From Chiloscyllium plagiosum (Eukaryota): a stretch of DNA of 64,000 nucleotides. The DNA lies in contig NC_057751.1 in assembly GCF_004010195.1 (NCBI RefSeq), forward strand, positions 14,277,483 to 14,341,482, given 5' to 3'. This document shows positions 1 to 64,000 of this stretch, one piece after another. The position numbers were made by a program, and so were the translations under genes. Positions within the stretch are counted from its first letter, which is position 1. Each line of letters opens with the position of its first letter. The notes beneath the pieces are model-generated. The model worked only from the letters and a program-made list of their open reading frames with translations, made no database searches and was not told where the DNA came from.

Positions 1-587
1 TTTATAAAGCTCTGGTTAGGCCTCATTTGGAGTACTGTGTCCAGTTTTGGTCCCCACACCTCAGGAAGGACATACTGGCACTGGAACGTGTCCAGCGGAG
101 GTTCACACGGATGATCCCTGGAATGACAGGTCTAACATATGAGGAACGGCTGAGGATATTGGGATTGTATTCGTTGGAGTTTAGAAGATTAAGGGGAGAC
201 TTAATAGAGATGTACAAAATAATACATGGCTTGGAAAAGGTGGATGCTAGGAAATTGTTTCAGTTAAACGAGGAGACTAGGACCCGTGGATACAGCCTTA
301 GAATTAGAGGGGGTCATTTCAGAACAGGAATGCGGAGACATTTCTTCAGCCAGAGAGTGGTGGGCCTGTGGAATTCATTGCCACGGAGTGCAGTGGAAGC
401 CGGGACGCTAAATGTCTTCAAGGCAGAGATTGATAGATTCTTGTTGTCTAGAGGAATTAAGGGCTACGGGGAGAACGCTGGTAAGTGGAGCTGAAATGCG
501 CATCAGCCATGATTGAATGGCGGAGTGGACTCGATGGGCCGAATGGCCTTACTTCCACTCCTATGTCTTATGGTCTTATGGTCTTAT
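1..587 (+). mobile_element. CR1-clade LINE 3' end, young
   Basis: Uninterrupted ORF2 C-terminus (EYCVQFWSP..LERVQRRFTRMIPG..LRGDLIE..FFSQRVVGLWNSLP), then a 3'UTR and a (tcttatgg)n tail. Confidence 0.92.
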
Positions 588-1164
588 AGGTGTGTAATAA
601 CAACATCTCTGAACAGGTTGGTGAGAAAATAATGTTAAAATAAATTGGATATGCGGGCTGCTTTGGGCAGTTCAGGAAGCTGTTCATAGGTAAAACGAAG
701 AAAAGCATATTCATCAAGATATGTTGTTAAAGGATAATCCTGATGTAATAATTACAAATGCAGTATCAGTACCAGACATTGCCCATCATCGTCTTTCACG
801 AGACTCAGATTAATAGTTTGGCCTCAACTTCCATTTCAACCTGGCCTGGCTTTTGTGGTTTAAACACGATTTTCTTTGTTTGAGCAAGGGTTTTGTTTAA
901 GAGCCGTACTCCAAATCTGATGGAATACGTTGGAGCAGCTTCAGCCATGTTGTCCCAGTAATCATATACAGAAGCCAAGTCAAATTCTCACAAGTGTGTC
1001 ACTGTGACCTGTATTGCCTGACTGACATTATTCAGGAACGTGAAGAGAATCTTCCAAGAGTCACCCAAACCACACGAGACACCCTTAAAACACTTGCAGT
1101 GGAATGAGTTGGTTCACCCCACACCACTTGGGGTAGGGGGAGAAATTGAGTTATTTTATTGTCT

Positions 1165-1572
1165 TGCCCAGTTTCAGGACATCTCAGTGCTTTACAGGCA
1201 ATGAAATATTGTTGAGTTATTGCTGTTGTACTATAGATAAGGCATCAACCATTGATTACACGTAGAGCTCCCAAAAGAATTGTGGATCGCTGACCGGATA
1301 ATATGCCTTCACAGTAATGGTTTTGGAAAAAAATATCCAGCCCCTCACTGCCACTGGAGAGAACTCCTGCCCCCCTCTTTGAAGTAACATATAAGTTCTC
1401 TTGTCCCCACCTGAGAGAGCAGACTTGTTGTTCTTTTCACACCTGGTTCACTTCTGATCATGCAGCACTCCTTCACTAAAGTACTGATATGTTAGTTTAG
1501 ATTTTACACTCCAATGTTGCAGTTCAGCTTGAGCCCACGATTTTCTGACTCCTATGAAAATAGTGCCACACT
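1165..1572 (-). mobile_element. Deu-domain SINE (SacSINE1/AmnSINE1-like), degenerate
   Basis: The reverse complement contains agtactttagtgaaggagtgctgca..gtctgctctctcaggtggggac..gcaggagttctctcc..ctgtaaagcactgagatgtcctga, resembling the Deu-SINE body and tail. Confidence 0.6.
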
Positions 1573-2039
1573 TCGAGACAAAAAGCCACAAGAACTGAAA
1601 ATTGAATTGTTTTCTTGTGTTCCATGTTCAGATTGCTAAAACAAGAAAATCTTTTGGTCAGTTTATTTGCTCACAAAATGATGGATGCACTGAATCATTT
1701 CCTTGCTCAATGGAGGTGACTGTTGGGATGAGTTTGCAGGTTAACTCGCTTTCTGAAATACTCTCACAAACCAAAGATGTTGCCTGTCCCAGCATCTAAA
1801 CCTTTTCCACAAACTTTATTATATGGTATTGTGACACTGCTGTAGAGGAGATGTAAATGGCTCCATTAAAATGGCACCAATTGATTATTGAATACCTCAA
1901 GTGAATAAGCTGTGGGGATGATTTCTGTGGTCACACCAAGTGAGGGAGCAACAAAGGGTGACCATCTTTGCTTATCAGCGACAGTGGCCATTGGCAAGGT
2001 TGGATTTGTCCTGCTTAACGTGTGCATGAAACACCCAAG

Positions 2040-2245
2040 CAATTTTCCACTGAGTCAGTACCTGTCCTGGAACAGCTTGGCTAAGGGTGCGGCAAGTTCT
2101 CAAACTCCTGTCTTCAGTACAATATCTGGAATATTGTCAGGGCCCACAGCCTTCGCAGTATCCAGTGTCTCCAAGTGTTTCTTGATATCACATGGAGTGA
2201 ATCGAATTGGCTGAAGACTGGTACCTGAGATGCCGGGGACCACTA
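2040..2245 (-). mobile_element. LINE ORF2 fragment, pre-RT region
   Basis: The minus strand translates to LQPIRFTPCDIKKHLETLDTAKAVGPDNIPDIVLKT..ELAAPLAKLFQ, the KAxGPDxIP motif of CR1/L2-type ORF2. Confidence 0.75.
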
Positions 2246-3343
2246 TAATTGCTTGTCGAGTTGTTCTGTTCTGGTATCCCTCTGGTTTTGACAGCTCCTC
2301 CTTGTATCACTGGACTTTGCCCTTTTTCCAGAATGAAGTACTTTCCTCATTGAGTAGAAAGAAAGAGCAAGTTTTCTTTTGAGAGCTTGCAACTGGTGTA
2401 ACCACAAAAACAAAGTGTTTGTAAAGCTTCTACAAGCGTATGTTTGTCTTTTTCACCTGCTTCTGCACACACGATTAAACTGAGGCAAGATAGCTTGGCT
2501 CTGTTTCAGAGAAGTGTAATAAGACTGCAATCTCCTTTTATCTTATCATAACTCATTTCACTGGTTTATTACTCTCCCTTCAAAACTCCTTGATTTCCAT
2601 TACCTTTCGCTTTTCCTTTGCTTTTGTTACCACTCCTTTTTTTGTCCTCTTCACAATTTCTTTTACTCCCACTTGACTCATGTATCCCATCTTCTTTGTT
2701 GCCCTTACGTCCTATTTTCCCTCTTCTCTCACTCGCTCTTTCGTTCTGCTATTCCTCAAGTCTTTAACCAAGAGGTGGCACTCTCACTAATCTTCTATCC
2801 AGATTGACTGCTGCTGGGGATGTGCTTGTTCTTAGCTAATATCAGCAGTTAGACCGATTTATTTTGATTCCTTTGCTTATTGAGATCCATTGACAGGATT
2901 CTTCTGCTGAGGCAGCTGGACAAGTGCCAGTACGATACTGTAATTGGTTAAAAGCTGCTGCGGTGGATGAACTCACTGTTGCTATCTGGTAGTTACACGT
3001 TCTGCTTATTTTTGTTGCCACCTTTCCCGTACCTGCATTCCACTCTGCGCCTTTTTGGGATTGTGTTGGTCACAGTTGTGAGTATTATTTAAATAACATC
3101 ATAATTCAGGAAAGGCTACTTCAGCTGACCAGTGAACTAATTGGCTCTGTCCTACATTCAGCCCCTCCCACAGAGATGAGGCATAAAAAACCATGCCTTA
3201 TTCATTTGAGGATTTTACATTTTTTCTTCTCCATCTACGGGGGGGGGGGGTCCAGTGAATCCTGACTTTTGACACATCTGCTCTTGTTTGAGAGAGTCTA
3301 ACTTAGTTTAAAAACTGATATGCAAAACTTTTTCTGTGAGCAG

Positions 3344-3575
3344 GTTATTTGCTATCGAAGCGGGAAGGCCAGGCTGGGTCGCCAGAGAAGCCACTGTCTG
3401 ACCTGGGCCGTCTCTCGTACATGGCGTACTGGAAGAGTGTGATCCTGGAGTGCCTTCACCAATGTCATGACAAGCAACTCAGCATCAAGAAACTGAGCAA
3501 GCTCACAGGGATCTGTCCCCAGGATATCACCACAATACTGCAACATCTAAAGATGTTGCAGTTTCGCAACGACCG
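3344..3575 (+). CDS. KAT6A: KAT6A internal coding exon, C-terminal part of MYST HAT domain (gene starts upstream of window)
   Basis: Acceptor ttttctgtgagcag|GT, donor CG|gtacgt. Translates (S)[57 protein letters not shown], the MYST family [11 protein letters not shown] motif as in vertebrate KAT6A. Confidence 0.95.
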
Positions 3576-3964
3576 GTACGTGGTCGTCAAATTGATGGTT
3601 TTTTTTAATATTGTTCTCATTTAACACAGTGAATTTTCCCTTTTTGTGAGAGGCCTGCAGCAAAATTTGAAGACCAGCAAATTTTTTTTCTGTCCATGAT
3701 GCACAAGTTGATTGCAGTTATTCAAAGGTATCTTAACTAATTTCAGATGAGTGAGCAAAAATGAATGATTGCTTGCTTTTGGTTAATTTTTGACAGTAAA
3801 GGAATTTATGCTTATTTAAATGGCAGCACCCAAGACCACAGGGTTTTCGATCCGTGCTAATACTGCAGGGGTCCCGTGCTGAGTATTTGAACTTTAATTG
3901 TGCTACTGTTTAACGGTCACTTTTGTGAAAAAAAAAATGAGTCTTTCGTTAATTTTGTTGGAAG

Positions 3965-4145
3965 GTTTCTGGTCATTCGTCGAGAGAAGCTGATACAGGA
4001 ACATATGGCAAAGCTTCAGACCAATCCAAGGCAGATTGAAGTTGATCCTGACAGTTTACGCTGGACACCTCTGATCTTTTCAAACACTGCAGTGTCTGAT
4101 GAAGAGGAAGATGAAGATGATGAAGATGAGACTCCAGCATTAAAG
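3965..4145 (+). CDS. KAT6A: KAT6A coding exon, end of MYST domain and start of acidic region
   Basis: Acceptor gttggaag|G completes the CG+G Arg codon. Encodes [35 protein letters not shown]. The 3' end is either AAG|gtacat (4145) or AAG|gcaagt (4160), both phase 0. Confidence 0.88.
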
Positions 4146-4642
4146 GTACATGTTCAAAAGGCAAGTCATTTTCTTCTTGATAGGCAACTTCTGAACAAGA
4201 TTTCCTCCATATCTGACCCAATGCAAAACCAGTTTGCCCCTATGAATCAAGTTGTTAAACATGGATAGCCAACACAGTGAACAAAAGATGAAAAGGTGCC
4301 ATCCCATATTCCCAATTCCTCCGCTGTATCTGCTCCCAGGAGGACCAGTTCCACCACAGAACACACCAGAACCTCCTTCTTTAGATACAGCAATTTCCCT
4401 TCCCACGTGGTTAAAGATGCCCACCAACGCATCTCGTCCACATCCCCCACCTCCGCCCTCAGACTTCACCCCTCCAACCGTAACAAGGACAGAACGCCCC
4501 TGGTGCTCACCTTCCACCCTACCAACCTTCGCATAAACCAAATCATCAGCCGACATTTCCGCCACCTCCAAACAGACCCCACCACCAGGGATATATTTCC
4601 CTCCCCAACCCTTTCCACCTTCCGCAAAGACCGTTCCCTCCG

Positions 4643-5126
4643 NNNNNNNNNNNNNNNNNNNNNNNNNNNNNNNNNNNNNNNNNNNNNNNNNNNNNNNNNN
4701 NNNNNNNNNNNNNNNNNNNNNNNNNNNNNNNNNNNNNNNNNNNNNNNNNNNNNNNNNNNNNNNNNNNNNNNNNNNNNNNNNNNNNNNNNNNNNNNNNNNN
4801 NNNNNNNNNNNNNNNNNNNNNNNNNNNNNNNNNNNNNNNNNNNNNNNNNNNNNNNNNNNNNNNNNNNNNNNNNNNNNNNNNNNNNNNNNNNNNNNNNNNN
4901 NNNNNNNNNNNNNNNNNNNNNNNNNNNNNNNNNNNNNNNNNNNNNNNNNNNNNNNNNNNNNNNNNNNNNNNNNNNNNNNNNNNNNNNNNNNNNNNNNNNN
5001 NNNNNNNNNNNNNNNNNNNNNNNNNNNNNNNNNNNNNNNNNNNNNNNNNNNNNNNNNNNNNNNNNNNNNNNNNNNNNNNNNNNNNNNNNNNNNNNNNNNN
5101 NNNNNNNNNNNNNNNNNNNNNNNNNN
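4643..5126. other. Assembly gap (484 N) inside a Penelope-like element
   Basis: Run of N; both flanks are PLE sequence. Confidence 0.98.
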
Positions 5127-5203
5127 TACTCTATGCTACTTTCTCCCCACCCCCACCCTCCTCTAGCTTATCTCTCCACGCTCCAGGCTCATTGCCTTTA
5201 TTC

Positions 5204-5231
5204 CTGATGAAGGGCTTTTGCCAGAAACGTC
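5204..5231 (+). ncRNA. Minimal hammerhead ribozyme motif (family A; stem II closing pair disrupted)
   Basis: CTGATGA-A-GGGC-TTTT-GCCA-GAAAC-GTC. Confidence 0.6.
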
Positions 5232-5814
5232 GATTTCGAAGCTCCTTGGATGCTGCCTGAACTGCTGTGCTCTTCCAGCACCACTAATCCAGAATCTGGT
5301 TTCCAGCATCTGCAGTCATTGTTTTTACCTCGTTGAGCTTAACTAATTGTGTCTGAATCTGCAATAAGTGCAAGTTAACCTGAAATAATCAATTTGCAGG
5401 ATTTGTTTTTGTTAAATCTTTGGAGTGAGCTCGACTGTCATGGAGCTGAATGGGAACAAGGTAGCTATTAGATCTGTGCAGAGCTGCTTGTGTTATCAGA
5501 GTGCTGAGAATCTTAATGAATCTTAAGTAAATTGTTTGGATGATTTGCTCTTGGTAACCCATGCCCATTCCATTTGCTGTGGTTTTGTAATGAGAAACAC
5601 CAAGCAATCACACTTGAATAGCTTGATCTGAATCTCAAACATCTTTTCCTTTGCAGATGCATAAGTTTGTCAACAGATGGCAGCAGCAGCATAGGGTCCC
5701 TGATAGGGAAGCAAGACGGTTGTGGTCATTAACACAGCAACCCGATGGGTTAGATTTGCAGCAGACCAACCAAATAAATCATGCTCCAAAAGCAGCATTA
5801 GGTCAGTGTTGAAA

Positions 5815-5960
5815 ATGAGAAACAAAAGCAGGAAGTGCTGGAAATGCTTGTCAAATCTGGCAGCATCTGTGGAGAAGAAACAGTTAGCCTTGAAATCGAA
5901 AAGCCTGCCTGTCCACAAATGTTGCCAGACCTGGTTAATGTTTCCACATTTTCTGCTTTT
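5815..5960. repeat. Degenerate inverted pair of PLE terminal repeats (hairpin)
   Basis: aaagcaggaagtgctggaaatg..tctggcagcatctgtggaga versus tgtccacaaatgttgccaga..tttccacattttctgcttt; the ribozyme core is lost. Confidence 0.55.
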
Positions 5961-6399
5961 AGATCATAAATAAATCATGAGGATGAGTCATTTTTTTATG
6001 AGTTTGACCTTCGGACTTCCTGTACCAAGCACGGGAAAGCAAAACCACCAATGTCATCAACTCAGGGGTTTGCTTCGTTTTGAAATCAAGAAACCATGTG
6101 CCCTTCTCACATGGTTCTGCACTCAGTTTTCAAGAAATGTTAACTCAAAACTATAAATTACTTGGCGATAATTATAATCGCCCTGTTCAGGCACATTATG
6201 GCATACGTCTGGCGGAGGTGGAACTTGAACATGGGCCTTCTGATCCAGGGATACGGTCACTACCACTGCCACATGTACTTTTCCAAATCAGTTTTAAATT
6301 TCAGCATATGTGTGTGTCAGATGTATTGAGTTTTGCAGTGGAGAGATGGGGGAAGACTGACTGATCAGAACACATGGCCTTCAAATCATGAAACTTAAC

Positions 6400-6655
6400 A
6401 AAATAAAAACCAAAACAATTGGGGCTGCTGGAAATCAGAAACAAAAACAGAAAATGCTGGAAAAGCTCAGCAAATCTGGCAGCGTCTGTGTGGAGAAATC
6501 AGAGTTAACGTTTCAGATTCAGTGACCCTTCGTCAGAGCTCAAAACTCAGCAGTTCTGCGGAAGGGTCACTGGACCTGCAACGTTAACGCTGATTTTTCT
6601 CCACAGATGTTGTAAGATCTGCCGACCTTTTCCAACAGCTTTTGATTTGGTTTAT
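6400..6655. mobile_element. Head-to-head inverted pair of PLE-type family C terminal repeats, each with a degenerate hammerhead
   Basis: Minus copy core 6507-6536 reads CTGACGA-A-GGGTC-ACTG-AATCT-GAAAC-GTT. Plus copy 6556-6585 reads CTGCGGA-A-GGGTC-ACTG-GACCT-GCAAC-GTT. The flanking arms are mutually complementary. Confidence 0.75.
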
Positions 6656-8123
6656 GAAAGTTAGCTAAGGATAGTGAGTTAATTGGAAATTCAAAATACA
6701 CCACAACGATCACACTTGACAGTTGACAACTCGGTTTCAACACTTTCCCCTCCAATGAACTTTGTAAGTCAAGTTTTAACGGCTTCCTTTTTGACTGTGA
6801 CACTTGGATAAACTGTCATGCAGTGCTACGACTTGGAGATCAAACTGGACCTAACTTGTACAAAGTTACCTCGAGAAACCTTGCTGAAAAAGAAGTGAGC
6901 TTCGTCTTGAAACCAGATTTACTTTGCAGCCTTTAAACAGGGATTTTGAAGATTCCAACTCTTGTTCCTGCCTTGTCAAGTTGGACAATATTTTTGAATC
7001 CCAAATTACTGCCTTTCTCCATATCCTTTTATACACTTAGTGAGCATCTACCTCCATTTTGACCATCTGAATTAATATGCATCTTTGGTCATTGGAAACT
7101 CCATTCTCTGAGTGAGGCTATTTAAATTAGATTCACTGTTAACTGCCTTGCTTCTAATTCTAATGGGCAAGTCTATTGATTCCAAGGATCAACCTGCTGA
7201 ATTGTAATTTAAGGTCCCATTTAGACCTAATTTACCCTTTTATAAAGGTGGCATGCTTCAATCACAAAGGGCCAGAGTTAACAACACACGCTGCTATTCA
7301 TGTGCAAATCAGCCATTAAATTCAGGCATTCAGAGATACTTGCTTGAGTTATGGGTCTCCAGAACTTACTGGTCTGTTCACTTGGCTTTTTGCTTCACAG
7401 AGGTAAAATCCTGATGTTAATCTTTCCATAATTTGGAAGAATTTGCTGGATTTCATTAATTGTCCATGACATTCACCAGAAAATTGTGTCTAGAGAGTAA
7501 TCATGTAAATGTCTTTTTAATTGTACTGCCATGGAAATTCATCAACTTCTGGTCCAGAGAGGTAATAATTTAATCTGTTCAATCTTGTCCCTGTACATGG
7601 TAAATTGTTGAAAAGGATGTTAAATGTCAGTTTTTTTCCCCTCACTGTCCCTTAATGCTGATTTTCTCTCCCTCACTTAATTCCCCTTTCAGTTTCTCAT
7701 TTACTTTTAATTCAGACGACTCCATTGCTTTGCTGTGTTTCTTCCTCAATCCTTAAGCATCACTAATTAAAGCAAGAGCACTGTTTTATCCTGGTGCTCA
7801 CCTGGGTCAGAAACGCCTCATTACTCTCGTAGCACCATTATCAGCTTATACTTGTAATTGCATGCAGAAAGATGTTGAACGAAAGGATGCGTGTAAAAGT
7901 CCCAGACCTGGAACATCTCGTCCTGTTGACCACTGTCGGACAGCATGCTGGCAGTCTAGCATTTGTAGGATTGGTCATCATCAGCTAACTCTTCATTTTG
8001 ATTTGACGGTGGGGTTCCTCTTGCATGTTTCAAGAAATGGTGACAGCATTGATATTAATGTCACAAATATTTCTCTGTCTCTGACTTACTGCAATGGAAA
8101 ATGTTACTGTTGCTCTAATGTGA

Positions 8124-8294
8124 AACTCTCACAACACCAGGTTATAGTCCAACAGGTTTAATAGGAAGCACACTAGCTTTCGGAGCGCCGTTCCTTCATC
8201 AAGTGAAGGAAAGCTAGTGTGCTTCCAGTTAAACCTGCTCGTGCGATTTTTAACTTTGTACACCCCAGTCCAACACCGGCATCTCCAAATCACA
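8124..8294. mobile_element. Short hairpin derivative of PLE family B with hammerhead motif and 12-bp TSD
   Basis: ggaagcacactagctttc / gaaagctagtgtgcttcc is a perfect inverted repeat. Minus core 8174-8202 reads TTGATGA-A-GGAAC-GGC-GCTCC-GAAAG-CTA. Flanked by GCTCTAATGTGA (8112-8123) and GCTCTTATGTGA (8295-8306). Confidence 0.8.
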
Positions 8295-8716
8295 GCTCTT
8301 ATGTGAGTTGTTAATTCATGCTGTTTATTTCTCACATATCTTGGGTTTCAAATAGCTGATATTTAAAAATAAAAACAGACTAATCTTCAGTGTCAACTCA
8401 CAAAATTGTCCACATGGTGAGAGCAACAGATTAGGACCTGTCCTGGCCACAGTTGCAGAGGAAATACACAGATTTATCATTTCTGGCACACTTAGGAACC
8501 TCTCTCAGCTGATGACACAAATATCAGTTCCTCGGGGTATTTGACACTTGTGTAGCAGGTATGTTCCTTCTGGTGTTGTGCTTCTCTGTATTCCTGCCTG
8601 AAAATAGTAAAAAGGTAGGCGTTGAATTTAGGCTGACGTATCAACTTTGTAAGAGCAATCCTGGGCCTAAAAGGTGATGTGCCATTAATTTATTCACTGG
8701 TGTTTATTTAAAACAG

Positions 8717-8998
8717 ACTGAAACCACGACTGAGGCATGGGACAAGAAGGAACCCAATGGTTATGTGCCATTTCAGAACGGCAGGCAAATGGTAGCGTGT
8801 GCAACAGCCTGCAAAGCCCAGCAGGATAGTTCCATCGAAGGTCTTTTGCCTAATGGTGAGAACAAAAGGAAGCATTTCAGTGAGAGTAGCGATGAAGAAG
8901 AGGAGGAGGAGGACTATGAGGATGAAGAAGGTGATGACACGAGGCCAAACTCCCCACCTGTGCTGACAAAACCAGCACTGCGTGGCATGAAAAGGAAG
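8717..8998 (+). CDS. KAT6A: KAT6A coding exon, acidic region
   Basis: Acceptor tttatttaaaacag|ACT, donor AAG|gtaaga, 282 bp, phase 0/0. Ends FSESSDEEEE..RPNSPPVLTKPALRGMKRK, matching the KAT6A FSESSEEEE..SSPPILTKP..KRK motif. Confidence 0.88.
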
Positions 8999-9288
8999 GT
9001 AAGACAGCAAAAGTCGTTTTTCTCTTTGTTTCATCTAACGTGTGTGTGTGACATTTAAACAAGGTTATTTTGTCCTTGTTTTTTTTCAAGAGGGATTGTA
9101 AAGGCAGAGGTGCCGATATGTCTGGAAGTAGCTATTAAAACAATGGCAGGAGAGTGGCCACTTCTCCCATTTCAGGTTTTTTTGTACTTTGATTTGTTTT
9201 AGCAGGCAGTCAGAAACTCCTGTTAACAGAGAAGCTGTTCCTGTGGAAAAAGGTCCCATGTTCCGACAACTGTTTCTTGCTTGACCCC

Positions 9289-9928
9289 TGTTGTGGACGA
9301 GGCCATCCCCCTCAAAACATTTGTAAGCAGGACGCCCAGACTATAACTTTGCTATTTGTTTTAGCTTCGTGTGTAGTGAATATTCCCTGAGTAAATAAGC
9401 TGGTTCAACTGCCAAGTTTTAAATAAACAAAATTTATTTGCAGTATTATGAATGAAATATAAGGAACAGAAATAGAATACCAGGTAGCTTATCCTATTCC
9501 AAACCTGACTTCATGATGCTGTTCCGAAGATACTTGCAACAGTCCCAATCAACACATCCCTCAGCACAAAGAGTAAAAAGGGAACAAAATAGAGCGTACA
9601 GGCTTGAAGTTCGAGAGAGGTCAGCAGCCTGTGTCACACATCCCCTGCTGCGGGGGACTGACTAAAATTATGAACTAAATTTTTTTTTGAAAGTTTCATC
9701 TAAACAAAGGATAGATATGCAGCTAGCTGGCCACTCCCCTTTGATTATACCTTTTTTTGTAAAGACATGAAAGCTTTTGGCCTGAAGCACTGTCTGTTCG
9801 GGGTAAACAAAGGGCCCCAATAAAACTTTCAAACCTAGCATAGTTGGAGCCTGGTCACTTATCCCCTCTCTGGGGGAAAGAAAACTGAGAGGCCTCGTAG
9901 CCTTGTAAAAAGGATCAGTATTGTGACA
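9289..9928 (-). mobile_element. LTR-like element, apparently nested antisense in a related LTR-like copy
   Basis: TGTTGT...TGTGACA ends. The reverse complement of 9289-9450 aligns with 10125-10285 and 49450-49607 (aataaatt.tgttt..ccagct..ggaatat.cact..gaggggg.tggcct.gtcca.aaca). No TSD found. Confidence 0.5.
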
Positions 9929-10285
9929 CTTTTCTCTCTGCAGTCTCTCCTGCCTGTAAGGACCTGAGTTTGACTTTGCCATTTGCCAAGGGATGGTGTT
10001 TTTGGGATGTTCCGGGTTTGGGATGTTCCGGGTATTGGAACAGCTCCTTCGTTAAGTTGTGATTTCGAGTCGGTTAGGTTTCCAAATAGTTATGCTAAAT
10101 TCTGTTTTCTTGTTTGTGTTTCAACCGTAGTGGATAGATAAGTTCTGTTTTGCTTAAAGCCGAGTGGTTTGACCAGCTGCATCCCCCCCCTGGAATATCC
10201 ACTTTACATCAGTCTCGAGAATAAGGAAAAATTAGGGTCTGGGCTACCTTGTTCAAGTGTTTGAGGGGGTCTGGCCTCGTACAGA
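9929..10285 (+). mobile_element. LTR-like element 3' part (same family as 49285-49607)
   Basis: Shares ctgtaag.acct..gtttga, gtggtttgaccagctg, ctggaatatccact and tgagggggtctggcct with 49285-49607. Contains a 16-bp tandem duplication at 10001-10032. Confidence 0.55.
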
Positions 10286-11654
10286 AGTGTGTCTTTTGGG
10301 GCCTTTGTCGCCAGGAGCGCTAAGCATGTTGTAGCACTGAAACCAAAGCTCTGGTTGACATGCTGTGATTTATTTCATTCATTAGTGACTGCAAGGAAGA
10401 ATTAATTGTAAGGGTAAAATACATTCTCTGATTCTGGGATCCAATGATGATGGATCATCAGGTTTTAATTATCCCTTTGTGCAAAGTTAGGAGAAAATTA
10501 TTTACACAGCAGGTTGTTAGAGTGTGGAATGCTTTTTGAAATGAAGAGTTTGATGCAACCAATTGCATCTTTTGGAGAGAAAATTAGACAAACCCCGAAG
10601 CATACATTGCTGTGGTTCAGGATTTCTGTGTTAATTTATCTTCTCCACTTTGTGTTTCCAGTATTTAACATTTGTTTTGCAAGGTGCCCCAAACAGTACT
10701 CTCTGTTCTCGATATTGTTGAAACTTCTCAACTCGCACTCTAGGAAACAGTTCTCAAGGTGATTAAAGGGAGCACCAGCATTTATACTCTAAGGGGAGAA
10801 TACTGATTGATGGCAGATGCACTCTGGGATGGTGCATCAGCTTATTTGTAGTTAATTGTCAGATTTTGTTTCTGTTTTAAATCAGCTAGGTTGACTCTGA
10901 TAGGTCAAGGCATTGCTCTGAGAAATGAGTTAGTCAGTGGCTGTCACCAATTTGCAGTGAAGGTGTATGTTCTTCCCGTCTACAAACAGCAGACCTCTTG
11001 TATTCATATGCAAAGCTTCCGTTGCACAGAAGTGTGCCACACCGCTGACACAACATCACTGTTCCATATCAGTTGTTCACGTAATTCTTTGCATGCTCAG
11101 GATTATCCAGCAAATGTCCAGTCCCCTGTTTGCTGGAAACGATTGTTGGGCTATGCTGTTCTGCCAGCATTTGGGACATAGGGCCGACATACCTGGCGTC
11201 ATGTAAGCTCTGAAATTCAGAGATCACATCTGTCCATTTGTGTGTGAGACCACAAATGGATCGATGGCACTATCCTGTTGGTGGTGAACACCATTCATGT
11301 TGTTCCTGGAGAGCAGTAATCTCAAATAATTGACTTCACCTGTCACTCAAACATCTGAAATACTTGATCTTCCAGAGTCACCTGAGGTAGAATGAGCCCT
11401 TTTTCAAATCAAAAGGCTCAAGACCATTCATGTCTTCGTGCCATTTGCAGTAAGAAGTGATTTGATCTGGATAGACATTCGCCCACAGGCTGACTTGTGC
11501 GCATTTGATTTCAGCATCATGTTTGTAAAATGGATGAGGCCCGATTTGAGTTTTCTGACACAACCAATCTTAAGCATGTCGAATTGTAGGAGTCCTGACA
11601 TGTCTGCTGTGCAAATTCGTTTGAGATTGTCAGGAGTAGAAAACACGTGGGTGT

Positions 11655-12425
11655 TTTGCAGTTTGCAGGTGTTTCATCCTCTATCTTGGTGACATCTTCA
11701 CTGCTTTGGAACCTCCTGTGAAGCACTGCTGTACTGTGTCATCTGGAATTTTTTTGGTTCCATTTCTGCTGCTTCCGGTTATCCATTGTTGTGTCCGGTA
11801 TATTGAGTCTAGGTCAATATGCTTATTGATGAAGTCTGTGGCTGAGTGCCATGCCTCTAGAAATTCCCTGGCTTTCCTACATTTAGCTTGTCCTATGATT
11901 GCTGTGTTGTCCCAGTCGAACCTGTGATCCTTGTTCTCTACGTGTATGGCTAACAGGGACAGCTGGTCTCGGCATTTTGTGGCTAGTTGGTGTTCATGGA
12001 TGCGGATTGCTAGTTGTCTGCTCGTTCGTCCTACATAGTGTTTCATGCAGTCTTTGCGTGGAATCTTGTAAATTACTTTAGTCTTGCACATGATGGGTAT
12101 AGGGTCTTTTGGCCTGTTGAGTCGTTGTCTGAACGTGGTTGTCGGTTTATGGGTTATCATGATTTTGAGTGATTGGAGAAGTCCAGCTGTCAATTCAGAG
12201 ACCTTTTTTAATGTAAGGTAGTGTGGCTAGTGTGTTAGGTCGGGACATGTCGTCATCACGTTGTTTGTCTGTTAGGCATGTGTGGATGAAGTTGCGGGGA
12301 TATCTGTTCTTGGCGAATACGCTGTCGGGGTATTCTTCTTTGTCCCTTAGTAGGTCGGAGGGGCGTGCTGCAGTTTGTTGTAGCCCTTTTGAACAGGGTC
12401 ACAAGTGCGTTGGCTTTTGTGTGTG
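11655..12425 (-). mobile_element. Penelope-like element (family D), GIY-YIG endonuclease remnant and 3' end
   Basis: TLFKRATTNCST, then HKPTTTFRQRLNRPKDPIP..VIYKIPRKDCMKHYVGRTSRQLAIRIHEHQ..HRFDWDN..AREFLEAWHS (GIY-YIG-like VIY..YVG). Frameshifted, with a degenerate hammerhead at ~11668-11701. Confidence 0.88.
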
Positions 12426-13044
12426 TGTTCGGATGGTTGGAGAACCCCTTTGGCCAATTTCTTAACGAGGATATTGAGGAAAAGGAGTTCATTTAACAGT
12501 GCCATTTCGAGCATGAATTCAAGTACAGAGTACACAGAAGGAAATAAACAAAGTGCTGTGTTCTTTCACATCAACTTTCAAATGGCTTTCTTGTGCATCC
12601 CCTCTGGTTAGGAGGAGGAAAAAGTGAAACCTTCACAGAAAATGTTTTGTTCTTAAAAGTGCCCAAAATGGAAAAGTTAGGAGCATGACTGTAAAAAGAG
12701 AGAACAGGCAAAAGTGAGAAAATCCTTTCATTTTAAATCTCTACATTTGTTCATTTTTTTTTTTGTCCAGTCTGATCTTCTTATGATTTGTGGAGTGTAA
12801 GTTGAGGCACAGTTTTGCAAAACGACATCTTGGTTTTCGTGTTGGTAATTTTCTGACTATGTGTGGGCTTCGGTGTGTAACAGACTTAGATTGCTTTAAT
12901 GATTAAAGGACGAAAATTCGATACATTCAAGAGGGAGAATGTTTCAATGTGTGTGGACGTTGAATGCAAAATTCTCCAGCAATTCCCCCATCCCAGAGAA
13001 AATACTTGTCTCCTTTCTCTCTTTGTTTTTCCATTTCCCTCCGA

Positions 13045-13530
13045 CCATCAGGCTACCAAGAGATTCAAGAAGAGCTGTTTCCCAACTGTTGTTCAGCTTC
13101 TGAAAGGACCTGTCAAATTGTACATGTAATGTTGATCTCGCTCCTTGTGCACCTTCTCTGCAGCCGTAATACTGTATTCTTCACTCTGTTCTATTACCTA
13201 GCACACCTTTGTATTGAATTGAATTTAATTTATTGTCATGTGTACTGAGGCACAGTGAAAAGCTTTGTCTTGCGAGTAATACAGGCAGGGCACAGGTAAG
13301 TAAATAATAGGTAAACAGCAGCAAAAACAAAAACGCAGGTACAGGCGAATGTTAAGAGTTTGAGAGTCCATTCAGTATTCTAACAACAGCAGGGTAGAAA
13401 CTGTTCCGAAACTGCCTGGTGTGTGTATTCAGGCTTCTGTACCTTCTCCCCCGATGGTAGAGGTTGTAGAAAAACATTGCCAGGGTGGGATGGATCTTTG
13501 AGAAGGCTGGAGGCATTTCCTTGACAGCGG
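13045..13530. mobile_element. Two Rex1/Babar- or L2-type LINE 3' ends in opposite orientation
   Basis: Minus 13230-13530: KDPSHPGNVFLQPLPSG/RRYRSLNTHTRQFRNSFYPAVVRILN. Plus 13045-13200: TKRFKKSCFPTVVQLL. Confidence 0.7.
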
Positions 13531-13740
13531 GCCGGGTAGATGGATTCTGCATGCAAAAGCAAATGTTTCATTGTACCCCAGTGCATGTGACAATAAGAAC
13601 TCAAATCCAAACCAAAAACCATGTGTTTTCCAGGACTGTGCCAGGCTTTGGCATGCTGTGCTTCACAGAAACTCAGCATGAGTCTCCATGTGCTCTTGTA
13701 ACTTGGACTGTGGGGAACAATAGCTGGATGAACTACTTGT

Positions 13741-14070
13741 GGGCGGCACATGTGGCACAGTGGTTAGCACTGCTGCCTCACAGTACCAGGTACTCGTGTT
13801 CAGTTCCCGCCTTGGGCAACTGTCTGTGTGGAGTTTGCGCATTCTCTCCGTGTCTGTGTGGGTTTCCTCCGGGTGCTCTGGATTCCTCCCACAATCCAAA
13901 GATGTGCAGGTTAGGTGAATTGGCCATGCTAAATTGCCCGTAGTGTTAGGTGGATTAGTCTGGGGTAAATGTAGGGGAATGGGTCTGGGTGAATAGCTCT
14001 TTGGAGGGTCGGTGTGGACTTGTTGGGCCGAAGGGCCTGTTTCCACACTGTAGCGAATCTAATCTAATCT
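13741..14070 (+). mobile_element. HE1-type V-SINE
   Basis: tRNA-derived head gggcggcaca.gtggcacagtggttagcactgctgcctcacag, V-domain tgtgtggagtttg..gggtttcctccgggtgctc, LINE-like tail gggccgaagggcctgtttcc..(tctaa)n. Confidence 0.9.
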
Positions 14071-15773
14071 TGATCATAGCCTGGTGAAGCTGTGCCAAAC
14101 GTGGCATATCTCCCTGTGTCAGATAAAGATGCGTACAAGCAAGCACTTCACTTTTCAAGTGCATCTTCTAATTCTTTCTCAGTTGCTCAGTGAAAGGCTG
14201 TGGGCAGCATAATAGGCTGGGATTAAATTGTGGAACATGTCACAATCCTAGGTACAATGGGTTCTGCAGAATCCAAGAGCATAATGTTGCAGTGAGAAAT
14301 TTTTTTTTAAAAAAAAAAGAGATTTCGAGAAGAAACACTTGGAAGAAAGCAATGTTTGTTTGACAGTGCCCAAAATGTAAAAGTTAGAAATATGACTCAT
14401 GCTGCTGTGCCACAGGATGCTCTCAAAAGAGCTGCGAGAGGCCTGAAGCCTAATGCTTTAAATGGCCTTTCTTGTCCTTGGCGCTTCTCGGCCAAGCGTG
14501 TTACGCGGAGAGTTCGTGGACACTTAGCAATTACATTGAGCATTTGCCCTCGGTAGCAATGAAATCAGATCACTGTCTGTACGTGTGAATTGCAGCAAAC
14601 ATTTGACAAAACACGAATGCAGCAGGATCAACAAATAAATGGTGATCTCCTGAATAACGTTGTTTCCTATCACCGTTGGCAGCATGGTTTTAAAATGTTC
14701 TTACTGTGTTTCACCTTGCAAAATGAATTGGAGTGTTTTTTGCAAAGCCAAATATGTTTGAAGAGGCATGTTTATTCAGGCCTTTCAGTGTTCCTCCAAA
14801 TACATGTGTAATGAGTGCTCTCCCTCAAGGCTTATTCGGTAGAATAGAATGAACACACTGGAGAAAGTTGTAAGCCAGCATCAGGATCATCAATACAAGA
14901 GCAAAGCCAAACCTGATCTCTTTGCTTATCTTAAAGTGAGTCCCTTGCACTTGTTCAAAACTCCCTCGCTATTGACACTGCCAGTGTATATGGACTCAAT
15001 CTTAGTATCCTTGTCCTTTTCCTTCTGACTGAGATGGCTGGCAGGGAAATTCAGAACAAGACACAATGGATGCTGGGAATCTGACTTAGGAATATAAAAT
15101 GGTGAGCAGGTCAGCTGGTGTCTTTGGAAAGAGAGACACTTGACATCTTTTAGGTTGGTGACCTTTCATCACAACACCTCTCTGTTATTTCAGAAATAGG
15201 CTTTGAGATGCAGTAAATCTGAAGGTCTTGGCTTGATCCAGTTGTGCATGTGTTTGTGTGTGTACATATACACAGAAGGATAGCCAGAATAGCAACGCAC
15301 CAAATTCTTCTACAAATATTTGAGCTGAATTGTCAGTTGCACTAGGTGGCAGTGTTTCCCTCAATTTGATAAAGTCTCTGGCAAAAAATAGTGCTTCCAT
15401 TTTGCCCGGCTTCGCAATGTTGCAGACAACCTCTTGTACCTCTTCAACTCTGCTGACTGCAGACAGTCTGGAAGCAAATTTGTATGGAGTATGAATTGTA
15501 TTTTCCAGATAATATTTAATGGTGTTTGACTGAATTGTATTTTACTGTCAGAAGATGGGTAATTCATACTCTGAGAATTTGATCATTTCATTCAACCAAC
15601 AGCAAGACAGAAGGTTGGTAACCTGAGGGAGGCTGGGAAGTGCTCACCTGTCTCACTAAAGGTGTGGTGGGGAAGTATTTGGCCTGAGAGGAACAGCTAA
15701 CAGGATGCGTCCTCAGCTTGAAATTTGCTGGAGACAAAAATGTTTAAACCCAATGCTGTCTCTTTTCCCCCAG

Positions 15774-16065
15774 AGAGTGGTGATTCATCGGAAAAAACGT
15801 GGACGAAAACGCAAGCAGCACAACAGCAGTGTAGTGACAGAGACCATCTCGGAAACAACTGAGGTGCTGGATGAACCGTTCGATGATTCGGACACCGAGC
15901 GACCCATGCCACACCTCGAACCAACTTTGGAATTAGAGGAGGCTGAGAGAACTGAGAAGGAGCATCGAAGTGGGCGCATGTTCAGAAGTCTGACAGCTGG
16001 CGGTGCTGTCCGAAAATGCTCTTCCTCCCAGAGAGAGGCTCCAGATGAAAATGGTGCTGTTCAAG
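15774..16065 (+). CDS. KAT6A: KAT6A penultimate coding exon
   Basis: Acceptor tcttttccccag|AGA, donor CAAG|gtattt, phase 0/1. Encodes [41 protein letters not shown], a diagnostic KAT6A/B block. Confidence 0.93.
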
Positions 16066-16138
16066 GTATTTGATGATTTAACTCAATAATTTCAGTGTCA
16101 TTTGGTTGGCAGAAATTACGGGAAAAAACCCCATGAAA

Positions 16139-16370
16139 CATAAGACCATAAGACATAGGAGTGGAAGTAAGGCCATTCGGCCCATCGAGTCCACTCCGCT
16201 ATTCAATCATGGCTGATGGGCGTTTCAACTCCACTGACCCGCATTCTCCCCGTAGCCCTTAATTCCTTGTGACATCAAGGATTTATCAATCTCTGCCTTG
16301 AAGACATTTAGCGTCCCAGCCTCCACTGCACTCTGCGGCAATGAATTCCACAGGCCCACCACTCTCTGGC
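16139..16370 (-). mobile_element. CR1 LINE 3' end, same young subfamily as 1-587
   Basis: The reverse complement closely matches ~350-587, including the (tcttatgg) tail. Confidence 0.9.
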
Positions 16371-17320
16371 AGTTCAGAGACAGTGCCAAAAACAGTTGAG
16401 AAACAGTTCAGATAAAAGAACTTGCTTGAGGAAGAGTTCATTTCAGTGACTCGAGTAGCAACGTAGCATTGGTGGGTTGGAAAAGCAGTTGAAGAATGAT
16501 GTAGTAACAGATGAATGGAAAGCTGTCAAGCAAGAGTTAGCTCGATACAGGCTGGAATAACTGTCTGAAAGGGAACAGGCATAGTCTCCAAAGTCTAAGA
16601 GGCTGTCATGACAAATGAAATGAAATTTAACATTTAATAGTGATAGGAGATGTCTGACAACTAACTGAAACAAGATTCAGATAAATAATTTGGTTATCAG
16701 AAACATAAAAGGTATGAAAACTGAGCCAAAGTAAGCTGTTTGGTCCCTTTAACGTGCTTCAGCATTCAGTAGGGTCGGGGCTGATATTTTTGAGATTACA
16801 CATTCCCAGTTACCCCTGATAAAATTTGATTCCCTTGCCTGACAAGAATCCATTCAACTTAATCTTCAAGATATTCAGTGGCTTTGTGTCGTCCTCCACC
16901 TTCTGAGGTAGAGAGTGCCAAAACTGCAAACTCTTCAGAAAAAATGAATACATACATCTGATCTAAAAGGCTGGCCCCTAATTTTAAAATAGAGCCCTTT
17001 GAGTTCTGGACTCAGCAAGAGGAAACCTCTTTCCCATGTCCACCATGTCAAGATATTTCACACTTCAATCAGGTCATCTTTCACTCTTGTAAACACCAAA
17101 GGAAACAAACTCAGCCTATAAGCTGATCCACTCATTTCATCTATCAATCTCTTAAACCTCCGAACCACCTCCAATGCATAAACTCCCTCCTTAAAAAAAA
17201 ACAAAGTGCATCATATTTGAGATACAATTTCACCAATTGTCTGTATTGCTGAAGCATTACAACCTTTTATGTTCAATTGCTCTCGTATGTTCGTAGAAGC
17301 CAAGAGGATGGATTTGTAAA

Positions 17321-17631
17321 AGCAAGGTGGCTCAGTGGTTAGCATTGCTGCCTCACAGTACCAGCATCCCGGGTTCAATTCCAGCCTTGGGTGACTGTCT
17401 GTGTGGAGTTGGCGCATTCTCCCCGTGTCTGCGTGGGTTTGCTCCGGGTGCTCCGGTTTCCTCCCATAGTCCAAAGATGTGCAGGGCCAAGTGAATTGGC
17501 CGTGCTAAATTGCTCATCGTGTTAGGTGCATTGGTCAGAGGGAAGTGAGTCTGGGTGGGTTACTCTTCGGAGGGTCGGTGTGGACTTGTTGGGCCGAAGG
17601 GCCTGCTTCCACACGAGGGAATCTCATCTAA
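17321..17631 (+). mobile_element. HE1-type V-SINE
   Basis: A box ggtggctcagtggtt, B box gggttcaattcc, V-domain and gggccgaagggcctg tail. Confidence 0.9.
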
Positions 17632-18068
17632 TATCAGGAAAGAAAGATTAGCAAGCTGCACTAAATTAAACATGAAGCATCCGATCAATTCCACAAAGAG
17701 TCAGCAGTTAGCTCAGGAATAAGTCATACATGGTGAGGATCCAATGGAAGGTCTTTTGTGTAGATGCAGAGGACATGGGCAAAGCTTGTAATGTGTCATT
17801 TTCAGCAGTGTTCAAAAAGAAAGCAGATGATTTGAAGGTGGAACTGAAGAGGAGAGCCATGTTACATTTAGGGTAACAACAGATAAAGGCGATATCTTAA
17901 AAAGATTAGCAACACTAAAAGTCTGTTAAGTACATGCAGTACATCAGGAGATTTTGAAAGAAGCTCAGGTGAGAATAAAGATGTTGGTTATAATCATTCA
18001 GTTGTCATTGGATAAAGGAGTGTTGCCAGAGGACCGAATACTCGAGAAACAGAAGTGGGGTTGGGGGG

Positions 18069-18568
18069 NNNNNNNNNNNNNNNNNNNNNNNNNNNNNNNN
18101 NNNNNNNNNNNNNNNNNNNNNNNNNNNNNNNNNNNNNNNNNNNNNNNNNNNNNNNNNNNNNNNNNNNNNNNNNNNNNNNNNNNNNNNNNNNNNNNNNNNN
18201 NNNNNNNNNNNNNNNNNNNNNNNNNNNNNNNNNNNNNNNNNNNNNNNNNNNNNNNNNNNNNNNNNNNNNNNNNNNNNNNNNNNNNNNNNNNNNNNNNNNN
18301 NNNNNNNNNNNNNNNNNNNNNNNNNNNNNNNNNNNNNNNNNNNNNNNNNNNNNNNNNNNNNNNNNNNNNNNNNNNNNNNNNNNNNNNNNNNNNNNNNNNN
18401 NNNNNNNNNNNNNNNNNNNNNNNNNNNNNNNNNNNNNNNNNNNNNNNNNNNNNNNNNNNNNNNNNNNNNNNNNNNNNNNNNNNNNNNNNNNNNNNNNNNN
18501 NNNNNNNNNNNNNNNNNNNNNNNNNNNNNNNNNNNNNNNNNNNNNNNNNNNNNNNNNNNNNNNNNNNN
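18069..18568. other. Assembly gap (500 N)
   Basis: Run of N flanked by CR1-like fragments. Confidence 0.98.
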
Positions 18569-18740
18569 AGGTCACCTCTCAACCTCCTAGGCTCCAGTGA
18601 AAAAAGTCCCAGCCAATCCAACCTTTCTTTATAGCTCAAACTTTCCATACCTGGCAACATCTTGGTAAATCTCTTGTGAACCCTCTCTGTTTAATAACAT
18701 CTTCCAAGAACAGGAAGACCAGAACTGCACATAGTACTCT
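18569..18740 (-). mobile_element. CR1 LINE ORF2 fragment
   Basis: MLPGMESLSYKERLDWLGLFSLEPRRLRGD on the minus strand next to the gap. Confidence 0.8.
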
Positions 18741-19001
18741 TTTGAAACCTCACACTTTCTGATCCTGCTTCTTCTAAGCATCCCTTTGCAAGTCAGTGTC
18801 ATTACCTCAGTCGGGATGGCACTTCAGTGACAGTATCAAGAAATCAAGGATCAAAATCAAGAAACATAAAGTTTCATGGACCTCTTCCTTCCAATAGGTT
18901 GTGCAGCCAGATTTACAACCATTAACATAAAATCTTCAAAGTCCTTAGAGACATCATTGGGAGAAAAGTTTAAGAATTGACAGAAATGTGCCAAACATGA
19001 A

Positions 19002-19310
19002 GGGCGCCACGGTGACTCAGTGGTTAGCACTGCTGCCTCACTGTGCCAGGGTCTCAGGTTCAGTTCCCGCCTTGGGCAGCTGTCTGTGTGGAGTTTGCGC
19101 ATTCTCTCCGTGTCTGCGTGAGTTTCCTCCCACAATCCAAAGCTGTGTAGGTCAGGTGAATTGGCCATGCTAATTGCCCATCATGTTCACGGATGTTGAG
19201 GGGTATTAGTCAGGGGTAAATGTAGAGGAATGGGTCTGGGTGAGTTACTGTTTGGCGGGTCCGTGTGCACTTGTTGCGCCAATAGCCTGTTTCCACTGCG
19301 TAGGGATTCA
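19002..19310 (+). mobile_element. HE1-type V-SINE
   Basis: gggcgccacggtgactcagtggttagcactgctgcctcac head, V-domain with a small deletion, and tail. Confidence 0.88.
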
Positions 19311-19604
19311 GTGATGATGCCTCCTATGTCCTATCCATACTATTTACCACATGACCATTCTGCATTTCCATTGCACACAGTATGATATTGCCTGTGTTGT
19401 GACACTTGACTGGGGAATGATCTCAGAGCCTCTAAACTGCCCTTGAGATAACTGATACAGAGCTCTCTGCCATATCCTGTCAATGCACATGAGAGACCTT
19501 GAAATGGAAAAAACATTAACCTTCAATATCAGCAAGTTATTTTAATTAACATGGACGTTCTGGCTGTGCCAAATCTTGTCCTCGAGAGTTAGTTGCATGC
19601 CTGG

Positions 19605-20291
19605 TGTTACAACACGGGGTAAATCCCCCTGCTTAATTTAAACCAGCAACACAGAAACGTTTTATCCCGTGCAGTAATTTGAAAAATGTGAGAGACCATG
19701 AACTTTTAAAGTAAAAATTAACGACTTTATTTCTTAAAGTATAACAGGGAATAATAAACTACCAAATATTTACAACTCCTTTCTCTAACCTATCTTTTAC
19801 TTTCCCCTCTGCAATAATCTGATAAAACCTCCGAATAAGATTTACCAAAATTCAAATTTTCAAAACCAGCCAGATGTCAAATCTTCTCTTTATATCTTCC
19901 TCTGTCATCGTCTTAGGGATTTCTGTTTCACAGGTTACTGATTGATAAAGGTTCCTTTTAAGAGAGCTATTCTCTGGGCATCTGCAGATTCTGGTGGCTT
20001 GACAGTTCTCCTCCCAACTATTAAATTTTCCCCGGTCTTATACCCCCAAAGCATCGGATTGTTTCATTGGCTTTTAAGGTTGTCAGTAGACTAAATTAAA
20101 ACTTGATTGGCGTTTGGTATTTTTTGGGGTGTAATTTAAACTGATTGGCCTAATTCTAATCTGTTTTGTCATCTCCAGGAATTCAACCAAATGTTACATT
20201 CTATCTTGTTCAGAGCACTTGGTACTGTGTCAGGTAGTTCTGCTAGCATTTAACTCTCTTAAAGGTACAGTACACCCACACCTTCATTACA
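19605..20291 (-). mobile_element. Solo LTR (family shared with 38198-38952)
   Basis: TGTTAC...ATTACA termini flanked by CTGG/CTAG (4-bp TSD, one mismatch). Colinear similarity with 38198-38952. Minus-strand TATA-like and AATAAA motifs suggest the orientation. Confidence 0.7.
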
Positions 20292-21779
20292 CTAGCCAGC
20301 AAGATAACAGTATTAAATGGCATTGGAAGAGTGTACGTGTTGCACCATGCTTTTGTCAGATATTTAGAATAACTATCCAATTACCCAGGCAGTTTCCCTA
20401 AAGCCCAACATATTTCTTTCCTTTCATACAATTGTAACAACAGGAAAAGGGTCTGGAAGCAGCCATTCAACACACAACCTGCTCTACCATTCAATCAGAT
20501 CGTGGCTGATCTGATTGACTCCCCAGTCCGGGGAAAAGAATTCCAAAGGTTAACCTCCCTCTGAGTGTGCCTCGAGGGTCAGTTGCAATCCCAGCAGTAC
20601 TACGTGGCTCCCACACCACCTTGTTAGTGCTCAAAAGCAAGAAGGTATGAATCCAAGTCAACAAAGGTGTTTGGTCCCAGTCAAAGTTGCTCACGGGCAC
20701 AAAGAAAGTTGTGACGCTTGGGTCATCAGCATTTACTGCCAGTGTCACAGCAGAAGCACATTGATGAGAAGTCCTCACTCTGAGCGAATGAATGAATGAA
20801 GATAAATAGGGCCTTTGTTTGTTTACCTGCCTCCCTGCTCCTGCCACACACCGCTGCTCCAACCTTTCTTTGGCATTCCAGCATTAAAAGAACATTGTGC
20901 ACGCCATTGTGTTAGAAATAGCAGACTTTGGCTCAGGTTCATCTAATTGAATCATGACTGGATAAAGAGTCTGTCTTAGATCATTGTAACCAAGACAAGG
21001 TCATGTAGGGCAGTCCGATCATGTTCCACCAAGCTAATATTAGAATTCCGTGGAATGCATTGGTTGTAAAATGATTCATTGCAATCAGTCACCGGAGATG
21101 GTAGTTTAATGTAAGTACTCTGAGGCACTGTCTCAAGATGCTGAGGTTATAAATACGGCTTTGCTTCAATACATGATCCTCACACTCTTAAGTTGTGAGG
21201 AAGATTTCTGTAAAAATGTGAGAGCAGTTAATGGTACAAGAACAGCAACTGAGCTTGGACTTCAAACTGTCTCTCAGACTAAAGACAGGTTGTGAAATTG
21301 AATTCAGTAAATCCAGTCATTATGTGGTTGCATTAGATAAAAATTAGTCCAACACCGAGGTTATTGTCAAAACTCTGTGTTTCACTCATATCTTTTAGGA
21401 GAAGGAGCCTGATGCTCCACCTAACCTGGCTTCCATTTCATGCCACTGTCGTTGAAATGGTTGACACTTGGTCTCTTTGAAGTAGTCAGACAAAGCAATC
21501 AGTTGTTGAATTGTTAGGTGTTGCCAAACTACTGAAAAAGAAAGTCCTGTTTATTTTTTGAGGTGGAATACTTGAGTTGAAATATCAGAGAAATTCGTCA
21601 GTGTTTGGTGTCATGATAATTGCTGTACCAATGATGCCAATTGAAGTGATTAAGTGATTCTTCCTTGTTAGCACCCACAAAGTGACCCTTACTATATGCA
21701 GATCTCAACAGCCGAAATGTGCTCTTAAATTCACTTTCGGTTTTCAAACTGGGACATGGTTTTCACCTTGACCTCTGAC

Positions 21780-22100
21780 AGAGTGGGAGGCACTCCTGCT
21801 ACTGAGTGCAGTCCCCCTTCCTGACAAACTCAGAAAGTCTAGGCTGATACGTGATTGCAGTTCTGAGAGATGCTACCAATGTACTATCCTTTGGAAGAGA
21901 TGTTAAAACTGAGAAGCCCTTCACTTGGATGTAAAAGATCCCTTGGCAGTACCTCAGAGAAGAGCGGGTGAGTTATCCATGGTGTCAAAAACAAATTCGA
22001 TTTCCCCCCCCACAATAATTCCAAGATAAATGCTGTTTCCTACATTACAACCCATGGCTACTCTTTAAATATACTTGAGTTGCTCGAAAGCTTTTTGAGA
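21780..22100 (+). mobile_element. Deu-domain SINE, degenerate
   Basis: gatgttaaaactgag..ggatgtaaaagatcccttggca..gaagagc..gtttcctacattacaac, a typical Deu-SINE body and tail. Confidence 0.65.
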
Positions 22101-22805
22101 CATAAGACATAGGAGCAGAAGTTAGGCCAATCGATCCAGTGAGACTGCTCCACCATTCATTCATGGCTGATCAGTATCTCAACCCCATTCTCCCACTTTC
22201 TCCCCGTAACCCTTGATCCCCTTGATACTCAACAGCCTGTCTATCTCTGTCTTAACTGTACTCCATGATTTGGCCTCCCCAACTTTCTGTAGCACTAAGT
22301 TCCATAGATTCATCACTCTCTGGCTGAAGGAGTTTCTCCTTATATCCGTTCGAAAAGATCTTCCCTTCACTCTAAGACTTTGCCCTTAAATCCTAGTCTC
22401 ACCGACCAATGGGAGCATCTTCCCAACATCTCCTCTGTCCAAGTCATTCAGTATTCTCTAATTAGAACCCCCCTCATTCTTCTAAACTACATCGCGTATA
22501 GACCCAGAGTCCTCAAACGTTCCTCACCTGTTCAGCTTCCATTCCTGGCACCAATCTCATGTACCTCCTCTGAACACACTCCACACCATTGCATCTTTCT
22601 TGAGATATGGGGTCCAAAATTGTGCGCAGTACTCCAAATGTGACCTGAACAGAGCCTTCTAGAGCCTCAGAAGTATATCCCTGCATTAATATTCAAGTCC
22701 TTGCAAAGGAAATGCTAACATTGCATTTGCCTTCCTAACTACTGACTCAACCTCTAAGTTTACCTTGAGGGAATCCTGGACAAGAACTCCCAAGTCTCTT
22801 GGCGC
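22100..22805 (-). mobile_element. CR1 LINE 3' portion
   Basis: FRTDIRRNSFSQRVMNLWN..KTEIDRLL..GIKGYGEK on the minus strand; cataagacatagg tail. Confidence 0.85.
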
Positions 22806-23499
22806 TTCAGTCCATGTTACTATTCTTCTTAAATGTCATAATCATACAAAATGCCAGTCTTTTTACTTTTCCATCAGGGTTGAATAATGTACTTAATTTC
22901 AGCCATTTTTGCACATATAATGCTGTGCTTTGGAGAAAGGAAAGAACAATCTGACACATTTCTCTGTATAAGCCTTGGTACAAGAAGTACATTACTGAAG
23001 CACCAAGATCTCTTAGTCTCTGTTGAGAATCAGAAACTAACCATAACACACAATTTCTCCTTTAGGCAGAACATGACAGCTTTCAGAGTCTTTTTGTCTG
23101 TGAGCTGAAATAAGTTGGTGTACCCCACTGCCCCATTCTTAAATCGTTTTTGGCCATCTCTTCCAATGACAGTACTAGAAGTTTGGGTGCTAAGTTGGTT
23201 ATGGATGGAAGAGGTTCCCAGGGCAGTGTACTGTTTTTGACTGACCTGGCAGTTGATGCGTTGTAAGTGTGTGTCACTGGTGCGTAAAAATCAAGACATG
23301 AAGTGTGTTAAAGACAGCACAAGGCTTGTATCCCTCTGGCCATTGTCTGCTTTTCAATGTAAGATAAATGGAATGTTATTGGCCATTAAAACGCAATGTA
23401 TTCTTGACTACCTTTGCCAGCTAAAATGAGGCATGGCGCGTAAATTTGATTTTGGAATAGGAGACAAGTTGGGGGAATTATCAGAGGTGTTTTCTTAGT

Positions 23500-24090
23500 T
23501 TGTCAGCTCTGAGTTGCAGTGGAATCCGGGTGTCCTCATCCCTTGGATACAGTAAGTGGGTATGCAGATACAGCTCACAGTTGGGAAAGCTCCAAGTTTA
23601 GATGTTATTGTTGGTCACAAAGGGCATTGAAGGTTATCTGAGTACTGTATGCAGAATTTGTCACCTTATTGCAGGAAAGAATGTACATGTGTACGCAGCG
23701 ATTCAGGGAAGGTTTACCAGACTGGGAATGGAATGTGTTTTTGAGTGTTTGTCACTTGAGGAAAGGTTGGACAAGCCACGCTTGTATCCTGTCGAGCTTA
23801 GATGAGTAAGAGGTGGCTTGACAGTGTAGACGTCTTTGATGGCAGAATCAAGATCTTGGGGTCACTGTTTAAAATCAAGATGAGGCAAATTTATTTCTCT
23901 GTGAGTTTAGTTACTTTGGAATTAGCTTCATGAGAAGGTGATGGAAGCATAGTCTGTGAATTTGTTAAATGGAGAGGTGGATACCTTCTGGTTGGCTAAA
24001 GGATGAAAGATTTTCGGGATCGGTGGGAATGTTAGTGAATGGCCGGGAAGGCTTGTGGGGCTGGATGGTCTCCTGCTTGTTCATGTATTT
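23500..24090 (+). mobile_element. Old CR1 LINE 3' portion just upstream of the terminal exon
   Basis: Degenerate AIQGRFTRL..LSLEERLDK..LYPVELR motif and 3'UTR-like gaatggc..ggctggatggtctcctgcttgttc. Confidence 0.6.
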
Positions 24091-24300
24091 GTGCACAAGG
24101 GGAGTGGTTGACACTGAATACTGAGAGAGGATCTGGGGAAGGGTCTGCTCACACAGGAAGCGCGCCGACACCGTGTTGCACTCAGTTTTGCGGGATTTTA
24201 CTTCTCTCCTTCCATCATATTGTTCAAATGCTTGCCTACTCCCCCTCTTTCCCCCCCCTGCCAAACACTGAACCTGACAAGTGCTTTCTTTATCTTTCAG

Positions 24301-25131
24301 GGCAAAGTGTGCTTAAACCTTCAGTCTCTGTGAGGAAAGATAAGGCCAAAGAGCCTGCCTTACCCAAATCTCCACCCGTGGTTTTGAAACGCAAGAGAGG
24401 TTGGCCCAAAGGTGTGAAGCGTGGAACAATCAAATGGAGGAGAAAGCCAGGCCGCAAACCAGGATTTAAACTTGCCCGATCCAGTGCAAGTGTGGAGAGT
24501 CCAGATACTCCAGCAACCAATGCTGTTCTGAAACAAGGGCGTCCAAATCATAATGAGGAAAGGCGGAACTCTGTCGAAGTGAAAACTTTGGATGTCCCCA
24601 TAGCTTATAAGAAGGAGGAGGAGGATGAGGAGGAAGAGGAGGAAGAGGACGAGGAGCTTGAGGAAGAAGTGCCGTGTGATGTGCAGAGGACGCCTCGTGA
24701 TCCTCACAGTCCCGCACTGAAAGTTGAGGAGCAGGAAGCTGCGCATGAGCATGAGGAGAAGTCAGAACCTGCTGAACAAGAGGGGCATACGGATGAGGAG
24801 CACGAGCATGAAGAGGAGGAGGAGGAAGAAGAAGAGATCAACCAAAATGATGATCACGATGCGGATGATGAGGACGAAGGCCACCTGGACTCTGAAGACA
24901 AAAAGGTCGAGGAAAGTGTGAAGGAGAGCGTGAAAGAGGAATCTCCAACACAGGAACCTTTTTTAGAGACAAGCACACCAGATAAAAATGGCCCAGGGGA
25001 TAATCTGATGGACGCAGATTCCGAAGAAGAGCAAACAAATGACACGTCACTGGACTCTGAGCTTGTGCCACCTTCAGATGAAGACCGTGTTGATGATCAA
25101 GATAATAAAGAGACGTTAATCCCAGAGTTCA

Positions 25132-25168
<37 letters not shown>

Positions 25169-26882
25169 CATATCGCACAGTGAGCTGGATCTGGAAACGG
25201 TGCAAGCTGTTCAATCTTTAACACAGGAGACAAATAATGAGCATGATGGTGCTTACCAGGACTGTGCGGAGACCTTGGAAGCCTGCCAGAACCTTCAAAG
25301 CTACAATCAGGCTGAAGAAAGCCCACAGATTACCATGGTGGAGGACTGCCAGCAGTCAGAGCACAACAGCCCCATCTCATCTGTTCAGTCCCACCCCAGC
25401 CAGTCGGTCCGTTCCGTCAGTAGCCCGAGCATGCCGGCTCTGGAGAGCAGCTACACTCAGATAAGTCCTGAGCAGAGTTCACTGTCAGCTCCCTCAATGC
25501 AGAACATGGAGACCAGCCCGATGATGGACGTACCTTCAGTGTCTGACCATTCGCAGCAGGTTGTTGACAGTGGGTTCAGTGATCTAGGCAGCATTGAGAG
25601 TACCACCGAAAATTACGAGAACCCGAGCAGCTACGATTCCACAATGGGAGGCAGTTTATGTGGGAATAACACCTCTCAAACAAGCTGCTCGTACAGTGGC
25701 CTGTCGTCTTCCAGCAGCTTGACTCAAAACAGCTGCGTCGTAACCCAGCAAATGACCAGTATGAACAGCAGTTGTAGCCTGATGCAACAGAATAACGTTG
25801 CCCCAACAGCCAACTGTAACATGAAGTCACCTCAGAGTTGTGCGATTGACAGGCCTCCCAGCAACAACCAGCAGCAACAGCAGCCACCACCTCCCCCACA
25901 ACAACAAGCCCAGCAACAGCCTCCACCACAACAACCCCAGCAGCAACAGCCCCAGCAGCAGCAGCAGCAACCATTGTCCCAGTGCAGCATGAGCAACAGT
26001 TTCACAACAGCCCCCATGACCCTGATGGAGATCCCAGAGTCCTCGAACACTACTGGTATGAGCCTGTATGAGAGAATGGGCCAGGGAGACTTCGGTGCTG
26101 GTGGTTATACGCAGCCCACAGCCAACTTCAGCCTTGCCAGACTTCAGCAACTTACCAACACCATCATGGACCATCATGCTATGCCTTACAGCCACTCTGC
26201 TGCTGTGACTTCCTATGCAACTAGTGTGTCTCTATCTAACACGGGCCTGGCTCAGCTAGCCCCGACACCCCACGCACTTGCAGGGACACCCCAAGCACAA
26301 GCCACCATGACCCCTCCTCCAAATCTCACGTCACCATCTATGAATCTGACTTCACCTCTTTTGCAGTGCAACATGCCAGCTTCCAACATTGGGATCCCTC
26401 ACACTCAGAGATTGCAAGGCCAGATGCCGACCAAGGGTCACATTTCAAATCGCTCCAAGTCTGCCCCACTGCCAGCTGCGACAGCCACCCATCAGCAACA
26501 GATCTACGGCCGTAACACACCTGCCCTGACGCAGCGGGCACTGACAGTTCAGCGAGGGATGAACATGGGTGTGAACCTGATGCCTGCCCCCACCTATAAT
26601 GTTAACTCCATGAATATGAACACACTGAATGCTATGAACAGTTATCGGATGAGCCAGCCGATGATGAACAGCAGCTACCATGGTAACGCGGCCTACATGA
26701 ACCAAACGGCGCAGTATCCTATGCAGATGCAAATGGGCATGATGGGAAGCCAGCCATACGGCCAGCAGCCTATGCAGTCTAACCCCCACAGCAACATGAT
26801 GTACACAGGCCCCTCTCATCACAGCTATATGAATGCTGGCATGCCCAAGCAATCACTAAATGGCCCATACATGAGAAGATGA
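24301..26882 (+). CDS. KAT6A: KAT6A terminal coding exon: Glu-rich, Ser-rich, Pro/Gln and Met-rich (SM) domains
   Basis: Acceptor ctttctttatctttcag|GG (phase 1, matches the upstream exon). Encodes [66 protein letters not shown], and ends [12 protein letters not shown] (TGA 26880-26882). The P/Q tract and GPYMRR end favour KAT6A over KAT6B. Confidence 0.97.
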
Positions 26883-29445
26883 GGGAAGATCCTGCAGATG
26901 CCTCAGAGAGCCATTGTTTATTACTGATGACAGCAGACATAATGGAAATTTCAAATAGAATGATTGCTGTAGACATAGGAATTTCACAAACTGTTTAGGG
27001 CCATGTTCGGAGCGCCTTGGCCTTAATTCCCCAGCCCCGAGAGAGAGAAAAAAGAAGGAAGAAAAAGAAATTCTGCAACAGAATTCAATAAGAAAATGGT
27101 TTGAGGAACCATGCACAAGAAATCTTTTAATTAAAAGAAGCCTTACTTAATGAATTGTGTAGAAATGAAAAACTATCTGCTTTTTATATTTTTAATTTTT
27201 TTAATCTTTCAGTTTGTGTGTGCAGTCCACATTTTTTTATAGAGTCCATAGATATGAGACCCTTGAGTGTGAGGACTGTCCATGTCCCCATTTGTTGACT
27301 TGGCACAGGGCAGGAGGCACTTAGCTCAGACTCTGCCTTGGTCATATTGTTGCAGGTGTGGCTGTAATTTATTGATCTCACTGTATCCCGTGCCAGTAGG
27401 TGAAACCGGATCGCTTGTGCGCTTGTGGACTTCGGGCCGTAATGCCGAGGACCCCCTTCTTTAACCCATTGGTATTGAGTTTGACTCGAGCGCAGCATGC
27501 AACAGGCCCAAGAGCATTTTCATGTATGTTATAACGATGTTTTTAACATTGCTTCTTGTGTCACCACAAGCCATTTCACTTGTACGCCTTTATTTTTTTA
27601 TGAGAATTGACAGTATTTGTTCTGGCACTTTCGAAGGACAGCCCAGGGTCCTGAAACATTTTAAGGCTTACAGCATTTAATTTCCAGTTTATTTTCTTAA
27701 ATAAATCTCTCAATCATGAGAAATCTGTTCAGACTGTGTATTTTTGGTTCCCAGTCAGGATATTTAGCAGACCAGAAAGACGGCTGTGTTCACAACAAGC
27801 TTAGTTTGTTTTCCTCTTGTGCTTTCTCCCATAACCTCGGGCAGTTGAATTGCTTCTCGACAACAGGTGCTGGTCAGTTACCAAGTGGCGCAGTTAGTTC
27901 AGGTATTGAGAAGAAAGTGAGCCCTTCAGACTGGCTCACTGTCTCCTGCCATCTATTCAAGCTAATCAGAAATCGCAGTCAGGCACCCTTAGGTTCCTTG
28001 CCATGGGGTAGTAACGAGATGGATTGTGAGATCGAAGAGAAGGATATTGGGGATGAGTAAAAAAATAGCAGGAGAAACGTGAGGGAGGCTACATTAAGGA
28101 AATGGGTCATGCCATTCAGATCCATGAGCTGTTAACATTGTCACTCCAAACAGGAAAATAATCAGCTGAGCGCACAGTGGATGTGGGGTTGGGCGGGAGA
28201 AAGCAAATGTTGTGACTATGCAGTTTAAAGTAACGTCGTCATCACAGCAGCCAACTGACAGCTCCCTTCTGTTCTGATACCGACCACCAGGTAACCCCTG
28301 TATTGACAGGTGATGGGATAAGCAGCTTTAGTGAGAGTTGCAGTGGTCAGTTTCCCCTGGGCTGAATTTGTGCGTCACTGGTGTGCACTGAGCAGGTCCA
28401 CCGCGTGCAGTCCATTCACCAACTGCAATTGCACCGTTCTTGTTGCCCGCCGTAAAGTTATGAAAAGGCATTTGGAAATAAAATGTGATCCAAAAGCTTC
28501 CCCAAATGGTTAAAAATGTGTGCAGGTTTCAAAACCTGTGCAGTTGGCACGTGCCACTCGTGAATCTTGTGGCGAAATGGCATTCATTGATTTCTTTTTG
28601 TTCATAGTGTGTCTCATTGTTGGAATAATGTCCATCGAAACCACTCCACACTTCCGGGCTGGCCTTCAAGTGTGTTTGTTGGAATACTGTTGATTTTGGG
28701 GGGTGGGGTGGAAGGGGGAAGGGAAGATGTTTTTAAAAAAGAAAAGAAAAAAAAACAAAGCAGTTTTAGCCCAGAGCACCAGATATATTGAAAAACAAAA
28801 CCACACAAAGATGATTTCTCTTTTCCCCTTGTCATTGTTTCTGGTGTTCGCGGTTTTGTTGAGTCAGGCAGCTTGCTTTTTTGAAAGCTAAGCTGGCTCA
28901 TTTTGACTTTAGGATTATTATAGAAAATGTTTTTCTATATTAAAAATGAATTTATCCTACATAATATTGGTACTTGTCATTTTTCAATTCTGTTGAGAGG
29001 TATTTTTTAGCAGCTAAACTTGGGTAATCTTAACTGAAGCTCACTGTTCGTGATTCCCAGATGCCTTTTAAAGAACTCACATTTCATTCCATCTTTAGAG
29101 TTTTTTCTATCTTTGTTGTAGAATATTGAAGCTATTTTAAGAAAATAAATTCTCCAAACTTATAGTGTGTGTGAATAGACCTCCTCCAGCTTCCAAGCCG
29201 CATGTAAAAAGCTGAATATTCATGTCTGTTTATATTGCTTTCATTTTTGTAGCCTTTGTACTTGTACATGGTGACTGTAAGCTATGAGGAGGGAACAACT
29301 GAGCTTGTGCATCCAGACGTCAGCACAGGCCACACTCCCTCTTCTTCCCCCCCTTGTATGTAATATCACTTTTCTTTCTAGCAAGTACTTTCAAAGACCT
29401 CTGTACATTTTAACATAAATAAATTATGTTGAGCCATTTTGGATG
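26883..29445 (+). other. KAT6A: Probable KAT6A 3'UTR
   Basis: About 2.5 kb after the stop with no recognisable TE, unlike the flanks. AT-rich with UGUA motifs near its end and AATAAA hexamers at 27700, 28477, 29144 and 29418. The 3' end is inferred. Confidence 0.65.
29418..29423 (+). terminator. Candidate distal polyadenylation signal AATAAA
   Basis: ctcTGTAcattttaacataAATAAAttatgttgagccatttt has an upstream UGUA and downstream U/GU-rich sequence (ttttggatgtctgtctttt). Confidence 0.6.
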
Positions 29446-30639
29446 TCTGTCTTTTAAGAGTACCAGCAACATTTTAATCAAAGGGAAAGTTGCACTTGCA
29501 GTCAGGGCAAAGAGCAGCAGGTTTCTTCATACTTCTGCCTCAATGCTTCCTGAATATATTTCTCCTTTTATGCGCTTTCCATCCCTGCCACAAAAGTCTC
29601 AAGAGCCATGCAATTTTGCAAGAAAGCAGTTCCTGTGGAATATTTATTCAACTGCCTTCCTCATCTTTCAGTCACGTTTTTGCATCCAGTATTTTGATTC
29701 CGTGACCTATTTGACGTTTACCTTGCGAGGTTGGTTTCACTCAATGCAGCAGTCACAGTCCGATCGAGAATGAAGATGCTGAACTAAAAGCTGCAACACT
29801 GACAAATAAGAACTTGGCCATTTTGAAAATCAATTGGCCCCTTCATTGAACTCCAAAGTTTGAAATCTTGAGTTGCTCTCATTGTTTTTTTTTCCACCCC
29901 CCCCAAGTGGTCCATTCCTTGGCCCAGGTGGGTTAACCACATGAATAATGAGCGACCGCTCCAGATCCCTTTGTGAAAAGATTGTGACAGTGATCAGAGA
30001 AGCATTCATGTCTAGGTGGAGATGGGACACTTGCTGTGCATAAAGTCCCGTAACACACGTAGTTGGTAATCCACTGCACTGATCCACGGTGGTACCCTCT
30101 GAGATCTGCAGATTAGCTTTAATTTAGCAGTTTCCTTCTTTTAGGGTCTGAGCAGCTGCATGACGCAATGCAAGAGACAGACCACACCGCTCATTTGTGG
30201 TACACAAAACTCAATTTTTTAAAAAAACGCATGTCATCAGCCAAAGTTTATACCAACGTTGATTAAACTGGGCACGTCGTAGCTGAATCTTTAGCTTATA
30301 ACTTTGAATGCAGATTTCTTGTGAAAACAGTTAGAGTTCCTCGGCCAGAATTTTTTTCCACCGTCAGCCTTTGCAACTTGAAGGGAGTGAATGCAGATTG
30401 TGGACACTGGAGCTGCCACATTCATCCAAGTGAAAGAGGTGGCTCCTTCCAAAAGGTGAGTGGATTGAGGGGTTTGGATTGCCAGTTATGCCTCAGAAGA
30501 TCAGCAAATGTGGTGCACACTAATCACCACCTGATTTCATTCGGCAATTTTTGGTTGACCTGTCCCATGAAGCTTAAGTGCCGTGTTGTGCTTCATATTC
30601 CTTAACAACTTCAGTTGGGAAGGGCTGGGTGTTATATTT

Positions 30640-30769
30640 GCCTGATGAAAGGCTTTTGCCAGAAACGTCAATTTCGAAGCTCCTTGGATGCTGCCCGAAC
30701 TGCTGTGCTCTTCCAGCACCACTAATCCAGTTTCTGGTTTCCAGCATCTGCAGTCATTGTTTTTACCTC
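30640..30769 (+). mobile_element. 130-bp hammerhead-bearing PLE family A unit with perfect 9-bp TSD
   Basis: GTTATATTT at 30631-30639 and 30770-30778. Starts 2 nt before CTGATGA-AA-GGC-TTTT-GCC-A-GAAAC-GTC (30642-30669) and closely matches 5203-5331. Confidence 0.85.
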
Positions 30770-30779
30770 GTTATATTTT

Positions 30780-31555
30780 ATTGATTCATGAGACATGGGT
30801 ATTGCTGGCTAAGGTATCATTTATTACTGAACTCTAATTGCACAGAGAGTCGTAAATGGTCAACTATATTGACTGTGGGTGATTGGCTTCTCGTGAAGAC
30901 AAAATCAGCCCAGGTGACAGAGGGTTGGAGGATTTGAGCTATAAGGAGAGGCTGAACAGGCTGGGGCTGTTTTCCTTAGAGTGTCGGAGGCTGAGTGGTG
31001 GCCTTATAGAGGTTTACAAAATTATGAGGGGGAATGGATGGGGTAAATATACAAAGTCTTTTCCCTGGGGTCGGGGAGTCCAGAACTAGAGGGCATAGAT
31101 TTAGGGTGAGAGGGGAAAGATATAAAAGGGACCTAAGGGATAACTTTTTAACACAGAGGGTGGTACGTGTATGGAATGAGCTACCAGAGGAAAAGGTGGA
31201 GGCTGGTACAATTGCAACATTTAAAAGGCATTTGGATGGGTATATGAATAGGAAGGGTTTGGAGGGATATGGGCCGGGTGCTGGCAGGTGGGACTCGATT
31301 GGGTTGGGACATCTGGTCGGCATGGACAGGTTGGACCGAAGGGTCTGTTTCCATGCTGTATATCTCTATGACAGACAATTTCCTTCAGGGACGTCAGTGG
31401 AACAGATGGGTTTTTAGAATAATCAACAGTGGTCGCAGTTGTATTAAGGAATTCACGTTTCACCATCTACCATGGTGGCATTTGAAAGCCAGAGCATTAG
31501 CCTTGGGTCTGAGTTTACATAGTTAGTCACGTTAATACAATGCCACAGTCTCACC
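30780..31555 (-). mobile_element. tRNA-derived SINE (second family), split by a HER1/CR1 insertion
   Basis: Tail ttcatgagacatgggtattgctggc and body cagatgggttttt..ttcaccatctaccatggtggcatttgaa..agagcattagcc; similar to 31556-32015 (+) and 39748-40900 (-). Confidence 0.55.
30921..31372 (+). mobile_element. HER1/CR1-type LINE 3' end
   Basis: GLEDLSYKERLNRLGLFSLE..LIEVYKIMRG / SRTRGHRFRVRGERYKRDLRDNFLTQRVVRVWNELPEE; tail gaccgaagggtctgtttcc..tctatgac. Confidence 0.92.
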
Positions 31556-32015
31556 CATGTGGTGATGCCACTGGATTGGTAACGTGAAGGATCAGGCTTT
31601 GCTGATCTTTGGAGACCGGTTCAGATCCCACTATCAAGATTAGAGTGGTGCTGGGCTTTTCCTGATGAAGCGCTGTTACCCGAAATGTCGATTCTCCTGC
31701 TCCTCAGATGCTGCCTGACGCTAATCTTGACTCTGACCTTCAGCATCTGCAGCCCTCAGTTTTGCCCTCAGATCCCACAATGGCAGCTGGTGAAGTGTAA
31801 ATCTGGATTTATCTATCACCCAGTGTTGTCAAAACCAGTCTGATTGAGGGCATGAAGTTTGCCATCTTTTCCTTGTCTGGCCTGCATGCGAATCCTGATT
31901 CGCAGCAGTACAGATTAACCTGGAAGTGTCCTTTGAAACAGCTCAGCAAACTCAAGGTCGGTTGGGGATGGGCAATAAGTACTGCCCTTACCGGCGATGC
32001 CCACACTCCATGAGA
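31556..32015 (+). mobile_element. tRNA-derived SINE (second family) interrupted by a hammerhead unit
   Basis: gtggtgatgccactgga..ggttcagatcccac[insert]aatggcagctggtgaa..ggatgggcaataa..gatgcccacactccatga. Confidence 0.6.
31632..31767 (+). mobile_element. Short hammerhead-bearing PLE family A unit with perfect 11-bp TSD
   Basis: TCAGATCCCAC at 31621-31631 and 31768-31778. Degenerate core CTGATGA-A..CCC-GAAAT-GTC from 31662. Short inverted 5' piece tcaagattag versus internal ctaatcttga. Confidence 0.8.
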
Positions 32016-33229
32016 CATTTGTCTTTACTTGTCCGTTCCATGTTGGAAATGTCAACTGCCATTGGAAATGTCAATCCAAGCTGCCATTCGCAACCCTATC
32101 CATATATTTGCACAAGGGTTTCCTGATTGCAGTCCAAAATGATTTGGTTTTAATGTTGAGTGTAAAGCTCTTTGTTCTGGTCTAAGCAACGGAGGAAATT
32201 TACTTATCTCGGGCCGTTGTCCTCAATTCCATCATTTCTCACCTTGTTGAGCATAGACTTTCACACAACATGCATTCATAAGTACGTCATCTCACCCTGG
32301 TCAAAAGTGTGTGAATCTATAATGGGCCCCTCCGATGGGCTGTTATACCTTGCCTGAGGTATGTGTGTGTAAAACTGAACATAGTACTTTAGTTGAGTTC
32401 CATCCAGGGTTCTGAGCAACTGAAGCAAAGCTTTTATATTTTAGCCTGTTGAAATATCCATCATTGTCTTTGTTCTCTTTATGGATGTTTGGTCTAACAC
32501 GCTGCATTTGAGTGATTTGTACCCATGAAGACCCATATCCCTAGACTCATTCAGAGGTTGTATTGGAGCGTTTTTGTTTTCGGATTCACTTGAACACAGT
32601 GATCGAGGTTTGTGCACTTGGTTTGTCTGTGAGTGTTTGTACCTTCGCTGTCCTGTCTGTGCACCTTCGTTTGCTTGCTAACTTGGTGTTGTGTGCAAAC
32701 CTGGATATACAGCTTTATTCCTCTAATAAATCCATTAATGTAAAGCTGAAGCAACAATAGAGAGATAGACGGAAGAGGGATTGCCGATGGAGTTTGGATG
32801 AGTATTTCTTAGTTACTTCACAGGGTATATAATGAAGAGGAATGGGTTAAATTGTTGTGCAGGGCAGGTTTACCATCAATTTATTTTTTTGCCATTCTTT
32901 ATCATAGCTCTGCAAGTTATCAATGCTGTTGACTCACTGAACTACCCTCTACCAGCGATGCAACATGCTGTTACTTGCAGTAATGCTGCAACCAAATGAG
33001 TGCAGCTTGCGATTGATGTCAGATCACAGCCTGACACCAGAACAATGTGGCATGACACTCCCTGGAGCAGAAAGTCTCACTCAACTGAAATTGTGGACTC
33101 CGTTCAGGTGCTCACATCTGAATCGTGGTCCCAAGTTTAACATTGGGGTGAGGTGACTTTGACTTTATAACAATACTCTGTTTTTTTTTTGAAGTGTGGT
33201 TGAATAAGTAAAGCATTGAGACACAGCAG

Positions 33230-34250
33230 AAAGATGTGAAGATTAATCACTTTCCTGAAATTGATATGTTAATTGATACCTCGATAAAATGGCTCCAAGA
33301 TGAACAAGCTCAGGCTTCTCAGCCTCCCTGTGCTTCCATCCTTGGGATCTTACTGAAAGCCCTCTCATCTTTCATGAATGAGGTAAGCAGAAATGAGTTC
33401 AGCATTTATGAATGGGGCCTAACCAGAGCTTTATCTGCTCATCACTTCTACTTCTGGCATTGATGCCTTTGTGTTTGAAGCCCAAGATCCCCCAAGCTTT
33501 GCAAACCACTCTCGTTGTGCCCTGCAATCTTCAAGGTTTGATGGATATGCAGCCCCAGGCCCCTCTGTTCCTGCACACTCTTTACAGCTGCACTGTTAGG
33601 TTTATATTGCCTTTCCAATCGCTTCTGCCAAGATGTATTATGCTGTAGTCTCTATATTAAATCCCAGCATGTCTGTCCGTTATCTTGATGCCCTGTTGTA
33701 GACAATTGGAATCCTCCTTATTCCTCCAAGTTTGGTATCACAAGTAAATATTGTAATTTGTCTCTGCATTCCAGAATCCAAGTATATTCATGTATTTTTT
33801 AAAAATGCAGGAGACCTTTGGGAAACACCACAGTCTCCCACCTTCCAGTCTGAACTTGGTGTTTTCTGTCCATAAGACATTTCGAAAGTCCACTTGTACA
33901 TTGCTGTTCCTATACCTTAAGCCTCTGTGTTGAACATCCTTTTAGATGGTGCTTGGTAAAATTCATGCAGACATCATTCACAGCCTTTCTTCAGTCCATT
34001 CTCTGGTCATCAAAAAATTCAGTGAGATCAATCAAGGCAAGATATGCCTTGGAAAATATGTGCTGGATATTCTTCATGAACTGCAAGTGTCCATTGACTC
34101 CATCCCAACCAATTGTAAAACCTTGTCCATCATAGATATTAAACCGTCTTAGCCTATCATTGCTGAAACTGCCTTTCCACCTTTTGTTTAATAATGGTGT
34201 TATGTTTACTCTCCAATCCTCTGGCACCTCTCGATCTTGAGGGAATGTTG
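33230..34250 (-). mobile_element. Old CR1 LINE ORF2 remnant
   Basis: EVPEDWRVNITPLLNK and LIDLTEFFD motifs on the minus strand, heavily degenerate. Confidence 0.6.
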
Positions 34251-34439
34251 AAATATTAAGGTCATCACCACTGCCGCCACCGTGAGGCAACTGGGTCTGC
34301 AAAATATTGGGACCGGATGAACCTATTCCTTCTGTTGTAGAGAAGGGGTCCCTGTGATTTTATGTCACTTCCAGTAAATGTTAATGACCACAATGCAAGC
34401 TTGATGGGTTATCTTAAGTTAGTGGTTAGAGTAACTATT

Positions 34440-34710
34440 AAAACAGACAAGGTGAGAGGAGAGAGATTTAAAAACAACATGGGACAGATTTTTTTTACAT
34501 AGAGGATGATTCACGTGTGGAAAAAACTTCCTGAGGAAGTGGAAGATGTGAGTACAATTAGAATGTTTAAAAGATATTTAGACGACTACATGAATAGGAA
34601 AGGTTTGGAGGGATACAGGCATGAGCGGGAAGGTGGGGCTAGTTAAGTTTGGATTATGATTGGAATGGACTGGTTGGACGGAAGGATCTGTTTCATGTTG
34701 TGTGACTCAA
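34440..34710 (+). mobile_element. HER1/CR1 LINE 3' end
   Basis: tacatgaataggaaaggtttggagggata..ggttggacggaaggatctgtttc. Confidence 0.75.
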
Positions 34711-35421
34711 CATCTCAAGTCCTGCCCAGCCATAGAATCTCATCCAACAGCAGATACATTTGGGCCTTGTAAACCTGGTTCACTATGTTCTATACTTCAT
34801 CTGGTACGAAGAAGGGAGGAACCATGATGATTGATTTAATCAGCCAAAGATTGGATTGCATGGCCAATGTAACAGGCATCTTCAGCACTGGAATTCCGAC
34901 ATGACCTTAATTTATGGTAAACAGGAAGTCTTTTGCAATAGATAGCAGTGTTGTTTTAGTAAGGCCAATTGTGTGGCCACTTCATAGTAGCAGATATTGA
35001 AATAGTTTGCATTTTTGGCATTTTGATGTCAATCAGGCCACCACTTTCAGACCTGAAAATGCCCAGTTTACCTCAAATTACCCTCGAACAGCCACATACC
35101 TCAACAAGAGTAGTTCCTGACAGCTTTTTTTTGAGTCTGAGTCAGAGCAGTGTCAGTTTTCACTAATGAGTGAGAGATTAATGTTGAGAGAAAAGCCCTT
35201 AAAATGCTGCAGGCCAGAAGTCTTCAGTTGTAGATTAGCAGTAGGTTTAAAATTAGTAACCAAAGGTTTTTGGTGCAACAGGTTAAGTCTCTGTTCTGCT
35301 CACCTTCTTCATGGCTTCAACAGGATGCGACATTTATTTTTGATACACAACGAATTGTTTGTACTCCTCTCAGTTTTGTGAGTTTGAGAAGCAGCTGATG
35401 GCACAGTCATGTTCAGGAGTC

Positions 35422-35559
35422 GAGGCAAAAGTGAGGACTGCAGATGCTGGAAGCCAGAGTTTAGATCAGAGTGGTGCTGGAAAAGCACAGCAGGTCAGGC
35501 AGCATCCGAGGAGCAGGAAAATCGAAGTTTCGGGCAAAAGCCCTTCATCAGGAATAGAG
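35422..35559 (-). mobile_element. Short hammerhead-bearing PLE family A unit
   Basis: Minus core 35524-35551 reads CTGATGA-A-GGGC-TTTT-GCCC-GAAAC-TTC; flanked by GGAGTC at 35416-35421 and 35560-35565. Confidence 0.8.
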
Positions 35560-37339
35560 GGAGTCTGAAGAGTTTAGCAGTTTATGCTCCAGGATCAAGA
35601 CCAAAAGTCGATGCATTGTGACTATTTACATTTCTAATGAGGACTTCATGCAGTCCGCAAGAGTGCAGTCTGTGGAGTGTAGGTGCTTAACTAGGCAAGA
35701 TGCAAAATTTTGATTGAAGTATAGGAATGAAGTTAGTGTGTTTGTGACTTTAGAACTTCACGCTGACCTGTGGTGGATTTCAATGCTTAATGGATTTGCA
35801 TGTGCTGAATACTTACTCAGATTCTTGTTTCCTATTGTATTCCTAAATTCAAGATGTTGGCCAGATACAGAAGAATCTGATAGTACCTGGTTTATATTTG
35901 TTGAAAGTTACCGTGCACGAGTTGGCTTTGTACAGTTGTGCAGAAGATCATAAATTTTCTCTTTTTGAACTCTCTCACCCTGGGGAAGGGAGGAAGGCAA
36001 TGGACTCTGAGCGAGGCTTGGACTAGAAACGTGTGAGGTGGGGTAGGTGAAGAATGGAGGACTGGAAGAAAGATTCAGGTAAGAAGAGGATGCAGTTAAA
36101 GGTGTTGAATAACGTAGGATGGGGCTTGGATGTGTTTTGGGGTTCAGTTGAAGTAATCGGGAGCCTAAAGAATGATGTCATCACTGTGTTAATGTGTCTC
36201 CATCTGTGTGTTGGCTAACAAAGGCCTTGAAGACTTTCAGTTGCCCTTGTTGAGTGTGATCTCAAACAATGGAAGGAAGGCTAGCTGAGCATGCAAGTTC
36301 AAGTCATTCCAACAGAGTGATGAGTAAAGCACAGGGCACAAACATGACCATTTAGTCAGGAGTGAACGCAAAAGCTCAATATTGTTCTATCTGCAATTAA
36401 CAAACTGGGCAGAGCTCCTGGAACCGTCAAACCAACAATCATGAATGTGCCATTCAGTTACCTCTCCTTAATTAGCCCAAACAAATAGCAATGACGCACA
36501 CATGAATGAAGTGAAAATATTGTCATGTGAAATATATACAGGTGAAATTGAACTTTGTAAAAAAGAGCTCTTGAGTCTTCAATGATTATATGATCAGGAA
36601 AGTTGTGACCTTGCTCTGAGCCTCCCCATTTGATCAGGTTTTCAGTTCTGTGAAGATGACTTGTTTCTTTCGGTAGTGGGTCAAAACAGCCCTTCCAAGA
36701 AATCATGTGACTGAAACTAAATGACCTGACAAGCTTGTGAATGCGATAATGACTCCAGTGTTTACTAAGCTGAGCTTATATAACCCAGAGAAGTCAAACA
36801 TCTCTGTGACTCTATGACAGTTTAGTTTCGGCAGTTATCAGGCCAAGCGAACTGAGATGAAGACTTAACATGTTTTAGCTGTACAAGTAGACAGGCCTGG
36901 AAAGGTTGGGAATGTGTTTTTTTTTAGTTTAGTGATTTAGCTTGCGTCTATCTGTCCAGAGAGAATTACATCTGAGCAATGTGCAGCATGACATCAAAAG
37001 AAAACCCTTGCACCTCATTGTTGATTAAGATGTTAGAGAGTAAAGTCTGGATTGATACATCACTCGGGTTGAGTATCTATAAAGAATACTGCTGGGAAAA
37101 GGGTTGTAACTTTACTGGTTATGATGAGATCTTAGCAAATTGTCTTGTATATAGTGTTTTTCTTCCTGTTGTTTTGTGTCACAAACTTATACTCTTCTGT
37201 TTGAAATGCATTGATAGCCTGTTGTGAATATATTCAGTGATGGACCATGATAATAGCCAAATCAAAAAAAAAGATAATTATGGACTTTCAGGCTAGGTTT
37301 CACACTGGTGTGACCGTACCATGAAGGGTAGAAGGGAGC

Positions 37340-37980
37340 CCTGATGTACCTCAGCAAAATGCGGCACCTCACCTTTATCTAAAACTCCATGTGCCCATCT
37401 GGTCACGGTCCTGTTGTACTATGAGGTAAGCTCCTTTGCTGTCCACTGCATCACCAATTTTGGTGTATGCAAATTTACTAAGCGTACCTTCTGTATTAAC
37501 ATCCAAATCATTTATGTACATGGCAAAAAGGCCTCCAGTCTGAAAAGCAGCTCCCCCACCCCAATCCTCTGTCTGCTACCTTTGAGCCAATTTTGAATCC
37601 AAACAGCTAGCTCCCCCCACCCCACCCCACCCCAGACACCTTGCTAACCAGTCTACCATGCAAAACCTTGTCGATTGCCTTGTTCAAGTCCATTGAGACA
37701 AGGTCCACTGCTCTGCCTTCATCAGTCTTTGTCACTTCAAAAAAACTTCATTAGGTTAGTGTGACATGATTTCCCAGGCACTAAAACCACGTTGACTATC
37801 CCTAATCAGTCCTTGCCTTTCCAATTGCACGTGAATCCTGTTCTTCAAATTCCCTCCAACAACTTTGCCACTGTTGACGTCAGGCTCAGCGGTCCACAGA
37901 TCACTGGCTTTTCCTTCGCAATTTTCTTCACTAGTGGCACCACATTAGCCAACCTTGTTTTCTGACACTTCACCTGTAGC
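37340..37980 (-). mobile_element. CR1 LINE RT remnant
   Basis: ccaattttggtgtatgcaaattt (KFA..TKIG) and accagtctaccatgcaaaaccttgtc (DKV.HGRL) on the minus strand. Confidence 0.65.
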
Positions 37981-37984
37981 TCTT

Positions 37985-38075
37985 GAGTTCTGAAGAAGGG
38001 TTGCAGGACCCCAAAATGTTAACTCTGTTTTCTCTCGACAGAGGCTGCCAGACTCCCCGAGTTGATCCAACAATT
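37985..38075 (+). mobile_element. PLE-type family C terminal repeat with degenerate hammerhead
   Basis: GAGTT-CTGAAGA-A-GGGT..GACCC-CAAAAT-GTT-AACTC; stem I GAGTT/AACTC is perfect, GAAA is mutated. Confidence 0.65.
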
Positions 38076-38197
38076 TCATGCACATGCAGTCGTCATCAGC
38101 TCGGATCGCCAAAGAATAACAGAAGTGATCTGCTGCATGAGAATACCATTTGGACTGTCATGCACTCACTCTTCAAATGAGCACCATTACTTGGTGC

Positions 38198-38952
38198 TGT
38201 TATAACACGGAGGTGAACCGTTCTGTTAATTAAACCAAACACCCAGAAAAGCTCACCTCGCCCTGTAATCTGCTAAAATATGAGTGATGGAGAACTCCCA
38301 AATTCCACTGTTTAAAGAAAATAATATCAATTTATTCTTTAACTCTAAAGGTGAACATAAAACACCAACTATTCACAATTCTCAGTGCCCCCCTTTCTCT
38401 TAACTGCTTACTACATGCCTTCAACTTTATAATAATATGCTGTTCCAGTAAAACACTTAGTAAAATTACATGAATTAATTTCAAAACCATACAGCGGCTG
38501 TCATCATCAGTGACTTTGTTCTTATGGTTGAAGATCTCCCTGGGTCGTTGTCTGTCTTTTTATTGTGAGAAGATACCTTTGATAGAGAGCGTTTCAATGT
38601 CTCGGAGGTCTCTCTCGATGGCAGTTTTGATTTTGATTTTGATTTTGAAATTCTGATTTTCAAAATGCCTGCCTTTTTTTATATCCCCAACCTTCGATCG
38701 TCTCACTGGCTTGATGGTGACAAAACAATAAATTCAAACTTGATTGGATTTTAGTATCCCGGGGCAAATTTTTAAACTGGTTAAATTCAAATTGTTGTCA
38801 AAAGAGCAATCAACTTAAGTATCTATTTCACAGCTAAATGTTATATATTTTCAATTTTCCAGTACACTCTGAGACTGCTCTTGTAAGCTCTCAGTGCAGA
38901 ACAGCATTCACTCCATCTTAAAGGTACAGGACATGCCTTTAACTTCATAACA
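38198..38952 (-). mobile_element. Solo LTR, 755 bp, perfect 4-bp TSD
   Basis: Termini TGTTAT...ATAACA (6-bp inverted repeat), GTGC at 38194-38197 and 38953-38956. A 4-bp TSD is compatible with Ty3/Gypsy or class I ERV. Confidence 0.8.
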
Positions 38953-39511
38953 GTGCCAGTCTCCTCCTTTTACCCCATACCCAATGCACCATTATATCTG
39001 CACAAATAACCATCCAATGCCCTTTGACTGCGTCAACTGAACCTGTTTCCACCACATTCTAGACCCTTGCTACTCGCGAGGTGAGTTTCTTTTTTCCCCT
39101 TGCAATCACTTATTTTGTATGTCACTAAATCTCTGCCCTCTCATTTTGGAGCCTTCGATGAATTGGAAGTTTCTATCTACTCTAACCACCCGCTCATAAT
39201 TTTAAAAATCTTTATCAGATCTCCTGTAAGCCGCCAACTCTCAAATAAGAACTGATCTAACCTCTCCAGTCTCGCCTTGGAACTGAAATCTCTCATCCCT
39301 GGAGCCACTCTTATAAATGTCTTGCGCATTTTATCCAATGCAATCCCATATTATGTTGCCCATAACTGTACACAGACAGTTGAGATAAAGTTTTTAAAAT
39401 TGCTTTAAACAGACAGTAATAACCAAGGTGTTACTAAACTGGAATGCTAGTAGCAGTAACGTTCCCCTGTTTTCTGTTGTGACTACTGCTGTCCAAATGT
39501 GCATGAGAGAG

Positions 39512-39523
39512 ATGTGTGTATAT

Positions 39524-39569
<46 letters not shown>

Positions 39570-39625
39570 ATCTGTATATGTATGTATTTACATGTACACA
39601 CATATATTATGTGTTGTGTGTGTAC
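39512..39625. repeat. (TG)n/(TA)n microsatellite
   Basis: tgtgtgtgtgtatatatatatatatatatat... Confidence 0.9.
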
Positions 39626-39834
39626 ACACGACAAAAGTAAGGACCTGAAAGAGAACTGGAGGTCCTCTCAGGAAGTTATAGGTACACACAAGTTTGTGAG
39701 TATTTCAGACAAGTGTTATTTGAACTTTCATGCAGGTTTTCTTCAGTATTGGTTCATGGGATGTGAGCATCACTGGCTAGACTAACATTCATTGCCCATC
39801 TTTTATGGTGCAGAGAACATTTACAACCACACCA

Positions 39835-39935
39835 CGTTTGGACAAAGGGTCACCGGACCCGAAACGTTAACTTTGATTTCTCTTCACAGATGCTGTCAGA
39901 CCTGCTGAGCTTTTCCAGCAGCTCCTGCTTTTGTT
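39835..39935 (+). mobile_element. PLE-type family C terminal repeat inserted in a SINE
   Basis: A-GGGTC-ACCG-GACCC-GAAAC-GTT-AACT (39846-39872), then cagatgctgtcagacctgctgagcttttccagc; the CUGANGA box is degenerate. Confidence 0.7.
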
Positions 39936-40144
39936 ACAAGTCAACCACATTGGTCTGTCGAGTATAGGCCTGACCCGGGTAAGAATGGCAGATTTCCTTC
40001 TCTGAAAGGCATGAGTGAACCAGATGTGTCTTTGTGAGCAGTACAATGAATGGTGAAGCCAGCTTTACAATGCAGCATTTCCTTTACTGAATTCAAGTTT
40101 CACTATCTCTCCGAGTGAGACTCAAACCCACGCCCACAGTCGTG

Positions 40145-40845
40145 GTTGTGGATATGTTCTCCGAGCTGGGGTGTTGATTTGCAGACGTTTCGTCCCCTGT
40201 CTAGGTGACATCTTCAGTGCTTTGGAGCCTCCTGTGATGCGCTGTTGTACTGTGTCATCTGGAATGTATTTGGTTCTGTTCCTGCTTTTCCGGTTGTTTG
40301 TTGTAATGGCCGGTACATTGGGTCCAGGTCTATGTGTTTATTGATGGAGTCTATGGGTGAGTGCCGTGCTTCTAGAAATTCCCTGGCTTTCCTACGTTTA
40401 ACTTGTCCTATGATTGTGACGTTGTCCCAGTCGGATTTATGACCCTTGTTCTCTGTCTGTATGGCTATGAGGGACAGCTGGTCTCGGCATTTAGTAGCTG
40501 GTTGGTGTTCATGGATGCTGATTGCTAATTGTCTGCCTGTTTGTCCTACACAGTGATGCATGCAGTCTTGTAAATTACTTTAGTCTTGCACATGGTGGGT
40601 ATAGGGTCTTTTGGCCTGTTGAGTCGTTGTCTGAACGTGGTTGTCGGTTTATGGGTTATCATGATTTTGAGTGGTTGGAGAAGTCCAGCTGTCAATTCAG
40701 AGACCTTTTTTAATGTAAGGTAGTGTGGCTAGTGTGTTAGGTCGGGACATGTCGTCATCACGTTTGTCTGTGAGGCATGTGTGGATGAAGTTGCAGGGAT
40801 ATCCATTCTTGGCGAATACGCTGTAGGGGTGTTGTTCTTTGTTCC
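40145..40845 (-). mobile_element. Penelope-like element (family D), GIY-YIG remnant and 3' end, nested in a SINE
   Basis: HCVGQTGRQLAISIHEHQ..DWDNVTIIGQ..AREFLEARHS..INKHIDLDPMY, highly similar to 11655-12345. SINE halves lie at 39748-40140 and 40846-40900. Confidence 0.88.
40181..40220 (-). ncRNA. Minimal hammerhead ribozyme, intact core (family D)
   Basis: Minus strand: GCA-CTGAAGA-T-GTCACC-TAGACA-GGGGAC-GAAAC-GTC-TGC. Stem I GCA/TGC, stem II 5 of 6 pairs, GUC triplet. Confidence 0.78.
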
Positions 40846-41359
40846 CAGTGCATGAGCCTGGATCTCTGGATTACTAGCTCAGTGACAAAACTACAAGGCA
40901 AGCTCCTTCCCAAATATGAGCAATGTATGCAGAGAGTTAACAGAAATGTATTTGATTGTGAGTTCTGTGATAGTTGAATCCATCACACTTGAAGCTTGAA
41001 GAAATAGGAATTCTGTTTTACAGGCTCCTCATGTCGAATGGATTTTAACTCAAGGAAAACTCATCCATTTGCAGAGTTGAAACCAGCCTGCACAATGTGT
41101 GTGCGATAACTTTACAGTGTTTTTTCCTACATCTCAAGGTTGAATCGCTGAGTTCTGCTCCTTTAAATTATGCTGTATATTGTATATATTAAAGCTGGTG
41201 TTATGTGCAAGTATTTCATTGAGTGCTTTATATTTGTACCTGGAAATCACCTGTGGTGGAAGAGGATCAGGAGGAACCAATCTAGTCCAGTCTGTACTGT
41301 GTCTTCCACAGCAGCAATGTGAAACACATTGATGCAGCTGCAAGCAGACAAGTCTCTGG

Positions 41360-42030
41360 ACCAAATGGACTTCATCCAGGGCTCTTCAGGAAGATGGCTA
41401 ATGGGGTACGAGATGCGTTGGTGTTAGTTTTTCCAAAAAGGCCAATACTTAGGGAAGGTGGCCGCACCCTGAAGGCTAGGGATTAATGAGGTGTTATATT
41501 TCGTGACGAGAGGAATTAGAAAGCATTAAAGATGTTATGCTTGACTTCTACAGTGCGCTGTTGAGATGACATCTCAAACACTGTGCAGTTTTGGATGGAA
41601 TGGTGTGAATGCATTGGAGATGGTTCAGGGGAGGTTTGTTCGGCTAATAGCTGAAATTAATGGTTTGCCTCATAAGGGCAGGTTGTTTCTGCTGGAGGTT
41701 AGAGGATCAAAGGGTAACATGATTGAAGTGTGTAAGATGGACGTTGACAAGGCGTTTCTCGTCGTTGATGAGTTCAGAGCCAGGAACCCCCTTTAAAGTT
41801 AGGGCATGATCTACTCGGGCAGAGGTGAGGAGAAATGTTTTCTGAGGACTGTCTGACTTCACTTGAGGTGAAGGTGGAAGGTCACTGAATATTTTAAAAG
41901 CAGGAATTGGAAAAGTCCTTGTTCGGCAAAGGAATCTAACATCATCAGGTGTAGCTGGGAAGGTGGAATTAAAAACACAAACAGATTGACCATGATCTGA
42001 TTAAATGGTGCAGTAAGTTCAAGAGGCCAA
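41360..42030 (+). mobile_element. Old CR1 LINE remnant
   Basis: SLDQMDFI/HPG.LQE and ALEMVQGRFVRLI..GNMIEVCK motifs, degenerate. Confidence 0.6.
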
Positions 42031-42619
42031 GTTTTATTCTTCAACCTGCTTCAGATTTGCTTTCTGTTTTTTTCCAGTTAATTTGGACAGGCAAATCACC
42101 CATGATTCGCATTGTCCTTATCCCATGAGCACCCTCTATTTCTTCTTGTACAATTTGTCCCACATTTTGATGACTGATATGCCCAACTCCATGAGATTTT
42201 TCCCGAACTGTTGCTCATCTCCAGGTCAAACACATTTTCTATCCTGATCTCCTTAACCAAGGTCATTTCTCATGATGACATCAATGACATCTTTGATTAA
42301 CATTTCTAGCCCTCCGTCTTTGCCGAACATCCTATTCTTCATAAATCCCATGCGGTCCTCTACATTGAATACACAATTGTCATCATTGTGCAGCCAAGCC
42401 TTTGTTCTTGATGTCACATCATTCTTCTTTCAGTTGATGTCCACTATAAATCTGTTTACCTTTCTATGGGTGCAGCACGCATTCAGGTACAGAACTTTCC
42501 TCTTTTTGTTGTCTCACCTCTGTGACATTTCATCTCCACTTTTGTTGTGTCCTCAAGTTTATTCTCTTCATCCCTTCCAGTCATTCTCTGACTTTGATTT
42601 CCCATTTCATTGTCTGATT

Positions 42620-43165
42620 GGAGGGAGACAGGAAACTATAGGCCGGTTAGCCTGACCTCATTGGTTGGTAAGATTTGAGAGTCTGTTATTAAGATTAGAT
42701 TACAGTGTGGAAACAGGCCCTTCAGCCCAACAAGTCCACACCGACCTGCCGAAGCGCAACCCACCCATACCCCTACATTTACCCCTTAGCCAACACTACG
42801 GACAATTTAGCATGGCCAATTCACCTGACCTGCACATCTTTGGACTGTGGGAGGAAACCGGAGCACCCGGAGGAAACCCACGCAGACACGGGGAGAACGT
42901 GCAAACTCCACACAGTCAGTCGCCTGAGGCGGGAATTGAACCCGGGTCTCTAGCGCTGTGAGGCAGCAGTGCTAACCACTGTGCCACCGTGCCGCCCACG
43001 ATGAGATTGTGGAGTAGTTGGAAGTTCATGGGCTGATTCAGCATGGCTTTATCAAGGGGAGGTCATGCCTGACAAATCTGTTTGAATTCTTTGTGGCACG
43101 AATGAGTAAGTTAGACAAAGGAGAGCCAGTGGATGTGTTCCACTGAATTTCCAGAAGGCCTTGAA
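42620..43165 (+). mobile_element. CR1 RT fragment split by an HE1 SINE
   Basis: GNYRPVSLTSLVGK before the SINE and QHGFIKGRSCLTNLFEFF..LDKGEPVDV after it. Confidence 0.85.
42691..42997 (-). mobile_element. HE1-type V-SINE, near-intact
   Basis: The reverse complement begins gggcggcacggtggcacagtggttagcactgctgcctcacagcgc with B box gggttcaattccc, and ends cactgtaatctaatct; CpGs are retained. Confidence 0.93.
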
Positions 43166-44599
43166 ACCGAAATAAATTGCTGAGGCTGTATAAGGCAGAG
43201 ATTAAAATAAACAGAACAGTATACGCAGTTTATCCAACGCTCATTCTGCTCTTCAACTGGATTCGTGAGCCCAGCTGAGTGTGTTATACTTTAGGAAGGA
43301 TGTAAAGGTATGAAAGGGAGTACCAAACAGCTTCACTAATCTGGTTGGAGACATTGTGTGATTATAGTGCTCAAGATCGGCTGGAGAAGCCAGGTTTGCA
43401 GTCTTTAGAACAGAGAAGGCCAAGAGGAAAGTTGATTGAAATTCGCAATCTGTTTAGTTGGGTGAGGAGTGAAAAACTTTATGCAGTGGCTGAGGGATCA
43501 AGAACTGGAAGATGGATATCAAATGTGATTGGCAAAAGAACTGAGAGATGGCAAGGAAAAAGTAATGAACACAAGAAATGGTTAGGATCTGCAATGTGTT
43601 GTCTGATACGTGATAGTTAGATTAAGTAACAGCCTTTAAAAAAGGAATTGGATTTTTTTTTGCTCTCCTCTCTGTCTGATTACACCGTCGCCGTGCACTT
43701 CATGCATTTTCCTTCATTGAAGACACTTGGTCAATGCAAGTTGTTGCTAAAGGGACAGAGAAACATAAACTAATGTTTGTAGGAGGTGAAATGACTCATT
43801 CTAAATACAGAGACCCAAATGCTTTGTAAAAGATAAGCGTTTGTGAGAGTTGAAGTGAGAATATGCTTAAGAAACAACAAGAGATATGGAGTGTTAGAGG
43901 ATTCAGGCTTTAGTCGATCGACAACTCGAATTTGAAAGATGTTGTTGAGTGAAAGAGTACACTAATTACTGGAGTACCTTTTTGGAAGGATGCATTAGTC
44001 ACTGAAAAGGCCATTCATAACCCTGGATTTAAACAATTACATTTAATTAGACTTCCAGTATGCGATTACAGTGTATCTTGGCAAGTCTGGAACTTGTTGG
44101 ATTGATGTTTTGGCAGACGATAAGGATATACATGATCAACATTCGCAGGTCAAGGCCGTCCATGAGAAAGCATGATTAAACGTAACCTCACTTACTGATT
44201 TGATAGGTGTGTGATGGCCAAACTGTTGAAATGCATACACTCACCTCATAAATGATTTGGTGATTGGAGAATTATGAGGGCTTTCTGAAACAAACCACAA
44301 ACACAATCCCGGTCAAAATGCTCCACTAAATATGTTGGAAATCTTTAAGCGGTAAGGTATCTGGGGTTGCTGTAAATGAGTCATCACGATGGGAACTCTT
44401 GAGTCCGCGGGATAAGCTGCTCCACATGAGGTGGACGGGTTCCTCAGAGGTGACGGGTCAGCTTGTGAGCAGCTGTACCCTAAATCAAGTCTTTGACATT
44501 CCAGCTTGCTGCCTCTTGGCTTTACCCGCCTGTCATATGACAGATGTTACTGAGTTAACTAGTATCCTTGCTCTCTGCTGCCATGTGTAAAAACGGCAC

Positions 44600-44775
44600 T
44601 CAAAGTCACAGGAGGGAAACAGACCCTCCGGTCCATGTCGATCAGATATCCTGAGCTAATCTAATATCATTTGCCAGCACTTGGCCCATATCCCTCTGAA
44701 CCCTTATTATCCATATACCCATCCAGATCCCTTTTAAATGTTGTCATTGTACCAGCCTCCACCACTTGCTGTACC
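44600..44775 (-). mobile_element. HER1/CR1 LINE 3' end
   Basis: gaaacagaccctccggtcca..ccagcacttggcccatatccctct..cttttaaatgttgtcattgtaccagcctccacc. Confidence 0.75.
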
Positions 44776-44869
44776 TGTTAGCTGATTCTTGTGAAAACTA
44801 AAGCCCAACAGTCTAGCTTGTACATTGGAGGGATGTGTATGGCACAAGGGTCCAAACACCAAACTCGAT

Positions 44870-45225
44870 GTTGCCACTCCCAGTGTAGTACTGAGGGAGT
44901 GCTGCGCAACTGTAGGTGCTACCTTTCGAATGTGACGTTTTTTTGATCCTTCACGCGGATCTAAAAGACGGCCTGGCACGATTTTACAAAAGAGCAGGTG
45001 AGCTAATCGTACTTTCCTGACCAACATGTCTCCCTCCGATAATGTCATTAAAAAAACAACGGATGATCAAACCAATGTGCAATTGTCCTGGACGTGTGAG
45101 CTTACTTTGCATGAATTTGTTGCCACGTGACCGAAATTGCAACAACGACCAGGGTTGAAAAGTTGACTGGAGAGCAATTCGAGACATCTCGTGGTTACGG
45201 GAAGTACAATATAGATCCAAGTGCC
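44870..45225 (+). mobile_element. Deu-domain SINE
   Basis: cagtgtagtactgagggagtgctgc..aggtgctacctttcgaatgtgacgtt..aagagcagg. Confidence 0.7.
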
Positions 45226-45390
45226 CCTTTTCCCTCGGCTCTAGGGTGAGGTTGTGAACTGAGGCACACTTGGAGGACCAACCTGGCTTAAAAGCTGAAG
45301 GAGCTTTCTGGTGCTTCGCTGGAAGTGAACAAATCCTGACAATGTGGAGAACCTGAATGTGGAAGAAGGACTGAATCGAGGAAAAGGTAA

Positions 45391-45940
45391 TTAAATCAGG
45401 TCCTGGGGATTTATCCACCTTTAACTGTTTCAAGACATCCAGCACTTCCTCCTCTGTAATATGGACATTTTACAAGATGTCACCATCAATCTCCCTACAG
45501 TCTATATCTTCCATATCCTTTTCCACAGTAAACACTGATGCAAAATATTCATTTAGTATCTCCCCCATTTTCTGTGGCTCCACACAAAGGCTGCCTTGCT
45601 GATCTTTGAGGGGCCCTATTCTCTCCCTAGTTACCCTTTTGTCCTTAATATATTTGTAAAAACCCTTTGGATTCTCCTTAATTCTATTTGCCAAAGCTAT
45701 CTCATGTCCCGTTTTTGCCCTCCTGAATTCCCTCTTAAGTATATTCCTACTTCCTTTATACTCTTCTAAGGATTCACTCGATCTATCCTGTCTATACCTG
45801 ACATATACTTCCTTCCTTTTCTTAACCAAACCCTCAATTACTTTAGTCATCCAGCATTCCCTATACCTACCAGTCTTCCCTTTCACCCTGACAGGAATAT
45901 ACTTTCTCTGGATTCTTGTTATCTCATTTCTGAAGGCTAC
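45391..45940 (-). mobile_element. CR1 LINE ORF2 EN-RT linker fragment, young
   Basis: Open frame IQRKYIPVRVK..EIALANRIKENPKGFYKYIKDKR..GEILNEYFASVFT..LKVDKSPGPD. Confidence 0.9.
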
Positions 45941-46264
45941 TATAATGAAGGAAGATGAGGTTAGGTGGTAGGAAGAATAGAGAAGCTGAATATTATTTAA
46001 ATGGGGAAAAACTGTAGAGAGCTGCAGCACAGAGGGATTTGGGGTCCTTGTGCATAAATTACAGAAGCAGACAAATTTAACAGAAAAGGCAAATGGCGTG
46101 TTGAATTTTATTTCACAGGGAATGGAGTACAAAAATAGGGGTTTCTTGTTAAGATTATACAAGGTACAGTCAGACCACATTGTGAGCAATTTTTGCCGTC
46201 CTTATCTTAGTCAAAGTATTCTGGCATCAGAGGCTGTCCAGAGAAGGCTCATTTGGCTGAACCC

Positions 46265-46640
46265 AGGCACAGAGCAATAACAACAGAAATGGGTAGAGAA
46301 ACTCAGCAGGTCTGGCAGCTTCAGTGGAGAGAAAGCAGAGTTAATGTTCTGAGTCCAGTGACCCTTCTCAGGACTGAGTGTCAATTGGAGAAGGTAGTCT
46401 ATGTGCTGATGGCACATGGTGGAGGGGAAAGGAGTGAGTGAGCAGGTGAAGATGGAATAGAGAGAAAGTAAAGCGGACTAAGAGATGGATGATAGTGAGC
46501 CAGGAAAGGAGAAAAGCAAATAATGGGGGCAATGAGGAGGTGAAAATAGTTGCTTGTTCTGAAACCAGCCCATGTCAGACATGGAAGGTGGTGTTCAAGC
46601 TCTGAAATGCTCAGACTTGATATTGAATCCAGGTGGAAAA
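46265..46640 (-). mobile_element. PLE-type family C 3' end with degenerate hammerhead
   Basis: agaaactcagcaggtctggcagc..gagttaatgttctgagtccagtgacccttctcagg, followed by a purine-rich tract like other PLE 3' regions. Confidence 0.55.
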
Positions 46641-46679
46641 AGATATCTTTTTGATGGAACATTCATGATTACAATCCCA

Positions 46680-47535
46680 CTCTGGTCCCTTCCCGCAACT
46701 CTCTCCAGTACATCGATCACATCATCGGTGTCGTCTCCCCCTCTCATTTGGAATTGGAAAAGTTGATTCATTTTGCTTCTGGTTTCCACCCTGCTCTCAC
46801 CTTCAGCTGGTGCGTCTTTGACTTCTCCCTCCCTTTCCTGTTTGCAGATGATATCCTCTGCCGAACCACTGACTTCCACAGTGAGCTGAACTGTGCATCC
46901 CCACAGTGAGCTGAACTGTGCATCCTCACAGCGAGCTGAACTGTGCATCCCCACAGTGAGCTGAACTGTGCATCCTCACAGTGAGCTGAACTGTGCATCC
47001 TCACAGTGAGCTGAACTGTGCATCCCCACAGCGAGCTTCCTGTAAACACTCCATTCCATCCACCCTGATGGTTCTTCCATCTGCAGGAGACCTCAGTCAT
47101 GTCCACCGCTGTGACTGACAGGAGCCACCGCTGTGTCTCACCCTGCTCCCCCCACTTCGGCCCTCATCCCCTCTCTTCCCTCCCAAAACACTGAACAGAT
47201 CCTCCTCATTCTCACTTGCCGTTCCACCAGCATTGACATCTCAAGGACTTGAAGCTGCCATTTCTGCCACCTCCAGTAGGACGCCACCACCATACACCTC
47301 TCCTCATCATCTCACAGGGACCGTTCTCTCCAGGGCACCCTGGTCCACTCCAGCACCTTCCCACAACCCGATGGCATCTTCAGGTATAACTTCCCCCGTT
47401 CTCACTATCCAGGGCCCAGGCACACCTTCCAGATGAAGTAGTACTTTACCTGTGCTTCTTCCCACAAGCTCGTCTATTCCTTACAATGTGGTCTTCTCTC
47501 CACTGGGGAGGCAAAGAGCAGACTGGGTGACTACT
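46680..47535 (+). mobile_element. Degenerate Penelope-like RT remnant
   Basis: LQYIDHIIG (YIDD site decayed), FHPALTFSW, SLPFL, PTDFHS..SCKHSIP. Confidence 0.65.
46877..47037 (+). repeat. 25-bp minisatellite, about 6.4 copies
   Basis: Unit cacag(t/c)gagctgaactgtgcatcc(c/t) starting at 46877, 46902, 46927, 46952, 46977, 47002, and partial at 47027. Confidence 0.95.
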
Positions 47536-47544
47536 TCCCCAAGT

Positions 47545-48830
47545 TCCCAAATCATCTTCTCTTCACGGTTAAAAACAGAGGAGAAATATTCTTTGAAAAC
47601 CTCACCTAGCTCCTGTGGTTCTACACATACACGTCCACTTTGGTCCTTGAGGGGTCCTATTCTCTCTCTAGTTATTCTTTTTGCTTTAATATACTTGAAG
47701 AACCTCTTTGGATTCATCCTAACCTTCTCAGTCAAGACTATCTCGTGCCCTCTTTTTACCCTCCTGATTTCCTCCTTCAGTAAACTCCTGTATCCCCTAT
47801 TTTCCTCCAAGGATCCCCTTGATCCCAGCTGATTGTACCTGAGCCATGTCTCTTTTTTTTTTGGTCAAACCTCAATATCTCTCATCATCCAGGGTTCCCT
47901 ATTCCTATCAACCTTTCCCATCATTCTCACAGGAACATATAGACCTTGAACTCGAGCTATATCACTTTGAAAGGTTGTGATACTCACTTCAATCATAAAT
48001 TAATTTTGTCCCATTTGCCAGCACTCTTAAACCCTTCCTATTAACGTACCCATCCAGATGCCTTTTAAATGCTGTCATTGTACCAGCCTCCACCACTTCC
48101 TCTGGCAGTTCATTCCATGCAGGTACCACCCTCTGCGTGAAAAAGTTGCCCATTAGATCCCTTCTTTATCTTTCCCATCTCACCCTAAACCTATGCCCTC
48201 CAGTGCGGACTCCTCCACCCCAGGGAAAAGACTTTGCCTATTTACCCTATCCATGCCCCTCATGATTTATAAACCTCTCAGCCCTCAGCCCCAGCCTATT
48301 CAGCCTCTCCCTGCAGCTCAAACCCTCCAACCCTGGCAATGTCCTCATAAATCTTTTCTGAACCCTTTCAAGTTTCGCAACATCCTTCCGATGGAAAGGA
48401 GACCGGAATTGCACGCAGCATTCCAACAGTGGCCTTAACCGATGTCCTGTCCAGCCGCAACATGACCTCCCAATTCCTGTACTCGATACTCTGACCAATA
48501 AAGGAAAACATACCAAACGCCTTCTTCACTATCCTATCTACCTGCAACTGCACTTTCAAGGAGCTATGAACCTGCACTCCAAGGTCTCTTTGTTCAGCAA
48601 CACTCCCTAGGACTTTACCATTAAGTGTATAAGTCCGACTAAGATTTGCTTTCCCAAAATGCAGCACCTTGCATTTATCTAACTTAAACTCCATCTGCCA
48701 TTTCTCGGCCCATTGGCCCATCTGATCAAGATCCCACTGTACTCTGAGGTAACTTCCTTCGCTGTTTGCGACACCTCCAATTTTGGTGTCATCTGCAAAC
48801 TTACTAACTATACCTCCTCTGTTCACACAG
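47545..48830 (-). mobile_element. Two adjacent CR1/HER1 LINE ORF2 fragments
   Basis: 47545-47975: KVRMNPKRFFKYIKAKR..EYFSSVF. 48010-48830: SKFADDTKIGG..WAEKWQMEF..KCKVLHFG..LERVQKRF. Confidence 0.9.
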
Positions 48831-49190
48831 TGATCTCATTGAATGGTAGAGCATACTTGATGGGCTAAATGGCCTATGTGGTGGAATTGTCTTCCTCACA
48901 GAAGCTTCAGATATTTTTCAGGCAGAGATGGTAAGCAAGGTTATTTTGGAGGAGCAGGAATACAGACTTGAGGTTACGTTGAGATCTGTCATGTTCTGAT
49001 TGACTAAGGAAGCAGGCTTGGGAAGACCAAATGGCTGTCTCCATGTGATTCATGCTTTGCTAAGCAACCTTCATCCAGGCTGTTATCGGCTGGACCTCAG
49101 AGAAGGACTTTGGAAAGCTACACCATGTGACCAGTCTCCTTGGAAATTGGTCAATTTTGAAGAAATTTGAACTTCCTCCTATCAGCTGAA

Positions 49191-49230
49191 AGATTCCTGA
49201 AGAAGGGCTCATGCCCGAAACGTCGATTCT
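49191..49230 (+). ncRNA. Minimal hammerhead ribozyme, intact core (family A)
   Basis: AGATTC-CTGAAGA-A-GGGC-TCAT-GCCC-GAAAC-GTC-GATTCT. Stem I has 5 pairs plus one U.U, stem II is a perfect 4 bp, predicted cleavage is after C49224. Followed by a PLE tail to ~49285. Confidence 0.8.
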
Positions 49231-49284
49231 CCTGCTCCTCGGATGCTGCCTGGCCTGCTGTGTTTTTCCAGCACCACATTTTTT

Positions 49285-49607
49285 CTCTCCTGTAAGACCC
49301 TGGGTTTGATTTTAGCTTTTGTCCCAAGGCGTGTATGTGTGGATTTTTGCTAGTATTTGGAACAGTATCATTAAGTTGGGATAATCTGTTGGGTTTTTGG
49401 ACAGGTCGTTATTCTATTTTCTGTTCTCTTTTGTTTGTCTTTCATTCGGTAATGTTGTAAATAAATTCTGTTTTTAAAACTAAGTGGTTTGACCAGCTGA
49501 TTCTCTCCTGGAATATCCACTTACACCTGCTTAAAATGACAAGCAAAGTTAGGGTATGGGCTACTTTCTTGAAATGTTTTTGAGGGGGTCTGGCCTGGTC
49601 CATAACA
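49285..49607 (+). mobile_element. LTR-like element 3' part
   Basis: Contains AATAAA and ends ggtcCATAACA; homologous to 9929-10285 and to the reverse complement of 9289-9450. Confidence 0.6.
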
Positions 49608-50356
49608 CACTCCTTGGTGTCTCAATCATCAGAGTAAACAGTCCACCGGGAATGCAATGAGGACATGTCTACCCACTCGGCTGAGCAGTACCTTGGTGTC
49701 GTCTGCCTCCAGGTGCAGTTGTTGACTTCCAGCGTTTCTAAAATCAACTCCCAGTGGGAAATCCTGGTCTGATGGCCTTTGTTCCCCCAGGTCATGCCAG
49801 AACAAAGCTCCTGACATTCCTGCAAGGCACATTGTGTGAATCTCTTCGAACCAGAGTCACTGTCATCTCCGGCTGACTCTCAAACAGTCTTTTCTCTCTG
49901 TCACCGCAACAGAAAGTGCTGGAGAAACTCAGCAGATCCGGCAGCATCTGTGGAGAGAGAAAGCAGAGTTGAGATTGAGAGTGCAGTGACCCTTTTCTCT
50001 CTGTTGACTGCACAGAACCTTGGAGAGTTCCATTGATTTGTGAGGGAGTCTGCTCGAGATCGAAGGAAGGTTTAGATTATGCTACTCAGAACAGAAGATC
50101 AATCAACCTACCCAGGCCGACCATCAATGAGCTCAAATGACCCCTTCATTTCCTGTGGTTAATAAGATGATGAGAACATGACCCAAACAAGCAGGGGTTC
50201 ATAGAAATAAGAAACGTTGAGAATAATTAGACCCTTGAAACAAATAAGTGAAAGAATGTGCAGTGAGAAACTGGAGCAGTGGAGAGGTCACCAGAAAGGG
50301 CCACCCCTCTCTAGCATGTGGTGTCATATCCAAAGTGCTGACTGGTTAGCGTGAGG

Positions 50357-50485
50357 AGACAGTGAGGTCTGCAGATGCTGGAGATCAGAGTTGAGAGTGT
50401 GTTGCTGGAAAAGCACAGCAGGTCAGGCAGCATCCGAGGAGCAGGAGAATCGACATTTCGGGCCAGAGCCCTTCATCAGGAATGA
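50357..50485 (-). mobile_element. 129-bp hammerhead-bearing PLE family A unit with 13-bp TSD
   Basis: GGTTAGCGTGAGG (50344-50356) / GGTTAGAGTGAGG (50486-50498). Minus core 50452-50479 reads CTGATGA-A-GGGC-TCTG-GCCC-GAAAT-GTC. Confidence 0.85.
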
Positions 50486-51465
50486 GGTTAGAGTGAGGTT
50501 TATCTTTTCAAGTCTCATCGACATCTTCATTCATGTGTAATTAGCATCCATTCTGATTTGGGCTGAATTGGAAGGTCGAGAAAGTGAAATTTCATTGCTA
50601 ATTTCTTCACTTTGGAGTCAGAATGTATATGTTTCACTGTGTGGTTTCCCCCAAGGATTAGAATGAGTTGTGAACATTTTTTAACATTGTGTCCACTCCA
50701 GGAAGGTGACACGTTGCAATGGATAGCAGCTATGTGTTATTACATCCTTGTATCATTTCATCGGACTTTGTTTCAATGTGTCATTCTGCCCTGTTTGTGA
50801 TGTGGGGTGGATGGTGAATAGTTTTTAAAATACCAAAGAGATTTTCATTGATCAATAGAACAGCAACTTAGCAAATAGTACAAGGGCTGAACATGAACAT
50901 TCGAACTGTCAGCAGAATATCGTGAGGCAGATTAAAAGCCAAAGACATGGCAGTTTGCAAAAAAAGGCCATCTGAAGATTCATCGGCAGACAGGAACAGA
51001 GCACAGAAAAGAACAAAGGCTGGAGATGACGGCAGGTCAGACAGCAAGCTAGCGTTTGAAGTCAAAATGACTCTCTGCCTCCTGCCAGAAAAACACTGTA
51101 GACAATTTCACTCTCACTTTGACGAGATGGAATCTACCATGGACTGCAAAACCTTCTCTGAGTCTCGAAGATTTATGGCCACTCAACCTACTGAGAGCAG
51201 CAGTCATGAAGCGTTTCACTGGCCAGGTGTTCTCCCTTATCCAATCTGGTCTTTCACTCTTCCTTCATTCTGCAATTACATCCATTCGAAGTTGTTAGAA
51301 ACAGCTAGTTGACAAGATTTTCCTCCCTCGTTTCAAGCTCGAGGAGATGTGGTCAGGCTATCATGCTATTTTGGAATCTCTGAGGATACTTGCCCTCCTC
51401 ATCACCCATCATTCCTAACCCCTTTCTGCAGGTCTTTAAATTCCAAAGATCATCTTTAATCCATT

Positions 51466-51797
51466 GGGCGGCATGGTAGCTCACTGGTTAGCACTGCTGC
51501 CTCACAGCGACAGGGACCTGGGTGATTGTCTGTGTGGAGTTTGCACATTGTCCCTGTGTCTGCATGGGTTTCCTCCGGGTGCTCCAGTTTCCTCCCATAG
51601 TCTGGAGAATGTGCAGGTTAGGATGGATTAACCATGGGAAATTGTCCATAGTATCCAGGGATGTACAGGCTGGGTGGGTTAGCCATGGGAAATGCAGGGT
51701 TATAGGGTTGGGAGTGGGTCTGGGTATGATGCCCTTCAGGAAGTCAGTGTGGACTTGATGGACTGAGTGGCCTGCTTCTGCACCATGTAGGAATTCT
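51466..51797 (+). mobile_element. HE1-type V-SINE, older subtype
   Basis: gggcggcatggtagctcactggttagcactgctgcctcacagcg..gggtttcctccgggtgctcc. Confidence 0.85.
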
Positions 51798-52469
51798 TGG
51801 ATTGTCTTTCCGAACTTCACAACTTATCAAATACTTCTTCAGTGTCCATACTCAGTGACCCAGTGGGGACAGTCCAGGCAGGAATATCAATGGAAAAGCC
51901 GCAGGCTGGAATGAAGCGAGCGTGAAAGTAAAACATAATCAGATGGTTTTACAGTACAGAATGAGGCCATTTGACCCATCGTGTCTGTACTGGCTGCCAA
52001 AAGAGCTATGTGGCGAGTCCCACTCTCTAGCCCTATCTTGGTAGCCCTCTAACTGGCCATTTGCCCCCTGGTTGTCAAGATTGTTAATTGCCACTTTTGG
52101 ACATGTGAACAAATTGACTGAAGTTACAGGGAACCATTTGAGTCTGAGGAAGCAAAGGTCCATTTGGGTTCAGGGTTCTGTGGGAAATGATGTCCCCATC
52201 AAATGCTGGTCAGTCCTGAAGACTGAGCTTCCCCATAAACAAGCATGCATCAGGTGGGAATAGGATCGCGGCTGACGTCCAGAGGAATCCTCTTCCCCCG
52301 CCCAGAATGAACATCACATGGCTGAAAACATCCTCTCCATTCAACAGGCTAACGTTGAACTGTTGTATCAATGGAAACTCTTCTCAAAGGCCATGAAGCA
52401 AATCTCATTTTCCAATGTCATCTGAGGCACAATGTCGTGAGAAGCCGAAATGCTGCTGGGAATGGAACG

Positions 52470-52855
52470 TCTGATATGCAAAGGCTGGGACTTTTTCATT
52501 ACAGCGTAGAAGGTTGAAGGGTGACCTTATTGAGGTTGACAAAATGATGAGGGGCATAGATAAGGTGAATAGCGAAGGTCTTTTCCCTGACATGGGGAAG
52601 GTCAAAACTGGGGGCATATGTTTAAGGTGAGAGATTTAAAAAGCTCGCAAGAGGCAACTTTGTTTACACAGAGAGTGGTTTGTGTGTGGAATGAACTGCC
52701 AGAGAAAGTGATGGGTGCAGGTACAGTCACAGTGTTTAAAAGGCATTTGGATAAGTTTATGGTCGCAAAGGATTGGAGGGATATGGTCCAAATGCAGGCA
52801 GGGTCTAGTTTAGTTTGGGATTATTTTCAGCAATGACCAGCTGGCCTGAAGAGTT
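52470..52855 (+). mobile_element. HER1/CR1 LINE 3' end
   Basis: FTQRVVCVWNELPEKVMGAGTVTVFKRHLDKFM. Confidence 0.8.
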
Positions 52856-53176
52856 TACTTAAATGCTAGCTCTTCCTTGTTAAGCTGATGCTGCACTCTG
52901 AAATGGGCAGGAACAGCTTTGGTCCGGGTGACAGCAGTGGTGCATATTCTGGTGTTGTCCTGGAGTCTCAGTTTATGAACTGACAACACCATTCAGTGAG
53001 AGTGAAGACAAATATTAACCATGTTAGATAATAAATGTCACCAACCCGCAACTAATCCATGGGACCTGTAACTTAATAGCATAGAAATAAATATGAACCG
53101 AATCAAAAAAAAAGGCAATATAAACTCGGCGTCTGTATTTAAAGGAATATTTAACCATGCGGAGTTCAGATCATGG

Positions 53177-54479
53177 TTAAAAATCTCACAACACCAGGTT
53201 AGTCCAACAGGTTTATTTGGAAGTACTAGCTTTCGGAGCGCTGCTCCTTCAGCAGCTAACTAGTGGGGCAGGATCATAGGACACAGAATTTGTAGCAAAA
53301 GATCAGTGTCATATAACTGATGTGATGTATTGCGCAAACCTGGATTGCTGTTAGCTCTTGAATCACTTTGAATAGTTTTGATTCATTAATATGTAAATCC
53401 CAGAACTTCTTTCAAGTCACATTCTTGAGATAAATTAAGGTCTTATTAAAGAAAGTGACATCTCAGCTCAGACAATGCATTAAAGGTGTGAGGTTAGAGT
53501 CTGTCTGTATTCCAACCTCGAGTCAGACCGGTTCTATTTCCAAAGTAGGAATTTATAAAATGACACATGGACTGACTGTCTAAAGACTGTGTGCGCTTTT
53601 TGGAAGAAATAGAATGTATCTCCAAATACGTATTCACCCCATAGATTTCCGTGTGTGTGTGCGTGCGCGACTGTGATAAAGTAAATGCCTGTGAGAGGGT
53701 ATGAGAGAGAGTCTCTATGAGTGTGTGAGAGAGAGAGTGTACAGTGTAGTGAGGTCATCTGTTGTGTGACATGAGCCCGATATCCCGGTTGAAGCTGTCC
53801 TCATGCGCATACACCCAGACTTGCTCTCACCATCTCAGAGGCATCGCCTTGGTCACACTCCATCAAGCACGTGCACATGCATTCTCCGCCTCTCTCTCGC
53901 ACACACACTCTCCCCCTCTCTCTCCACACCCCACTCTCACTCACACACACGCTCACTCTCTTCCCCCTCACACACACGCACTCTCTGTCTCCCTCACATG
54001 CGCACACACGTAAGTCTATGGGGTGAATTTGCGTTTGGGTATACAGTCTTTCATTCAAAAATCCCGCAATCTGCAAGAGTCAGTCCATGTGACATTTTAT
54101 CAATTCCTACTTTGGAAATAGAACCGGTCTGACTCAAGGTTTTAATATATACAGACTCTAATCTCGCACCTTCAATACATTGTCTGAGCTGAGATGTCAC
54201 TTTTTGTTAAAAAAACGTTAACTTATTTTGGGGCTGTGACTTGCAAGAAGGTCTGAGATTTACATATTAATGAATCGAAGCCATCAACCCCATTCTCAGT
54301 GATTAAAGACTTAACAACAATCTAGATTTGTGCAATATATCGCATAAGTTGTATGACACTTTGATCTTTTACGATAATTCTGTGTCCTATGATCCTGCCC
54401 CACGAGTTACCTGATGAAGGAGCAGTGCTCCGAAAGTTTGTACGATCATGTGATTTGTAACTATGTCCACCCCAGTCCA
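53177..54479. mobile_element. PLE family B insertion with long inverted terminal repeats
   Basis: Arms ~53230-53665 and ~53995-54436 are reverse complements, each ending in a hammerhead motif. The centre has the PLE ORF end HEDSFNRDIGLMSHNR* on the minus strand (~53755-53806). ATCATGG flanks at 53170-53176 and 54480-54486. Confidence 0.82.
54411..54439 (+). ncRNA. Hammerhead motif (family B)
   Basis: CTGATGA-A-GGAGC-AGT-GCTCC-GAAAG-TTT. The partner copy 53227-53255 (-) reads CTGCTGA-A-GGAGC-AGC-GCTCC-GAAAG-CTA. Confidence 0.62.
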
Positions 54480-54656
54480 ATCATGGCAGGGAACCCATTA
54501 CTTTCTGTTCCTATTTCTATGTTGGTGTCTGAACCAGGAACTTCTCGAGAAAAAGAGTGCAGTTAACCCAGACATTTGATTGTCACTGCAGAGTCAAGAA
54601 ATACACAAGCATTTCAGAACAAAGTCGGGCGTAATATTCTGAGGTCACGACAAGGA

Positions 54657-54830
54657 AGGTCAGGCAGCATCCAAGGAGCAGGAGAATCGACGTTTTGGGC
54701 CAAAAGCCCTTCTTCAGGAAGCCCGAAACGTCGATTCTCCTCCTTGGATGCTGCCTGACCTGCTGCGCTTTTCCAGCAACACATTTTTCAGCTCTGATCT
54801 CCAGCATCTGTGGTCCTCACTTTCTCCTCC
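54657..54830. mobile_element. Head-to-head hairpin of PLE family A terminal repeats
   Basis: aggtcaggcagcatccaaggag..gagaatcgacgttttgggc versus gcccgaaacgtcgattctcc..tccttggatgctgcctgacct. Flanks GACAAGGAAGG (54649) / GACAGGGAAGG (54836). Confidence 0.8.
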
Positions 54831-55497
54831 CTGATGACAGGGAAGGACAGGTGAAGGCGATGTATCAGCTGGAATATAAGCATCATTGATGGGACAACTG
54901 TGATTCGAGACTCTGTGCGAGCTGCTTGTCAAATCTCTCGGTACAACGGGATCTTGATCAGATGGGCCAGTGGGCTGAGGAGTGGCAGATGGAGTTTAAT
55001 TCAGATAAATATGAGGTACTGCTTTTTGGCACTTGCATCTTAGCAGGAGTTAAATACTTAATGGTGAAGTCTGAAGGAGTGTTGCTGAACAAAGAGACCT
55101 TGGAGTGCAGGTTCATAGCTCCTTAAAAATGGAATCGCAGGTAGATAGGATAGTGAAGAAGTTAGTTGATTTGCTTTCCTTTGTTGGTCAGAGTCTTGAG
55201 TACAGGAGATGGGAGGCCATGTTACGGCTGTACAGGACATTGGTTAGGGCATTGTTGGAATATTGCATGCAATTCTGGTCTCCTTCCTATCAGAAAGATG
55301 TTGTGAAACTTGAAAGGATTCGGAAAAGATGTTGCCAGGGTTGGAGGATTTGAGCTGGAGGGAGAAGCTGAATAGGGTGGGGCTGTTTTCCCTGGAGCAT
55401 CGGAGACTGAGGGGTGACCTTACAAATGTTTATAAGATCATGAGGGGCATGGATAGGATAAATAGACAAAGTTTTTTCCCTGGGGTGGGGGAGTCCA

Positions 55498-55782
55498 ATC
55501 CAGCCCGCACTGTCCCCTTGACCTGTCCGGACTTGTCCGACCTGCCTAGCTCCTTTTCCACCTAACCACTCCACCCTCTCCTCCCTGACCTATCACCTTC
55601 ATCTCCTCCCCCACTCACCTATTGTACTCTATGCTACTTTCTCCCCACCCCCACCCTCCTCTAGCTTATCTCTCCACGCTTCAGGCTTTATTCCTGATGA
55701 AGGGCTTTTGCCCGAAACGTCGATTTTGCTGCTCGTCGGATGCTGCCTGAATTGCTGTGCTCTTCCAGCACCACTGATCCAG
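55498..55782 (+). mobile_element. PLE family A 3' end inserted in a LINE
   Basis: Nearly identical to 5127-5290 over its 3' half; begins and ends with ATCCAG. Confidence 0.85.
55694..55721 (+). ncRNA. Minimal hammerhead ribozyme, intact core (family A)
   Basis: CTGATGA-A-GGGC-TTTT-GCCC-GAAAC-GTC; stem I is weak (attc/gatt). Confidence 0.75.
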
Positions 55783-56809
55783 GCATAGGTTTAGGGTGAG
55801 AGGGGAAAGATACATGAGAGACCTAAAGGGCAACTTTTTCACATAGAGGGTGGTACGTGTATGGAATGAGCTGCCAGAGGATGTGGTGGAGGCTGGTACA
55901 ATTGCAACACTTAAAAGGCATTTGGATGGGTATATGAATAGGAAGGGTTTGGAGGGATATGGGCCAGGTGGGACGAGATTGGGTTGGGATATCTGGTCGG
56001 TCTGGGCGGGTTGGACCGAAGGGTCTGTTTCTGTGCTGCACATCTCTATGACTCTATTCCAGTCTGCCTTTTCATGGCCTGACTGAAACAGGAACCTTCC
56101 CTGCGCTCTCTCTCATGGAGAGACATACCTGATAAAAGCTCAAAGGCACCCAGTCAATTTGCTACAACTCTGAGCACCACAGTATTTCAAGGTACAGCTC
56201 AGCTCATCAGGTATATGCAGGAGTTTAGCCGACCATGCTGACCAGATCGAATTTAGGAGATGCCAGGTTACAGAGAGAAGGGAAACCATTCACTTGAAGA
56301 GAAAGTGCAGACGCGATGGGCCGAAAGACCATTTCTTTCATATTGCTGACCCAAGTTATGGATGGAATTGGCAGTGAGCCATTTCTCCTGTTGTTAGATC
56401 TGATGAGGAACACAAATATATTAATCTACCAGTGGGATGTGTGGTTCTTTGGGCACCATTGATTTTGAGGTGTTAAAATCAGTGCGTTCGCTTGGAGATG
56501 TGTGGCTCAGCAGTTTGTGAAGCCAGATCCAATTAATTGTTGAATGGATTTGTAGTAAATCGCTGTGTGTGTCAGACAGTGCTGTTCCTGCATTGCAGAA
56601 AGCCTGAGTCACAATGCTGCTGGCAAAGATGATTAGATTTTAATGTTTCTGCTGCTTGTGGCCTCTTCCACCTGGCAAGCTGCTGCCATACTATGCCCTG
56701 CTCACTTTGTTCCTGTGTCATCCTCACACTTCCACTGGAATTTCTCTGTGGGCACTCTGTGACATCGACCATCCAACTGCAGCTAGACCAGCTTCTCAGC
56801 TCGGAGCAA

Positions 56810-57412
56810 ATAGAGTCGTACAGCACAGAAACAGACCCTTCAGTCCCGCTCATCAGCACCAAATAAGCACGGTGCCTCAGTGGCTAGCACTGCTGCCTCA
56901 CAGCGCCAGGGACCCGGGTTCAATTCCAGCCTCGGGCGACTGTCTGTGTGGAGTTTGCATATTGTCCCCGTGTCTGTGTGGGTTTTCTCCCACAATCCAA
57001 AGATGTGCGGGTTAGGGTGGATTGGCCATGCTAAATTGTCCTGTAGTGTCCAGGGATGTGCAGGCAAGGGTGGGTTAGCCATGTGAAAAGCAGAGCTAGG
57101 GAAGTGGTGGGGGTTGTGTGTGGGATGCTCTTTGGAGGGTAGGTGTGGACCCAATGGGCCAAATGGTCTGCTATCACACTGGAGAGATTCTGTGACATCT
57201 CAATCGGACCGAGTTCCCATTTGCCAGCACCCGGCCCATATCCCTCCAAACCCTTCCTATTCATATACCCATCCAGATGCCTTTTAAATGCTGTAACTGT
57301 ACCAGCCTCCACCACATCCTCTGACAGCTCATTCCACACACATAACACCCTCTGCGTGAAAAAATTGCCCCTTACATCCTTTTATATCTTTCCCCTCTCA
57401 CCCTAAACCTAT
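56810..57412 (-). mobile_element. HER1/CR1 LINE 3' end split by an HE1 SINE
   Basis: Tail tagagtcgtacagcacagaaacagacccttc at 56810-56860; body WNELSEDVVEAGTVTAFKRHLDGYMNRKG at 57196-57412. Confidence 0.85.
56867..57195 (+). mobile_element. HE1-type V-SINE
   Basis: gcacggtgcctcagtggctagcactgctgcctcacagcgccagggacccgggttcaattcc. Confidence 0.88.
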
Positions 57413-57417
57413 ACTGT

Positions 57418-57730
57418 CTGCGCACGGGAATTCCCACAGGCCTGGCATTCCAACCAGAACTTCATCAACAAACACATCCATTTGGACCCCATTTACCAAC
57501 CTCTCAGAAACAGAAATGGAAGTGATATCCACCACAACAGACCAAGCCACACAAATAGAAAGCTGGACAGAACACCAGTGCTTCACCGGAGGCTCACTGA
57601 TGATGTTACCTCGCATGGTGACACCACTGATGATGTTATCCAGCACAGTGATAAAACATCTGAGAACAAACCGACCAGATCAGCAGACAAACTGACAACC
57701 TGAGCTACAAATCTTCTGTAAAATCGCTGG
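57418..57730 (+). mobile_element. Penelope-like 3' end (family D relative) with duplicated hammerhead half
   Basis: AREFPQAWHSNQNFINKHIHLDPIYQPLR; CTGATGA-T-GTTACC-TCGCAT-GGTGAC at 57597 and CTGATGA-T-GTTATC..AAAAC-ATC-TGAG at 57627. Confidence 0.8.
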
Positions 57731-58526
57731 GGCCCTCTAGTTCCCCCGTCCCTGGGGGAAAGAACGCGGACGTTTTCATTTCTGAATTGTTGCTTGTCAG
57801 AGTTCGGTTTGCTCTTGCAATTTCAAGCGCCTCTTCATTTGTTTGGCCATGAGTATACACAATTTTTCGCTGACATCTAAGCAACCACATTTCTGTCCAT
57901 TCAACGTTTCCGCCATTGTTCATTATGTGGATTGATACCAATCTGTAACACACGTTCAATGACACCAATTAGAATATCTTCACCCACTGCTTTGAATGTT
58001 ATAAACCATAACATGAAGGTAGCAGGGCCGCACTAGTGATGGTGGCAGAGGGACGTTGGCTGTGGGGCAGCCTTTCAGCAGAAACACCAAGTGCGCCGGG
58101 AAACCACCTCGTGCCTTGTTTTTACAAATCAAATTGTTCTTTGAAGAGCAACTGAAGAACTATGTCCAACGGCTCGAGATGTGGAAGAAGGAGCAGGAGA
58201 CCTGTGTGTGACTGCACACCAGAATAGATCCAGTAACACTCGTGTATTCTATAATGTAGTCTTCCGACACTGTGGCTATTTATCCAGTGACCTATCCAAA
58301 AATGTATATGGTTCAACATCTCAAGTACATATTTATACAAATGAGTGTATTTTATCATTGATTCAGCAGCAGTCTGTCTCATCCTTGTCCCCTTTTACCT
58401 GAATCCCATCATTGATCAGTTTGAACTTGCTGTGTTGAGTGATGTTTCCCCTTTACTTGTCCTCCGCTCCTCCGGCCTTATTTTTCCCTGTTTCTGTACC
58501 TGACTGAAAACCGTTCCTTTGCTCAC

Positions 58527-58812
58527 TTACAGAGTTATGCAGCACAGGAACAGGCCCTTCGGCCCAGCTCGTCCATGCTGACCATGTTTCCTAAACTGAA
58601 CTAATTCCCGTCTGCCAGCACCCGGCCCATCTCCCTCCAAACCCTTCCTAATCTTATACCCATCCAGATGCCTTTTAAATGTTGCAATTGTACCAGCTTC
58701 CATCACTTCCTCTGGCAGCTCATTCCACACATGCACCACCCTCTGCGTGAAAAAGTTGACCCTTGGGTCCCTTTTATATCTTTCCCCTCTCACCCTAAAA
58801 CTATGCCCTCTA
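58527..58812 (-). mobile_element. HER1/CR1 LINE 3' end
   Basis: RGHSFRVRGERYKRD..FFTQRVVHVWNELPEEVMEAG. Confidence 0.88.
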
Positions 58813-59529
58813 CGTTGACCCACTCACAGCGGCAAAGAATTCCGCAGATTCATGGCTTTTGGAAGAAATTCCTCCTCATCTCTGTCTAGGCCCAAATGAT
58901 GCCGTCCCTGCAGTCTCTCCAACAAAGGGCACCAACCTTTCTGCCTTGACCCATGCCCTGTCCCACCAGAGTCCTGGATATTTCAGCGAGAGAGCTAAAT
59001 GACTCAACCTCTCCTCCCCAGGCTAGTTCATCTTGACCAGGCAAGTACAAAGAAACAGTGGCCCACCCGCCTATGACAAGTGAGTCCACAGCCTGATGGC
59101 CAACCAATGCAGGAGATTTGAACGTTGAAGTGTCCATCTTACTGCCTGGCTCTCCCACTTTGCGAGTTCCCAGTCTTGTTTTCCCACTGCCCAGTGAAAC
59201 CTTCCAGAAAGCCATTGCAGCTGTGTTCAGACAAGAAGTTTGGAACGTTTCAGCAAAACCTCCCAACCTGTCTACTTCATTCCCTTGGGCATACAGGCTA
59301 TCTGCCTTCCCAATTAGCTGCTGAACTTGGAATGCTTGCTTTTTGAGACAGATGCACACAAACCCCCACATTACTCAGTTGTGCAGATTACTGCAGTCTT
59401 GTATCCATTTAGCTCATATTCAGCCCCTGGATTCTTCCTGCCAAAGTGCAAGACCTCACGTTGCCATGCATGATGTGACATCTGCCAAGTTGTTGCCCAT
59501 TTGCTTAAACAGTCTGTCCTTCTGTTATG

Positions 59530-59942
59530 GGAAAGTGAGGACTGCAGATGCTGGAGATCAGAGTCGAGAGTGTGGTGCTGGAAAAGCACAGCAGGTCAGG
59601 CAGCATCCGAGGAGCAGGAGAATCAATGTTTCAGGCAGGAGCCTCTCATCAGGAATGAGGCTGGGAGCCTTGGGGGGTGGAGAGATAAATGGGAGGGGGT
59701 GTGGGGGCTGGGGAGAAGGGAGCTGGGAGTCCAATAGGTGGATGGAGGAAGGGGGAAAGGTCATGGGTCGGAGAGGAGGGTGGAGTGGATAGGTGGGAAG
59801 GAAGATTGACAGGTGGGGCAGGTCATGGGAATGGTGCTGAGCTGGAAGGTTGGATCTGGGGTAAGGTGGGGGGAGGGGAAATGAGGAAACTGGTGAAGTC
59901 CACATTGACGCTCTGGGGTTGAAGGGTCCCCAGGTGGAAGCT
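59530..59942 (-). mobile_element. PLE family A 3' end with hammerhead and TSD, inside an old CR1
   Basis: ORF end FHLGTLQPQSVNVDFTSFLISPPP. Core 59625-59652 reads CTGATGA-G-AGGC-TCCT-GCCT-GAAAC-ATT. Flanks TTCTGTTATG (59520) / TTCTGTTACG (59943). Confidence 0.82.
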
Positions 59943-61827
59943 TTCTGTTACGTCATCCTCCCCACTTGTCATCCACAAAGATGGTGACAGTCCATTCAGT
60001 TACGTTATCCAAACTAACTGTAGCACCAGCACTGAATTCCAGGCTGTCCACTCATTACAGGGTTGCCATCCTGAAAATGACCCCAAAGCTCAACTCAGTC
60101 GTCTTCTGTCAGTCAGCTAATCCTCAAACCTGTTGTTGTTTTCAAGGGTTTAGGTAGCCACCTGAAGTTTCAAGAGAAGGCAAGTGAACTACCAAGATGC
60201 AATCTTGCCAAAACTGGTTGGGTTCACAAGTCGACCCAGAGATCAGAAGCATTAATGGGAATACCGGACCTCCAGTTGGAAGTCTGCAGGTAAGCTGGCC
60301 CACAATGTGTTGCTCACCGGTTTTACTGGTTTTTGGGACTGTAACATCCAGCAAGGCGTGAAGCTGGGGGTGACGTCACTTTGGCCAGGTCCTGTCTTAA
60401 CTTGACACACCTGAGCTGGAGACAGGTCACAGCCTCCCTGAGACCACCCCCAGCTCTCCGCCTACTTCCTCAAGCACAGTTGGAAGTGGGGCATCTTGTC
60501 GCTCAGTGGGGTAGTGTCCTTGCCTCTGAGCCATAAGCAGCCCTGGGTTGGAATCCCACACCAGGATTTGAGAACTGAGGATACTGAATTCTCAATGAGG
60601 CTGAACAGGGTTGAAGGTCAAATTCTGAATGCTTCCAGCAGATGCCAAAGGGCAGTGGGTGCGGAAGTGGGAGAGATTGCTGGTCAGCCCCATGATGACA
60701 AAAATAAAACCCCCGGGGTGCTCCACCCCCTGGGTGTAACATGGTGGACACTGTTCTCCCAGCAACCCAAGGTGGTGTTGGGCTGGAATAGGTGTGAACA
60801 GCACAGGGCTCGATCCCAGTTTGAGCTGGGGTGGATTGGAGACCTGTCTCCTTGCCCTACATGTCATGGGCTGACCTGTCTGTAGGCATGACCTCTGAAA
60901 GCCCAACCTTCTCTCATGCTTTCTGTGCGCCCTGCATTGCTGGGCTGGGGGATGTCATTATCTGAGATGGGTGAGGGGTCAGGAGGGTGTAGGCAGCAAT
61001 TCTCTCCCTCCTGGGAGCACCAACTCTCCAGATGGTGTTGGTTCACACCAGGGTTACAGACTGGAACCTGCCAACCTCTGAGGCCACAGTGCCCCAGCAA
61101 GGCAATGACAGAAATGCCAAGGGCGATCACCCAGCAGGGTGAGGGTTCGGAAGTCTTGCAGTCGTGCTGGCACTGTGATCATGCTGTGAGGTGGATGTAT
61201 TCGAGGGTTCTGTACGAATGGAGGAGTTAGCAAAGTGACTAAGGGCAAGACTCTTGACAGTGTGGTGTGCAATATGTGGATTGACCCTAAAAGCTTGTGT
61301 TCCGTCAGGAATTTCTTCCTGAACTTGTCTGTGTGCTTGGAACTATCCTCCTGGTGCAATGTGTCTGACTCTGCAGGGAGTGAATATCTCTCCTTCTCTC
61401 GTCCTCTCCTATCGAAGTACACACTCTGAAAACCTTTTGCTGCACAAATCCACCCAGTTCAGCAGCTGCAGTGCCCCTATCCCCTTTCAGAAGTGAAAGC
61501 TGCCTTTACGTAGTGCTGGAATATCAGGCCAATGAAGTGTGTGGATGGGACTGACTCGACGTCACTCAAACCTCACTCTCTCAGCTTCCTGGTCATGAAC
61601 TGCATCACTCGCAGTCAGTGAACCCCACACTTGATGCACAGAGTATAATTTCAGTGGGTCACTCAGCTGGGAGTTGTGCGAGCAGAATGGGGGGTTGGGG
61701 AGGGTAAGGTGGTGGTGGTGGTGTGGGGTCAGTGGCTTGTTGAGGAGCACTCTAGCCCTCCTTCGGGTCTCATCTCCTCCTTCAATGGCTCCTGTTGGCC
61801 GAAGAGAGAGCAGTCCCAAAATCAAGT

Positions 61828-63490
61828 TCTCTCACTCTCACTCACACTCTCTCACTGTGTGTGTGTATGTGTGTCTCTCTCTTACTCTCTCTCACACACT
61901 CTCACTGTGTGTGTGTGTGTGTGAGTGTGTGTGTCTCTCTCTTACTCTCTCTTACTGTGTGTGTCTCTCTCTCTTAGTCTCTCTCACACTCTCTCACTGT
62001 GTGTGTGTGTGTCTCTCTCTCTTACTCACTCTCACACTCTCTCACTGTGTGTGTGTGCGTCCCTCTCTCTTACTCTCTCTCACACACTCTCACAGTGAGA
62101 GAGTTTGAGAGAGACGAAGAGAGAGAGACACACACAGTGAGTGTGTGTGTCTCTCTCTTTCACTCACTGTGTGTGTCTCTCTCTTTCACTCACTGTGTGT
62201 GTCTCTCACTTTCACATTCTCTCACTGTGTGTGTGTCTCACTCTCTCTCACTGTGTGTGTGTGTGTCCCTCACACACACTCACTGTGTGTGTCTCTCACT
62301 GTGTGTGTGTGTGTCCCTCACACTCTCTCTCACTCTCTCACTGTGTGTGTCTCTCTCTCTCTCACTGTGTGTGTGCGTCTCTCTCTCACTGTGTGTGTGC
62401 GTCTCTCTCTCACTGTGTGTGTGCGTCTCTCTCTCACTGTGTGTGTGCGTCTCTCTCTCACTGTGTGTGTGCGTCTCTCTCTCACTGTGTGTGTGCGTCT
62501 CTCTCTCACTGTGTGTGTGCGTCTCTCTCTCACTGTGGGTGTCTCTCTCTCTCTCACTGTGTGTGTGCGTCTCTCTCTCTCACTGTGTGTGCGTCTCTCT
62601 CTCTCTCACTCTTACTGTGTGTGTGCGTCTCTCTCACTGTGTGTGCGTCTCTCTCACTGTGTGTGCGTCTCTCTCACTGTGTGTGTGCGTCTCTCTCTCA
62701 CTGTGTGTGTGCGTCTCTCACTGTGTGTGTGCGTCTCTCTCTCACTGTGTGTGTGCGTCTCTCTCTCACTGTGTGTGTGCGTCTCTCTCTCACTGTGTGT
62801 GTGTGTGCATCTCTCTCTCTCTCACTGTGTGTGCGTCTCTCTCTCTCTCACTGTGTGTGTGCGTCTCTCTCTCTCTCTCACTGTGTGTGTCCCTCACACT
62901 CTCTCTCACTCTCTCACTGTGTGTGTCTCTCTCACTCTCTCACTGTGTGTGTGCGTCTCTCTCTCTCTCTCACTGTGTGTGTGTGTCCCTCACACTCTCT
63001 CTCACTGTGTGTGTGTCTCACTCTCACTCTCTCACTGTGTGTGCGTCTCTCTCTCTCTCACTCTCACTGTGTGTATGCGTCTCTCTCTCTCTCACTGTGT
63101 GTCCCTCACACTCTCACTCTCTCACTGTGTGTGTCTCTCTCTCACTGTGTGTGTGTCCCTCACACTCTCTCTCACTCTCTCACTGTGTGTGTGTCCCTCA
63201 CACTCTCACTCTCTCACTGTGTGTCTCTCTCACTCTCTCACTGTGTGTGCGTCTCTCTCTCTCACTGTGTGTGTCCCGCACACTCTCTCTCACTCTCTCA
63301 CTGGGTATCTCTCTCTCACTCTCTCACTGTGTGTGCGTCTCCCTCTCTCACTGTGTGTGTGTCCCTCACACTCTCTCACACTCTCTCACTGTGTGTGTGT
63401 CTTTCTCTCACTCTCACTGTGTGTGTCTCTATCACTCACTCTGTGTGTGTGTGTGTCTCTCTCTCTCTCCCTCTCTCTCTCACTCTCACT
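61828..63490. repeat. Compound (CT)n/(GT)n simple-repeat array, ~18-24-bp higher-order unit
   Basis: Repeated ctctctcactgtgtgtgtgcgt with variable dinucleotide counts. Confidence 0.95.
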
Positions 63491-64000
63491 GGCTGATCAT
63501 CCAACTGTGTACCCTGTTCCTCATTCAATATGATCGTAGGCTGATCATCCAACTGTGTTCCCTGTTCCTCATTCCATATGATCATAAGCTAATCATCCAA
63601 CTGTGTTCCCTGTTCCTCATTCAATATGATCGTAGGCTGATCATCCAACTGTGTACCCTGTTCCTCATTCCATATGATCTTAGGGTGATCATCAAACTGT
63701 GTACCCTGTTCCTCATTCAATACGATCATAGGCTAATCATCCAACTGTCTTCCCTGTTCTTCATTCAATATGATTTTAGAGTGATCATCAAACTGTGTAC
63801 CCTGTTCCTCATTTCATATGATCTTAGGGTGATCATCCAACTGTGTACCCTGTTCCTCATTCAATACGATCATAGGCTGATCATCCAACTGTGTTCCCTG
63901 TTCCACATTCAATATGATCGTAGGCTGATCATCCAACTGTGTACCCTGTTCCTCATTCAATATGATCATAGGCTAATCATCAAACTGTGTACCCTGTTCC
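63491..64000. repeat. 48-bp tandem repeat, at least 10 copies, running off the window
   Basis: Unit ggctgatcatccaactgtgtaccctgttcctcattcaatatgatcgta starting at 63491, 63539, 63587 and onward. Confidence 0.95.

What the first reader, a model, noticed from the sequence alone, without database searches (positions are those of the whole stretch)
5204..59652. Dispersed system of minimal hammerhead ribozymes carried by four Penelope-type families
Seen: more than 15 motifs of the form CUGANGA-N-stemII-GAAA-NN-UH. Family A (GGGC/GCCC stem): 5204+, 30642+, 31662+, 35524-, 49197+, 50452-, 54689-, 55694+, 59625-. Family B (GGAGC/GCTCC): 8174-, 53227-, 54411+. Family C (GGGTC/GACCC): 6507-, 6556+, 37990+, 39846+, ~46345-. 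Family D (GTCACC/GGTGAC): ~11668-, 40184-, 57597+. The core boxes are conserved while stems I and II differ entirely between families yet still pair. In families A, B and D the motif sits just 3' of PLE ORF remnants (RT thumb, GIY-YIG); family C is assigned by its similar tail. Established: PLE terminal repeats encode minimal type-I hammerheads. Inference: this genome holds a dense, multi-family catalytic-RNA repertoire, about one motif per 3-4 kb here. Whether these elasmobranch families are already described could not be checked.
Basis: partly seen in the sequence, partly recalled or inferred. Interest (0 to 1): 0.82.

Follow-up and report, generated by a model that had tools for sequence, protein, structure and literature searches.

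The report
Penelope-element tail copies carrying hammerhead motifs
The window is peppered with worn tail-end copies of four Penelope-like jumping-gene families, each carrying a small hammerhead-ribozyme motif that is predicted, but not shown, to cut RNA; the kind is already described, though this genome holds well over 100,000 sequence-intact copies.

Summary
All 20 listed sites are real, homologous repeat copies in four families. Only 8 of 20 keep both hammerhead boxes plus a helix II of 4 or more pairs, and 6 of 20 also keep the 15.2-16.2 pair and U-H. The strict motif occurs 7 times against 0.255 expected from shuffles.

[quoted passage not shown] They lie in the last 60-140 nt of 5'-truncated PLE insertions. 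These insertions show target-site duplications, an optional ~40-nt tail, head-to-head inverted copies, and RT/GIY-YIG ORF remnants upstream.

Exact-pattern counts in the 3.56-Gb genome give 126,899 (A), 20,562 (B) and 13,892 (D) core-intact copies, with 0 for reversed-pattern controls.

Cleavage is not shown. Rfam models do not match. Copies are solitary, with no tight tandems. In 90 sampled family A copies the 5' ends pile up just upstream of the motif (47 of 90) and never at the predicted cut site (0 of 90).

Verdict: real, very abundant, but a new member of a known kind. This scan has already reported it several times on other pieces of this genome.

The parts
5127..5330 (+). Family A copy, starting at an N gap. 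Motif at 5198-5237. Both boxes intact; C11.1>A breaks the G10.1-C11.1 pair.
   Evidence: (41.9 bits)
30641..30768 (+). Family A copy. Motif at 30634-30675. A.A at 10.1-11.1; decayed.
   Evidence: (28.1 bits)
31656..31766 (+). Family A copy. Motif at 31656-31695. Two helix II mismatches.
   Evidence: (29.7 bits)
35423..35563 (-). Family A copy of about 140 nt, young (genome hits 96-98% identical). Motif at 35518-35557. Boxes and helix II intact; G16.2>U breaks the 15.2-16.2 pair.
49193..49277 (+). Family A copy, 3'-truncated. Motif at 49191-49230, fully intact in sequence.
   Evidence: (56.3 bits; a seed sequence)
50361..50487 (-). Family A copy. Motif at 50446-50485, intact, with a U15.2.G16.2 wobble.
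   Evidence: (a seed sequence)
54657..54823 (.). Family A head-to-head hairpin. The minus arm (54657-54720) carries the motif at 54683-54723 with G12>A. The plus arm (54721-54823) starts inside helix II and lacks the CUGANGA box.
   Evidence: (miRNA-like chance hit on the hairpin)
55530..55775 (+). Family A copy reaching about 160 nt upstream of the motif, into the C-rich 3' untranslated part. Motif at 55688-55727, intact.
   Evidence: (a seed sequence)
59532..59940 (-). Longest family A copy (413 nt), keeping about the last 30 codons of the PLE ORF (...VNVDFTSFLISP...). Motif at 59619-59658. Bulge is G, 10.1-11.1 is A-U, and 15.2-16.2 is broken.
8123..8204 (-). Family B copy with an 18-nt inverted arm directly upstream. 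C3>U and one helix II mismatch.
53175..53665 (-). Family B copy, one arm of an inverted pair of about 435 bp. Motif near 53227-53262 with A6>C. No ORF remnant.
53971..54443 (+). Family B copy, the other arm of the inverted pair. Motif from 54405, with boxes and the 5-bp helix II intact. Sequence diverges from family B just after the motif.
   Evidence: (E 0.011; B not in the seed)
6413..6543 (-). Family C copy. Motif at 6501-6542. Boxes intact; helix II is 4 pairs including G.U.
   Evidence: (a seed sequence)
6552..6634 (+). Family C copy, head-to-head with the previous one. A6>C and GAAA>GCAA.
37983..38077 (+). Family C copy. Motif at 37984-38026 with G12>A.
39845..39918 (+). Family C copy truncated inside the motif; no CUGANGA box.
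   Evidence: (model positions 13-36 only)
46273..46375 (-). Family C copy. One base of the 5' box is deleted and GAAA>AGAA.
   Evidence: (E 1.3)
49907..49994 (-). It starts inside the motif and lacks the 5' box.
11662..12398 (-). Family D copy. The 181-codon ORF at 11684-12226 has a GIY-YIG-like core (VIYKIPRKDCMKHYVGRT...EH) and runs into the motif (11662-11707). C3>G; helix II and 16.x decayed.
40139..40839 (-). Family D copy. Frameshifted EN remnant at 40200-40728. Motif at 40178-40223 with intact boxes, a 6-position helix II with one A.G, and C-G at 15.2-16.2. A9, the bulged U and G10.1 spell AUG.
   Evidence: (52.2 bits; not a seed sequence)
57422..57666 (+). Family D remnant. EN tail at 57422-57614, then two partial motif units at 57591-57666. 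The first lacks GAAA; the second has G12>A.
   Evidence: E 0.28

Best explanation
The 20 sites are 5'-truncated, mostly decayed insertions of the 3'-terminal module of four Penelope-like retroelement (PLE) families, and each module carries a minimal type-I hammerhead motif that would cut RNA only when two copies pair, which is untested here.

Shown by the sequence and the calls:
- The motif lies within the last 60-140 nt of the inserted unit. Reverse transcription starts at the 3' end, so almost every truncated insertion carries the motif. This explains the density.
- Insertions have 13-17-bp target-site duplications.
- Family D has an optional ~40-nt tail.
- Many copies have an inverted 5'-truncated copy abutting head to head.
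- Long copies have RT/GIY-YIG ORF remnants upstream.

Inferred:
- In the source elements the hammerhead likely helps process PLE transcripts as a dimer through the palindromic ACGU/AGCU at helix III.
- The dispersed solitary copies are likely inert relics.
- Family A 5' ends cluster 3-4 nt upstream of C3, not at the cut site. This suggests the copied RNA often begins, or the reverse transcriptase often stops, at the front edge of the motif.
For: Motif statistics:
- 7 strict hits against 0.255 expected. All 7 have the 1-nt bulge.
- In 438 kb (window plus 120 loci), 103 of 112 descriptor hits carry the bulge, and nearly all belong to families A-D.
- 15.2-16.2 is CG in A, C and D and GC in B.

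Pairing on 119 model hits (115 distinct):
- 75.9% of cells paired, against 64.4% in shuffles (0 of 500 shuffles reach it) and 18.6-55.2% when the partner is slid.
- Helix II is 90.6% paired, with 5 of 5 pairs changed on both sides.
- RNAalifold unaided recovers the three basal helix II pairs, two of them with compensatory changes.
- Helix I strands pair better with their own family's partner in B (3.74 of 5) and D (2.82 consecutive pairs against 0 across families).

PLE context:
- Target-site duplications in L003, L006, L008, L020 and L021.
- Optional family D tail.
- 10 head-to-head pairs with gaps of -6 to +24 nt among 53 adjacent hit pairs.
- 39 of 90 tail-selected family A copies have an inverted arm within 150 nt upstream.
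- YIDD reverse-transcriptase motif, CxxC linker and GIY-YIG core upstream of family A in L017 and L018.
- The family A nuclease segment gives weak Pfam GIY-YIG hits at E 0.0097 and 0.022.
- The family D nuclease core aligns to the family A core.
- 3 of the 8 longer relatives of the family D ORF carry an RVT_1 annotation: one shark protein, one tapeworm protein and one unnamed. Four of the other five are shark proteins. My own Pfam scan of 3 of them put RVT_1 above its cut-off only in the tapeworm protein (34.7 bits), at 27.4 bits (below 29.6) in the shark protein P0001, and nowhere in P0003.

Genome counts: A 126,899, B 20,562, D 13,892, and family A fully intact 64,282, each with a reversed-pattern control of 0.

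Literature: the features match Cervera and de la Pena 2014 (PMC4209133, parts 1-2 read) and the PLE insertion architecture in Craig et al. 2021 (PMC8557442, passages) and PMC11167929 (passages).
Against: - No Rfam hammerhead model matches, even on a 91-nt piece at E <= 10.
- Helix I of family A is C-G, U-A, U.U, A-U. It pairs as well when slid by one base (3.0 against 3.07 of 5).
- RNAalifold does not predict helix I.
- Helix II of family A is 4 bp, not the 6-8 bp described for PLE minimal hammerheads.
- No cleavage signal in the copies: 0 of 90 forward arms and 1 of 39 inverted arms end at the cut site.
- A sublineage of 190 identical 32-mers with a broken 15.2-16.2 pair shows that copying went on without that pair.
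- Pfam support for GIY-YIG is below the curated cut-off, and absent for family D.
- No intact PLE ORF was shown. The one 1,199-codon 'open frame' is an N run.
Confidence: 0.9

Rival explanations
1. The motif is kept in these PLEs for a job other than self-cleavage. It might be a structured 5' module that marks the start of the copied RNA, stops or turns the reverse transcriptase, or dimerises two RNAs. The short 'mini-elements' would then be full-length copies of a short terminal-repeat transcript rather than random truncations.
For: - 47 of 90 family A 5' ends fall in a 31-nt span (-14 to +16 from C3), with peaks at -3 and -4.
- Inverted arms also peak at -3 (10 of 39).
- None of these ends pile at the cut site.
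- 190 copies of a sublineage have a broken helix III pair.
- PMC11167929 (passages) reports that hammerhead mutants do not affect insertion in vitro.
- PMC8557442 (passages) notes that hammerhead-less Naiads proliferate well.
Against: - The catalytic boxes themselves, not only the helices, are identical across four families with unrelated flanks. A mere hairpin would not need this.
- Published PLE hammerheads do cleave weakly as dimers or with protein (PMC4209133, PMC11167929).
- A pile-up of 5' ends can also come from reverse-transcriptase arrest at any stable hairpin.
Confidence: 0.3
2. The copies are non-LTR retrozymes: tandem hammerhead repeats that spread through small circular RNAs.
For: - PLEs and non-LTR retrozymes co-occur in vertebrates, including the one cartilaginous fish sampled (preprint 10.64898/2026.07.22.740005, Results read).
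- The motifs are type I.
Against: - 0 of the 14 adjacent same-strand hit pairs (of 53 adjacent pairs in all) lie closer than 211 nt, so there are no head-to-tail arrays.
- Copies have target-site duplications and variable 5' ends.
- Long copies are colinear with PLE ORF remnants.
- The motifs lack a helix III of their own.
Confidence: 0.03
3. The motifs are chance matches to a loose hammerhead pattern in repeat-rich DNA.
For: - Rfam models do not match.
- The descriptor is short.
Against: - 7 observed against 0.255 expected.
- Reversed-pattern controls are 0 against 13,892 to 126,899 matches.
- Features not in the descriptor recur: the bulge, G10.1-C11.1 and the 15.2-16.2 palindrome.
Confidence: 0.01

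Closest known systems
Minimal hammerheads (min-HHR) in the terminal repeats of metazoan Penelope-like elements (Cervera and de la Pena 2014, PMC4209133)
   Same: - Type I layout with no helix III of its own.
- Unpaired base between A9 and 10.1.
- G10.1-C11.1 pair and palindromic 15.2-16.2.
- Several families per genome with compensatory changes.
- Mostly solitary copies from truncated elements, with some pairs on opposite strands.
   Different: - Helix II is 4-6 bp here, against the 6-8 bp described.
- Helix I of family A is only about 2 pairs.
- Counts are far higher than the roughly 4,000 (coelacanth) and 9,000 (Xenopus) reported there: 161,353 core-intact copies for three families, about 45 per Mb. 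The descriptors differ, so the comparison is rough.
Poseidon PAc of Anolis carolinensis (PMC11167929)
   Same: - Hammerhead in the terminal repeat.
- An optional 30-40-nt tail between two reverse-transcription start sites.
- In family D the AUG formed by A9, the bulged U and G10.1 opens a frame at the start of helix II, as described for PAc. That frame stays open for 24 codons to the copy's end.
   Different: - It was not shown here that this AUG starts the family D ORF.
- In copy 11684-12226 the upstream nuclease frame runs into the same frame.
- No biochemical data exist for these elements.
Insertion architecture of EN+ PLEs (Craig et al. 2021, PMC8557442)
   Same: - Frequent 5' truncation.
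- Inverted 5'-truncated copy adjacent at the 5' end.
- Tail extension.
- C-terminal GIY-YIG, with a CxxC linker in families A and B and without one in family D.
   Different: - Clade assignment (Neptune-like or Poseidon-like) rests on motif reading only.
- No phylogeny was made.
Canonical type I hammerheads of axolotl retrozymes (PMC7229834)
   Same: Very high copy number (126,247 motifs reported there). They act as dimers because helix III is short.
   Different: - Those have a real helix III and loop-loop contacts, sit in tandem repeats and give circular RNAs.
- The copies here are dispersed minimal motifs at roughly ten times the density per Mb.

Membership tests
PLE minimal hammerhead (min-HHR) | Core boxes CUGANGA ... 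GAAA ... U-H | tested here: met
   8 of 20 window sites keep both boxes with helix II, and 6 of 20 also keep U-H after a 15.2-16.2 pair. The other 12 are decayed copies of the same families.
PLE minimal hammerhead (min-HHR) | One unpaired nucleotide between A9 and 10.1 | tested here: met
   7 of 7 strict window hits, and 103 of 112 hits in 438 kb. The bulge is A in families A, B and C, and U in D.
PLE minimal hammerhead (min-HHR) | G10.1-C11.1 pair | tested here: met
   Of 115 distinct hits: GC 85, GU 21, AU 3, unpaired 6 (the alignment is fitted to the model).
PLE minimal hammerhead (min-HHR) | Palindromic 15.2-16.2, giving a helix III only in a dimer | tested here: met
   CG in A, C and D; GC in B. 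CpG-decay variants TG and CA are common.
PLE minimal hammerhead (min-HHR) | Long helix II (6-8 bp) and short helix I (4-5 bp) | tested here: inconclusive
   Helix II is 4 bp (A), 5 bp (B, C) and 6 positions with one A.G (D). Helix I is about 5 of 6 (B), 5 (C), 3-4 (D) and 2 plus 1 (A, not register-specific).
PLE minimal hammerhead (min-HHR) | Lies in the terminal repeat of an element encoding RT plus GIY-YIG | tested here: met
   - Family D in the window.
- Family A: 6 of 30 sampled copies reach the nuclease remnant.
- Family B: 5 of 30.
- Family C: only by tail homology to A.
- Among 8 longer relatives of the D ORF, 3 carry an RVT_1 annotation.
- Pfam GIY-YIG is only sub-threshold.
PLE minimal hammerhead (min-HHR) | Self-cleavage 3' of H17 (as dimers) | not testable with these tools
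   Indirect looks found nothing. One search reported no piles of read ends (the library type is unsuited). Insertion 5' ends do not pile at the cut site.
Rfam hammerhead families (all hammerhead models in Rfam 15) | Score at or above the family's gathering threshold | tested here: not met
   0 matches at gathering. No hammerhead match at E <= 10 on the window or on 49170-49260 alone.
Non-LTR retrozymes | Head-to-tail tandem repeats each with a hammerhead | tested here: not met
   0 of the 14 adjacent same-strand hit pairs (of 53 adjacent pairs in all) lie closer than 211 nt.
EN+ Penelope-like elements | 5' truncation, adjacent inverted copy, optional 30-40-nt tail, target-site duplication | tested here: met
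   Window examples: 54657-54823, 6413-6634, 53175-54443.

The most novel reading that the evidence does not exclude
In this genome the hammerhead module acts mainly as the 5' boundary of the copied RNA. A short transcript starting 3-4 nt upstream of C3 in the terminal repeat is reverse transcribed from both DNA ends. This would produce the ~135-nt mini-elements and head-to-head hairpins in more than 100,000 copies, the densest hammerhead-motif load I found reported in the papers read. The ribozyme's cutting would play little or no part in copying.
Probability: 0.2. Interest if true: 0.5.

Novelty: new member of a known kind. Interest (0 to 1): 0.3.

Why it matters
The finding adds four lineage-specific families to the known link between Penelope-like elements and minimal hammerheads. 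It gives hard counts: at least 161,353 core-intact motifs, and 64,282 family A motifs intact through helix III, in 3.56 Gb. It also gives a natural 'fossil' test of ribozyme use: insertion 5' ends avoid the cut site and pile at the motif's front edge. That bears on the open question of what PLE hammerheads are for. It does not change the picture, and the scan has already reported it on other pieces of this genome.

Tried and rejected
- Rfam at gathering and at E <= 10, on the whole window and on a 91-nt piece: no hammerhead family.
- Pfam on 88 ORFs of 90 or more codons: only one weak RVT_1 (a LINE fragment at 48368-48835), nothing for PLE parts.
- RNA evidence: no RNA holder listed for 35401-45400.
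- The second lay (49100-50600) put 2,434 single-cell polyA reads of run X6 on the two family A copies, in both orientations, with 98% running on into unlike flanks and no places where molecules begin or end. Run X7 laid nothing. This library cannot show 5'-OH ends, so it is not evidence either way.
- Search for an intact PLE ORF: the 1,199-codon frame is an N run. This line was dropped.
- MAFFT misaligned family B by one column, so B was left out of model R1. At E <= 0.001 no B copy entered alignment A3. The pair counts therefore cover A, C and D only.
- RNAalifold on A2 gives only 3 pairs.
- MFE folds of 40-46-nt pieces show helices I and II for A_W49191, B_L034 and C_L063 but not for the family D copy: weak support only.
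- The idea that a helix-III-broken source drove the young family A subfamily was rejected. That variant has only 190 exact copies, against 64,282 with ACGUC.
- Comparison with Dfam or Repbase, and R-scape, could not be run: neither is offered here.
- The supplements of PMC4209133 (motif alignments) were not opened.
- Paper search 'hammerhead ribozyme' + Penelope + shark gave one paper, where 'shark' is only the shape metaphor.

Full report
OBSERVATION

The window is G000:C42:14277483-14341482 of a 3.56-Gb assembly. It has N runs at 4643-5126 and 18069-18568. They fall into four sequence families, as claimed.

A strict descriptor was used: CTGANGA, 0 or 1 extra base, a helix II of 4 or more pairs, then GAAA. 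It finds 7 sites: 6536-, 35551-, 49197+, 50479-, 54411+, 55694+ and 59652-. All 7 have the extra base. The mean in 200 dinucleotide shuffles is 0.255, with a maximum of 3. Allowing one internal helix II mismatch adds 40184-.

Six of the 20 sites also keep a 15.2-16.2 pair followed by U-H. The other 12 are recognisably the same repeats with lesions:
- G12>A at 54716- and 37990+.
- A6>C at 53227- and 6556+.
- C3 changed at 8174- and 11668-.
- A deleted core base at 46345-.
- No 5' box at 39846+.
- GAAA lost at 57597+.
- Helix II base mismatches at 5204+, 30642+ and 31662+.

So the sites are real, but 'more than 15 motifs of that form' is too generous.

MODEL-BASED CHECK

No Rfam family matches: not at gathering score, not at E <= 10 over the window, and not on 49170-49260 alone.

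I built a covariance model R1 from 17 natural copies of A, C and D (alignment A2; model). Four of the seeds are window copies, which match by construction.

With filters off, R1 finds 16 of the 20 listed sites at E <= 0.011. These include the non-seed 40178-40223 (52.2 bits) and the family B copy 54405+, although B was not in the seed. Two more sites score E 0.28 and 1.3. Two decayed B copies are missed, and BLAST shows they are B copies. One extra family C copy without the 5' box lies at 49907-49994.

STRUCTURE

Published PLE minimal hammerheads are defined by four things: the core boxes, one unpaired base between A9 and 10.1, a G10.1-C11.1 pair, and a palindromic 15.2-16.2 so that helix III forms only between two copies (PMC4209133, parts 1 and 2 read). 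All four are met here.
- The bulge is A in families A, B and C, and U in D.
- 15.2-16.2 is CG in A, C and D, and GC in B.

On 119 model hits from the window and 99 loci (115 distinct; A, C and D only), 75.9% of pair cells are standard pairs. Shuffles give 64.4% (0 of 500 reach the observed value), and slid partners give 18.6-55.2%. Helix II is 90.6% paired, with changes on both sides in 5 of 5 pairs. That alignment is fitted to the model, and the rows are related by descent. The independent events are therefore a handful of family and subfamily differences, not 143.

RNAalifold unaided recovers only the three basal helix II pairs, two of them with compensatory changes.

Helix I is family-specific in B (agttac/gtactt against aatcac/gtgctt, a U-A to C-G switch through U.G) and in D (gca/tgc against ttca/tgaa). 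In family A, the most abundant family, helix I is only C-G, U-A, U.U, A-U. It pairs equally well when slid by one base.

WHAT CARRIES THE MOTIFS

Family A is a unit of about 135-140 nt from ATTCCTGATGA to ...CACTTTTGCCT(CG). It has 13-17-bp target-site duplications (L003, L006, L008, L020, L021) and variable 5' ends.

Long family A copies (L017, L018) show, upstream, a YIDD reverse-transcriptase motif, a CxxC linker and a GIY-YIG core (NVIYCICCSQCGL(L/F)YIGE). The ORF ends about 250-300 nt before the motif. Six of 30 sampled copies reach that ORF. Pfam GIY-YIG hits it only below threshold, at E 0.0097 and 0.022.

Family C shares family A's whole ~105-nt tail but has different helices I and II.

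Family D in the window has a 181-codon ORF (11684-12226) whose core aligns to the family A nuclease core. Of its 8 longer relatives, 5 are from three orectolobiform sharks. Three of the 8 carry an RVT_1 annotation: one shark protein, one tapeworm protein and one unnamed. My own Pfam scan of 3 of them found RVT_1 above its cut-off only in the tapeworm protein; it scored 27.4 bits, below the 29.6 cut-off, in shark protein P0001, and was absent from P0003.

About half of the sampled family D copies carry an extra ~40-nt tail. This is the signature described for PLEs (PMC11167929 and PMC8557442, passages).

Family B in the window has only AT-rich non-coding sequence upstream. Genome-wide, 5 of 30 sampled copies are colinear with a GIY-YIG remnant 0.75-1 kb upstream.

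Head-to-head inverted copies are common. In the window they are 54657-54823, 6413-6634 and 53175-54443. Elsewhere, 10 of 53 adjacent hit pairs abut within -6 to +24 nt, and no same-strand pair is closer than 211 nt. This is the known PLE insertion architecture, not a tandem retrozyme.

ABUNDANCE

Exact-pattern counts over the genome:
- Family A core: 126,899.
- Family B: 20,562.
- Family D: 13,892.
- Family A intact through ACGUC-GAUU: 64,282.

Each has a reversed-pattern control of 0. Family C was not counted.

The sum for A, B and D is 161,353, about 45 per Mb. For scale, the papers read report roughly 4,000 and 9,000 minimal hammerheads in coelacanth and Xenopus (PMC4209133), and 126,247 canonical type I motifs in the far larger axolotl genome (PMC7229834, passage). 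The descriptors differ, so the comparison is rough.

DOES IT CUT?

This was not shown. The one usable read lay placed 2,434 single-cell polyA reads on the two family A copies at 49100-50600. Reads lay in both orientations, nearly all ran on into other loci's flanks, and there were no piles of ends. This library cannot reveal ribozyme ends.

As a genomic proxy I sampled 90 family A copies chosen only by a 20-nt tail word. These are 90 of the first 100 listed places of 73,105 matches. One place was dropped because it shared a region with another, and the last 9 were not fetched.

Forward-arm 5' ends lie between -14 and +16 from C3 in 47 of 90 copies, with peaks at -3, -4 and -10. None of the 90 lies at +27 to +29, the cut site. 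The local alignment can shift an end by a few bases, especially at hairpins.

Thirty-nine of the 90 have an inverted arm within 150 nt upstream. Those arms end at -3 in 10 of 39 and at +28 in 1 of 39.

So the insertions carry no fossil of cleaved templates. The copied RNA seems to begin, or the polymerase to stop or turn, at the motif's front edge.

A small sublineage of 190 exact copies shares a G16.2>U change that breaks helix III. At least some copying therefore went on without that pair.

These points fit published doubts about the role of PLE hammerheads (PMC11167929, PMC8557442). They do not exclude cleavage at another step.

COMPARISON AND VERDICT

The closest known thing is the minimal hammerhead of metazoan PLE terminal repeats, and the defining sequence features are met.

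The differences are of degree: a shorter helix II, a very short helix I in family A, and far higher copy number.

A 2026 preprint sampled one cartilaginous fish and found PLEs and retrozymes (10.64898/2026.07.22.740005, Results read). My paper search for shark-specific PLE hammerheads found nothing else.

Earlier notes of this scan on other pieces of the same genome reached the same reading, including the pile-up of 5' ends. I saw the detailed ones only after my own census.

The finding is real and well characterised. It is a new member of a known kind.

Noticed in passing
window 24039-26882 (+): An uninterrupted 947-codon frame with AT-hook-like [15 protein letters not shown] motifs, poly-E and poly-Q tracts and a Q/M/P-rich C-terminus. 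It is probably a large coding exon of a host gene. Pfam gives nothing. The protein atlas gives only a weak lead (0.80) to AHDC1/Gibbin-type AT-hook proteins.
   Followed up: partly
window 40178-40223 (-) and family D loci L091-L120: In family D, A9, the bulged U and G10.1 spell AUG. The frame from it stays open for 24 codons to the copy's end, as described for the Poseidon element PAc of Anolis. In copy 11684-12226 the upstream nuclease frame runs into the same frame.
   Followed up: partly
P0002: A shark protein annotated as a MAP3K7 isoform matches the family D nuclease ORF at 67% identity over 81% of the query. This suggests a PLE fragment taken up in, or mis-annotated into, a host gene model.
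   Followed up: no
window 48368-48835 (-), and about 55900-56100: Fragments of a non-PLE reverse transcriptase (weak RVT_1, E 0.0013; ...DLDQMGQWAEKWQMEF...), probably a LINE. The family A copy at 55530-55775 is followed by the tail of such an element.
   Followed up: no
window 61600-64000: GA/CT- and GT/CA-rich simple-repeat block. It gives long spurious open frames and sub-threshold miRNA-like Rfam hits on both strands (MIR533, MIR815 and others).
   Followed up: no
genome-wide; window 35518-35557 (-): A family A sublineage of 190 identical 32-mers shares G16.2>U, which breaks the helix III palindrome. The window copy at 35551- belongs to it.
   Followed up: yes
L127 (G000:C7:55645000-55654000): A 3,144-base N run lies where the family D protein search reported a 1,199-codon open frame. 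That 'open frame' is an artefact of the Ns.
   Followed up: yes
B loci L036, L047, L052, L059, L119: A further PLE nuclease type (PCHGNHCKTCQS...NVVYLIRCRQGCPEAWYIGETKQ) is scattered near many loci in both orientations. It is the type colinear with family B long copies.
   Followed up: partly

What the first reader, a model, noticed from the sequence alone, without database searches (positions are those of the whole stretch)
30631..50498. ~130-bp stand-alone 'ribozyme + tail' units flanked by target-site duplications (retrozyme-like)
Seen: 30640-30769 (TSD GTTATATTT), 31632-31767 (TSD TCAGATCCCAC), 35422-35559 (GGAGTC) and 50357-50485 (13-bp TSD, one mismatch) are 129-138 bp, non-coding, and consist of the hammerhead plus a ~100-nt tail. 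Three begin within 2-8 nt of CUGAUGA, as does the 49191 copy. Inference: either a non-autonomous PLE-mobilised mini-element defined by its ribozyme, or a strong 5'-truncation hotspot at the ribozyme fold. The 5' ends lie at the ribozyme start and not at the GUC cleavage site, which is not what simple cleavage-defined monomers would give.
Basis: partly seen in the sequence, partly recalled or inferred. Interest (0 to 1): 0.7.

Follow-up and report, generated by a model that had tools for sequence, protein, structure and literature searches.

The report
Ribozyme-headed stubs of Penelope retrotransposon
These 130-base inserts are real, very abundant end-pieces of an ordinary Penelope-type jumping gene rather than a separate ribozyme element, and their shared start just before the ribozyme likely marks where the copying enzyme ran off the front end of the parent's RNA.

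Summary
The four units and their duplications are real; one has an empty site in a related organism. Each is the hammerhead-plus-tail end of a GIY-YIG Penelope-like element (PLE, Neptune/Nematis type), and the same stretch is the 5' leader of its ORF. In 139 random 10-kb stretches, 139 of 217 measurable arm 5' ends lie within 13 nt of CUGANGA, 0 at -35..-14, 35 further upstream: a sharp hotspot, not smooth truncation. Short copies mix with long ones in a tree and arise inside the same insertions as ORF-bearing arms, so they are stubs, not a retrozyme family. Best mechanism (inferred, about 60%): reverse transcription starts at the tail near the RNA's front end and runs off it; a stall is the main rival. 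A smaller peak just 3' of the predicted cleavage site (18 vs 6 and 4) may record in-vivo self-cleavage. The layout is published; the hotspot was not found in six paper searches. This scan has reported it before, in this genome and in other genomes.

The parts
30640..30769 (+). Single-arm PLE stub: hammerhead core (decayed stem II) plus tail, unit positions about 0..+127, with one extra G at the 5' junction
   Evidence: 96% identical to the long copy at 5203-5334; empty site in organism D
30631..30639 (+). 9-bp target-site duplication, left copy (right copy 30770-30778)
31632..31767 (+). Two-arm stub: 21-nt inverted arm (31634-31654, unit +72..+92) then main arm -2..+128 with an internal deletion; 11-bp duplication at 31621-31631 and 31768-31778
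35422..35559 (-). Single-arm stub, about -7..+129; 6-bp duplication (weak) at 35416-35421 and 35560-35565
50357..50485 (-). Single-arm stub, about -5..+125; 13-bp duplication with one mismatch at 50344-50356 and 50486-50498; shared with organisms B and D
49193..49282 (+). Tail-less stub, -3..about +88 (second 3' end class); no duplication found
54657..54829 (.). Head-to-head pair of arms: 54657-54720 (minus, -2..+60) and 54721-54829 (plus, +17..+127), flanked by a 16-bp duplication with 2 mismatches
4289..5334 (+). Long copy of the parent PLE: ORF piece 4289-4642, assembly gap 4643-5126, 3' end with hammerhead and tail
55499..55792 (+). Longer tail-less 3' copy of the parent (about -200..+90)
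59531..59962 (-). Longer 3' copy of the parent (about -297..+123)

Best explanation
The units are short insertions of the hammerhead-plus-tail end of a Neptune/Nematis-type Penelope-like retrotransposon, likely dead on arrival and likely made when reverse transcription starts at the tail near the front of the parent's RNA and runs off its 5' end just before the ribozyme. Shown: the unit is both the 3' end of long copies and the 5' leader of the ORF; 3' ends fall in two classes (about +90 and about +126); many insertions are head-to-head pairs with one arm of each class inside one target-site duplication; 5' ends pile at -13..+13 with an empty zone upstream. Inferred, by analogy with the Anolis element PAc: the endonuclease nicks both target strands, each nick primes copying at one of two internal start sites, and the leader copy of those sites is the one followed by the downstream sequence that PAc needs. 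Inferred: the RNA begins about 3-10 nt before CUGANGA. Confidence that they are stubs of the parent is about 0.9; confidence in run-off as the cause of the hotspot, given that, is about 0.65.
For: Unit continues directly into the ORF in L221, L023, L232; 960 first-look candidates for the post-tail sequence. 139 of 217 ends in -13..+13, 0 in -35..-14; unpaired arms alone 52 stop vs 38 pass. Copies chosen only for ORF 5' sequence: 5 of the 6 that reach +13 stop at -9..+11, 1 of 37 goes further. In L023 both an arm coming from the ORF and a 3' arm end at -6/-7. Arm fates are not independent: partners of ORF-bearing arms pass the zone in 8 of 14 cases, partners of short arms in 2 of 89, as expected if templates or priming sites differ. 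Pairs: 44 of 63 have one tail arm and one about +90 arm; duplications scoring 9 or more in 38 of 56 vs 1 of 300 controls. L037: an arm stopping at +8 is identical over 84 of 84 nt to the 3' end of the ORF-bearing arm in the same duplication. PAc starts copying at two internal sites that define the tail, extends both strands, needs the first 172 nt of the ORF and does not need ribozyme cleavage (PMC11167929, parts 1-2 of 4).
Against: No RNA 5' end was observed: the one usable RNA run (3'-type polyA single-cell library) showed no place where many molecules begin. The 5-of-6 stop rate on the ORF side is not distinguishable from the 76% (139 of 183) overall. Ends are spread over about 25 nt, not one base; about 35 lie upstream of -3 and aligner overshoot explains only part. 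The extra-G (cap) test is weak: 6 G of 8 purines at -3 ends, p=0.06; 26 G vs 18 A over -8..+1, confounded by inverted arms. The 8-of-14 set is one subfamily and was picked by search, the 2-of-89 set is mostly the other two. In D. virilis Penelope the start site lies 46 bp before an intron whose end meets helix I (PMC2377424 passages, PMC4209133), so a start at the ribozyme is not the rule in this class. No match to ORF sequence beyond the tail end was seen in short arms, so the test of template context was uninformative.
Confidence: 0.6

Rival explanations
1. Same parent, but the hotspot is a stall or cut: the enzyme starts at the 3' repeat and falls off (or the new DNA is cut) at the ribozyme front because of RNA structure, bound protein or an endonuclease-preferred ATT motif.
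For: 24% of arms (44 of 183) pass the zone, so upstream template often exists. Some copies can fold a hairpin over about -8..+10. PAc endonuclease prefers ATT, and ATT lies at -3..-1. 6 of 14 partners of ORF-bearing arms still stop there.
Against: Ends lie beyond stem II and at the far edge of the fold; whole units fold no better than shuffles (z -0.56 to +0.42). A fixed stall probability predicts independent arm fates, which was not seen (8 of 14 vs 2 of 89). 0 stops at -35..-14.
Confidence: 0.22
2. A self-propagating non-autonomous mini-element (retrozyme- or SINE-like): short copies are transcribed and re-copied in trans by the PLE protein.
For: Fixed-looking length, duplications and very high number (30 single tail-bearing hotspot copies in 1.34 Mb). 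One starred clade of 6 near-identical short copies. Short copies are slightly closer to other short copies (0.933) than to sampled long ones (0.918). Partial tandems of about 260-310 bp exist elsewhere (L233, L249, L256).
Against: Short and long copies mix in all three subfamilies (hot/long: 64/22, 6/3, 69/19). A long tail-less copy (L061) is the nearest long copy for 9 short arms and by eye carries that clade's diagnostic letters. No shared private 5' sequence or fixed 5' end; recurring junctions have swapped arm roles. No tandem arrays of the unit. Stubs lack the sequence downstream of the tail that PAc needs (analogy).
Confidence: 0.08
3. The pile-up is made at the joining step: two new DNA strands anneal at the quasi-palindrome over about -7..+11 and are trimmed there.
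For: Many pair junctions have no inserted bases and 2-3 nt of shared sequence, and junctions such as +1/+11 recur.
Against: Unpaired arms show the same hotspot (52 stop vs 38 pass, 0 between -35 and -14), and many pair junctions carry 1-14 untemplated bases instead.
Confidence: 0.06

Closest known systems
Endonuclease-bearing Penelope-like elements, Neptune/Nematis type (Craig et al. 2021, PMC8557442; passages seen)
   Same: C-terminal GIY-YIG, CX2-5CxxC linker, heavy 5' truncation, adjacent inverted truncated copy, one-sided 30-40-bp tail, partial tandems.
   Different: The passages seen do not describe a sharp pile of 5' ends at the ribozyme front or a majority of 90-130-bp insertions (123 of 168 events have no arm beyond -35).
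Poseidon of Anolis carolinensis, PAc (Frangieh et al. 2024, PMC11167929; parts 1-2 of 4 read; supplement 2 held no text)
   Same: Two 3' end classes about 36 nt apart; ribozyme and tail at the front of the ORF; both strands extended.
   Different: Different PLE clade; the paper maps start sites of copying, not where copies end; it found no RNA ends at the cleavage site, whereas a minor peak lies there here.
Minimal hammerheads of metazoan PLEs (Cervera and De la Pena 2014, PMC4209133; parts 1-2 of 4 read)
   Same: CUGANGA core, extra base before stem II, G-C base of stem II, palindromic minimal helix III; mostly solo motifs that the authors ascribe to truncated PLEs.
   Different: Stem II here is 4 bp; no shark family or end mapping in the parts read.
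Metazoan non-LTR retrozymes (PMC7229834, passages; bioRxiv 10.64898/2026.07.22.740005, parts 1-3 of 5)
   Same: Small, non-coding, type I hammerhead, PLE-related; solo monomers are described.
   Different: Retrozymes are tandem repeats of 150-450 bp with cleavage-defined monomers and circular RNAs; these units are dispersed singles or head-to-head pairs that mostly start before the cleavage site.

Membership tests
EN+ Penelope-like element (parent) | RT plus C-terminal GIY-YIG endonuclease in one ORF | tested here: met
   Pfam GIY-YIG 23.9 bits over cut-off 22.6 in L049; Atlas hits GIY-YIG/HTH_animal clusters at 0.97; RT-like motifs read by eye in L038. Pfam gave no hit for 5 other pieces nor for the L257 piece.
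EN+ Penelope-like element (parent) | Terminal repeat with hammerhead at both ends, one-sided tail, inverted truncated partner | tested here: met
   L221, L023, L232; 44 of 63 pairs tail + about +90.
Neptune/Nematis clades | CX2-5CxxC motif in the RT-EN linker | tested here: met
   C-x4-C-x2-C before GIY-YIG in L049, L059, L222; definition from PMC8557442.
Neptune (as against Nematis) | Placement in RT phylogeny | not tested
   No reference PLE proteins were fetched; 'Neptune' over 'Nematis' is recalled, not from a call.
PLE minimal hammerhead | CUGANGA, paired stem II, GAAA, NUH site | tested here: met
   65 of 136 arms covering the core pass the pattern (46 of 61 in the young D group, 15 of 69 in the older B group, 4 of 6 in C); stem II paired in 24-26 of 27 long copies, without real covariation. 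2 of the 4 named units pass.
PLE minimal hammerhead | Self-cleavage (as dimer or with protein) | not testable with these tools
   Only indirect: minor 5'-end peak at +29..+38.
Non-LTR retrozyme | Head-to-tail tandem repeats each with a hammerhead | tested here: not met
   No array of the 130-bp unit in 139 random stretches; the 7 same-strand neighbours are longer partial tandems, nested copies or a 44-bp core-less array.
Non-LTR retrozyme | Monomer ends set by ribozyme cleavage | tested here: not met
   139 of 217 ends at -13..+13, 19 of 217 at +29..+38; 3' ends at about +90 and +126.
Non-LTR retrozyme | Linear and circular monomer RNAs | tested here: inconclusive
   PolyA single-cell reads listed no tail-to-head joint, but that library cannot test circles and the tables were cut.
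Non-autonomous family (SINE-like) | Own lineage and own fixed 5' end | tested here: not met
   21 label changes vs 24.0 shuffled (33 of 500 shuffles as low), at least 9 forced by starred branches; ends spread.

The most novel reading that the evidence does not exclude
The genome's roughly 4x10^5 insertions of this family are a fossil map of the PLE RNA: the main pile of 5' ends marks a transcription start placed directly on the hammerhead's first helix, most retrotransposition events are abortive two-strand copies of this 130-nt leader, and the smaller pile beginning at +29 records self-cleavage of a minimal PLE hammerhead in the germ line, for which the papers read report no in-vivo evidence.
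Probability: 0.3. Interest if true: 0.62.

Novelty: new variant of a known kind. Interest (0 to 1): 0.36.

Why it matters
How Penelope-like elements insert, and what their ribozyme does in vivo, are open questions (PMC11167929, PMC4209133). A sharp, countable pile of ends in a vertebrate genome gives direct predictions: where the RNA starts, that both strands are primed at two fixed sites, and that a minority of templates are cut at the ribozyme site. It also warns that ribozyme or retrozyme counts in such genomes are inflated by dead stubs. The element class and its insertion layout are known, and this scan has already reported the hotspot many times.

Tried and rejected
Rfam at gathering thresholds: 0 matches in the window. 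Run search: no RNA holder listed; X22 laid no reads; X21 showed no start or end pile; none of this bears for or against expression. Empty sites: found for 30640 only; 50357 shared; 35422 and 31632 not resolved in the cut tables. Folding of whole units: no better than shuffles. PDB sequence search: nothing meaningful. Match to ORF sequence beyond the tail end as a marker of template context: chance level in short and long arms. Splice acceptor as the cause: candidate AG sites differ by subfamily (about -7, -17, -27, read by eye) while ends do not, and no shared upstream exon was seen at junctions; rejected. Fold-back of one cDNA as sole cause of pairs: cannot explain short partners of kilobase arms. 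First extra-G script was flawed, since a variant reference absorbed the G; redone, result weak. Planned further 400 kb of random sample was not obtained, so the sample stayed at 1.39 Mb. Figure S2 of PMC11167929 (genomic end coverage in Anolis) is an image and could not be read; it may already show a similar pile. Preprint supplements were not seen.
Full report
Observation. The four units and their flanking repeats are at the stated coordinates. Duplication scores are 9 (30640), 10 (50357) and 6 (35422); mismatched-flank controls reach 9 in 3 of 300 and 6 in 75 of 300, so the last is weak. The 11-bp repeat of 31632 was read directly; that unit begins with a 21-nt inverted arm (short inverted arms in 5 of 83 singles vs 3 of 83 control flanks, so this class as a whole is not enriched, but here the arm lies inside the duplication). 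A contig from organism D runs from 30630 to 30770, omitting one repeat and the unit; 50357 is present in organisms B and D. The 49191 copy has no tail and no repeat of 7 bp or more. That the host is a shark is taken from the finding and earlier notes, not from a call.

The parent. The unit is the 3' end of longer copies in the window (4289-5334 with a gap, 55499-55792, 59531-59962). The ORF piece at 4344-4640 has 53,411 first-look candidates in the genome. Long copies carry RT-like motifs, a C-x4-C-x2-C linker and a GIY-YIG domain, which fits the Neptune/Nematis type as defined in PMC8557442 (passages). The same unit also stands at the front: in L221, L023 and L232 the tail runs straight into the ORF, and in L232 one frame is open from before the ribozyme through 349 codons. 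Coordinates below use +1 = C of CUGANGA; predicted cleavage is after +28.

End mapping. I fetched 139 stretches of 10 kb at fixed round positions (1.39 Mb, 46 kb N; two flank the window). A profile of the last 1.2 kb gave 307 hits; those with score 40 or more reaching +30, plus their adjacent partners, made 168 events (105 single, 63 head-to-head pairs; 231 arms). 14 arms were set aside as censored by gaps or edges, leaving 217. 139 of 217 5' ends lie at -13..+13, 0 at -35..-14, 35 beyond -35 and 43 after +13. The stop rate is 5.3% per nt at -8..+3 (93 of 147 at risk), 1.5-1.6% in the two adjacent bins, and 0-1.2% upstream. Controls: 0 of 56 long copies are falsely stopped there; 180 uniform cuts gave 14 true and 15 called in -8..+3; a cut at -3 is called at -3 in 113 of 168 and overshoots in 52. 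Long young copies are often gapped in this assembly, which biases against them, but 9 censored long arms were kept at risk. 3' ends cluster at about +85..+95 and +120..+130. Density is 125 events per Mb, roughly 4x10^5 genome-wide by extrapolation; 30 events (22 per Mb) are single tail-bearing hotspot copies like the named ones.

Pairs. 44 of 63 pairs join one tail arm and one arm ending near +90; 11 more have a tail arm and a shorter one. In the first sample 38 of 56 pairs had a duplication scoring 9 or more, mostly 13-17 bp, against 1 of 300 controls; singles 19 of 81 against 3 of 300. Both arms fall in the same subfamily in 57 of 63; the partner is in the top tenth of matches in 25 of 42 testable pairs. 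This matches the published layout (inverted truncated partner, one-sided tail; PMC8557442) and the two internal start sites and two-strand extension of PAc (PMC11167929, parts 1-2 of 4).

Separate family? A tree of 73 short and 27 long tail-bearing copies (128 columns, weakly resolved; long set enriched for search-picked copies) needs 21 label changes, 24.0 in shuffles (33 of 500 as low); starred branches force at least 9. Window examples: 30640 pairs with the long 5127 copy. All three subfamilies have both classes (subfamily labels are rough pattern calls). One starred clade holds 6 short copies only; the long tail-less copy L061, which could not enter the tree, shares its diagnostic letters by eye. 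Arms that stop in the hotspot occur inside the same duplication as ORF-bearing arms: L037 (+8, 84 of 84 nt identical to the long arm's end) and L220 (+1, 88 of 90). No tandem arrays of the unit were found. Retrozymes as described (PMC7229834 passages; bioRxiv 2026.07.22.740005 parts 1-3 of 5) are tandem and cleavage-defined. So the mini-element reading fails its tests here, though a small trans-mobilised fraction is not excluded.

Why the hotspot? To look at copies that come from the ORF side, I took 38 of the 40 best matches to ORF 5' sequence (2 were already held). Of 37 uncensored, 31 stop between +284 and +21, 5 at -9..+11 and 1 at -104. So the front boundary of near-full-length copies coincides with the hotspot, but 5 of 6 is not distinguishable from the overall 76%. 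Partners of ORF-bearing arms pass the zone in 8 of 14 cases (10; 5 shorter partners not counted), against 44 of 183 overall (p about 0.01) and 2 of 89 for partners of short arms (the Fisher test there used 2 of 88); the sets differ in subfamily and in how they were picked. Dependence between arms fits differing templates better than a fixed stall. PAc needs RNA downstream of its start sites; by analogy the leader copy is the natural priming site and a bare stub is not a template. The bases around -3 resemble an initiator (YYANWYY; motif recalled), and D. virilis Penelope has an internal TATA-less promoter in the repeat (PMC2377424 passages), but its start is upstream of an intron. An extra G at the 5' junction, a lead from earlier notes, is only weakly supported here: 6 of 8 at -3 ends, p=0.06. 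No RNA 5' end was observed. Run-off is therefore the best inference, not a result.

Minor peak. 19 ends fall at +29..+38 against 6 and 4 in the flanking ten-base bins; after dropping one internally deleted copy, 18 (p=0.0008, window chosen after seeing the data). None lies at +25..+28. One or two more may be decayed longer arms, and 16 of 19 are in the older B group, 1 in D. This fits cleaved templates or a stall at the 3' strand of helix I about equally.

Novelty. The class, ribozyme, tail and inverted pairs are published. Six paper searches returned no description of the 5'-end pile; an unreadable supplementary figure might show one. Earlier notes of this scan reach the same reading in this and other genomes; my reading was recorded before seeing them, and they are not independent support. 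Verdict: real, a variant of a known kind, moderate interest.

Noticed in passing
L233, L236, L241, L243, L246, L249, L252, L235: Partial tandems in which a 3' copy starting at about -72..-78 is joined to ORF sequence about 100-150 nt past the tail; junctions differ, suggesting a template-jump hotspot. L233/L236, L249 and L256 repeat such 260-310-bp units, each with a ribozyme: these, not the 130-bp units, are the retrozyme-like candidates.
   Followed up: partly
L023:1500-2290 (minus): One 15-bp duplication encloses an inverted arm, a leader plus about 500 nt of ORF, and a second ribozyme-tail unit; both direct units start at -6/-7.
   Followed up: partly
L124:2226-2837: Array of about ten 44-bp repeats of unit +31..+75, without the ribozyme core, inside a two-arm insertion.
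   Followed up: no
L229:2859-2952: A tail-less stub of one subfamily inserted, with a 12-bp duplication, into the ORF of a long copy of another.
   Followed up: no
unit about +45..+54 with +108..+116: A 9-bp stem is paired in 24-27 of 27 long copies across subfamilies, with little covariation; it encloses the +90 end class.
   Followed up: partly
window 11662-12346 and 40178-40845; 6421-6536, 39858-39922, 49916-49956: A second, distinct PLE family (GIY-YIG-like frame at 11684-12226, no Pfam hit) and weak older ribozyme-tail relatives.
   Followed up: no
window 3412-3591 and 24039-26879 (+): Exons of a MYST-family acetyltransferase gene (Pfam MOZ_SAS, E 1e-10) and a 947-codon acidic frame that is probably its last exon; the named units lie downstream.
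   Followed up: partly
window 61828-64000: Long low-complexity tandem repeat.
   Followed up: no
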